Positions 1 through 45,354 of a stretch of 45,354 nt of DNA are shown here, in pieces. Where the stretch lies: NCBI GenBank assembly GCA_900321445.1, contig ONWB01000016.1, forward strand, positions 1-45,354, written 5' to 3'. The number at the start of each line of letters is the position of its first letter. Positions within the stretch are counted from its first letter, which is position 1. The DNA comes from an uncultured Prevotellaceae bacterium (GTDB lineage: Bacteria; Bacteroidota; Bacteroidia; Bacteroidales; Bacteroidaceae). The position numbers and the translations under genes were made by a program. The notes under the pieces are model-generated. The model did no database searches. It saw only the letters and a program-made list of their open reading frames with translations, and was not told the DNA's origin.

Positions 1-32
1 GTATCTAAATAAACCTAAGTTCTAAAGCGTAC

Positions 33-542
33 ATGATACAAATAGCATTGCGACGCATGTTCTGGATGATTTTGCTCCTCGCCCTGCAGGTCGTGGTGTT
101 CAACCATGTGCATCTGTACGGATATGCGACGCCGATGCCCTACGTCTATGCGCTCCTCATACTTCCCGCTGTCACTCCCCGCTGGCTGTACGTATTGTTG
201 GGCTTCGCGTTGGGACTTTGCGTGGACGTGGGAGCCAACACTCCCGGCATGGCGGCCGCGGCAGGTACGCTTACAGGACTTGCCACCCCATTCTTCCTGC
301 ACCTTTTCGCTCCAAAGGAGTTTGACGACGACTCGACACTTCTGCCGAGTGTGGGAAGCATGGGATGGGGTAGTTTCATGAGCTACGTCGCGTCGGCCTT
401 GTTGTTGCATGTAGGCACATTCTACGCAATCGAGGACTTTGCCTTCTATCTTCCCCTGAGACTGTTCTTGAACATTCTGGGCAGTACGGTGTTCTCTATT
501 CTTCTCATCATAGCATTCGAGCTCCTGCGCCACAAAGAATAG
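33..542 (+). CDS. mreD: Rod shape-determining protein MreD
   Basis: 169-aa hydrophobic multi-TM protein with LQVVVFNHVHLYGYATPMPYVY motif, directly upstream of the PBP2 and RodA genes. Confidence 0.9.
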   Translation: MIQIALRRMFWMILLLALQVVVFNHVHLYGYATPMPYVYALLILPAVTPRWLYVLLGFALGLCVDVGANTPGMAAAAGTLTGLATPFFLHLFAPKEFDDDSTLLPSVGSMGWGSFMSYVASALLLHVGTFYAIEDFAFYLPLRLFLNILGSTVFSILLIIAFELLRHKE

Positions 543-570
543 GCGAAGGCGGCGTTTAACTCCATCCACA

Positions 571-2415
571 ATGACTCCACAGGAAATGTTCAGCAACAGG
601 CGCTACGTGATAGGCGCTATTGCCGTGGGGATTATTGTGGTTTATCTGATACGCCTGTTCACGCTCCAGCTCCTCTCCGACGACTATCGCAAGAGTGCCG
701 ACTCCAACGCTTTTCGTCGCGATGTCCTCTACCCGTCGCGTGGCCTCATTCTGGACCGCAACGACTCCCTGCTTGTATATAACGAGCCGTCGTACAACAT
801 CCTCGTGACGATGAACGACCAGGTGGGCATCGATACTGTTGACTTCTGCGAAAGCGTAGGCATAAGTCGCGAGGAATACGAGGCAAAGTGCGAGCAGATA
901 AAGTCGCAGAAGGGATATAGCCGCTTCAAGCCCCAGCTTTTCATGACGCAGATTCCGCAGGAGAAGTTCCTGCTGATACGCGAAAAGCTCTTCCGTTTCA
1001 GAGGCTTCGAGGTAGAGAAGCGCACGCAGCGCCGCTATGCCACAGGTCTTGCAGCCCACATCCTCGGCGACGTGGGAGAAGTGAGCGAGAAGGATATTGA
1101 GGAGGCTGAGGACGGATACTATAAGAGTGGCGACTACATCGGCAAACTCGGAGTAGAGCGCTCCTACGAGAAACAGTTGCGCGGCGAAAAAGGACTTCGT
1201 ATTCTGCTTCGCGATGTTCGCGGCCGCGTCATGGGACATTACCGTGATGGCGAGTACGACAAGGCGCCAGTTCCTGGCAAGAACCTTACGCTTTCCATCG
1301 ACATGAAGTTGCAGGCTTTGGCAGAAAGGCTCCTCGAAGGAAAGTTGGGCGCCATTGTCGCCATAGAGCCGTCCACGGGCGAAATCCTCTGCATGGCATC
1401 GGGACCCACCTACGATCCTCGCACCATGATAGGGCGTGAGCGAGGCGAGGTTCACAAGCAGCTGACTCAGGACCCCATGAAGCCGTTGTTGAATCGCGCA
1501 ATAATGGGAATGTATCCTCCAGGCTCCACCTTCAAGATAACACAGGCGCTGACAGGACTTCAGGAGGGCATCATCACGCCTGAGACATCGTTTCCTTGCG
1601 CTCACGGCTTCAATTACAAAGGTCTTCACCTCGGCTGCCACGGCCACGGCTCGCCTATTCCCCTTGTGCCAGCCATTGGTACGTCCTGCAATGCGTACTT
1701 CTGCTGGACGCTGAACAACATGCTGTCCAATAGGAAGAAGTATCATTCGCAGGATGAGGCCATGACGAAGTGGAAGGACTACATGGTGAGCATGGGCTAC
1801 GGCTACCGTCTCGGCGTGGACTTGCCCGGCGAGAAGCGCGGCATGATACCCAATGCCGACTACTACAACGACCACTTGAAGCGTTGGGGGCCGCTCTCGG
1901 TCATTTCCATATCCATTGGGCAGGGCGAGGTTACGGCGACTCCGTTGCAGATTTGCAACCTCGCGGCAACCGTTGCAAACAGGGGCTACTACATAGTGCC
2001 CCACGTTGTGCATAGTATTCAGGACGGAGCTCTGGATACGATATACACGCAGAAGCACTACACGATGGTTGAACGCAAGTGGTACGAGGTGGCTGCTGCA
2101 GGCATGAGGCGCGCTGTGACGGGCGGAACATGTCATGGTGCTGCCATTCCAGGCTACGACGTATGCGGAAAGACCGGCACGGCACAAAACCGCGGCCACG
2201 ACCACTCGGCATTCATGGGCTTTGCCCCCATGGAAGAGCCGCGCATAGCCGTTGCCGTGTACATCGAGAACGGAGGCTTTGGTGCTACGTTCGGCGTTCC
2301 TATAGGGCGGTTGATAATGGAACAATATCTTAACGGCCATCTTTCGAGTGGCAGCGAGGCTCAGGCTTCAAGTCTGCAGAGTCGCCACATAAACTATGGA
2401 GGCTATGAGCGCTAA
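571..2415 (+). CDS. mrdA: Penicillin-binding protein 2 (class B transpeptidase)
   Basis: N-terminal TM; SxxK (GSTFK), SxN (SCN) and KTG (GKTGTAQ) motifs; located between mreD and rodA. Confidence 0.95.
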   Translation: MTPQEMFSNRRYVIGAIAVGIIVVYLIRLFTLQLLSDDYRKSADSNAFRRDVLYPSRGLILDRNDSLLVYNEPSYNILVTMNDQVGIDTVDFCESVGISREEYEAKCEQIKSQKGYSRFKPQLFMTQIPQEKFLLIREKLFRFRGFEVEKRTQRRYATGLAAHILGDVGEVSEKDIEEAEDGYYKSGDYIGKLGVERSYEKQLRGEKGLRILLRDVRGRVMGHYRDGEYDKAPVPGKNLTLSIDMKLQALAERLLEGKLGAIVAIEPSTGEILCMASGPTYDPRTMIGRERGEVHKQLTQDPMKPLLNRAIMGMYPPGSTFKITQALTGLQEGIITPETSFPCAHGFNYKGLHLGCHGHGSPIPLVPAIGTSCNAYFCWTLNNMLSNRKKYHSQDEAMTKWKDYMVSMGYGYRLGVDLPGEKRGMIPNADYYNDHLKRWGPLSVISISIGQGEVTATPLQICNLAATVANRGYYIVPHVVHSIQDGALDTIYTQKHYTMVERKWYEVAAAGMRRAVTGGTCHGAAIPGYDVCGKTGTAQNRGHDHSAFMGFAPMEEPRIAVAVYIENGGFGATFGVPIGRLIMEQYLNGHLSSGSEAQASSLQSRHINYGGYER

Positions 2416-3871
2416 CGAGAAACTTCAGAATCCCGCCTTCCGTGCCGATTGGTTGGTGATACTTCTGTATCTCCTGCTGATATGTGCAGGATGGATAAGC
2501 ATCTGCGGCGCGAGCCACGAGATTGGCGACACCGACTTCTTCTCCTGGGGCACGCGCTCTGGAAAGCAACTTGTGTGGATGGGCTGCTCGTTGGGCTTAG
2601 GCGTCTTCCTGCTTATGATCGACGAGAAGTATTTCGACATGTTTGCCGAGGTGTTCTATTACGTTGTCCTCGTCGTCTTGATAATCACTCCGTTTATAGC
2701 CAAGGACATCAAGGGCTCGCGCTCGTGGATAAGTCTTGGCTTTATGAACATTCAGCCTGCCGAGTTTGCCAAATGTGCCACGGCCCTTGTCGTGGCAAAA
2801 CTTTGTGGGCAGTACGGCTTTGTGCTTTCTAATATGAGGAACCTGATAAAGGCCATCGGACTCATTGCCGTACCGATGATACTCATTGTTTTACAGAAGG
2901 AGACTGGCGGTGCTTTGGTGTTCCTTAGCTTCTTCCTTGTGTTCTACAGGGAGGGCATGCCTGGCTCCATACTTTTCACGGCCGTGGCTGCCGTAGTATA
3001 TTTCGTTGTCGGCATACGATTCTCAGAGGAGGTATTTCCGGGCACGGCTGCCATCAGCGGGCAGGTTTGTGTGCTAGGTATCATCTGGCTCTTCGTATGT
3101 GGCCTTGTCCGAGTATATTGTCCGCGCACGCCCCACGCACGCAGGCTGTTTTGGGTGGGTCTTGGCTTGCACGTCGTAACCTATCTCGTGAGCCGTGTAA
3201 TATATCCTTTCGATGTTGCTTGGGTGCAAATCGTGTGGATCGTATTCATGGCGGCATATCTGCTGTGGTATGGTCTGGGCGAGAGATTGCGCCCGTACTA
3301 CTACATAGCCGCCTTCGCCATTGGTAGTGCTGTATTCCTCTATTCTGCCGACTTTGCCCTCGACAGTTTAGCACCACACCAGCAGGGACGCGTGAAGGTG
3401 CTGCTCGGCATGGAGGTTGAGGACGGCCTCGACTACAATGTCCGTCAGAGCAAGATTGCCATCGGTTCGGGTGGGCTTGAAGGTAAAGGTTTCATGAATG
3501 GTACGCAGACGAAGCTAAAGTATGTCCCAGAGCAGGAGACGGACTTCATCTTCTGCACGGTTGGCGAAGAGCAGGGCTTTATCGGCAGTAGTGCCGTGCT
3601 TCTGCTGTTCCTCGCCCTCATCCTTCGCCTAATATGGCTTGCCGAACGGCAGACGGGCGGCTTTGGTCGCGTCTATGGCTACAGCGTATTGTCCATCCTG
3701 CTTTTCCATGTGTTCATCAACGTGGGCATGGTGATGGGACTGACGCCCGTCATTGGTATTCCGCTGCCGTTCTTCAGCTACGGCGGCTCTTCGCTTTGGG
3801 GCTTTACGCTTATGTTGTTCATCTTCCTTCGTATCGACGCGGGAAACAAAATGCGCAGACAAACGATATGA
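2405..3871 (+). CDS. rodA: Rod shape-determining protein RodA (SEDS family)
   Basis: IQPAEFAK, QSKIAIGSGG, PEQETDFIF and GIPLPFFSYGGSS motifs; start could be 2396 or 2405. Confidence 0.95.
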   Translation: MSANEKLQNPAFRADWLVILLYLLLICAGWISICGASHEIGDTDFFSWGTRSGKQLVWMGCSLGLGVFLLMIDEKYFDMFAEVFYYVVLVVLIITPFIAKDIKGSRSWISLGFMNIQPAEFAKCATALVVAKLCGQYGFVLSNMRNLIKAIGLIAVPMILIVLQKETGGALVFLSFFLVFYREGMPGSILFTAVAAVVYFVVGIRFSEEVFPGTAAISGQVCVLGIIWLFVCGLVRVYCPRTPHARRLFWVGLGLHVVTYLVSRVIYPFDVAWVQIVWIVFMAAYLLWYGLGERLRPYYYIAAFAIGSAVFLYSADFALDSLAPHQQGRVKVLLGMEVEDGLDYNVRQSKIAIGSGGLEGKGFMNGTQTKLKYVPEQETDFIFCTVGEEQGFIGSSAVLLLFLALILRLIWLAERQTGGFGRVYGYSVLSILLFHVFINVGMVMGLTPVIGIPLPFFSYGGSSLWGFTLMLFIFLRIDAGNKMRRQTI

Positions 3872-4374
3872 GGAAGGAAAAGAATAATGCGCCCTCAGCA
3901 GCAAACATAGGCGTTCGACTGCTCATCATAGGCCTTCCTGCATTGATTTTTGTGGGAGTGATAGGTTACATGAAGCTAAAAAGCGACGAGCGTTCTCCCA
4001 TTGCTCCGCAAGTGATTGCCGCAGCGGAGCGTTCGGAGAAGCCCGATACTATGCCCCTGCCCATCGCCGTCCCCGACACGACCATAGAGCAGGGAATATT
4101 GCCCATACTCCCCGACACGTTGCCTGCGGCTCCTGCCGACAGCATTGGCGTCGATGAGCGCACGCCCCATACTGCGGGCCGCGAAGACGGTTTCCTGGCT
4201 GGTGTCTACGACCGCGAACATGTAATGGAGTACGGCATTTCCTACGACGACACCAATACATTCCCCACGGACGAGGAGCAGGCGCAGTACTCCGAAGGCT
4301 ATCGCGACGGATATGCCGAGGGCTATGGCGTGAAGCGTCCTTCCGCTACCGACGAGCGTTCCGAGAGAGAATAG
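3868..4374 (+). CDS. Hypothetical single-TM protein with Pro-rich linker and GYxxG-rich C-terminus
   Basis: ATG 3868 overlaps the rodA stop (ATGA); TM LLIIGLPALIFVGVIGY; C-terminal YSEGYRDGYAEGYG. Confidence 0.75.
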   Translation: MRKEKNNAPSAANIGVRLLIIGLPALIFVGVIGYMKLKSDERSPIAPQVIAAAERSEKPDTMPLPIAVPDTTIEQGILPILPDTLPAAPADSIGVDERTPHTAGREDGFLAGVYDREHVMEYGISYDDTNTFPTDEEQAQYSEGYRDGYAEGYGVKRPSATDERSERE

Positions 4375-4428
4375 GCTGACAAATTACAACGACAGAACAA
4401 TACATTATTATATATAACGCGCACACGT

Positions 4429-4713
4429 ATGAGAGAGTTCCCACGCCCCATGCTGGTAATGGCTTTCCTTTGCCTCGTTCCGGCTTTGCTTAGCGTATTC
4501 TTCCTGTTTGCCCTGCATCCCTTCGGGCAGAGCGACAACGTCTTGCTCAACTTCCTGCAATATCTTGCAACGCAGTTGTTGTGGTTGTTGCCGATTGCAG
4601 CGTTCTTCGCTGGGCTGAATCGCGAGCGGCGCGGGTACAGGCGCATTGCCTACGCAATCCTGTCTGCGGGGCTTGTGCTCACTGTCATCGACGTGCTTCT
4701 TGTTGCGCTATAA
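4429..4713 (+). CDS. Hypothetical small membrane protein (about 3 TM)
   Basis: 94 aa with three hydrophobic segments; fills the gap between neighbouring same-strand genes. Confidence 0.65.
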   Translation: MREFPRPMLVMAFLCLVPALLSVFFLFALHPFGQSDNVLLNFLQYLATQLLWLLPIAAFFAGLNRERRGYRRIAYAILSAGLVLTVIDVLLVAL

Positions 4714-4729
4714 TCATTACAAAACTTAT

Positions 4730-6103
4730 ATGGAAAATCGAAAAGACTTTGCAAGCAAGCTTGGAATGGTGCTTGCCACGGCTGGCTCGGCTGTAGGGCT
4801 GGGCAATATCTGGCGCTTCCCCGTGGAGGCTGGTGCTATGGGTGGAGCAACATTCATTCTTATCTATATCCTCTGCGTGGTAGCTCTGGGCATACCGTTG
4901 ATTGTTGCCGAGTTCGCTGTCGGCAGGTCAGCGCATACCAATACGGCGGCAGCATTCGAACGCCTGACGACCAGTCGTTTCTGGCGGCAGACGGGACGTC
5001 TTGGTGTCCTTACGGGTTGGATAATAATGTGCTATTATGTGGTTGTCTCAGGTTGGACGCTCGCGTACCTCGTCAAGGCCATCATGTCGCCACCGATAGG
5101 CTCAGAAACCGTAGCAAAGGGTGGGGGATATTGGCAGGAGTTCTTCACGTCGTTCACGTCGGATGCTTGGCTGCCGACAATATGCGTGCTGGTGTTTATG
5201 CTTCTTTCACATTTCATCATCGTGCGCGGCGTACAAAGTGGCATCGAGAAGTTCTCGAAGCTAATGATGCCCATGCTCTTTGTCCTCCTCATTGTTCTTT
5301 GTGTGAGTTCGTTCTTCATGAGTGGCGCACGCGAGGGGCTCGCGTTCCTTTTCCGTCCCGACTTCTCGCAACTCACGTTCAGCACGATTCTTGCCGCCCT
5401 CGGACAGGCATTCTTCTCGCTGAGCATCGCCATGGGCTGCCTGTGTACTTATGCCAGCTACTTTTCTCGCAGTACAAACCTCACGCGCACGGCTTTTCAA
5501 GTTGCTGGTATCGATACACTCGTCGCCATCATGGCGAGCATAATCATCTTTCCCGCAGTTTTCTCCGCGGGCATTCAACCCGACGCTGGGCCTTCGCTTG
5601 TTTTCGTCGCGCTCCCTGGCGTGTTTGAGGAGGCTTTCGGCGCTTGGCCGTGGGCTTCGTATGCTGTGAGCATCATGTTTTATTTCCTGCTTGTCCTTGC
5701 TACGCTTACGTCGCTGATATCCTTGCATGAAGTTCCTACGGCGTTCTTGTCGGAAGATTTCCACATGTCGCGTCGCAAGGCTACAACGATAGTTTCTGTC
5801 AGCGTGGTTCTTGTGGGAGTCGTGTGCTCGCTTTCGTGGGGACCTCTTGCCGATGTGAAACTCTTCGACCTCAATATCTTCGGCATGTTTGACTGGGTAT
5901 CGTCGCAGATTCTTCTCGTCGTTGGCGGCGCGCTCATCACGTGCTTCGTTGGCTGGAAGATGGATCGCGCGCAGCTCTACAACGAACTCACGTCATACGG
6001 GCAGGTTCCCTTGCGGCGCGTCCGTTGGATCGTGTACCTTCTTCGTTGGTTTGCGCCTTTCGTAATACTTCTCATCTTCCTTAGTGGTATCGGATTGATT
6101 TGA
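4730..6103 (+). CDS. Sodium-dependent transporter (NSS/SNF family)
   Basis: AGSAVGLGNIWRFP signature and ALGQAFFSLS; ATG 4730 follows an A-rich leader. Confidence 0.93.
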   Translation: MENRKDFASKLGMVLATAGSAVGLGNIWRFPVEAGAMGGATFILIYILCVVALGIPLIVAEFAVGRSAHTNTAAAFERLTTSRFWRQTGRLGVLTGWIIMCYYVVVSGWTLAYLVKAIMSPPIGSETVAKGGGYWQEFFTSFTSDAWLPTICVLVFMLLSHFIIVRGVQSGIEKFSKLMMPMLFVLLIVLCVSSFFMSGAREGLAFLFRPDFSQLTFSTILAALGQAFFSLSIAMGCLCTYASYFSRSTNLTRTAFQVAGIDTLVAIMASIIIFPAVFSAGIQPDAGPSLVFVALPGVFEEAFGAWPWASYAVSIMFYFLLVLATLTSLISLHEVPTAFLSEDFHMSRRKATTIVSVSVVLVGVVCSLSWGPLADVKLFDLNIFGMFDWVSSQILLVVGGALITCFVGWKMDRAQLYNELTSYGQVPLRRVRWIVYLLRWFAPFVILLIFLSGIGLI

Positions 6104-6129
6104 TATTCTGAAAAATATCGCAGAAAAGT

Positions 6130-6160
6130 TTTGCCATAAGGTAGGAAAGTCGTACTTTTG
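6130..6160 (+). promoter_or_regulatory. Bacteroidota sigma-70 promoter for rplS
   Basis: TTTG (6130-6133), 19-nt spacer, TACTTTTG (6153-6160). Confidence 0.8.
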
Positions 6161-6170
6161 CGCCGCTTTT

Positions 6171-6253
6171 CCCCACGGCCTCTGGCAGGCGGGCGAGTAG
6201 ATACGCGCTCAAGAAGCGTTCGTCAGCATGGAAACTGCGAATGCCGTGTGTGG
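6171..6253 (+). ncRNA. Putative structured L19 ribosomal-protein leader
   Basis: 5' UTR of rplS; CACGGC (6174-6179) can pair with GCCGTG (6243-6248), flanking CTCTGGC and GAAT segments. Confidence 0.5.
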
Positions 6254-6308
6254 ACCGACAAGCAACGTAAAAACTTTAAAAATCAAAGTACTAAAATCAA
6301 AGCAAACA

Positions 6309-6674
6309 ATGGCAGATTTAATTAAAGTTGCTGAAGAAGCTTTTGCTACAGGCGTCGAAATGCCTTCTTTCAAGGCTGGTGATACGGTGACCGTAGCATA
6401 CAAAATTGTCGAGGGTAACAAGGAGCGCGTACAGCTGTACCGCGGTGTTGTTATCAAGATCGTAGGACATCAGAACAAGCGCCGTTTTACGGTTCGCAAG
6501 ATGTCTGGAACGGTTGGCGTAGAACGTATCTTCCCGATGGACTCCCCCGCTATCGAAAGCGTAGTAGTCAACAAGGTTGGTCGTGTTCGCCGTGCTAAAC
6601 TCTACTACCTCCGTGGTCTTACGGGTAAGAAGGCTCGCATCCGCGAAAAGCGCGTGAACCTGGTGGCAGAGTAA
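6309..6674 (+). CDS. rplS: 50S ribosomal protein L19
   Basis: FKAGDTVTV, EGNKERVQ, FTVRKMSGTVGVERIFP and VRRAKLYYLR motifs; true start is ATG 6309. Confidence 0.98.
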   Translation: MADLIKVAEEAFATGVEMPSFKAGDTVTVAYKIVEGNKERVQLYRGVVIKIVGHQNKRRFTVRKMSGTVGVERIFPMDSPAIESVVVNKVGRVRRAKLYYLRGLTGKKARIREKRVNLVAE

Positions 6675-6700
6675 TCCACACGTTACCTTTTTAAGCAATC

Positions 6701-6736
6701 ATGTCCCCCTCGCAAAGGGGGATATTTTGTTTTTTC
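6701..6736 (+). terminator. Rho-independent terminator after rplS
   Basis: TCCCCCT-cgcaa-AGGGGGA stem followed by a T-rich tail. Confidence 0.8.
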
Positions 6737-6757
6737 ACTATCCAAAAAACTTAAAGA

Positions 6758-7531
6758 ATGGTACTCTACGATTCTCCCGTGTTTGGCCCTGTGCACAGTC
6801 GGCGCCTCGGCATATCCTTGGGCATCAATCTGATGCCTCGCGATGGTAAGTTGTGCAGCTTCGACTGCATCTATTGTGAATGTGGACTGAATGAGAATCA
6901 TCGTACAAGCGCGCCGCGTCCGACGCGTGAGCAGGTGCGCGAAGCGCTTGAGGCCAAGTTGCGCAGCATGAGCGACACTGGCGAATTGCCCGACGTCCTT
7001 ACCTTTGCGGGCAATGGCGAACCTACGGCGCACCCCGACTTCCCGTCGATAATCGACGATACCATTGCCTTGCGCAACCGCTATTGTCCCGAGGCGCACG
7101 TCAGCGTGCTCAGCAACGCCACCTTCGCCGTCAGGCCGAATGTGCACGAGGCTTTGATGAAGGTGGAGAACAATATCCAGAAGCTCGACACGGTCAGCAT
7201 GGAGTACATACGTCGCGTGGACAGGCCTGTGGGTGCGTATGACGTTGAGGCTATCGTCGAGTCCTTGAAGGCTTTCGATGGGCACGTCGTTGTGCAGTCG
7301 CTTTTCATGACAGGCTGCGACGACGAGGGGCGCGATGTCGATAACACGGGCGAAGGTTACGTCTTGCCGTGGCTTCAGGCGTTGAAGGAGATACGCCCCG
7401 AGCGCGTCATGGTCTATACTATCGACCGCGAGACGCCGCAAAAGGGGCTCCGCAAAGCCTCGCCGGAGACACTCGACGCCATTGCCGAGCGTGTGCGCCG
7501 CGAGGGCTTGGACGTAGAGGTGGCATATTAA
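6758..7531 (+). CDS. Radical SAM protein of unknown function
   Basis: CxxxCxxC (CSFDCIYC), FGPVHSRRLGISLG and GNGEPT motifs. Confidence 0.9.
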   Translation: MVLYDSPVFGPVHSRRLGISLGINLMPRDGKLCSFDCIYCECGLNENHRTSAPRPTREQVREALEAKLRSMSDTGELPDVLTFAGNGEPTAHPDFPSIIDDTIALRNRYCPEAHVSVLSNATFAVRPNVHEALMKVENNIQKLDTVSMEYIRRVDRPVGAYDVEAIVESLKAFDGHVVVQSLFMTGCDDEGRDVDNTGEGYVLPWLQALKEIRPERVMVYTIDRETPQKGLRKASPETLDAIAERVRREGLDVEVAY

Positions 7532-7562
7532 GTTCAGACCTGAAGAAAAGAAGCATTATCCC

Positions 7563-8819
7563 ATGAAACTGCTTGTAGCTATCAGTGGTGGTGCCGACAG
7601 CGTGGCGCTCCTGCTTCGCATGGTCCATGCGGGACACGACGTCGTCGCTGCACATTGCAACTTCCACCTGCGAGGTGCCGACTCCGAGGCCGACGAGGCT
7701 TTCGTGCGCAGTCTGTGCAAAAGGGTGGGGGTGGAGCTGCATGTCAAGCAGTTCCAGACTCGCGACTATGCGCGTGGTCATGGTGTCAGCATCGAGATGG
7801 CAGCGCGCGAGTTGCGCTATGAATGGTTTGAGGAACTGCGTCGTCAGGTAGGCGCAAAGTACGTTTGCGTGGCGCACCACGCCGACGACAATGTCGAGAC
7901 CTTCCTGCTGAACCTTTCGCGCGGCACGGGCATCAACGGGCTGACGGGAATGCAGGAGATTCAGGGGAACATCTATCGTCCGCTGCTGCGCTGTCGGCGC
8001 GAGGAGCTTCGCAAATGGCTGCGTCAGCGTGGCGAAACGTGGCGCGAGGATGCTTCAAATAACGACACCGCGTTCCGTCGCAACAAGATACGCCACGAGT
8101 TGCTGCCGCTGCTGCGCGAGATGAATCCCTCCGTCGAGCGTGCAATCTGCGACACGATGCAGAGGCTTGCAACAGCTGAGCGCATCATTTCCTCGGAGGT
8201 TGCCGAGAGGTTGAAGCAGGTCATGCATGTGTTGCCCGACGGCGTGGCTCTGGAGACCGAGCCGCTGCGTGATGACCCTCTTGGCGAGGAGCTCATCTTC
8301 CGCGTACTCCGCGACTTCGGCTTCCCGTCGGCAGTAGCTGACGACGTTGCTTCGCACCTTGACGACGAGGGCGGCTCGCGCTACGATACGGCGACGCATA
8401 TTTGTACGCGCACGCTGCGCAGAATAGAGGTGCGCCGCAGGCCCACGGACGTGAATCCGCTTGTCCTCAAGATGGGGGAAAACATCCTCCCCGACGGCGG
8501 AGTGCTGGAAATGAGCGTGTTCGAAGGTACGCCGGACTTCTCGCGCCGCGAATGTGCGTACTTGGATGCCGCGAGCATACATGGTCCGCTGGTGTATCGC
8601 GGTGTGCGTCGCGGCGAACGCTTTGCACCCTACGGCATGCGTGGTTCAAAGCTCGTCAGCGACTACCTTGCCGACCGCAACTACTCGCGTATTGACCGCA
8701 TGCAGGCACGCGTCGTCAGCGACAAGGAGGGAATAGTCTGGATCGTCGCCGACCGCGTGGGCGCGAGGTGTGCTGTCACGCCAGCGACGCAACGCATTAT
8801 CCTTTTGGAGAGGAAGTGA
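7563..8819 (+). CDS. tilS: tRNA(Ile)-lysidine synthetase
   Basis: PP-loop SGGADS, AHHADDNVET, RPLL and RNKIRH motifs, plus a TilS C-terminal domain. Confidence 0.95.
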   Translation: MKLLVAISGGADSVALLLRMVHAGHDVVAAHCNFHLRGADSEADEAFVRSLCKRVGVELHVKQFQTRDYARGHGVSIEMAARELRYEWFEELRRQVGAKYVCVAHHADDNVETFLLNLSRGTGINGLTGMQEIQGNIYRPLLRCRREELRKWLRQRGETWREDASNNDTAFRRNKIRHELLPLLREMNPSVERAICDTMQRLATAERIISSEVAERLKQVMHVLPDGVALETEPLRDDPLGEELIFRVLRDFGFPSAVADDVASHLDDEGGSRYDTATHICTRTLRRIEVRRRPTDVNPLVLKMGENILPDGGVLEMSVFEGTPDFSRRECAYLDAASIHGPLVYRGVRRGERFAPYGMRGSKLVSDYLADRNYSRIDRMQARVVSDKEGIVWIVADRVGARCAVTPATQRIILLERK

Positions 8820-11204
8820 TTAGAAACCGACGCGCAGGTCGAAGCCGAGGTGGAAGGGCTCGCCATATTGCGCGTAGCGGCGCGACATGGAGAGGAAGGA
8901 GAAGGCTTCGTAGTGCCCGTTCGTGAGATTGCGTCCCCAGAGTGTGAGACGCAGATTGTCCCAAAGTTCTATACCGAGGCTTGCATTCAGCCGAGCCGCA
9001 AAAGGACGACGCATCGTGTTGGCTTCGTCCCAATAGATGTTGCCTTCGCCCGTCAGGCTTAGGCCAGCGAAGATTGCGCGCAGGGCGTTGCCGCCGAGTT
9101 CGTGGTGCACGTCGGCGGTCAGCGCGAGTGTGTGGAGAGGTGCGAAGGGCACGCGCTTTCCCTTATATACGCTTGTGAACTTGCTGTCCGCCAGTCCGTA
9201 GGCTAGCGTGGCGTCGAGGGTTGTGCGCTTCGGCGTGCTGAAGTCGTGGCGGAGGTTGAGGGCGATTTCGGCGCCAAGGGTGCGGCTCTCGCCAGCGTTC
9301 ACTATCTCACGCCCCATGCCGCTGGTGGCAAATCGCGACACCTGCAGGTCGTGCGTGCGCATCCAGAATGCGGCGGCGTCGAGCTGCAGTTCTCCCAGCT
9401 TGAGGTGGCATCCTACTTCGTGGTTCCAGGACGTCTCGGGCTCGTAGGCGAGTTGTTCGACGCTGGGCTCTGCGGGAGTGTTAGCGTCAACCAACCCCGC
9501 CATGCCGCCGACGGCTTTTTCCTTCGACTCGTCGGAGAGTGGCAGGGCGAGGATGGTCTGTGTGCTGAAGTCTTTCATCTCCAACATGATGTTGCGACGT
9601 AGTTTGTTCTGTGAGAGGTCGCTGTAGTTCTCCATGTTGTAGCCTCCAGCACGGTAGCCTCGTGAGACGCTACCATAGATAGTGCCTTTGCCGTTGGGCA
9701 GTTCGTAGGTAACGGCCATTTTCGGCAGGCATTTCAGCGCGCTTATCCTGTCCTTGCCGCGCAGTATGGCTTGAGAGGCGAAGGCTTCGTCGATAAGCAG
9801 GCCGTAGGTGGGTATGTCGAGGTGGAAGGTGTAGTTGTACTGTGTGTCGGAGGAGGCCAGGCGCAGGCGGTGCATCTCGTAGTCGAGGCGGAATCCCGCC
9901 GTCAGCGAGAGGCCTTCCGTGAACACGTCCTTCAGCGTGGATTGGTGGAAGACGGCGATGTTCGCCCCGGGTGAGGTAAGTGAGGCGTAGAAGGGCAGCT
10001 CGTCGTCGGTGAAGCGCAGTGTGATGAAGTTGGGGATTACGCGCTGGAACGTCGTGTTCAGGAAGTCCACGCCGTCGGCGTAGAAGTTGACGGGGCATGT
10101 CGTGCGTTTGCGGTCGGCAGCGACGAAGAGTCCGCTTGTCCACTGCCAGCGTTGGTTGCCGCGGTTGCGCAGCAGCAGCTCCTCGCTGAATGCGCCGTAC
10201 CGCTGCTTTTGGTTTAGGGAGAAGATGTCGGCGCGGATGTAGTCTTGGTCCATGAATAGGCGGTCGCGCAAGAACTGCAGGGAGGTGACTGACTTCAGGA
10301 TGAGCTTCTGCGACGTCCATCCAGCCACGAAGCCTGTTGTGAGCAGGCTGCGGCGGTATGACGACTGGCGGTTTTGCGTGATGCTCCTCATGAGGTCGTC
10401 TTTGCGCACGCCGTCGCGGTTGGGGAAGTAGGCGCCGTCGTCGGCACCAGTGAGGACGTAGGGATTGCTGTCCTCGTCGCTGTACTGATATGATGCCGTC
10501 AGGTCCAGCCGCCATGCGTCGGAGACCTTCCATGCGGCTCGCATGCGCAGTCCGCCGAGGCTTTCGGCGTCGGCGCTGCGGTCGGTGGTTGCGTTGTGGC
10601 GGAATCCCTTGTCGTCGCGCACGAATCCGCCGATGCTCAGTGCGAAGTTGCTGGCAGGATGCAGGTATGTCTGTGCGCTCGCACGCAGGCCGTTGTTCCT
10701 TGTCGAGCCTGCGAGCATGATGTTCGTACCGCGATGCAGCAGCGGGTCGGCGGTAGTGATGCGCAGCAGTCCGCCCATTGCACTACGTCCGTAGAGCGTG
10801 CCGGCGGGGCCTCGCAGGATGTCGATGCGCTCGGCGTCGAGGAGTTTGTCCATGACGGGGACGTCGTCGATATACATTCCCACGGCGGGCGCTCCGGAGC
10901 GCGAGCCTACGCCGCGGATGTAGGCGGCGGATGTCAGGCGCGAGCCGTAGGTGGGCATGTAGAGGTTCGGGGCGAGTGCGGAGATGTCCTTCGGTGCCGC
11001 AATGCGCCGGCGCTCGATGTCGGTGCTGCCGACGGAGGTGAAGGAAATGGGCTGCTGTAGCAGGGCGACGTGGTCCTTTGCGGAGCCCATGACGACGGCT
11101 TCGTCGATGACGTAGCGCGGGTCGAGGGTGTCGCGCGGCGTCTGTGCTGCGAGCGTCGCCGTAGTCAACAGCAGGGCAAATATGTAGAAAATACGTTGTT
11201 TCAC
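8820..11204 (-). CDS. TonB-dependent receptor
   Basis: Signal peptide from GTG 11204; plug motif ERIDILRGPAGTLYGR; C-terminal outer-membrane F (LRVGF). Confidence 0.9.
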   Translation of the reverse strand: MKQRIFYIFALLLTTATLAAQTPRDTLDPRYVIDEAVVMGSAKDHVALLQQPISFTSVGSTDIERRRIAAPKDISALAPNLYMPTYGSRLTSAAYIRGVGSRSGAPAVGMYIDDVPVMDKLLDAERIDILRGPAGTLYGRSAMGGLLRITTADPLLHRGTNIMLAGSTRNNGLRASAQTYLHPASNFALSIGGFVRDDKGFRHNATTDRSADAESLGGLRMRAAWKVSDAWRLDLTASYQYSDEDSNPYVLTGADDGAYFPNRDGVRKDDLMRSITQNRQSSYRRSLLTTGFVAGWTSQKLILKSVTSLQFLRDRLFMDQDYIRADIFSLNQKQRYGAFSEELLLRNRGNQRWQWTSGLFVAADRKRTTCPVNFYADGVDFLNTTFQRVIPNFITLRFTDDELPFYASLTSPGANIAVFHQSTLKDVFTEGLSLTAGFRLDYEMHRLRLASSDTQYNYTFHLDIPTYGLLIDEAFASQAILRGKDRISALKCLPKMAVTYELPNGKGTIYGSVSRGYRAGGYNMENYSDLSQNKLRRNIMLEMKDFSTQTILALPLSDESKEKAVGGMAGLVDANTPAEPSVEQLAYEPETSWNHEVGCHLKLGELQLDAAAFWMRTHDLQVSRFATSGMGREIVNAGESRTLGAEIALNLRHDFSTPKRTTLDATLAYGLADSKFTSVYKGKRVPFAPLHTLALTADVHHELGGNALRAIFAGLSLTGEGNIYWDEANTMRRPFAARLNASLGIELWDNLRLTLWGRNLTNGHYEAFSFLSMSRRYAQYGEPFHLGFDLRVGF

Positions 11205-11209
11205 GGCTG

Positions 11210-11240
11210 CAAAGGTACGAGAATCGCGCGTCTTGGGCAA
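11210..11240 (-). promoter_or_regulatory. Promoter of the TonB receptor gene (probably leaderless transcript)
   Basis: Minus-strand TTG, 20-nt spacer, TACCTTTG (11217-11210), only 5 nt before GTG 11204. Confidence 0.65.
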
Positions 11241-11312
11241 TCCTCATTTATTGGTAAATGGTGCTGAACATACGTTGAAACGGCTAATGCCTGACGTCCG
11301 ACGGGTATTGTC

Positions 11313-11441
11313 CAGCGAGTTGCGCAGCTCGAGATTTTTAGCAGGGAGGAAAAGGGTGAGTTCCTTGGGCGAAAATGGTTTTTCCTGCGTCGAAAAAACG
11401 TAAAGATCCGTGCTCGAGATACGAAAATGCGCACCTCGACG
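11313..11441 (+). repeat. Dispersed dyad-symmetric element, copy A
   Basis: Gapless 100-bp core (11321-11420) matches 37237-37336 and the reverse complement of 21641-21740. Confidence 0.9.
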
Positions 11442-11455
11442 AGGCAAGGTGCGCA
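11424..11455 (-). terminator. Probable terminator of the DUF4301 gene, overlapping the arm of repeat copy A
   Basis: Minus strand TGCGCACCT-N10-AGGTGCGCA-TTTT, about 45 nt after the stop codon. Confidence 0.55.
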
Positions 11456-11499
11456 TATTATAGGTTAACGTCTATTGGCTATTGTTTAACGGTTGTTGC

Positions 11500-13014
11500 C
11501 TATTGGTGTTGCTCGCGGAAAAGGTCGTTGACGGTCTTTACGGGATTGAACGTTTCGAGGGGAACTTCCACGAAGATGGTGTTCCAGTCGCTCATTGCGC
11601 CGTTCCAAAGCCCGGGCAGCTCGAGCGCCTTCAGTTCGCGTCCGTCCTTGCTCTTGTGAGATATGAAGCCGGTTTGCGGATCTACGTAGTCGGGCAGGTT
11701 GAAGGCCTCGCCGCGGAAGTCGCGCAGGCCGCAAACGAGGTCAACGGGGTTGAAGTGCGTGCCACCCTCGAACATCTGCTTCTTCTCGGGGTCGGACATG
11801 TCGATTTGCGAGCTTTCGAGGATTTGTAGCGACACGGTGCCGTCGGGGTTGTAGGCGCGGAAGGGGCCGCCGCCGGGCTCGCCCACGTTCTTCACCATTC
11901 CGCACACGCGCAGCGGGCGGTTGAACTTTGTGAAGAGGTAGTCGGCAAGTTCGAGGTCGGCGAAGCTGCGGTCGGTGTGGCAGCAGAGCGTGTCCTCGAG
12001 GTAGCGCAGCATCTCGTCCATGTCCTCGCGCTCGGGCAGTCCGCCGTCGAGTTGCTCGAGATAGTCGAAGATGCGCTCCTGCTCGCTGACGAGTATGCCG
12101 GCGAGGAGCTTCTTGTAGAGTACGGTGCTGTCTTTCAGGCGGTCGGGCACGACGTTGTCGATGTTCTTGATGAAAACGACGTCGGCGCTGATGTCGTTGA
12201 GGTTTTCGATGAGGGCGCCGTGGCCTCCGGGGCGGAAGAGCAGTGTGCCGTCGTCGTTACGGAAGGGCGTGTTGTCGAGATTTACAGCCACCGTGTCGGT
12301 GGATGGCTTCTGCTCAGAGAAGCTTACGTCGAACTTTGCGCCGTGCTTCTCGGCTATGGCAGCCTGCTTTTCCTCCACCAGCTTCTGGAAGAGCGGGCGG
12401 TGTTCGGGCGAAACGGTAAAGTGTACGCGCACGTTGCCTTCGGCGTCCTTGGCATAGAGTGCACCCTCGACGAGGTGCTCTTCTGCGGGCGTGCGTGCAC
12501 CTTCGTCGTAGTTGTGGAACTTCAGGAGCCCCTTTGGCAGTTTTCCGTAGCCGAGTCCTTCGGTGCTGAGCAGTGTGCTGACGATGTCGCGGCGTCGGTT
12601 GGCTGCCAAGAGTGCTTCGATGCCGATGCCGTGAACCTTCTTGCATGCTGCATCAAGGTCGGCGTAGAATGCTGCCGTCTTGAGGTTCTGGAAGAAAGTC
12701 TTGAGGAATGGCGTGTCCTCGTGGCCCTGCGAGGCGTCGAGGTAGGCGAAGAGGTCCTTGAACATGCGGCTTGCAGCACCGCTTGCGGGCACGAACTTCA
12801 CGACCTCGTGATTGTCGGCGAGGTATGCGTCCCATGCCGCCAGCGCGCTCTGCGTCTCCTCCTCTGTGGGGCGAAGGATGCCGGCGCCGATGGTGGCTGC
12901 TCCGTCGAGCTCAAGAAATGGGAAACCTGTGGCGAACGCTGCAAGCTGAGCGTTGAGCTTTTCCTCGCTGATGCCTTTGGCAGCGAGGAGGGCTTTGTCT
13001 TTTTCGTTGATCAT
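11500..13014 (-). CDS. DUF4301 family protein (nucleotidyltransferase-like)
   Basis: KFVPASGAASRMFK, FRPGGHGALIENL, GEPGGGPF and LELPGLWNGAM motifs. Confidence 0.9.
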   Translation of the reverse strand: MINEKDKALLAAKGISEEKLNAQLAAFATGFPFLELDGAATIGAGILRPTEEETQSALAAWDAYLADNHEVVKFVPASGAASRMFKDLFAYLDASQGHEDTPFLKTFFQNLKTAAFYADLDAACKKVHGIGIEALLAANRRRDIVSTLLSTEGLGYGKLPKGLLKFHNYDEGARTPAEEHLVEGALYAKDAEGNVRVHFTVSPEHRPLFQKLVEEKQAAIAEKHGAKFDVSFSEQKPSTDTVAVNLDNTPFRNDDGTLLFRPGGHGALIENLNDISADVVFIKNIDNVVPDRLKDSTVLYKKLLAGILVSEQERIFDYLEQLDGGLPEREDMDEMLRYLEDTLCCHTDRSFADLELADYLFTKFNRPLRVCGMVKNVGEPGGGPFRAYNPDGTVSLQILESSQIDMSDPEKKQMFEGGTHFNPVDLVCGLRDFRGEAFNLPDYVDPQTGFISHKSKDGRELKALELPGLWNGAMSDWNTIFVEVPLETFNPVKTVNDLFREQHQ

Positions 13015-13290
13015 GGTATTGTTGTGTTTTTAATATACGGTAAAAAGTTCTTACCCCTCGGCAATGGGCTGTCCGGGGAAGAACGTCATGGCTTCCTCTG
13101 CATCGTTGACAGGGCAGGGGGGCATGGAGTGTGCGAAAAGTCGTAGCAGGGAAAGTGTTTTTTCGCGTGGCGAAGCTTTTGGAGGTAGAGATTTCTGCAT
13201 AGGCTTCAAGGGAATTTGCTTTTGTTATATTATCATAACGCATTCGCGCGTGATTTATTATATAACATTGCACAAATTTTTTTCCTGAGT

Positions 13291-13380
13291 GCAGAAAAAG
13301 GGAGTTAAGGGCGTTAGGCGCTTTGGTTTTGCTGGGCGAACCAGCTTACCGGTAGCAGCTAACTTCCTTAACTCCCCTGC
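13291..13380 (-). terminator. Large branched stem-loop downstream of the wzc-like gene
   Basis: GGGAGTTAAGG (13300-13310) / CCTTAACTCCC (13366-13376) inverted repeat with internal hairpins; T5 tail on the minus strand. Confidence 0.55.
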
Positions 13381-13397
13381 TTTATCTGACTGCGTGC

Positions 13398-15830
13398 TTA
13401 GTCTTCGTCCTTGCCGTAGTAGCCGTAGGCTTCCTTGCCGCTTCGGCCGTAGCCGTAGCCATAGCCGTAGCCGTAGCCGTAGTGGTAGCCGTAACGATAG
13501 CTGCCGTAGCGGCTGCTGACGTAGTTCGTGCCGTTAAGCAACAGGCTCATGTTCTGATATTTGTTCTCGGTGTAGAGCTCGTCGATGTCCTTCAGCAGAC
13601 GGCGGTCCATCACGCCTACGCGCACCACGAAGAGTGTGGCATCGGCGTAGTCCTTGATGATGGTGGCGTCGGCGACGATTTCCACTGGCGGGCAGTCCAC
13701 GAGCACATAGTCGTAGTTCTCGCGAGCGTAGTCGATGACGTCCTTCATCTGCTTTGTGAGCAGGAGCTCCGTCGGGTTGGGTGGAATGATGCCCACGGGG
13801 AGCACATCGACGCCCTCGCCGAATGCTGCGGGCAGGATGTAGTCGCTGATATTCCCAGTGCCGGAGGCGAGATAGCTTGTGATGCCCGTCTTCGGCCGCT
13901 TGGGCAACATGTGGCTAAGGCTTGCGCGGCGAACATCGAGGTCGATGCAGAGCACGCGCTTCTTCTTCAACGCTATTGATACGCCGAGGTTCGCTGTGAT
14001 GAAGGTCTTACCGGAACCAGGGTTGAAGCTCGTGATCATGATGACCTTGCGGTCGGTATCCTCCTTGCTGAGGAAGAAGTCGAGCTTCGTGCGCACGAGA
14101 CGGAAGCTCTCGTTGATCATGTCGCGCTTGTTGGGCTGTATGACAATCTTGCGAGTGGCAGCCTTCTTGCGCTCCCAGAAGTGCTTCTTGCGCTCCATCG
14201 TGGGAATTTCGCCAAGCAGCGGCGCCTGCATGCCCTCGAGGTCCTTGCGTCCGCGGACGGTCTTGTTGAGGATTTCGCGCAGGTAGATGATAGCCGCGGG
14301 AATTGCCAAGCCCAGTAAGAGGCCAACGAGCAGAATCATCTTCTTGTTCGGCGCTGCGGGCGCAGAGCTTCCGATGGGCGGCTGTATGATGCGCGTGTTC
14401 CATGCCGTGTAGGCTTTGGAAAGCTCGTTCTCCTCGCGCTTCTGCAGTAGGTAGATGTAAAGCGACTCCTTCACCTTCTGCTGACGTTCTACGCCGAGCA
14501 GCTGTCGAGCTTGGCGCGGATTTGCAGCAATCTTCTCGTTGGTTTCTCCTTCCGAGCGCTCGAGGTTTGCGAGCTGCGCCTTCAGCTGTGCGATGACGTT
14601 GCTCAGCGAACGAAGGATGGCGGTGCGCTGTTCGCGCAGCTGCTCGTCCATAGCCTGGATGATGGGCGACGTCTCGGAGCTGTTGGCGAGGAGTTCGTTG
14701 CGGCGCAGTGTCGTCTGGTTGTACGACTGTATAACACTCTCGATACCTCCTGCAGAGATCGTGTTCGAGGGCAGCAAATGTCCGAGTTCGGAGTTCTGGC
14801 GCATGTGTTGCTCCAGATATTGTGCCATCGCGATCTGGTTGTTCAGGTCAAGTATCGTGCTATAGTTTTGCTGGCTGCGGTTCATGATCATCCCGCTGGC
14901 TGCCGTCACGTCGGGCAGGAGGTTCTGACTCTTGTAGTCGGCGATGTCGCGATCGACGTCGCCCAGTTCCTGCGCGAGTGTGTTAAGACGCTCGTTGATG
15001 AAGTCGGAGGTACTTTCCGCCATGCGGTTCTTGTCCCTGAGCCAACTCTCGTTATAGACGTCGATGAGGGTGAGGATGACGTCAGAGGCGCGTGCGGGAA
15101 CCTCGTCCTGCACCGTCAGCTGGAGGATTGAACTCTGCTTGTCGGTGATGGAGACGCCGAGTCGGCCGGCGTACATGCCGCCGATGGCCTTTACGGGAGA
15201 TTTCGTGACGCTGATGTCCTCGTTGAACCACTGGTCGCCGTATTCCGTTGTAGGCGTGAGCGTGATTGTTCCAAAGGGAGCGCGTATGGCTTGTCCAAGC
15301 GTGGCGTTGATTTCCTTGCCCGTTTCCACACCAGCTACCGTAATGTCCTCGAGGCGTACCTTCTTGTTCGGAGCGAGCTTCAGCGTGAAGCTGAAAGCAT
15401 CCTGCGGGTCGATGTCGGTACCGAGGGTGATTGTTACGGGTGCGTCGTTGTAGAGGGGATGGTCGTAGAGGCGCTGACGTACGGTCATCTCGACGTCGAG
15501 GTGCAGCCTCTGTGCTACTTCCTCCATCAGCACGGGTGCAGAAATGACGGTCTGCTCGTTGATGATGTTGGACTTTCCGGCTATGAGGCCAAGGTCGGCA
15601 AACTCCTGGTTTGTAGAGGTTGTCGTACCGTCGTTTTCGTCCTTGATGAGTAGCATCGCCGAGCGGGTGTAGGTGGGCGTGGTGCTCAGAATCTTGAACA
15701 CCGCTGCGCTAAGACAGATGATGAGTGCAAGCAGGAACCAGTACCATTTTCCAAGCATCATGAAGAATAGCTCTTCAAAGTTGAAGCTCTGGTCCTCTTG
15801 GTTTCTTGCGTTAAGTTCTTCTGTTGTCAT
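13398..15830 (-). CDS. wzc: Polysaccharide copolymerase / BY-kinase (Wzc family)
   Basis: Two TMs flanking a coiled-coil periplasmic domain; Walker A PGSGKT, A' IDLDVR, B VLVDCPP; C-terminal Tyr cluster. Confidence 0.9.
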   Translation of the reverse strand: MTTEELNARNQEDQSFNFEELFFMMLGKWYWFLLALIICLSAAVFKILSTTPTYTRSAMLLIKDENDGTTTSTNQEFADLGLIAGKSNIINEQTVISAPVLMEEVAQRLHLDVEMTVRQRLYDHPLYNDAPVTITLGTDIDPQDAFSFTLKLAPNKKVRLEDITVAGVETGKEINATLGQAIRAPFGTITLTPTTEYGDQWFNEDISVTKSPVKAIGGMYAGRLGVSITDKQSSILQLTVQDEVPARASDVILTLIDVYNESWLRDKNRMAESTSDFINERLNTLAQELGDVDRDIADYKSQNLLPDVTAASGMIMNRSQQNYSTILDLNNQIAMAQYLEQHMRQNSELGHLLPSNTISAGGIESVIQSYNQTTLRRNELLANSSETSPIIQAMDEQLREQRTAILRSLSNVIAQLKAQLANLERSEGETNEKIAANPRQARQLLGVERQQKVKESLYIYLLQKREENELSKAYTAWNTRIIQPPIGSSAPAAPNKKMILLVGLLLGLAIPAAIIYLREILNKTVRGRKDLEGMQAPLLGEIPTMERKKHFWERKKAATRKIVIQPNKRDMINESFRLVRTKLDFFLSKEDTDRKVIMITSFNPGSGKTFITANLGVSIALKKKRVLCIDLDVRRASLSHMLPKRPKTGITSYLASGTGNISDYILPAAFGEGVDVLPVGIIPPNPTELLLTKQMKDVIDYARENYDYVLVDCPPVEIVADATIIKDYADATLFVVRVGVMDRRLLKDIDELYTENKYQNMSLLLNGTNYVSSRYGSYRYGYHYGYGYGYGYGYGRSGKEAYGYYGKDED
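13446..13493 (-). repeat. (TACGGC)n hexamer repeat encoding the YG tyrosine cluster
   Basis: GCCGTA-type unit x6 (13446-13481, one variant GCCATA) plus a further copy at 13488-13493. Confidence 0.85.
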
Positions 15831-15856
15831 CCGTAGATTCTTTTATATTTTCGGCG

Positions 15857-15864
15857 CAAAGGTA
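15857..15864 (-). promoter_or_regulatory. -7 promoter element of wzc
   Basis: TACCTTTG on the minus strand, 26 nt before the ATG. Confidence 0.7.
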
Positions 15865-15969
15865 TATCTTTTTCAAAGATACTACACCAAATTCTTGTTT
15901 TATTTGCGTAAAAATGTGATAAATGGTTGTCGATGATACTTGCAGGTGCAATGTTGGGCTAACATTATC

Positions 15970-16020
15970 GCACTATTGTGTCGTTATGTAGCGCTATCGT
16001 GTCGTTTTGTCGCACTAATG
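15970..16020 (+). repeat. Degenerate 21-bp tandem repeat (about 2.4 units)
   Basis: gcactattgtgtcgttatgta / gcgctatcgtgtcgttttgtc / gcactaatg. Confidence 0.65.
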
Positions 16021-17934
16021 AATTGTGACGTTGGTGATAGTGCTGCGGAACTCGCCCGACTGCAGGAGGGGGAAGCGCAGTGTGGGAACCCACGCCATGC
16101 GTGCTTTCGTGTCCTCGGTCTCTACCCAATGGCGGCGCAGCTCCTGCTGGAGTTTTCCATCGACGAAGAGGCGCGTACTCTCGTTGTCGCCTTCGATAGT
16201 GAGGCGTATGCGGCCTTCTGTAGGCATGACGTAGTCGAAACGAATGAGGTAGCCGTCGCGCTCGAAGGCGAGGTGGCCTTCTTCGGGGTCGCAGAGGTAG
16301 AAGCGTGCGTCGAGGTCTTCGGTGAGTATCGTGCCGAGTTCTTCAAGCTGGCAGTCGATGGTCATGGAGATGGAGTATGGATATCCCAGCGACGTAGGTC
16401 CTGCCGGCGCGACGCGTTCTGTTTCGGGTTTCAGGGTCTCAATGTAGTAGGGACGTCCCTTGAGTCCGAGCTGATCTACGCCTGGGGCTTCGGAGATGTT
16501 TGTGCGCAGCGAGTCGAACACGGCGTATGGCACGCTTGTCGATGCTCCTGCCCACGTCTTCTGCGCTATCGTTTGCAGCGCGGGGAAGAGGCGGTGATGG
16601 ATGTCGGCGGTGGAGATGCCGTTGCCTGGGTGGTCGTTCCAAACAGCAGCCATGCCACCTTCGATTTGTGGGTCGCCTTCGTCAAATTGTACGTTGCCGA
16701 AGTTTGCGGGCGTCCAGTTCTCGTAGAGATACTTGCAGTTGAGGTAGTCGTAGTAGTAGCCTGCTGCGGGCACGATGTACACGAGTCCGTCGGGGATGGA
16801 GAGCAGCTGGTAGCCCAGGTCGTGCATTTCCTTGGGGTTGGCGTAGTCGTTGGACCAGCAGTACATGAGTACATCCTTCGTGCGCACGGGTGTTTCGCCC
16901 TTGGCGTGTGTGAGCGAGCCCCAGCATGCTGCACGTTTGCCGTATTGCTGGACGAATCCGAGGTAGCGGTCGGTCATGGCGCGGAAGGCTTCGACTACTT
17001 CCGGCTTGCGGTTGTTGTACTCGTCGGTGCCGATGTGGAAGTATTTTCCTGTGAATACGGGGTCTGCGGGATCGACGTATTCAGCCAGCAGACTGTCGAG
17101 GAACGTGTAGGTGTTGGGGTGGAAGAGGTCGAGGTGGTCGTCGCCATATCCTTTGGAGGCCAGCTCGGGGCGCAGCCGCGTGAAAGATAGCGAGTGTGCG
17201 GGGAAGTCGATTTCCGGAATGATCTCGACGCAGTGCTGCCGTGCGAACTCCTGCAGTTGCTGGAACTCGAATTTTGTGTAGAAGCCGTCCTGCGCTGTGA
17301 GCTCGGGGAAGAGGTCGCTTTCGAGGCGGAATGCTTCGTACGTCTGCTTCCAGTCGTTGTGGTAGTACTTGGGGAATCCGTTGTCGTTCAGGTGAATGTG
17401 CAGTGTGTTGAGCTTGTGGTAGCTCATTGCACAGATGAGGTCCTCGAGGTAGTGTAGGGGGATGAACTTACGTCCCGCATCGACCATGAGTCCGCGCAGC
17501 GGGTATGCCGGCTTGTCCTCCATCGTTCCGCACGGCAGGCTTCTGTCTTGCGACTGCTCGCTGATTTGTATTAGCGTGCGCGTTGCCCAGTACATGCCCG
17601 TCGGCGTGGATGCACATAGCGTGGCTCCCTTTGGCGTCACCTCGATGGTGTAGGCTTCGTCGGCAAGGCTCTTGTCGAGTCGTAGTTCGATGTCGCCCTT
17701 GCGCGCCTTGCCCTCGTGGGTTTTTAGGGCTTTGCCGAAGATTGTTTGGTAGTCGTCGGCGAGTTGCTGTGCGACGTGCTTGAATGCGCCGCCACGGAAG
17801 CTGACACGGCTGGGTTGCGGGCATCGTCCTTCTGCGGACTGGAATGTTCCTACTTCAGGAATCGTGAAGGGCTTCTGTGCGCCTGCGGCCGTACAGAGCA
17901 GGCAGATGATGGCGATGAGGGTTGTGTGTTTCAT
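16015..17934 (-). CDS. Glycoside hydrolase family 20 (beta-N-acetylhexosaminidase-like), secreted
   Basis: Signal peptide; RGLMVDAGRKF, HIHLND and PEIDFPAH motifs; catalytic HIGTDE. Confidence 0.92.
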   Translation of the reverse strand: MKHTTLIAIICLLCTAAGAQKPFTIPEVGTFQSAEGRCPQPSRVSFRGGAFKHVAQQLADDYQTIFGKALKTHEGKARKGDIELRLDKSLADEAYTIEVTPKGATLCASTPTGMYWATRTLIQISEQSQDRSLPCGTMEDKPAYPLRGLMVDAGRKFIPLHYLEDLICAMSYHKLNTLHIHLNDNGFPKYYHNDWKQTYEAFRLESDLFPELTAQDGFYTKFEFQQLQEFARQHCVEIIPEIDFPAHSLSFTRLRPELASKGYGDDHLDLFHPNTYTFLDSLLAEYVDPADPVFTGKYFHIGTDEYNNRKPEVVEAFRAMTDRYLGFVQQYGKRAACWGSLTHAKGETPVRTKDVLMYCWSNDYANPKEMHDLGYQLLSIPDGLVYIVPAAGYYYDYLNCKYLYENWTPANFGNVQFDEGDPQIEGGMAAVWNDHPGNGISTADIHHRLFPALQTIAQKTWAGASTSVPYAVFDSLRTNISEAPGVDQLGLKGRPYYIETLKPETERVAPAGPTSLGYPYSISMTIDCQLEELGTILTEDLDARFYLCDPEEGHLAFERDGYLIRFDYVMPTEGRIRLTIEGDNESTRLFVDGKLQQELRRHWVETEDTKARMAWVPTLRFPLLQSGEFRSTITNVTIH

Positions 17935-17959
17935 CTGTGTCGTGTGTTGTTAGGAAATA

Positions 17960-17996
17960 CTGCAGGCGTACGGAAGGATTTCCCGTGCGCCCGCAG
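17960..17996 (-). terminator. Stem-loop after the EF-G2 gene
   Basis: CTGCGGGCGCACGGGAA/TTCCGTACGCCTGCAG hairpin with a weak U tail. Confidence 0.55.
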
Positions 17997-18038
17997 ATTA
18001 AACAAAGTCATATACAAATTGTTCGGGGTTGGAGAGTG

Positions 18039-20195
18039 TTACTCCTCCTCCTGCTGCTTTGCGAAGTCGTCGATGAGCTTCTTCTGCAGGTCTGTGGGCA
18101 TGAGCTCGTAGCTTGCGAATTTCATGACGAAGCTTGCGCGTCCGCCGGTAAGGCTTGAGAGCGTCGTGCTGTAGGAGGCGAGTTCCTTGAGGGGCACCTT
18201 GGCGTTGAGCTTCTGGTAGCCTGCTTCGCTGTCCATGCCGATGATCATGCCGCGGCGGTTCTGGAGGTCGCTCATCACGTCGCCCATGGAGTCTGCGGGG
18301 CAGAAGACCTCGACGTCGTAGATGGGCTCGAGCACCTTAGGACCAGCCTCGCGGAATGCCTGGCTGAAGGCGTTGCGTCCTGCGAGCATGAAGGAGATTT
18401 CGTTGGAGTCAACGGGGTGCATCTTTCCGTCGTAAACGACTACTCGTACGTCGCGGGCGTAGCTGCCTGTGAGGGGACCCTGCTCCATGCGGCTCATGAT
18501 ACCCTTGAGGATGGCGGGCATGAATCGTGCGTCGATGGCGCCGCCGACAACGCTGTTGATGAATACGAGCTTGCCGCCCCATTCGAGGTCGATCTCCTCG
18601 CGTCCCTTCTGGTTGACGCGGATTTCCTGTCCTCCGAAGCGGTAAACCTGCGGGTCTTCCATGCCTTCCTGATACGGCTCCACGATGAGGTGTACTTCGC
18701 CGAACTGTCCTGCGCCGCCGGACTGCTTCTTGTGGCGGTAGTCGGCACGTGCGGACTTCGTGATGGTCTCGCGATAGGGGATGCGCTGTTCCTGGAATTC
18801 TACGGGAATCTTGTCGAGGTTCTCAAGACGCCACTTGAGCGTGCGGAGGTGGAACTCGCCCTGTCCGTAAACGAGGATTTGGCGCAGTTCCTTGGACTGT
18901 TCGACAACCCATGTCGGGTCTTCCTGACGCATGCGCGAGAGTGCTGCCATCATCTTCTCGGTGTCGCTTTCGCTGACAGGCTTGATGGCGCGTATGTACT
19001 TGGCGTTGGGATACTTAATCCAGTTGAACTTGTTGTCGCAGCCGGCGCCGTTGAGGGTGTTGCCTGTGCGCACGTCCTTGAGCTTCACTGTGCAGCCGAT
19101 GTCGCCTGCGCAGAGCTTCTCGACCTTATCGCGCTTTGCTCCGGAGCATACGAAGAGCTGTGCCATGCGCTCCTTTGAGCCGCGGTCGGCGTTGGCGAGG
19201 TCGTCGCCTTCCTTGACGGTGCCGCTCATGACCTTGAAGTACTGCACTTCGCCGATGTGCGGCTCGATGCCGGTCTTGAAGAAGTATAGGCTTGTGGGGC
19301 CGTTGGGGTCGAGGGGCACTTCCTCGCCGCGTGTGTTGTGGACTGCTGGCATTTCGTCGACGAAGGGCACGACGTTGCCGAGGAATTCCATCATGCGGTC
19401 AACGCCCATGTTCTTGGATGCGCATACGCAGAAAACGGGGAACACGCTGCGTGTCACCATGCCCTTGCGGAGTCCTTCGCGCATCTCGTCCTCGGTGAGT
19501 TGTTCTGTCTCGAAGAATTTCTCCATGAGCGTCTCGTCGTTTTCGGCTGCTGCCTCTACGAGTGCGTGATGGAGCTCGGTTGCGCGGTCGAGTTCGTCGG
19601 CGGGGATGTCCTCAGCCGTGTACTTTCCTCCGTCGGCAGCCCATGTGAGCTTCTTCATCAGGATGACGTCGATGATGCTGTTGAAGTCCGAGCCGGTCTT
19701 GACGGGATACTGTACGGGCACGGCCTTTGCGCCGTAGATGCTCTGGATTTGTTCGAGGATGTTGTGGTAGTCGCACTTCTCGTCGTCGAGCTGGTTGACG
19801 AGGAACATGACGGGCTTTCCGAGCTTCTCGGTGTAGCGGAAGTGGTTCTGCGTGCCTACTTCGGGGCCATACTGTCCGTTGATGAGCAGTACGGCGGTGT
19901 CTGTCACGTTGAGTGCTGTGATGGCTGCTCCTACGAAGTCGTCGCTACCCGGGCAGTCGATGATGTTTAGCTTCTTGCCGTTCCATTCTACGTGGAACAC
20001 CGTGGAGAAGACGCTGTAGCCATAGTCCTGCTCCACGGGGAAATAGTCCGAGACGGTAGTTCCTTGACTGACGCGTCCGCGGCGCTGAATCTGTCCAGCC
20101 TGGAAAAGGAGGGTTTCGGTAAGTGTGGTCTTGCCTGCGCCGTCGTTTCCGAGCAGGGCGATGTTCTTAATACCGTGAGAATCGTAAACTTTCAT
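18039..20195 (-). CDS. fusA2: Elongation factor G paralogue (EF-G2 type)
   Basis: GNDGAGKT, DCPG, NQLD in place of NKxD, HKKQSGGAGQFGEV, insertion in domain IV; not in the str operon. Confidence 0.9.
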   Translation of the reverse strand: MKVYDSHGIKNIALLGNDGAGKTTLTETLLFQAGQIQRRGRVSQGTTVSDYFPVEQDYGYSVFSTVFHVEWNGKKLNIIDCPGSDDFVGAAITALNVTDTAVLLINGQYGPEVGTQNHFRYTEKLGKPVMFLVNQLDDEKCDYHNILEQIQSIYGAKAVPVQYPVKTGSDFNSIIDVILMKKLTWAADGGKYTAEDIPADELDRATELHHALVEAAAENDETLMEKFFETEQLTEDEMREGLRKGMVTRSVFPVFCVCASKNMGVDRMMEFLGNVVPFVDEMPAVHNTRGEEVPLDPNGPTSLYFFKTGIEPHIGEVQYFKVMSGTVKEGDDLANADRGSKERMAQLFVCSGAKRDKVEKLCAGDIGCTVKLKDVRTGNTLNGAGCDNKFNWIKYPNAKYIRAIKPVSESDTEKMMAALSRMRQEDPTWVVEQSKELRQILVYGQGEFHLRTLKWRLENLDKIPVEFQEQRIPYRETITKSARADYRHKKQSGGAGQFGEVHLIVEPYQEGMEDPQVYRFGGQEIRVNQKGREEIDLEWGGKLVFINSVVGGAIDARFMPAILKGIMSRMEQGPLTGSYARDVRVVVYDGKMHPVDSNEISFMLAGRNAFSQAFREAGPKVLEPIYDVEVFCPADSMGDVMSDLQNRRGMIIGMDSEAGYQKLNAKVPLKELASYSTTLSSLTGGRASFVMKFASYELMPTDLQKKLIDDFAKQQEEE

Positions 20196-20251
20196 GGTTG
20201 TGTTAAGGTTTATAAGATTGGTTTATGTGTTCGTTGTTTGCAAATCGGGGC

Positions 20252-20283
20252 GCAAGGTAGTTAAAAGTTTGGTTACTGCCAAA
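20252..20283 (-). promoter_or_regulatory. fusA2 promoter (variant -7 element)
   Basis: TTTG (20283-20280), 20-nt spacer, TACCTTGC (20259-20252). Confidence 0.55.
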
Positions 20284-20411
20284 CGATTCCCGCCACAAAT
20301 GCATGTTTTGTGCCACAAATATCGTGATGCGGCTGTCGTCGCAGCGTTTCCAGGCGTCGAAATGTGCATTTGCGCTTGCCTCGTATTTGTTTGGTGCGTA
20401 GGCTGTGATGT

Positions 20412-20861
20412 CTATTTGTTGATCATCTTCAGGAGCGAGTCGATGGTGTCTTGCAGGTGCACCTTGTCGGTCTGCAGGGCTTTGTTCTGCTCGCGCAGCA
20501 TTTCGAGCTCGCGCTGCATTGCTGCCTTCTCCTCGGCGGCCGCTGCTGTCTGCCCGCTGTTGAGGGTGTTGCCTTGTCCGCCCTGCACGTTGCCTCCGCT
20601 CATGTTGCCCACGACCTGCCCAAAGTCAACGTTGAGGTTCAGCTGTTGCGTAGCACTCACGTTGGGTTCCTCTGTGCTGAGGTGGCACAATGGCACGCGG
20701 AGCAGTGTGCTCAGGCGCTCGACGGTTGCCCAGTTCGGGTTGCCTTCGGCGAAGAGCCTGTACCACGATGCGTGGTTCTGCCATCCCATGCGCTCCATGA
20801 TTTGTTGAACAGACATCCCGCTGTCTTTTAAAGCCTTCTTGAGTGGTTCTGGATTAAACAT
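20412..20861 (-). CDS. XRE/Cro-CI-type HTH regulator with C-terminal coiled coil (ORF open upstream to 21215)
   Basis: LKKALKDSGMSVQQIMERMGW..SWYRLF..GNPNWATVERLSTLLRVPL HTH pattern; TAGTTTTG promoter at 20899-20892 just upstream of ATG 20861. Confidence 0.8.
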   Translation of the reverse strand: MFNPEPLKKALKDSGMSVQQIMERMGWQNHASWYRLFAEGNPNWATVERLSTLLRVPLCHLSTEEPNVSATQQLNLNVDFGQVVGNMSGGNVQGGQGNTLNSGQTAAAAEEKAAMQRELEMLREQNKALQTDKVHLQDTIDSLLKMINK

Positions 20862-21215
20862 GATTAGTTGACATATAATTTTGTTTTTCGGCAAAACTAA
20901 AAAATCTTTTGGGAAAATGCAAGCATCAGGCCAATTATTTTTGATTTGAATGTAAATTTCCTCGATTTCGTTGAGTTTTGCATAGTATTCGACGAAGCCA
21001 ATGAGGTCGAAATTGGACAGAAAAAGGTCCAGCGGGGATACGTCGGGGGCGTCGGGCTCTGTGTCGTCGGGCTCGGGCGCTTCGCTGTTGTTAAGGGCAG
21101 ACTCAGGCTCCTCGGGCTCTGTGTTCTCGAGGTTCTCGTCGCCGTGGTTGTCGTTTTCGGGCTTGTGGTTCGGGGCGGGGTCGTCAGGTGGATATAGGGG
21201 GATTATGTTCTTCAT
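20862..21215 (-). CDS. In-frame acidic Pro/Glu/Asp-rich N-terminal extension of the HTH ORF
   Basis: ATG 21215 has its own promoter (CTTG-20 nt-TACGTTTG at 21288-21281); no stop codon before the HTH domain. Confidence 0.5.
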
Positions 21216-21522
21216 CTCGGTAATGCTTTTAAGGTTGAAATGTGGTTCGCCGATAAGGGCTCCTTCCGCCCTCTCTGATGCAAACGTACGCTATCTGCCG
21301 CTTACTTCCAAGAGAACGTGTCGGTTTTCCTATAGAAAAACCGAAAATTCTTTTCCAGCCCTCGTTTTTGCAAAGTCGAGTGTAGAAATCGCGAACATTC
21401 CCGCTCGCCATCTTGGCCTTCTGGCGTGCCGCGTGCGAGGCTATTCGGACGAGGGGAATGTATCGCGAAATGTTAATTAAAACGAAAAATGATATTCAGA
21501 AGGAAAATTTTTGCATCTTTTC

Positions 21523-21553
21523 TTTGCGTAATAACAAACAATGCGTATATTTG
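21523..21553 (+). promoter_or_regulatory. Divergent promoter for the replication-like gene pair
   Basis: TTTG (21523-21526), 19-nt spacer, TATATTTG (21546-21553). Confidence 0.75.
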
Positions 21554-21597
21554 CAGCGCAAAAACCATTCGTTAAATGTCATGCTGTGCGGAACAAT

Positions 21598-21748
21598 CGT
21601 CGATCGGCGCACCTCGCAACTCTGAGCTGCTTGCCCCTGAATCTCGAGCACGGACCTTTTCGTTTTTTCGACGCAGGAAAACTTGTCGAAGTCCGTGGAA
21701 GTGGTCAGCGAGCAGCGTGCTCAAAATCTCCGCCTGCGCAGCTCGATG
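21598..21748 (-). repeat. Dispersed dyad-symmetric element, copy C (inverted, with 22-nt insertion)
   Basis: 21641-21681 is 39/41 identical to the reverse complement of 11380-11420; the whole 100-bp core aligns without gaps. Confidence 0.9.
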
Positions 21749-21785
21749 ATAGTCCGCCGCCGAACTCAAAAACACCTTCAGAACT

Positions 21786-22493
21786 ATGAAACGTAAATCA
21801 CCATTCACCATGCTTACTGCACAGCAGCTCAGGCAGTTGCGCGAGTTGTTCCGCTCCTTCGGCACCGACTTCTACCGTTCGGCGTGCCAGCTCCTCGATG
21901 TGCAGCCCGCAGACGCACCTTCGCTGGACCTCGAATTCTGCGACGACGAGGCTGAAAAAAGTGGAGAAAGAAAAGCAGAACAGAAAGAAGCCGAGGTTTC
22001 CCCCACACCCCCTTCCTATGAAGAAAGAAAAGAAGAAAAGAAAGACGACAACAACAACGACATAAAAAAAGAAAGGCAAAAGAGATTTCGTAAGCCTACG
22101 GTTCAGGAAGTGGCGGAATATGTCGAGCGTAAGGACTACCACATCAGCGCCGAGCACTTCCACGCCTACTACGAGTCCAACGGCTGGCGCGTAGGCATGG
22201 CGCCGATGAAGGACTGGCGCGCCGCCTGCCGCGTGTGGGAACAGAAGGAGCTCCAGCTTGCCGAGCGTCGTCGAAACTATGCTAAGCATCAGGCAATTAG
22301 CCGCAATCGTACAAAAGAAAAACCCAACCAAACCACAAACAACTATGGACAAGACACTGACTCCGATTTCCGCTCCTACGGGACCTACATGTCCCCCGAC
22401 GAGCGACGCCGCCTTGCCGACGAAGAGGACCAGCGGCGCTATCTCGAAGAGACGCTTCGCGCTGTCGCCATCGCAGCAAGCACTCCAATCTGA
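21786..22493 (+). CDS. Phage/ICE replication-organiser-like protein (partial)
   Basis: KRFRKPTVQEVAEY..AEHFHAYYESNGWRVG..MKDWRAACRVWE resembles the C-terminal domain of Bacteroidota phage replication proteins, after a charged linker. Confidence 0.65.
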   Translation: MKRKSPFTMLTAQQLRQLRELFRSFGTDFYRSACQLLDVQPADAPSLDLEFCDDEAEKSGERKAEQKEAEVSPTPPSYEERKEEKKDDNNNDIKKERQKRFRKPTVQEVAEYVERKDYHISAEHFHAYYESNGWRVGMAPMKDWRAACRVWEQKELQLAERRRNYAKHQAISRNRTKEKPNQTTNNYGQDTDSDFRSYGTYMSPDERRRLADEEDQRRYLEETLRAVAIAASTPI

Positions 22494-23031
22494 AGTCCTC
22501 GCGCGATATCCAACCCTCGAGGACTACCTGCGTGGCGTGAACCCCACGTGCCAGCTTTGGTCGGTGGAGCATCCCGGGCGCGCCATCTTCCACGAAGGCA
22601 GCCCCTCGCTCCGCATGCTCGACATCATCTACGGCGTCGAGGCGTCGAAGGCGTGGCTGGCGGTGCAGTTCGCCGACCTCGCCAACTTCTGCAACTCTCG
22701 TGCCCTGATGACCTCGGCGCGTGTAGCTGAGCTCTCGTCGATTGTCGTCGCAAACTACGGCTATCTGCGCTGTTCCGAGTTCCTGCTTTTCTTCGGATGG
22801 TTCAAGGGCGGTCGCTACGGCCACACCTACGGTCCACTCAGCGCCATGTGCCTGACAGCGGCCATCGCCGAATACGTGCGCGAGCGCAGTTCGCTGATCT
22901 GCCGCTACGAAAACGAAGAGCACCAGCGTCGCGAAAGGCAGAAGCCCAAGCCTGCCTCCAAGCTCCTGACGCGCGACGAGTGGGAGCAGACGGAGGAGTA
23001 CAAGAAGCTGTGGGGGATTGTTGATGATTGA
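22345..23031 (+). CDS. DUF6633-like phage protein
   Basis: PSL..LDIIYG..SKAWL..Q..DL..F and YGYLRCSEFLLFFGWFKGGRYG.TYG pattern; overlaps the upstream gene. Confidence 0.6.
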   Translation: MDKTLTPISAPTGPTCPPTSDAALPTKRTSGAISKRRFALSPSQQALQSEVLARYPTLEDYLRGVNPTCQLWSVEHPGRAIFHEGSPSLRMLDIIYGVEASKAWLAVQFADLANFCNSRALMTSARVAELSSIVVANYGYLRCSEFLLFFGWFKGGRYGHTYGPLSAMCLTAAIAEYVRERSSLICRYENEEHQRRERQKPKPASKLLTRDEWEQTEEYKKLWGIVDD

Positions 23032-23082
23032 CCATTGACCATTGACCATTGAACGTTCAATGGTCAATGTTCAATGTTCAAT
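23027..23082. repeat. Palindromic heptamer array
   Basis: (ATTGACC)3 ATTGAAC | GTTCAAT GGTCAAT GTTCAAT GTTCAAT; dyad centre at 23054/23055. Confidence 0.92.
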
Positions 23083-23132
23083 GGCTCTCGTGAGGCGTTG
23101 TTAAGCGTTTTTTATCTTTTTTAACCGTGCTT

Positions 23133-23165
23133 TTTGCGCACAATCATTCTTTCGTGCTACCTTTG
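23133..23165 (+). promoter_or_regulatory. Promoter of the moxR-bat operon
   Basis: TTTG, 21-nt spacer, TACCTTTG (23158-23165). Confidence 0.7.
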
Positions 23166-23234
23166 CGCCCCGAAAACGCGCACGCTCGCGTATTGCTCGC
23201 GCACGCACGTGCGTACATTATTTAATAATAAGTC

Positions 23235-24233
<999 letters not shown>

Positions 24234-24239
24234 GCGGTG

Positions 24240-26171
24240 ATGCAAACCCAGAATACAACAGACGCGCTTTCCCTTTTGCGCGAAGTAAGGCTCGTCGAGA
24301 TCAAGAGCCGTCGCCTCACCGACGAGACGATGGCCGGCGAGTACCGCAGCGCATTCAAGGGACACGGCATGAGCTTCGCGGAAGTACGCGAATACCATGT
24401 CGGCGACGACGTGCGCTCAATCGACTGGAACGTCACCGCGCGCACCGCGCGCCCCCACGTGAAGCTTTACGAGGAGGAACGCGAGCTGACCGTCATGCTC
24501 CTCATCGACCTCAGCCGCAGCCTCGACGTGGGAACGCGGAAGCGCACGGAGCGACGCCTCGTCAGCGAACTCGCCGCCACGCTCGCCTTCTCGGCATTGA
24601 AGAACGGCGACAAGGTGGGAGCCATATTCTTCACCGACCACGTGGAGAAGTTCATACCTCCTGCCAAGAGCCGGCGCCACGTACTGCGCATCGTCGCCGA
24701 GCTGCTATCCTTCCGTCCCGAAGGACACCGCACGGCCATCGCTCCCGCGCTCGAATACCTCGTACGCGCACTCCGCAAGCGCTGCATAGCCTTCGTCCTC
24801 AGCGACTTCATGGACAACGACGACTATTCGCAGCAGCTCTCCATCGCAGCGCGCAAGCACGACCTACTCGCGCTCCACATCTACGACCCCTTGCAGCAGT
24901 CGCTGCCCGACGTGGGACTACTGCGTGTGCGCGATGCCGAGACAGGGCGCCAGATGCTCCTCGACACCAGTTCGCGACGACAGCGCGAGCAACACATAGC
25001 ATGGTGGACGCAGCATCGTCAGCGCCTGGCTGAACGAATGCAGCGCGCCGGCGTGGACGTGGCCTCCCTGCCCACGCATCAGGATTACGCAGCTCCACTG
25101 CGCCGACTGCTACGTCGCCTCGCCGTCGTGGCTCTCGTACTGCTCTTCCCCTTCTCGCTACATGCGCAGAACGTCGTGGAGGCATCGCTCTCAGGTGCCG
25201 ACATACTCATCGGCGAGCAGGTAGATCTGAAACTCAGCGTGAAGACCGACGCCGCAAACACTGTGCAGTTCCCCGAGTACCCGCCGCAGGGCGAGATGGT
25301 GCCTGGTGTGGAGGTCATACAAGCCTCCGTCGTCGATACGCAGCGTCACAACAACGGACAGCGGCTCGAACTCACGCGCAGCTACACCATCACGAGCTTC
25401 GACAGCGCACTCTACGTCCTGCAGCCTGCCGTCATCATCGGTTCCGACACCATCCAGGCGCGTTCGTCGGTGGGACTAAAGGTGACGTCGGTGCCCGTCG
25501 ATACGCTCCACCCCGAGCAAATGCGCGATGCCTACGGACCTGTAGATGTCGAGTTCGAATGGTCTTGGAACATCCTGCTTATGATCCTCGGCCTCGTCCT
25601 TTCAGCCGCCGTCGGAATAGTGTTCTTCCGTCGTGCACGCCGCATCAAGCCGCGCGTACGCCGCTACGTTTTGCCCGAAGTTCCCACGCCGCGAGCTGCG
25701 GCACAGGGCATCTTCGAACAGCTGCGCGCCGAACAGCCTTCGTCTCCCGACGAGATGAAGCAGCACTACATGCGCATGACGGAAGCCCTGAGGAACTATA
25801 TTGCTGAAACCTACAAGATTAGTGCGCTCGAGATGACGTCGGCAGAAATCACCGACGCTCTCATGAGCTTGCCCGATACCGAGCGCGAAAGCCTGCGCGA
25901 CATCCTCGAGACGGCAGACCTCGTGAAGTTCGCACGCTACGAAGCGTCGCTCCCCGAAGCCGACCGCAACCTCCTGCAGGCTGTGCGATTCGTCGAGGCC
26001 ACCTCGCCTGCACCCACGGAGTCCCGTAAGCCTCGCATCGTCGAGGAAGTGGAAGGCGGCGAGGCCGTACTCCGACGTCGCAGGCGCACCTATGCCATTG
26101 CTGCCCTGTGCGGCGTTGTCGCCCTGGTGATGCTCGTCCTTCTCGGCGTAGAATTATATAATGTGATATGA
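24240..26171 (+). CDS. Fusion of a DUF58 (VWA-like) protein with the following bat-operon membrane protein
   Basis: N-half FAEVREYHVGDDVRSIDWNVTAR (DUF58); internal signal-like segment LAVVALVLLFPFSLHAQ; C-half Ig-like domain, TM and ADLVKFARY. Confidence 0.85.
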   Translation: MQTQNTTDALSLLREVRLVEIKSRRLTDETMAGEYRSAFKGHGMSFAEVREYHVGDDVRSIDWNVTARTARPHVKLYEEERELTVMLLIDLSRSLDVGTRKRTERRLVSELAATLAFSALKNGDKVGAIFFTDHVEKFIPPAKSRRHVLRIVAELLSFRPEGHRTAIAPALEYLVRALRKRCIAFVLSDFMDNDDYSQQLSIAARKHDLLALHIYDPLQQSLPDVGLLRVRDAETGRQMLLDTSSRRQREQHIAWWTQHRQRLAERMQRAGVDVASLPTHQDYAAPLRRLLRRLAVVALVLLFPFSLHAQNVVEASLSGADILIGEQVDLKLSVKTDAANTVQFPEYPPQGEMVPGVEVIQASVVDTQRHNNGQRLELTRSYTITSFDSALYVLQPAVIIGSDTIQARSSVGLKVTSVPVDTLHPEQMRDAYGPVDVEFEWSWNILLMILGLVLSAAVGIVFFRRARRIKPRVRRYVLPEVPTPRAAAQGIFEQLRAEQPSSPDEMKQHYMRMTEALRNYIAETYKISALEMTSAEITDALMSLPDTERESLRDILETADLVKFARYEASLPEADRNLLQAVRFVEATSPAPTESRKPRIVEEVEGGEAVLRRRRRTYAIAALCGVVALVMLVLLGVELYNVI

Positions 26172-27175
26172 CCTTCGCAAATCCTCTATATCTCCTCCTG
26201 CTGCTTTTGCCTCTCGGCATGCTCCTCTGGCACCTGTTCCTCTCCCGTACGCGGGAGCCGCAGTTGCTCGTCGGCAGCGTAGAGGAATTCCTGCCCCATG
26301 TACGTACGTGGCGCACGCGCCTTGCCAACTTGCCGACATACCTGCTTATAGCAGCGGCGGCCCTTGTCGTCGTGTGCCTTGCGCGTCCGCAGACGAGTCG
26401 CAACTACAGCTCGCGCAGCGTGGAGGGCATCGACATCATGCTCGCCATCGACGTTTCCACGTCCATGCAGTACGATGACATCGAGCCTTCGCGCATCGAT
26501 GCCGCACGTGTTGTCGCTACGGAGTTCATCAACAATCGCTCCGACGACAACATCGGCGTTACGCTTTTTGCCGGCGAAGCTTTCACGCTCTGCCCCCTGA
26601 CGACGGACCACGCATCGCTGCTCTCGCTGATAAGCCAGAACGCTAACTGCAACTTGGCAGGCACGGGCATCATCTCCGACGGCACTGCCATCGGCATGGG
26701 CCTCGCCGTGGCTGTCTCGCGCCTCGAAGAAAGCCGTGCACCATCGAAGGTCATCATCCTGCTTACCGACGGTGTCAACAACACAGGACAGATTTCCCCT
26801 CTGCAGGCCGCCGACATGGCGAAGAGCCTCGGAATACGCGTATATACCATCGCCGCCGGCGGAGGTGCCGACGTCGATTTGCCCGTGGCCATACTTCCCA
26901 ACGGCGACATATATTCAACGCAGGTCAAGGAGCCTGAAGACCCCGAAACGCTGCAGAAGATTGCCAGCCAGACGGGAGGCCAATACTTCAAGGCCGACAA
27001 CCGGCGTGCGTTGAGCAGCATCTACGACGACATCGACAAGCTCGAAAAACGACGCCTCGAGGTCTCCGACTCCACGCGCCGCTACGATGCATGGCAGTCC
27101 TTTGGGCTGCTCGCCATCATCCTCGCGCTCTGCGCCCTCATCCTACGATATACATGGCTCCGACGCCTGCCTTAA
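26168..27175 (+). CDS. batA: BatA VWA-domain protein
   Basis: MTFANPLYL N-terminus, LARPQ, MIDAS DVSTS and ILLTDG. Confidence 0.92.
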   Translation: MTFANPLYLLLLLLPLGMLLWHLFLSRTREPQLLVGSVEEFLPHVRTWRTRLANLPTYLLIAAAALVVVCLARPQTSRNYSSRSVEGIDIMLAIDVSTSMQYDDIEPSRIDAARVVATEFINNRSDDNIGVTLFAGEAFTLCPLTTDHASLLSLISQNANCNLAGTGIISDGTAIGMGLAVAVSRLEESRAPSKVIILLTDGVNNTGQISPLQAADMAKSLGIRVYTIAAGGGADVDLPVAILPNGDIYSTQVKEPEDPETLQKIASQTGGQYFKADNRRALSSIYDDIDKLEKRRLEVSDSTRRYDAWQSFGLLAIILALCALILRYTWLRRLP

Positions 27176-27188
27176 AATAAAGAATAGT

Positions 27189-28781
27189 ATGTTTCGCTTC
27201 GCAGATCCACAATATCTATATCTACTCCTCCTGCTACCGTTGCTCATTGCGCTACGTGTAGGCTACGGCTACCATGCACGTTCGCGTAGCGTGCGCCTTG
27301 CCGATGCCGACCTGCTTGACCAGATGGCACCGCGACGCTCCCGCATGCGTCGGGGACTGAAGTTCTCGCTCGTTATCGGCGCTCTGGCGGCTTTGATCGT
27401 GATGGTCGCACGTCCGCAGTACGGCGAGAAAACAGTCACGCAAGGTAAGGGTGGAATCGAGGTGTGCTTCATGCTCGACGTGTCCAATTCTATGCTCGCA
27501 CGCGACGCATCTCCCAATCGTCTGGACCGTGCACGCCTCCTCATCTCCAATATGCTCGACCGTCTCGAAGGGAGCAAGGTTAGCTTCGGAGTCTTTGCAG
27601 GGCAGGCCGTACCGCAGCTACCACTCACCGGAGACTTCAACGCTGCGCGCATACAGCTCGACGCTGTAAGTCCCAGCATGCTCACTGTCCAGGGAACTGA
27701 CCTCGGAGAAGCCATCACATACGGTGCGTCGCTGTTCTCAGACCGCGAAGTGGGCAAGGCGCTTGTCGTCATCACTGACGGCGAGGACCATTCGCAGAAA
27801 GCTGAGGAAGCTGCCAAGAAAGCCCACGACAACGACGTGACGCTCTACGTATTAGGCATAGGCTCCACGCAAGGTGCTACGATACCCCTCGACGACGGGC
27901 CGCTCACCGACAAGGACGGCAACGTCGTCAAGACATGCCTCAACGAGGACATGTGCCGTCGCATTGCCGAGGTCGGCGAAGGCTTGTACCTGCACGTTGA
28001 TAACAGCAACCACGCCCAAGAAACCCTGCTCGAAGCCTTCCGACAACTCCCGCAAGCCGAACAGGAGTTCCAGACGACGGAGGCAGGAGAACAATATCAG
28101 GCCTTTGGAATAATCGCCCTGCTACTGCTGCTCGTCGGCGTGCTTGTATTTGAAGGAAAGATACCTCTCTGCACCCGCTGCTATGAAAACTCCCATAATC
28201 ATCATCTTCTTCTCCCTCCTCGCCACTGGCGCCTCCGCGCAAACGCCATTCTGGAGCCAGATGTCGCGCGGAAACAAGAGCTTCGCAAAGAAAGACTATG
28301 CCGCAGCGTCCAACAATTATCGGCGCGCGCAGGCACTTCGTCCCGAGGATGCGCGTCCGACCTTCAACCTCGGCACGTCGCTCTTGGGGCAGCAGGATGC
28401 CAACGCGGCGATGGATACGTTCAGCAAGGCTGCCGAGGCAGCTTCAGACCCCATACTGCGAAGCATGGCGCACTACAACATGGGCTACATTGCACAACAG
28501 TCGTCGCTGACGTCGGAACCGCAGCAGAAGCCCGAGTATCTCAAGCAGGCCATCGAGCATTACAAGAACGCACTGCGTGCAAATCCTGCCGACGACAATG
28601 CTCGCTACAACCTCGCGCTATGCCAGAAGCAGCTGAAGGATGCACAGCAACAGCAGCAACAACAAAATCAGCAGCAACAGCAGCAGGATCAGAACAAGGA
28701 ACAGCAGGACAAGCAGCAGCAACAGCAAGACCAACAGCAGAACCAAGATCAAAACCAGCAACAGCAGCAGAATCAGCCTGA
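27189..28781 (+). CDS. batB: BatB VWA-domain protein; homology ends near 28170 and the ORF runs on out of frame over batC
   Basis: MFRFADPQYL, DVSNSM and ITDGEDH motifs; C-terminal TM at about 28105-28150 is followed by an unnatural ~200-aa tail. Confidence 0.8.
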   Translation: MFRFADPQYLYLLLLLPLLIALRVGYGYHARSRSVRLADADLLDQMAPRRSRMRRGLKFSLVIGALAALIVMVARPQYGEKTVTQGKGGIEVCFMLDVSNSMLARDASPNRLDRARLLISNMLDRLEGSKVSFGVFAGQAVPQLPLTGDFNAARIQLDAVSPSMLTVQGTDLGEAITYGASLFSDREVGKALVVITDGEDHSQKAEEAAKKAHDNDVTLYVLGIGSTQGATIPLDDGPLTDKDGNVVKTCLNEDMCRRIAEVGEGLYLHVDNSNHAQETLLEAFRQLPQAEQEFQTTEAGEQYQAFGIIALLLLLVGVLVFEGKIPLCTRCYENSHNHHLLLPPRHWRLRANAILEPDVARKQELRKERLCRSVQQLSARAGTSSRGCASDLQPRHVALGAAGCQRGDGYVQQGCRGSFRPHTAKHGALQHGLHCTTVVADVGTAAEARVSQAGHRALQERTACKSCRRQCSLQPRAMPEAAEGCTATAATTKSAATAAGSEQGTAGQAAATARPTAEPRSKPATAAESA

Positions 28782-28920
28782 GCCCAACGACCAGCAGCGC
28801 CAGGATCGTGATCCGCAGACGCAGCAGCTGCTAAACCTCTCCAGGCAAGCAGAGCAACGCACACGCGACCGCATAAACGCTACGCCGCGCAGACAATATC
28901 GCACCGACAAGGACTGGTAA
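28183..28920 (+). CDS. batC: BatC TPR protein with poly-Gln linker
   Basis: Signal-like MKTPIIIIFF..ASAQ, TPRs (HYNMG, ARYNLA), Q-rich tract, C-terminal KDW. Confidence 0.85.
   Translation: MKTPIIIIFFSLLATGASAQTPFWSQMSRGNKSFAKKDYAAASNNYRRAQALRPEDARPTFNLGTSLLGQQDANAAMDTFSKAAEAASDPILRSMAHYNMGYIAQQSSLTSEPQQKPEYLKQAIEHYKNALRANPADDNARYNLALCQKQLKDAQQQQQQQNQQQQQQDQNKEQQDKQQQQQDQQQNQDQNQQQQQNQPEPNDQQRQDRDPQTQQLLNLSRQAEQRTRDRINATPRRQYRTDKDW
28642..28775 (+). repeat. CAG/CAA-rich low-complexity tract (poly-Q of BatC)
   Basis: Encodes QQQQQQQNQQQQQQDQNKEQQDKQQQQQDQQQNQDQNQQQQQNQ. Confidence 0.85.
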
Positions 28921-28945
28921 TGTATCCGCGTCAATAAACAACGAA

Positions 28946-31552
28946 ATGAAAAGACTCTTTCTTCTCACGATATTCCTCGTTCCCGCCATGCTCTTGGCGC
29001 AGCGACTCACGATTGAGCCGCCCCAGGAGGTACGCGCGGGCGTGCCCTTCCAGCTTAGGTACTTCGTGGATGCCGACGCTGACCCCTCGGACTTTCACTT
29101 GCAGCTGCCAAGCGGACTGCGCCTGCTAAATTCTGCAAGGAAAAGCAGTTTTAGCAGTACGACCATCGTCAACGGACGACGTACCGATGAGCGAGGTACA
29201 AACCTCACGCTTGTGGTTCAGGCGCAGCACGCGGGAACATTCCGCGTCCCTGCTGCGTCGCTTCGCCTCAACGATGGACGTACAATCACGTCGAACTCCT
29301 TCAGCTTTGTGGCTGTGGACGACGACAAGCCTGCGCCCTCGCACAACGGGGAGCCATCGATGCAACCAATAGGAAGCCGCATCACCGAGAACGATGCCTT
29401 CGTAATGGCTTCGGCAGACCGCACGGGCGTACTCGAACAGCAGCCGGTGCTCATTTCCCTGCGCCTTTATACACGCGTCGGCGTTGCCGTAGATAATCCT
29501 ATGCTCGCCGGCTCGTTGCCAGAGGTGGAGGGCGCATCCATCCAGAACGTCTCGCCTGGCGCCTCGCAGATGGACATCGTGCAGAATGGAGGAGTATCAT
29601 ACCATGTGCGTACGATAGGACGCTTTATGCTGATTCCCTCAAAAGCCGGAACCATCACGCTTCCTGCCATCACCATCCGCGCTACGGCATTGCAGCGCCG
29701 TCAGTTCACGAACCCACTGGACGAATTTTTCAACAATGCATCTACACGCATCGGCATACCCATAGAACGCTCGACGAAACCACTGACGATACGTGTCGAG
29801 GCTTTGCCGGAACCGCGTCCTGCCGACTTCTCGGGTGGAGTAGGGCAGATGCAGCTAAGCGCAAGCCTTCTCAAACCCGAAGTGCGAGCCAACGACGTTG
29901 CCACACTGCGTCTTCGACTTTCTGGCGTAGGCAACATGAAGCACCTTTCAGCACCATCCGTAAGCTTTCCGAGCGACTTCGAAACATATAGTCCCAAGAC
30001 TACAGATTCCACCAAACTTACTCGCGATGGCGACGTGGGTATTGTGAATTTCGACTATACCTTCGTGCCGCGAAATGCAGGCCACTACGAGATTCCTGCC
30101 CTCACATTCACATATTATGATACGGGAAAACGCAGTTACGAAACGCTTCGCACTGAGCCTGTGAGCTTTGACGTTCAACCCGACGACAGACCTGCTGCCG
30201 ACGTTGAGGCAGAACGCGAACTCCGACAAAGCGACATTGCACCGCTACGTCGCGACAAAGCAAGGCTTTTCTCCGAGGAAAATCCATCGTGGTGGGGTAC
30301 GTGGAGCTATTGGCTCACACTCTTGCTCATCATTGTGGCTTACTTCCTGCTGCGTCCTTTGGTGCGCCGCTATCTTGCACGCCTTGCCGACCACGAAGGA
30401 ATGCGTCGCAGTCGTGCCGGACGCGTGGCGAATAAGCGCCTACGCACAGCGCAGCAACTGCTTGCTGTTCCCGAAGCCCAGGCATCGGCTTTCTACGACG
30501 AACTGGCGCATGCTTTGGAAGGCTACCTTGCAGACAAATTCTCGTTGCCAGCGTCCGAACGTACTCGCGAGCGCATTGCGGAAATTCTTGCAAGCACAAA
30601 TGTTCCCGACGAAGCTGCGCAAATGTTTACCGATGCCCTTGAACAGTGCGACATGGCACGCTTCGCACCATCAGCAGCGCAGAATCGCCGTTCGCTCTAC
30701 GACCTTGCGGCGCACGCCATCGAGGGACTTGAGACAAAGGGCGCTTCAAAGAAAAAGGACATGACGCAGAAAAATCCTGTCGAAGGGTTGGCGACGGTTT
30801 TCGTAGCACTCACAATCACGTTTGTGGGCTTTATGATTCCCACGGCGTCCCATGCTACGCGTGCAGACTCCCTGAAAACTATGGGCGACAGCCTCTACGA
30901 CGCACAGCTCTACGTTGAAGCGGCGGCATCCTACGAGGATGCGCTTAAGGACGGCGCATGTGCTGCTCTTTTGCAGAATCTCGGAAATGCCTATTTCCGT
31001 ATGAATGACTTTACAAAAGCCACCATAGCATACGAACGTGCGTTGCGCATAGAACCTTACAACAAGGAACTGCGCCACAACATAGCACTCTGCGCTACGA
31101 AGATCGAGGACCGCTTCGCCCAGAAGCAGGAAATGTTCTTCGTAACATGGACACGGACGCTTCGCGACAGCCTCTCGACAGATGCTTGGGCGGTGTTGGG
31201 CATTGTTTTCTTCCTGCTGTTCGTATGCGGACTTGCGCTTTATCAACTCTCTGAGCGCCAACGTCTGCGCAAGGTGGGATTCTTCGGCGGCGGATTTGTG
31301 CTTCTGCTCTTCCTGGCAACGCAAATGTTTGCTTTAAGCCAGCGCAGTGAGCTCCGAAACCGCCAGCGTGCCGTCGTGACGGCATCTCCGGCGCAGCTCC
31401 ATGAGAGCTCGGCACCACAAAGTCGCACAGAGAAGGAACTACATCCTGGTGTGGGTGTTACCTTGACGGACTCCACGCGAGAAGCCTACGAGGTGGAATT
31501 GCCCGATGGTACTCGCGGATGGATGCTCCGTGGAGATGTGGAGAGAATATGA
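28946..31552 (+). CDS. batD: BatD-BatE fusion protein
   Basis: Signal peptide, BatD domains, TM and CDMARFAP, then in frame a TPR (NLGNAYFR), two TMs and SH3b (ELPDGTRGW) typical of BatE. Confidence 0.88.
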   Translation: MKRLFLLTIFLVPAMLLAQRLTIEPPQEVRAGVPFQLRYFVDADADPSDFHLQLPSGLRLLNSARKSSFSSTTIVNGRRTDERGTNLTLVVQAQHAGTFRVPAASLRLNDGRTITSNSFSFVAVDDDKPAPSHNGEPSMQPIGSRITENDAFVMASADRTGVLEQQPVLISLRLYTRVGVAVDNPMLAGSLPEVEGASIQNVSPGASQMDIVQNGGVSYHVRTIGRFMLIPSKAGTITLPAITIRATALQRRQFTNPLDEFFNNASTRIGIPIERSTKPLTIRVEALPEPRPADFSGGVGQMQLSASLLKPEVRANDVATLRLRLSGVGNMKHLSAPSVSFPSDFETYSPKTTDSTKLTRDGDVGIVNFDYTFVPRNAGHYEIPALTFTYYDTGKRSYETLRTEPVSFDVQPDDRPAADVEAERELRQSDIAPLRRDKARLFSEENPSWWGTWSYWLTLLLIIVAYFLLRPLVRRYLARLADHEGMRRSRAGRVANKRLRTAQQLLAVPEAQASAFYDELAHALEGYLADKFSLPASERTRERIAEILASTNVPDEAAQMFTDALEQCDMARFAPSAAQNRRSLYDLAAHAIEGLETKGASKKKDMTQKNPVEGLATVFVALTITFVGFMIPTASHATRADSLKTMGDSLYDAQLYVEAAASYEDALKDGACAALLQNLGNAYFRMNDFTKATIAYERALRIEPYNKELRHNIALCATKIEDRFAQKQEMFFVTWTRTLRDSLSTDAWAVLGIVFFLLFVCGLALYQLSERQRLRKVGFFGGGFVLLLFLATQMFALSQRSELRNRQRAVVTASPAQLHESSAPQSRTEKELHPGVGVTLTDSTREAYEVELPDGTRGWMLRGDVERI

Positions 31553-31587
31553 CATTCTTTAGCACACAAAAAAGCCGCAAACAGACG

Positions 31588-31650
31588 CTCTGACGCGGAA
31601 AACTTGTGCTTCGACATAGAAAATAAGCGTTCCGACACAGAAAAAAACGG
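31588..31650 (+). repeat. Degenerate 21-bp tandem repeat (3 units)
   Basis: GAC at 31592, 31613 and 31634, each followed by nnnGAAAA. Confidence 0.65.
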
Positions 31651-31714
31651 CGCGAAGGTAGCTTTTTAATTTTCTTTTGCTATCTTCGCGCTGTCATTGT
31701 ACATTGTTTATATC

Positions 31715-32341
31715 ATGATCATCATCGGTATTGCTGGCGGCACAGGTTCAGGAAAAACCACCGTCGTACGAAAAATCATAGAGCAGCTTCCTGAAGGACG
31801 CGTCTCTGTAGTTCCGCAAGATTCTTACTACAAGGCTGCGCAGCCGGGAGTGCCTCTCGAGCAGTTGAGGAAAAAGAATTTCGACCATCCCGACGCTTTC
31901 GACTGGGAACTCTTGGAGGAACAAATACGTTGCCTGCGTGAAGGAAAGTCTATTGAACAGCCAGTATATTCGATGCTTACCTGCGACCGTACGTCGGAAA
32001 CCGTGCATGTTGAGCCTTCGGACGTGATCATCATCGAGGGCATTATGGCTCTTTATCGCAAGGAGCTTCGTGACATGATGGACCTGCGTATCTTTGTGGA
32101 TGCCGGTCCCGACGAGCGCCTCATTCGCGTGATGGAGCGCGACGTCATCGAGCGCGGACGCACAGCGCGACAAGTGATGGATCGCTATCGCAGCGTGCTG
32201 AAACCCATGCACAAGCAGTTCATTGAACCGACGAAGGAGTATGCTGACCTCATCATCCCGCAGGGTGGAAACAATACCCGTGCTATCGAGATCATGAGGA
32301 TATATATCGAGAAGATACTGCACGGCGGACACATCAAGTAG
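31715..32341 (+). CDS. udk: Uridine kinase
   Basis: IGIAGGTGSGKTT, QDSYY, NFDHPDAFD and RDVIERGR motifs. Confidence 0.95.
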   Translation: MIIIGIAGGTGSGKTTVVRKIIEQLPEGRVSVVPQDSYYKAAQPGVPLEQLRKKNFDHPDAFDWELLEEQIRCLREGKSIEQPVYSMLTCDRTSETVHVEPSDVIIIEGIMALYRKELRDMMDLRIFVDAGPDERLIRVMERDVIERGRTARQVMDRYRSVLKPMHKQFIEPTKEYADLIIPQGGNNTRAIEIMRIYIEKILHGGHIK

Positions 32342-32454
32342 CCTGTGCATGCGTTATGCCGCTGACGAAAATAGCAGGAAGTCGGAGGCTGCGCCCGTTT
32401 GATATGCGACGCGTAATTTATCATGGTTTGCGCCTTGCGCGGAGAGCTTTGCAC

Positions 32455-32519
32455 AAAAAAAATTGATTGTCTCACGACAACCAATCTTTACTAACCTTAA
32501 ATCTAATACCATGAAAAAC
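32455..32519 (-). ncRNA. Candidate ~65-nt small RNA
   Basis: Own promoter (TTTG-20 nt-TATCTTTG, 32555-32524) and intrinsic terminator ATTGGTTGTC-gtga-GACAATCAAT-T run; no meaningful ORF. Confidence 0.75.
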
Positions 32520-32565
32520 GGTGCAAAGATACGGGCGAAATCAAGTCCTGACAAATGTTTTTAAG

Positions 32566-32601
32566 AAAAAACCGCAAAAAAATATGTTTTTGCGGTTTTT
32601 T
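32566..32601. terminator. Perfect palindrome; bidirectional terminator or operator
   Basis: AAAAAACCGCAAAAA-aatatg-TTTTTGCGGTTTTTT. Confidence 0.6.
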
Positions 32602-32721
32602 CCTTTCTTTCTGCAAAGCAGACTTTTCGTTTTTCTTATGATTTGCTATGTTTTTTGCCAAATTCGGACTAAAGATTCTCGGCTCCGAGGACCATATTTC
32701 GGGCTAAAAATACGTTTTATA

Positions 32722-33765
32722 CTATAGTAAATGCTTGTATGCTTCGACGGCGCGTTCCACTGTTCGCACAGCATCTTCGATAGGAAAGGGGAGCTCGCCT
32801 CCGCTGGCGTTCATGTGGCCACCTCCGTTGAAGAATTCCTCAGCCATACGGTTGCAGGGGAAGTCGTCGACGCTGCGCAATGATACGCGCACGACGTCGC
32901 GCTCAGTGTCCTCGCGCAAGGATATGCTCAGTCGCGAGCCCTTCACCTGTAGCGGCATGTTCACGAGTCCCTCGCCGTCGCCGCGAATGAAGTGCAAGCG
33001 TTTCATCTCCTCGCGCGTCAGCGTAAAATATGCAGCGCGCCCTTCCGCAAGCCATTTTACCTTTTCGTAAAGAACATATCCTTGCAGCTTGAGCCGCCAA
33101 GCACTGAAGCTGTGATAGACGTTTCGGTAGATGCGATCCTTGTCGATGCCCTTTTGTACGAGGAGCGCGATGACTTCGTAGATTTCGGGGTAGGACGACG
33201 AGTAGGCAAGGTTCCCCGTGTCGGTCATGAGGCCGCAGTAAATGTCGGTAGCCATGTCCAGCGACATACCCTCGTAGGCTCCGAGTTGCAGCAGCAGTCG
33301 GAAGACGATTTCGGAGGTAGAACTGAGTTCAGGCTGCGACACGGCAAAGTTGAATTCCTTCAGGGCGGGTGCGAGGTGGTGGTCGATGAGTAGCCGCTTG
33401 GCGTGGGATGAAGCTACGCACTCCCCCATGTTCTGCAGGCGCGAGAGCGTGTTGAAGTCGAGGCAGCAGATGAGGTCGGCATCGGCAATAAGCTGCTTCG
33501 CTGTTTGTGTGTGGCGGTCAAAGTATGTTACCTTGTTCGCTTCTGGAAGCCATTGCAGGAAGTCCGGACAGGGGTTGGGGAGCACTACGCTCACCATCTT
33601 GCCCAGTCCTCGCAGGTAGGCGGCCCATGCCAGCGTGGAGCCCATTGCGTCGCCGTCGGGCGAACGATGAGCGCAGACGACGACCTTGCGGCTGTCCTGC
33701 AAGAGTTTCATTAGGTCGATTGTCTCGGAAAGCGAGAGCAAGTGTAAGTTTTCGTACGTGCTCAT
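32722..33765 (-). CDS. DHH family phosphoesterase (NrnA-like)
   Basis: HRSPDGDAMGS, LIDHH, TDTG and GGGHMNASG motifs; ATG 33765 overlaps the rpe stop. Confidence 0.92.
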   Translation of the reverse strand: MSTYENLHLLSLSETIDLMKLLQDSRKVVVCAHRSPDGDAMGSTLAWAAYLRGLGKMVSVVLPNPCPDFLQWLPEANKVTYFDRHTQTAKQLIADADLICCLDFNTLSRLQNMGECVASSHAKRLLIDHHLAPALKEFNFAVSQPELSSTSEIVFRLLLQLGAYEGMSLDMATDIYCGLMTDTGNLAYSSSYPEIYEVIALLVQKGIDKDRIYRNVYHSFSAWRLKLQGYVLYEKVKWLAEGRAAYFTLTREEMKRLHFIRGDGEGLVNMPLQVKGSRLSISLREDTERDVVRVSLRSVDDFPCNRMAEEFFNGGGHMNASGGELPFPIEDAVRTVERAVEAYKHLL

Positions 33766-34406
33766 TCTCCGCGCAGTATTTCGATTTCGCGAACAGGATC
33801 TTCGGCACCGAAGACGGCGCTTCCCGCAACGAGAATGTCGGCACCAGCTTCCTCCAGCAGACGAGCCGTGCGACGGTTTACGCCTCCGTCTATTTCCACG
33901 AGAGCGCCCGAGTCGCGTTCTGCTAGCAGGTTCTGGAGCCGTCGCGTCTTGTCGAGGGTGTTTTCGATGAACGTCTGTCCGCCGAATCCCGGGTTCACGC
34001 TCATCAGCAGCACGACATCTGCTTCCGTCAGTATCTCCTCGATTGCCGCCAGCGGCGTATGCGGATTCAGCGCCACGCCAGCCTTCATGCCGGCTTCCCG
34101 TATCTGCGTAAGTACGCGATGCAGGTGTGTGCATGCCTCGGCATGTACCGTCATGACGCTAACGCCCAGGTCTGCCAGGCGCTGCGTGTAGAATTCTGGA
34201 TGAACTGTCATCAGGTGGGCGTCGAGCGTCAGCTTAGTGTTTCGTGCGACGGCTTCGATAACGGGAAAGCCGAAACTGATGTTCGGGACGAAGACGCCGT
34301 CCATGATGTCGAGGTGGAGCCAGCGTGCCTCGCTCTGTGATAACATGTCCAGCTCGTCGCCGAGTCGAGAGAAGTCGGCAGAGAGTAGGGAGGGGGATAT
34401 AATCAT
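33762..34406 (-). CDS. rpe: Ribulose-phosphate 3-epimerase
   Basis: SPSLLSADF, HLDIMDGVFVPN, MSVNPGFGGQ and EIDGGVN motifs. Confidence 0.96.
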   Translation of the reverse strand: MIISPSLLSADFSRLGDELDMLSQSEARWLHLDIMDGVFVPNISFGFPVIEAVARNTKLTLDAHLMTVHPEFYTQRLADLGVSVMTVHAEACTHLHRVLTQIREAGMKAGVALNPHTPLAAIEEILTEADVVLLMSVNPGFGGQTFIENTLDKTRRLQNLLAERDSGALVEIDGGVNRRTARLLEEAGADILVAGSAVFGAEDPVREIEILRGE

Positions 34407-34440
34407 TGTCTTGAGGCTTGGAAATGTGGTTTTCTGTGTG

Positions 34441-34497
34441 CAAAGATAAAAAAGTTTTCGCGCTGGAGAAAAGAAAGCGCGATTTTTCATACTTTTG
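34441..34497. promoter_or_regulatory. Back-to-back promoters for rpe and the S9 peptidase
   Basis: TATCTTTG on the minus strand (34448-34441) and TACTTTTG on the plus strand (34490-34497). Confidence 0.7.
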
Positions 34498-34526
34498 CGC
34501 CTCATTAAGACACAAACAGCACACTC

Positions 34527-36335
34527 ATGAAGCGCATACCACTTGAGGATTTCTTCCGCAACAGCCCTGAAACAGGTTTCCAGTTATCTCCCGATGGCCA
34601 CCACATCGCATACTTAGCTCCCTACGAGGATCGAATGAATATCTTCGTGCGTGAAGGCGATGGCTCGCGACAACTGACGTATGAAACTGCCCGCAGTATT
34701 GCTGGCTACTTCTGGGCGGACAACAAGCGCATCCTGTTCATGAAGGATACCAGCGGCGACGAGAACTACCAGCTCTATGGCGTCAACATCGACGGCACGG
34801 ACCTGCGCCCATACACATCCTTCGAGGGTGTGCGCACGACCATCATCGACGACCTCGAGGAGGTGCCCGACGAGATAATCATCGGCATGAACCGACGAAA
34901 CCCCGAAGCATTCGACCCATATCGCCTGAACCTGCAGACGGGAGAACTGACGCTGTTGGCAGAAAATCCCGGCAACTGGCAAGGATGGATGACGGATCAT
35001 GACGGCAAGTTGCGCAGCGTGACGGCCATCGTGGACGGTGTGAACACGCAGATACTATATCGCGACAGCGAGGACGAGGAATTCCGCCCCGTGCTGACGA
35101 CGAATTTCCGCGAGAGCGTATGCTTCCTTGAGTTTACTCCCGACAACCGCTACGTTTGGGCGGCTACGAACCTCGGCCGCGACAAGTCGGTGCTCGTCCT
35201 GATGGATCCTGCGACGTGCGAGGAGCTGGAATTGCTCTACGAGAACCCACAGTACGACGTCAACGCCATATCATACAGCCGTCGCCGCAAGCGTCTGCTC
35301 GGCGTGTTCTGCGTAGGACACAAGGATATCGTGCGCCACTATTTCGACGATGAGGAAGCAGCGTTCCGCAAGCGCATCGAGGCGCATTTCCCAGGCCAGC
35401 GCGTAGGCATGGCAGACGTCGATAAGGCAGAGGAGAACTACCTCCTCTACGTAGGCGGCGACCGCACACGCGGCGCATACTATTATTATAATATTGTGAC
35501 GGACGCTCCGCAGCTCATCGCCGATCTTGCTCCGTGGCTCAAGCCTGAAGACCTCGTTCCGATGCAGACCTTCACATATACAACACGCGACGGATTGCAG
35601 ATAGAAGCCTACCTTTCGATGCCGCAGGGCACTGAACACGATGCTCCGCTCGTGGTCATCCCGCACGGAGGTCCGTGGTCGCGCAACAGCTGGGGCTACA
35701 ACTCGGAAGTTCAGTTCCTCTGCAATCGCGGATATGCCGTTCTGCAGATGAACTTCCGCGGCTCCACGGGCTACGGGCGCCGCTTCCTTGAGGCCTCCTA
35801 CAAGGAGTGGGGTAGGAAGATGCAGGACGACATCACCGATGGCGTGCAGTACCTGATAGCACAGGGGACAGCCGACCCGAAGCGCATCGCCATCTACGGC
35901 GGCAGCTATGGCGGCTATGCCACGCTTGCGGGGCTCTGCTTCACGCCCGACCTCTACCGTTGCGGCATCGACTATTGCGGAGTCTCCAACCTCTTCACGT
36001 TTATGCAGACGATACCTCCCTATTGGAAGCCCCTTTTGGAGATGATCTACGAGCAGGTGGGCAATCCGGAAGAAGAGCGCGACCTGCTGGCAGCAGCGTC
36101 GCCGGCCCTGCATGCCGACAACATCAAGGCACCGCTCTTCATCGCGCAAGGCTCCAACGACCCCCGCGTCAACAAAGCCGAGAGCGACCAGATGGTGGCA
36201 GCCCTGCGCGCACGCGGCATCGAGGTCGAGTACATGGTGAAGGACGACGAGGGCCACGGCTTTGCAAATCAGGAGAACCGCTTCGACTTCTACCGCGCAA
36301 TGGAGCGCTTCCTCGAGCGATACATGCCCGTGTGA
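34527..36335 (+). CDS. S9 family serine peptidase (prolyl oligopeptidase/acylaminoacyl-peptidase-like)
   Basis: HGGP, NFRGSTGYG, nucleophile GGSYGG, NDPRV and EGHGF; no signal peptide. Confidence 0.93.
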   Translation: MKRIPLEDFFRNSPETGFQLSPDGHHIAYLAPYEDRMNIFVREGDGSRQLTYETARSIAGYFWADNKRILFMKDTSGDENYQLYGVNIDGTDLRPYTSFEGVRTTIIDDLEEVPDEIIIGMNRRNPEAFDPYRLNLQTGELTLLAENPGNWQGWMTDHDGKLRSVTAIVDGVNTQILYRDSEDEEFRPVLTTNFRESVCFLEFTPDNRYVWAATNLGRDKSVLVLMDPATCEELELLYENPQYDVNAISYSRRRKRLLGVFCVGHKDIVRHYFDDEEAAFRKRIEAHFPGQRVGMADVDKAEENYLLYVGGDRTRGAYYYYNIVTDAPQLIADLAPWLKPEDLVPMQTFTYTTRDGLQIEAYLSMPQGTEHDAPLVVIPHGGPWSRNSWGYNSEVQFLCNRGYAVLQMNFRGSTGYGRRFLEASYKEWGRKMQDDITDGVQYLIAQGTADPKRIAIYGGSYGGYATLAGLCFTPDLYRCGIDYCGVSNLFTFMQTIPPYWKPLLEMIYEQVGNPEEERDLLAAASPALHADNIKAPLFIAQGSNDPRVNKAESDQMVAALRARGIEVEYMVKDDEGHGFANQENRFDFYRAMERFLERYMPV

Positions 36336-36379
36336 AAGTGGAAAAAAGAGCCGTAAAGTGTTAAAATCGTGGAAAAATG

Positions 36380-36410
36380 TTTGTCGTGTCGCTGAGATAA
36401 CGTACCTTTG
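36380..36410 (+). promoter_or_regulatory. Promoter of the ECF sigma gene
   Basis: TTTG, 19-nt spacer, TACCTTTG. Confidence 0.75.
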
Positions 36411-36492
36411 CCGCCGATATTCTAAATTTTTAATCACAAAACGCAAGAGCCTATCGGAACATCATTACTCTAAACCAACCAGTTAGAAGGTA

Positions 36493-37089
36493 ATGACACA
36501 TCTTAAACAACGCACCGACGAGGAGTTGGTGACGATGTATGCTTCAGGAATGAACAGCGCGTTCGACGTGCTGCTTGAGAGGTATAAAGATAAGCTCTAT
36601 TCCTACATCCTTTACTTAGTTCACAATGCTGACGTTGCAGACGACCTGTTCCAGGACACGTTCGTCCGCGCCATTATGAACATACGCCAAGGTAAATATA
36701 CCGAGGGCGGGAAGTTCTACGCCTGGCTCACGCGAATTGCCCACAACCTCGTCATCGACCAGTTCCGCGCAGAGCGCACCGAGAACACCATCAGCGGCGA
36801 GGAAGAAGGCAAAGACCTCATCAACAACAGCCTGCGCCTTTCCGAAGCCAGCATCGAGCACGCTATGCTCAACGAGCAGACACGTATGGACATCCGCCGC
36901 CTCATACGCCACCTTCCCGAAAGCCAGCGCGAAGTTGTTACGATGCGTTACTACCAAGGACTCTCGTTCAAGGAAATTGCCGAGCAGAAGAACATAAGCA
37001 TCAACACGGCTCTCGGACGCATCCACTACGCCATCAACAACATGCGCCGCATGGCGAAGGAACACGGCATAGAGCTCTACAACGCATAG
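36493..37089 (+). CDS. ECF sigma-70 factor
   Basis: Region 2 ADDLFQDTF..WLTRIAHNLVIDQFR; region 4 LPESQREV..GLSFKEIAE..INTALGR. Confidence 0.93.
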   Translation: MTHLKQRTDEELVTMYASGMNSAFDVLLERYKDKLYSYILYLVHNADVADDLFQDTFVRAIMNIRQGKYTEGGKFYAWLTRIAHNLVIDQFRAERTENTISGEEEGKDLINNSLRLSEASIEHAMLNEQTRMDIRRLIRHLPESQREVVTMRYYQGLSFKEIAEQKNISINTALGRIHYAINNMRRMAKEHGIELYNA

Positions 37090-37153
37090 CGACGACCGAC
37101 ATAACCCTTGCGCCCGCTAATCCCATTCGGGACGGGCAGCAAGTCGCCAATAT

Positions 37154-37194
37154 AAGGGGCAGAAGCATCACGCACAGTGCTTTCGCCCCTTTTT
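37154..37194 (+). terminator. Rho-independent terminator after the ECF sigma gene
   Basis: AAGGGGCAGAAGCA ... TGCTTTCGCCCCTT hairpin followed by a T run. Confidence 0.75.
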
Positions 37195-37228
37195 ATGTGC
37201 TCTTCGGTGGAGTTTGTTGTCCGTAGTG

Positions 37229-37357
37229 CATCGTCCTGCGCAGGTCGAGATTTTTTGCACGGACCTTTTGGGTCACTTCCTTGGGCGAAAATGGTTTTTC
37301 CGGCTTCCGGAAAACGTCGAGCTCCCTGCTCAAGATTGCGAGGTGCTCATCCGAACT
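37229..37357 (+). repeat. Dispersed dyad-symmetric element, copy B
   Basis: 79/100 identical (manual count) and gapless against 11321-11420, including a 25-bp identical block TTCCTTGGGCGAAAATGGTTTTTCC. Confidence 0.9.
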
Positions 37358-37547
37358 GGTCAAAAGCTTTGACCGGTTCATTCTTTCCTCGCGCGTGCGC
37401 GCACGTAATGCGCGTTAATAATGTGTAGATGCGTTTATGCTATGTTTCCCATGCGTAAGTTAACATTTTATAGCCTCCGAAATCTTAAAAAACCTTAAAA
37501 TATAGGTTAATTTTGCAAAGTATTGTTTTCAAATCATAATAAACGCT

Positions 37548-37555
37548 TAAATTTG
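37548..37555 (+). promoter_or_regulatory. -7 element upstream of the fasciclin-susC-susD locus
   Basis: TAAATTTG; a second candidate TAATTTTG lies at 37508-37515. Confidence 0.55.
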
Positions 37556-37623
37556 CTACCGCTCTATGCTATGCACATACGTGAAAGCAAAAATAAAATC
37601 ACTAAAATCAATTAATTAATGGT

Positions 37624-40600
37624 ATGAAAGACCGTTTAAACAGAATGGGAATCACGCTGCTAAGCGCAGTGTGCCTGCTCGCAACTTGCGGTATTGCTAC
37701 CTCCTGCTCGGATGATTATGATTTGGACGAGACAATTCCGGAAATCCTAGGAGAAAGCATTTACGACGAGTTGAACAACAAAGGGAACTTCACGTACCAA
37801 ATTCGTCTAATAGACGACTTAGGATACAGAGAAGTTATGTCCAAGACTGGTAGTAAGACGCTCTTTGTAGCCAAAGACGAGGCTTTTGAGGCATTCTTCA
37901 AGAATTGCGCTTGGAAAGATGGCTCCGGAAATCCCGTCAGAAGCTACGACCAGCTCTCGACAAACCAGAAACGCTTACTGCTGAACGGCGCGATGCTTAA
38001 CAATGCCTATGTGATGGAAATGCTCTCCAACACTGCGGGCGGCGGAAAGAATCTCTGCCTGCGCCAGGGGACGAACCTCAGCGCGACCGACTCCGTGCCC
38101 TACTGGAAGTGGTATGAACTGCCGAAGTTCCAGTTCGAGGCAGAAGACGACTCGCGCGCCGAGGACAAGCTCGACCTCTGGGGATGGTATCGCACGGAGG
38201 CTCGCGGAGGAATGTACATGGCCGTAGATGCTACGAACCCCATGATGACGCACTTCCTCGAGGGTCAGCTGAAAGACAAGCACATCACTCACTCCGACGT
38301 GGCATTCATCATGAATATCAACGACGGAAGCTGGGGTAATAGCGGCGACGAGGAATCGCGCAGCTACATCTACAACAGGATGGTTGTTACGCCTGACAAC
38401 ACCTGCCTGAACGGATACTACCACGTCCTCGACAGCGTGCTCGTCACACCCAGCAGCATGGCAGAAGTGATACGCCAGAACCCTAAGACGCAGCTCTTCT
38501 CCGAGATGCTCGACCGTTTCAGCGCACCCTTCTACGTGTCGTCGCTGACGGCAGAGTACAGCGCGCTGCACGACATCAAGGGCGACTCGGTGTTCCAGAA
38601 GCGCTACATCTCCGTGAACAACTCGACGGGCGCTCCGATACAGCAAGACCAGAAACGCAGAGGCCTCGGCTCATTCCCGCAGCTTGCCTACGACCCCGCA
38701 TGGAACGCATACGCTATCTCCAGCACGACAACAGCCGAGAACGACATGGCCGCAATGTTCGTGCCCAGCGACGATGCCATGAAGGAGTACTTCGTGCGCG
38801 GTGGCGGACGCTTCCTGATGGAGCGCTACGCTAAGCGCGACAACACGGACGAGAACCTCTCCTTCAACATCGCACAGATACCTTTGCAGGTAGTGGCTGC
38901 GCTTATCAACAACCTCATGAAGGACAGCTTCAACGAGACTGTGCCCAGCAAGTACCTCACCATCATGAACGACGCACAGGACCAGATGTTCCCCGCAAAG
39001 ACCTATGGCTCGGAAGCTGAGTACCGCGCACTCATCGACCAGGTAGAACTCGCCAGCAACGGTGTCGTTTACATCATGAACAAGGTCATAAGCCCGGCCG
39101 ACTACTCCAGTGTAGCAGCCCCCGTACTGCTCGCCCGCAACACGCGCATCGTCAACTCCGTGCTGCGTGCCGACGAAGCATACGTGGATGGTAACTCCTA
39201 TAACAACGCTCCGCTGAAGCAGTATTTCTCGACATACTTGAAGGCCATGCAGAGCCGCTTCTCCTTCTTCGCACCCCTCGACGAAGGACTCGGCAAGTAC
39301 GGATACGTTGACCCCGTGGCCGTAGCATCCAAGGTGCCCAACAACCAGCGCTACTGGCGCTTCGAGTACGGTGCACCGACGGCTACCGGCACCGACCCGC
39401 GCCTGCCTATTCGCGCCACGGCTTACAAGTACAACGTGCAGACAGGTCCTACGGACTCCGACGCCAAGATGTCGAACAGCCACGTCAGCCTTCCGAATGA
39501 AGTCCTGACGACAGGCTATGGTCCCACCAAGCGCGAACTCATGATTGAGCTTATCAACCAGCACGTCATCGTACACGAGAACAACGACACCGAAGGCGTA
39601 TATGCAAGCCGCCGTATCCATACGAGCCGCAGTGGTGCGCCCATCGTAATCGTGAAGCAGGGCGACCGCGCGCAGAACGGACTCGGCATGCAGGTAATGG
39701 GCGGCTATCAGGTTGACCTCGCCGACGATGCATATCCCGAGAACGACTACGTGACGTCAGTCGTTGAAGGCTACAACATGACCGAGGAACTGAACGGCTA
39801 CGGTAACGGTATGACATACCTCGTCGACCGTCCCATGCAGCCGACGATGAAGTCCGTTTACAGCATCATCAGCGGCAACGAAAACTTCTCCGAGTTCTTC
39901 AGCCTCTGCGATCCTGACAACTTCTCCGAAGATCTCCTCATATCCATCGGATTCAAGGACAGCATCAAGGGAAAGAGCAAGGAAACGACGCTTTGGAACG
40001 CAGAACAGAACAAGTACCGCATCTTTACTAACCTTACACCATACTATCCTGCCAGCGGTGAGTATCTCGTACGCTTCTTCAACAACTACAGATACACCAT
40101 CTATGTTCCCACGAACGCAGCCGTACAGGCCGCTATAGCAAAAGGACTTCCCACATGGGCAAGCATCGATGCATTCGTCGAGGCACACAAGGATGCCGAC
40201 GGCCTTCTCGACGACGATAGCAAGGCAAAGGCAAAGGCTATGGTGGTATGTCTGGTCAACTTCGTACGCTACCACTTCCAGGACGGCGCATACTATGTTG
40301 ACAACGTCAACTACGAACAGAAGGCTCAGACCTCCTGCATCGAGCACAACGACGCAACAGACACCGATGCATACCTATTCCTCAACATGAAGCAGACTCC
40401 CGACCAAATCGTCGTTACCGACGTGACAGGAGTAAAGCATAACGTGGTCGCACCATACAACCTCATGGCTCGCGACATGAACTTCAACGCATCGCCGACG
40501 AGCGTAGCCTCAGCGCGATACGTCAAGAACTCTTCCTACGCTGCCATACACCAGGTGGACGGCGTGCTAAACTTCATGAAACTGCCCGCAAGCGGTCGTT

Positions 40601-40668
40601 ACGACGATGCTTGGACAACGGCTGCAGGCGCACGCAGATTCGCTGCAAAGTATAGAATCAGAAAATAA
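37624..40668 (+). CDS. Fasciclin (FAS1) domain lipoprotein, PUL-associated
   Basis: Lipobox ATSC-SDD; repeated FAS1 motifs TLFVAKDEAF, MFVPSDDA, FFAPLDE, TIYVPTNAA and NGYYHVLD/NGVVYIMN. Confidence 0.85.
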   Translation: MKDRLNRMGITLLSAVCLLATCGIATSCSDDYDLDETIPEILGESIYDELNNKGNFTYQIRLIDDLGYREVMSKTGSKTLFVAKDEAFEAFFKNCAWKDGSGNPVRSYDQLSTNQKRLLLNGAMLNNAYVMEMLSNTAGGGKNLCLRQGTNLSATDSVPYWKWYELPKFQFEAEDDSRAEDKLDLWGWYRTEARGGMYMAVDATNPMMTHFLEGQLKDKHITHSDVAFIMNINDGSWGNSGDEESRSYIYNRMVVTPDNTCLNGYYHVLDSVLVTPSSMAEVIRQNPKTQLFSEMLDRFSAPFYVSSLTAEYSALHDIKGDSVFQKRYISVNNSTGAPIQQDQKRRGLGSFPQLAYDPAWNAYAISSTTTAENDMAAMFVPSDDAMKEYFVRGGGRFLMERYAKRDNTDENLSFNIAQIPLQVVAALINNLMKDSFNETVPSKYLTIMNDAQDQMFPAKTYGSEAEYRALIDQVELASNGVVYIMNKVISPADYSSVAAPVLLARNTRIVNSVLRADEAYVDGNSYNNAPLKQYFSTYLKAMQSRFSFFAPLDEGLGKYGYVDPVAVASKVPNNQRYWRFEYGAPTATGTDPRLPIRATAYKYNVQTGPTDSDAKMSNSHVSLPNEVLTTGYGPTKRELMIELINQHVIVHENNDTEGVYASRRIHTSRSGAPIVIVKQGDRAQNGLGMQVMGGYQVDLADDAYPENDYVTSVVEGYNMTEELNGYGNGMTYLVDRPMQPTMKSVYSIISGNENFSEFFSLCDPDNFSEDLLISIGFKDSIKGKSKETTLWNAEQNKYRIFTNLTPYYPASGEYLVRFFNNYRYTIYVPTNAAVQAAIAKGLPTWASIDAFVEAHKDADGLLDDDSKAKAKAMVVCLVNFVRYHFQDGAYYVDNVNYEQKAQTSCIEHNDATDTDAYLFLNMKQTPDQIVVTDVTGVKHNVVAPYNLMARDMNFNASPTSVASARYVKNSSYAAIHQVDGVLNFMKLPASGRYDDAWTTAAGARRFAAKYRIRK

Positions 40669-40677
40669 GTCAGCACT

Positions 40678-43600
40678 ATGAAGAATATGAAGTATCTACT
40701 GACCCTCGCCCTGTGCTTCTGCTTCTATGCAGCCAGCGCTCAGACGCGTATCACGGGTCACGTCGTCAGCGACGAAGGTCCTATCGTTATGGCCAACGTC
40801 GTTGAAAAAGACGGTAACAACCGTAACGTGTCGGCAACGCAGACCGACGCAAACGGTAACTTCTCTCTCGCCATAAAGAGCACATCAAACAGTCTGCAGA
40901 TATCCTACATCGGATACAAGACACAGACCATTAAGCCCATTGGCGAAAGAAAGAGTTTTGAAATAACCCTTATTGACAACTCAGCGATGGAGGGGGCTAC
41001 CGTCGTTGCAGTCCGCAAGACGCAGAGCAACGGCCTCTCCATTCCCGAGCGAGAAATATCCGTAGCAAGGCAGACCCTGAACATGGACGACATGCAAGGC
41101 CTCTCTTTCGAGACCGCAGGCGAAGCCCTTCAGGGACAGATTGCAGGTCTGGACGTCGTCATGAACTCCGGTAACCTTGGTGCAGGAACATCAATGCGTC
41201 TGCGTGGTGTGAGCTCCATCAACGCCAACCAGGAGCCCCTCATCGTCGTCAACGGATATATCCTCGAGGACTACAACAGCAGCGAGCTTGACATGAACAA
41301 CATGGAGAACGAAGAGCAGTTCGCAACGCTTCTTCAGGTAAGTCCAGATGATATCGAGAAGATTGAAGTCCTGAAAGACGCTGCTGCAACAGCTATCTGG
41401 GGCTCACGTGGCTCAAATGGTGTAATCCAAATCACAACACGCCGTGGTGCGCGCGGCGATACGAAGGTAAACTTCAGCTATCGCTTCTCAGGCTCATGGC
41501 AGCCCGACGGCATGAAGATGCTCAACGGTGACGGCTACACAATGATGCTGAAGCAGGCATACTTCAACCCGACGCAGAGCGACTTCGCTTCTAACATCGT
41601 CGAGCTGATGTATCTGCAGAACCGCCCCGCATACTACGGCAACTACAACAAGAATACAGACTGGATTGACGAAGTAACGCAGTTCGGACAGGCTCACAAC
41701 TTCGGCGTGAACATCTCCGGTGGTGGTGAAAAGGCGCAGTTCCGCATCTCTGGTAGCTACGACCACGAAGTCGGCACCATCATCAAGCAGAGCCTCGACA
41801 GATTCACGAACCGCCTCGCCCTTGACTACTACGTCAGCGACCGCATCAAGTTCACGTCAGACTTCGGCCTTACCTATACAAGGAACAACAGAAACTACAC
41901 CGACGGTATCCTCGGCTACGCCTACCACGCCATGCCTAACATGAGCGTCTACCGCAACGAGTACCGCGAGACTGCCGACGGTGTGGGCGAATACTACAAC
42001 ACAGGCGAATACTACATCATGCCGCCAGCAGCTACCGGTGCAGGACTCCTTGCCAACAACAGCGGAAAGACATCTTACTACCTGCGCGACATGATTGGAA
42101 ACGCTAACCCCGTGGCCATTGCAAACCTTGCATGGCGCCGCCAGAGCACATACTCCATCAACCCATCGTTTGCCATCGAGTACAAACTCCTCGGCAAGGA
42201 CGAAGGCGAGACACAGCTCAACTACCGTGGCGATGTGTACATGTACGCCTACACACAGAGCGACAACGACTACTATCCGCACACCCTGACCTCTGATTCA
42301 TGGGACGTAAAAGGCGGTATCGACAAGACGTCAAGCTACGAGTTCAAGAGCCTTTCCTTCACGACGCGCCACCAGCTCGTGTTCCGCCCGTACTTCAGCA
42401 ACGAAAACCACGCCCTCCAGGTATTGGCACGATTTGAAGTAGGTTCCAACGAGAGCACGACACAAGGCCTCTCATCCAGTGGTATCAGCGGCGGTATCAC
42501 CGACCCGACGGTGCCTGGCTACCTGCGCAGTTCCTACACCAGCACAGGCAAGGGACACAACATGAGCGGAACGGGTTCGCTGCACTATTCCTACGGTGAA
42601 GGAAAGTACAGCGTCGACCTGACCATCCGCGCCGACGGTTCAACGCGCTTCGGCAAGGGCAGCAAGTGGGGCTTCTTCCCCGGCATCTCCGGACGTTGGA
42701 ACATAAGCGACGAAAAGTTCTTCGAACCCATCCACGACGTCATTACCATGCTCTCCTTCCGTCCGGGTTGGGGTGTAACGGGTAACCCGCCGCAGAGCGA
42801 AGGACTTATCTTCAACAAGTTCGCCGCCAACGGCATCTATAACGGCACGCAAGCCATCATACCCACGAACTTGCGCCTCACGCAGCTCAAGTGGGAGAAG
42901 AGCACCAGCTGGAACCTCGGTTTCGACCTCGGATTCTTCAATATCGTAGACATCAACCTCAACATATACAACAAGAAGATTACAGACCTGCTCAACAGCG
43001 GCGTACGTATTCCTTCATCAACGGGCTACAGCAGCCTCTCATGGGCAAACATCGGCTCAATGAAGAACGAAGGTTGGGAAGTCTACATCAACACCCAGGA
43101 CCTCGTGCGCATCCCCATCGGCGACAAGCAGTTCCGCGTGCGCCTGAATGCGAACTTCGCGCAGAACATCAACACCGTTACGGATATGGATGCCTCCGTC
43201 CTGGCAAGCAACAACCCCGACTTCACCTACGCAAACGAATCCGTACTTCGCCGCCTGCAGATCGGTAACTCGCTCGGCGGTATCTACGGTTTCCGCTACA
43301 AGGGTGTCTATGCCTACGACTACGACCACAACGGCTACTTCCTCAACGACGAGAAGAACCAGTACTTCTATTCCGACAAGACCATTGTAAATCCTGACGG
43401 AACAAATCGCAACACTGCGAAGAACTCTGGAAAGACTGCTCCTATCGTTTACGATGCAGAAGGAAATGTAGTATATGACAAGAACGGCAACCCCCTGCCA
43501 ATGATGTACAACTACGGAGGTGTCAACTACCAGTTCCAAGGCGGTGACGTCATGTATGAAGACATCAACCACGACGGACAGATTGACGAACTCGACATCG

Positions 43601-44118
43601 TATACCTCGGCGGTTCCAACCCGAAGATAAACGGTGGTTTCGGCATCAAGCTCTTCTACGGTAACTGGCAGTTGATGGCAAACTTCAACTTCCGCATGGG
43701 CAACAAGATCCTTAACCTCGCAAAGATGTACGCTGAGGACATGCGCGGCAACAATAACCAGAGCGCTGCCGTCAACCACCGCTGGCGTATGAATGGACAG
43801 GAAATGGAAATCCCCCGCGCAATGAACGCTTCGGTGGGCGCATCCTACAATGCCCTCATCAGCGACCGCTATGTGGAGCCCGGCGACTATCTCCGCTTCC
43901 AGTACCTGCAGCTCTCTTACTCTGTGCCTGCTGCCAAGCTGAAAAAGCTTGGCCTGAGCACTATGCGCTTCTCGGCTTCCGCAAACAATATGATCTTCTG
44001 GACGAAGTACTCAGGTACAGACCCAGACCACAGCGCAAGCGGCTTCTGGCCAAGCTTCGACAACTCCCAGACACCGCGCTCACGCTCCTTCACAATCAGC
44101 CTGAACCTCGGATTCTAA
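40678..44118 (+). CDS. susC: SusC/RagA family TonB-linked outer membrane transporter
   Basis: IEVLKDAAATAIWGSRGSNGVIQITT, RADGSTRFG and LKWEKS motifs; C-terminal F; no STN domain. Confidence 0.95.
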   Translation: MKNMKYLLTLALCFCFYAASAQTRITGHVVSDEGPIVMANVVEKDGNNRNVSATQTDANGNFSLAIKSTSNSLQISYIGYKTQTIKPIGERKSFEITLIDNSAMEGATVVAVRKTQSNGLSIPEREISVARQTLNMDDMQGLSFETAGEALQGQIAGLDVVMNSGNLGAGTSMRLRGVSSINANQEPLIVVNGYILEDYNSSELDMNNMENEEQFATLLQVSPDDIEKIEVLKDAAATAIWGSRGSNGVIQITTRRGARGDTKVNFSYRFSGSWQPDGMKMLNGDGYTMMLKQAYFNPTQSDFASNIVELMYLQNRPAYYGNYNKNTDWIDEVTQFGQAHNFGVNISGGGEKAQFRISGSYDHEVGTIIKQSLDRFTNRLALDYYVSDRIKFTSDFGLTYTRNNRNYTDGILGYAYHAMPNMSVYRNEYRETADGVGEYYNTGEYYIMPPAATGAGLLANNSGKTSYYLRDMIGNANPVAIANLAWRRQSTYSINPSFAIEYKLLGKDEGETQLNYRGDVYMYAYTQSDNDYYPHTLTSDSWDVKGGIDKTSSYEFKSLSFTTRHQLVFRPYFSNENHALQVLARFEVGSNESTTQGLSSSGISGGITDPTVPGYLRSSYTSTGKGHNMSGTGSLHYSYGEGKYSVDLTIRADGSTRFGKGSKWGFFPGISGRWNISDEKFFEPIHDVITMLSFRPGWGVTGNPPQSEGLIFNKFAANGIYNGTQAIIPTNLRLTQLKWEKSTSWNLGFDLGFFNIVDINLNIYNKKITDLLNSGVRIPSSTGYSSLSWANIGSMKNEGWEVYINTQDLVRIPIGDKQFRVRLNANFAQNINTVTDMDASVLASNNPDFTYANESVLRRLQIGNSLGGIYGFRYKGVYAYDYDHNGYFLNDEKNQYFYSDKTIVNPDGTNRNTAKNSGKTAPIVYDAEGNVVYDKNGNPLPMMYNYGGVNYQFQGGDVMYEDINHDGQIDELDIVYLGGSNPKINGGFGIKLFYGNWQLMANFNFRMGNKILNLAKMYAEDMRGNNNQSAAVNHRWRMNGQEMEIPRAMNASVGASYNALISDRYVEPGDYLRFQYLQLSYSVPAAKLKKLGLSTMRFSASANNMIFWTKYSGTDPDHSASGFWPSFDNSQTPRSRSFTISLNLGF

Positions 44119-44140
44119 CTAAAAGCACGTAAAAAGAAAT

Positions 44141-45088
44141 ATGAAACGCAATATATTATCCTATATGCTTCTCGCCGCTGCTGCCACACTCCTCATGGGG
44201 GTTGCACAGTCCTGCGAGGACTATCTGGAGGTAAAACCTACCGACCAGATTACAGGCGACGACTTCTTCCTTGAGAAGGCTGACCTGCTCAACGAGATGA
44301 CAGGTGCGTACAAGGTGCTTGCAGAATCAAGCTATTCTGACAAAAATCCTGAGGAAGGCGTTACCCACAAGATACTCATCTGGGGCGAACTCCGCTCGGA
44401 CAACCTGCAGCTGAACGTCCTCGACAAGGACGCATTCAAGTTCCTGCAGGATGCCGTGCTGAAACCCACGAACAACAGCATGTTCACATACTCCGAGTTC
44501 TACAGCGGAATCAACTACTGCAACCTCGCACTTGAGCGCGGGCAGCACATGGTTGACGCATCCGTGGATCCAAGCTTCTCTCAGGGCGACTGGCTCCCGT
44601 ATAAAGCTGAGATGTACTCGCTGCGCGCGCTGTACTACTTCTACCTCGTACGCGCATTCCGCGACGTCCCCTTCAACACTAAGGCCATCACGACAGACAA
44701 GGAGGGACGCGCAGCACACAATCCCGCCATGCCGGGCGTAGCTATCCTCTCCGAACTCATCGACACGCTCGAGGTTGCCAAGAACTACGCCGTGACAAAC
44801 TACGGCTCACGCACCGACAACTGCGCACGCTTCACAAAACGCAGCGTACGCACTCTGCTTGCCGACATGTACCTCTGGCGCGGATGCCTCCTCAAGAACT
44901 ACTTCGACAAGACCATACGAGAAGGCGTTGACTCCATTGTCAACATGTCAGACGTCATTGGCGAAGACGGCATCGTACGCACCATAGACGGAACCGTCGT
45001 GGATAACGACTACTGCAACGCACAGGCAAAGGAATGCTTCAAGAAAGCCATTTTAGCGTACGCAAAGAAATTAGGATACGAAGGATAA
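44141..45088 (+). CDS. susD: SusD/RagB family lipoprotein, truncated with an apparently foreign C-terminus
   Basis: Lipobox QSC-EDYL; RALYYFYLVRAFRDVP and LLADMYLW motifs; only 315 aa, so the C-terminal SusD domain is missing. Confidence 0.8.
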   Translation: MKRNILSYMLLAAAATLLMGVAQSCEDYLEVKPTDQITGDDFFLEKADLLNEMTGAYKVLAESSYSDKNPEEGVTHKILIWGELRSDNLQLNVLDKDAFKFLQDAVLKPTNNSMFTYSEFYSGINYCNLALERGQHMVDASVDPSFSQGDWLPYKAEMYSLRALYYFYLVRAFRDVPFNTKAITTDKEGRAAHNPAMPGVAILSELIDTLEVAKNYAVTNYGSRTDNCARFTKRSVRTLLADMYLWRGCLLKNYFDKTIREGVDSIVNMSDVIGEDGIVRTIDGTVVDNDYCNAQAKECFKKAILAYAKKLGYEG

Positions 45089-45096
45089 TCAATCAC

Positions 45097-45133
45097 AAAA
45101 GGTGCGGCGGCGCATGCCGCCGTCTCCCTTTTT
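45097..45133 (+). terminator. Terminator-like hairpin in the foreign terminal segment
   Basis: CGGCGGC-gcat-GCCGCCG stem followed by a T run. Confidence 0.6.
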
Positions 45134-45175
45134 ACGGTTCAACCATTTACAAAACGGTATCGAAGGAGAGAGGAA

Positions 45176-45354
45176 ATGGAACAACAAACAGTCGTCATCG
45201 CCCTCGGGGGCAACGCCCTCGGCAATAACGGCGACCAGCCCGATATGCCCGATAACGCAGGCAATGCGATCCAGGATGCATTCGGTCTTAACGGCGGCAA
45301 TAATAACGGCGACGGTGGGGACAACAACAATAACAATAACGATAACGATAACAA
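45176..45354 (+). pseudogene. Carbamate kinase N-terminal fragment running into Asn/Asp low-complexity sequence (open to window end)
   Basis: SD-like GAAGGAGAGAGG, then MEQQTVVIALGGNALGNN (carbamate kinase IALGGNAL motif), then unrelated GDQPDMPDNAG..NNNNNDND. Confidence 0.6.

Follow-up and report, generated by a model that had tools for sequence, protein, structure and literature searches.

A species-restricted repeat family of phased palindromic units in an uncultured Prevotellaceae genome, probably diversified by length-keeping template switching

The window analysed here is the whole 45,354-nucleotide stretch of contig ONWB01000016.1 (C68), from the genome of an uncultured Prevotellaceae bacterium (GCA_900321445.1) that is 82% complete, with 2.16 Mb in 222 contigs and a GC content of 53%; the sequencing runs matching the window are for the most part bovine gut metagenomes. 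Its genes, among them those for EF-G2 of the Bacteroidetes type, SusC/SusD and BatA/B, and an Rfam FopS RNA assign it to the Bacteroidales. Three copies of a repeat lie between genes. Copy A (11314..11440, + strand) is flanked on one side by a TonB-dependent receptor gene and on the other by a DUF4301 gene at its 3′ end; the copy is well conserved over 11314-11420, with a right unit that has decayed out to about 11440. Copy B (37230..37356, +; well conserved over 37230-37336) has an ECF sigma gene on one side and a fasciclin/SusC gene cluster on the other. In RNA run X15 the two genes on either side of copy B are covered by contigs and the element is not, although missing contig cover is not in itself evidence. 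Copy C (21598..21747, −) is well conserved from 21747 to 21641 and carries its right outer unit twice, at a 22-bp step, so that it reaches to about 21598. The original prediction gave the coordinates, orientation and consensus of these copies correctly: their 100-bp cores, at 11321 (+), 37237 (+) and 21740 (−), align without gaps, with identities of 79, 70 and 65%.

A profile built from these three copies was searched against the genome and then iterated, with the reversed genome as control. It recovered 11 further full copies at E≤1.8e-11, the following match having E = 0.051; iteration added only partial matches and hits on the opposite strands of loci already found, and the best match of the iterated profile in the reversed genome has E = 0.92. 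The suggestion, made from three copies, of a genome-wide family is thus borne out, with 14 copies. These align by MAFFT over 122 columns with no gap at all, and there is none within the core in a second alignment that includes long flanks; pairwise core identity ranges from 56 to 86%. Conservation sets in sharply at column 2-4, holds to column 108 and has faded by about column 120.

All 14 copies are intergenic, the short ORFs that overlap them being judged spurious (none lies inside an ORF of at least 150 aa that was judged real), and all are short, non-coding and multi-copy, as MITEs are. Six copies lie between tandem, three between divergent and two between convergent genes, and three are at contig edges, as against 196 tandem, 81 divergent and 73 convergent among all gaps of at least 200 bp in the genome; the gene context of the copies is random. 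We rejected a regulon operator because the adjoining genes are unrelated core genes and two copies sit between convergent ones. A coding element of the RPE type was likewise rejected: of the six frames, a reverse one stays open in 12 of the 14 copies and the other five in 7-10, so that every frame has stops in 2-7 copies, and variability hardly depends on codon phase (0.21/0.17/0.21). A carrier of methylation motifs was rejected too, the 6-bp palindromes of the consensus not being over-represented (ratios 0.70-0.88).

The element as a whole is a dyad centred at core position 57 (alignment column 65), with an internal period of 21. In the alignment the left outer unit, U0, is centred at 11.5, and the 9-bp cores of U1 to U4 are centred at columns 33, 55, 76 and 97, separated by T- and A-rich linkers; unit centres are 21-22 bp apart across the whole element, or about two turns of DNA. 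On the + strand of copy A the centres fall at 11323/4 (U0), 11345 (U1), 11367 (U2), 11388 (U3), 11409 (U4) and about 11430 (U5), and in copy B those of U1 to U4 fall at 37261, 37283, 37304 and 37325 (+). U0, at 11317..11330 (+) in copy A, is a 14-bp palindrome with an invariant central GCGC and variable arms, and is absent from the genome outside the 14 elements. The right outer unit U5 is its decayed partner and is doubled in copies C and C65, while U1 and U4 are inverted partners of each other. The ~28-bp unit centred on an AT dinucleotide that had been proposed at each end is the linker between U0 and U1, and its consensus is mirror-symmetric at only four of 13 positions. Nor are there the unequal subsites of a res-like layout, but a regular 21-22-bp array; the element is a row of phased palindrome-like units and not a two-arm res site. 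We also looked for the hairpin stem with a variable loop after a 4-base tag that characterizes REPs and REPINs, and found no consensus structure.

The unit cores follow the pattern SSWSSSWSS: SSWS accounts for 65 of 112 half-sites, and of its 16 possible words 15 are represented. Mismatches across the dyad had been said to bring like bases together; over the whole dyad they do so at 186 of 502 positions, about one third and as expected, but in the four unit cores there is a strong excess, the 224 mirrored positions comprising 106 like-with-like, 70 paired, 33 G.T or A.C and 15 other combinations. Distinct variant alleles in the cores comprise 40 S/W-keeping changes (G<->C, A<->T), along with 23 transitions and 16 other changes; the corresponding counts for the linkers are 18, 31 and 13 (p=0.007). 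The boundaries of the core and linker zones were set once the data had been inspected, and the p-value is overstated because the copies are related and not independent. The same overstatement applies to comparison with fourfold sites versus the nearest species (31% S/W-keeping, 38% transitions, 32% other), from which the cores differ at p=0.0006 and the whole element at p=0.006. A strict scan for the S/W motif, which is insensitive and partly circular and so is not counted as support, returned eight arrays, three of which are elements.

Differences between copies are clustered in blocks. Seven of 30 deviant 14-nt blocks match another family position at 12 or more of 14 nucleotides, all seven on the opposite strand, compared with two of 200 shuffled blocks; the seven represent about five independent events, and for the remaining 23 no donor was found above chance. 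For example, U2 of copy C65 is replaced by an inverted U4, U1 of copy C164 has been made complementary to U4, and the U3 units of C9 and C65 are mutual inversions. U2 of copy C likewise looks to have been converted by an inverted copy of U4.

This architecture has a broader setting in the genome, in which intergenic tandem repeats are abundant. Tandem Repeats Finder (TRF) rows peak at periods 7 (170 rows), 21 (108) and 22 (56), with seven rows at period 20 and nine at 23; those of period 21-22 amount to about 76 per Mb, compared with 66 in the nearest sampled species, G066 (714 kb), and 12.5 in the more distant G013 (400 kb). Units like U2-U4 also occur in free 21-bp arrays (C83, C107, C126, C153 and C188). 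A second dispersed family, F2, has 24 copies of the same design with unrelated sequence and 22-bp palindromic units. There are four units in 22 of its copies, one copy having lost a unit and one gained one; all 72 spacings are 22 bp, and eight loop-orientation patterns are seen among the 22 four-unit copies. The loops have flipped independently, and their variation consists of transitions and inversion. The F2 homologue in G066 has three units in all three copies seen (in 714 kb), while other repeat families of that species vary in unit number. A unit number that holds throughout one species and changes in the next is in keeping with whole copies having spread from a founder.

The element appears to be confined to one species. 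It was found in none of 40 relatives, in none of 147 congeneric species by either blastn or profile, at none of 99 orthologous loci, and not in phages or plasmids; a two-arm motif, which itself covers no more than about half of the family, has no match in the GTDB collection. Searches of a limited paper collection found no description of the family. G066, which is 71% complete and has 83% identity in DUF4301, has a different gene and no element after DUF4301. The empty-site orthologue sought for site B is present in a metagenomic relative, L059, in which the order of genes around the site is the same but the element is absent and the site shorter by about 160 bp; the L059 intergenic region does not align base by base, so that neither gain versus loss nor the ends of an insertion are fixed by it. 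The region upstream of the downstream gene (37460..37623, +) is alignable with that of element-free L059 (77% over 257 bp, 37460-37711), and the downstream promoter therefore likely lies outside the element. Within the species, copy B is in place in all three conspecific DNA runs, from three other studies, with no indel or joint, and among the paralogue pieces listed from strain runs 10 of 11 are gap-free, the eleventh having a net-zero gap pair. In strain X10, 18 differences fall in the 416 bp of intergenic DNA around the element and no more than one in the 118-bp element itself (p 0.02-0.09), a contrast, seen at copy B only, that disappears across all strains (p=0.50) if seven unlisted differences are placed in the element.

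We think it somewhat more probable than otherwise that this is a species-restricted, non-autonomous repeat of phased palindromic units that has been diversified by length-keeping template switching. A founder array could have formed out of the 21-22-bp palindromic tandem repeats in which the genome is rich, and whole copies would have been spread either by recombination or by a trans-acting enzyme. Polymerase template switching would then flip spacers and copy half-sites in register, changing blocks of bases while keeping the length; switching within the element keeps the register because every unit is an inverted partner of others. No host function would be needed. The direct support consists of the fixed length, the phasing, the dyad, the inverted matches between units, the excess of S/W-keeping changes, the random context and the empty site. 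In the excerpted account of PMC8604942, template switching yields arm homogenisation and spacer inversion, favours transversions in bacteria and leaves inverted repeats more conserved than their flanks, and we infer that it acts on this element. Several observations do not fit so well. Template switching explains the mixing of alleles but not the S/W-keeping differences between founder half-sites, and alone it does not explain why like-with-like positions in the cores outnumber pairs; there is no target-site duplication, no gene flanked by element ends and no transposase with the same ends; and no inversion has been caught between strains at copy B. Because other 21/22-bp arrays vary in unit number, the fixed length of the 14-copy family may reflect selection. 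If the dispersed-repeat reading is right, the fixed length, unlike dyad-ordered units and exchange by inversion make the element a clean, naturally occurring example of what template switching leaves behind in a gut bacterium.

Selection is central to an alternative that we regard as possible but unlikely. In it the element is a binding array on which a protein sensing the minor groove or the shape of the DNA would sit as four to six dimers, two turns apart on the same face, with lineage-specific HU-like proteins as candidates; the putative role of the array would be to organise the chromosome, or to act as an insulator placed after a terminator and before the promoter that follows. In the minor groove G:C and C:G look alike, as do A:T and T:A, and the SSWSSSWSS code, the S/W-keeping bias of cores over linkers, the invariant core length and the X10 contrast would all follow from such reading. 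The genome also has 10 matches to the HU-like family TIGR01201, two of them over the cut-off. However, the zones behind the bias are post hoc and the copies not independent, and the bias is specific to this family, S/W-keeping changes making up 28% in other 21-bp and 25% in other 22-bp arrays and F2 loops varying in a different manner; no copy (0/14) adjoins an HU-like gene, and the element is missing from all 147 congeners. The X10 contrast vanishes with the unlisted differences placed as above, and inverted repeats reportedly vary less than their flanks through template switching alone (PMC8604942, in part). The HU-like family is described as expanded and fast-evolving in Bacteroidetes, the roles proposed for it in the excerpted source being in conflict and not in repeat binding (PMC5499826). 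A narrower version seems to us doubtful. In it the element would be a selected landing array of fixed size, coded in S/W base pairs and not in letters, with four to six phased 9-bp SSWSSSWSS cores that a lineage-specific HU-like protein would read through the minor groove; the two would form one of several private repeat-protein pairs that turn over between Bacteroidales species and serve to organise or insulate the chromosome. Should the S/W code reflect protein binding, the HU-like proteins that are expanded in Bacteroidetes, and whose function is unexplained, would gain a testable DNA target, and there would be a reason why 21-22-bp phasing is so widespread among Bacteroidetes intergenic repeats.

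That the element acts as RNA, either as a structured non-coding RNA or as an ERIC-like hairpin affecting mRNA stability, is improbable. Single copies range in folding from z ~0 to −6 and some fold well (C65 at about −6, C58 at −3 to −5), and five of the 14 lie no more than 140 bp downstream of a same-strand gene; but seven, including A and C, have z weaker than −2 on both strands, RNAalifold finds no pair in the alignment of the 14 copies, wobble-type mismatches favour neither strand (83 G.T and 80 A.C across the dyad), copy orientation relative to neighbours is mixed, and Rfam, for which a comparison had been proposed, has no match at the element at either threshold. The initial preference for a DNA over an RNA element accordingly stands. 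The searches for enzyme and protein partners covered five families, with IS transposases sought through PF01609 and PF01797 only. The idea of a serine-resolvase res site, or more generally of a multi-subsite res-like or invertase site for a serine or tyrosine recombinase, draws on the length of ~115-120 bp, the fixed spacing, the dyad symmetry and the existence of internal inversions, and is very improbable. It fails the tests run, as no such enzyme match adjoins a full copy: there is one partial PF00239 resolvase match (profile 85-145), on the element-free contig C86, and one tyrosine recombinase match. The inverted segments are only 4-60 bp, below the length that recombinase synapsis normally needs; no recombination joint is seen at copy B in four runs of assembled contigs, from which rare variants are dropped, and the flanking genes are the same in three strains and L059. 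We consider it quite improbable, too, that the element is a MITE of the classical type, with a parent IS that falls in the unassembled part of the genome and with termini and target duplications that have since decayed. The copy number and size fit bacterial MITEs as excerpted (PMC3184786, PMC4596501), the left boundary is sharp and the genome is 82% complete. Against this, the right end is decayed while the interior is conserved, and target-site duplications are lacking, as originally claimed: over all boundaries tried, the best result is four of 14 copies for 2 bp, with at most one of 14 for 4-5 bp and none for 8-9 bp. Left-end profiles match nothing outside the 14 copies. The ends are unlike those of both transposase-bearing elements found, in accord with the original remark that no transposase is visible: the only Y1 gene lies on C99 between hairpins of its own that differ from the element, and that contig has no element match; the only DDE transposase element lies on C92, ends in a 13-bp terminal repeat of another sequence and adjoins no full copy.

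Serine resolvase res sites are ~115-120 bp long and contain several dyad subsites, and the element shares both features; it departs from them in its regular 21-22-bp period, its 14 chromosomal copies without an adjacent resolvase, and its lack of a symmetric AT-centred crossover site. The REP/MITE-like class, named from the outset, is supported. In size, intergenic dispersal and imperfect overall palindromy the element resembles ERIC (~127 bp), CIR (~110 bp) and RUP (107 bp) as excerpted in PMC3184786; the terminal repeats, target duplications, TA ends and RNA fold given there for the ERIC type are not seen in it, a separation that is based on those descriptions and not on sequence comparison. 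Like REP/BIME/REPIN and pneumococcal BOX elements, in the portions of the sources consulted (PMC2817692, PMC3184786), it is a short palindromic mosaic with regular spacing and alternating orientation, but unlike BOX and RAYT-associated REP/BIME/REPIN elements it has no conserved hairpin stem and a fixed number of units, and no copy lies beside the genome's Y1 transposase gene as expected for REP/REPIN with RAYT. Further parallels are with the BrickBuilt MITE of Porphyromonas gingivalis, also of the Bacteroidales, which by its excerpted description (PMC4596501) is species-restricted, intergenic and without an Rfam match, with 19 copies to the 14 here and an internal unit of 23 nt, similarly near two helical turns, to the 21-22 here. 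BrickBuilt contains 1-22.8 direct copies of one unit with a leader, a tail and 12-bp IS5-type terminal repeats (PMC4596501, in part), whereas the present element has a fixed number of unlike, dyad-ordered units that exchange by inversion, and no IS-type ends were found. Our best reading is that it is of the REP/BIME-BOX-BrickBuilt kind: it works like the BrickBuilt, BOX and BIME mosaics, yet came out negative wherever membership of the MITE or REP class could be put to the test, and it adds one further species-specific element to a known class of repeats.

Two of the window copies of the 14-member intergenic element, A and B, lie in the plus orientation. Copy B (37230-37356) is flanked on both sides by terminator-like hairpins, one at 37156-37194, read from the sequence, and the other at 37353-37379, which was computed. 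The right end of copy A (11314-11440) is overlapped by a second hairpin, followed by a repeat with a 7/21-bp period (together 11429-11500); this repeat recurs at many other sites, and directly past this region a paralogue contig from sequencing run X6 diverges from the window. The window also contains a match to the Rfam RNA BTncRNA_FopS (32453-32521, minus strand; 69.5 bits, above the gathering score).

Phased repeats are found elsewhere in the same genome, and the unit cores of the element are also present in free 21-bp arrays at five sites (C83:11100-11320, C107:14017-14102, C126:797-930, C153:5880-6003 and C188:8501-8701, where C-numbers denote contigs), the first part of the C126 array being an exact right-arm module of the element. 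A second family, F2, has 24 copies, all intergenic and all outside the window (C97:21780-21980, C104:6264-6415, C140:111-226 and 21 other sites); its design is of four 22-bp palindromic units whose 4-nt loops are flipped independently of each other, and a purine-rich/pyrimidine-rich asymmetry is retained in all 96 F2 loops, none of which is a perfect palindrome. The F2 homologue in the nearest sampled species, G066, has three units and the same termini (L193:965, L181:10869 and L210:10273). A further 22-bp phased family, ~140 bp long, has four copies (C143:1997-2132, and on C158, C86 and C70). The C143 copy is located immediately downstream of an HU-like gene, and another such gene, on C151, has an F2 copy immediately upstream of it.

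Two transposase-bearing elements were also noted in this genome. A Y1/IS200-like (RAYT-like) gene on C99 (L011:1396-1857) lies between two 42-bp arms in inverted orientation, whose GC hairpins are unrelated to the 14-member element, and an insertion sequence with DDE_Tnp_1 and DUF4372 (C92:6580-7883) has 13-bp terminal inverted repeats.
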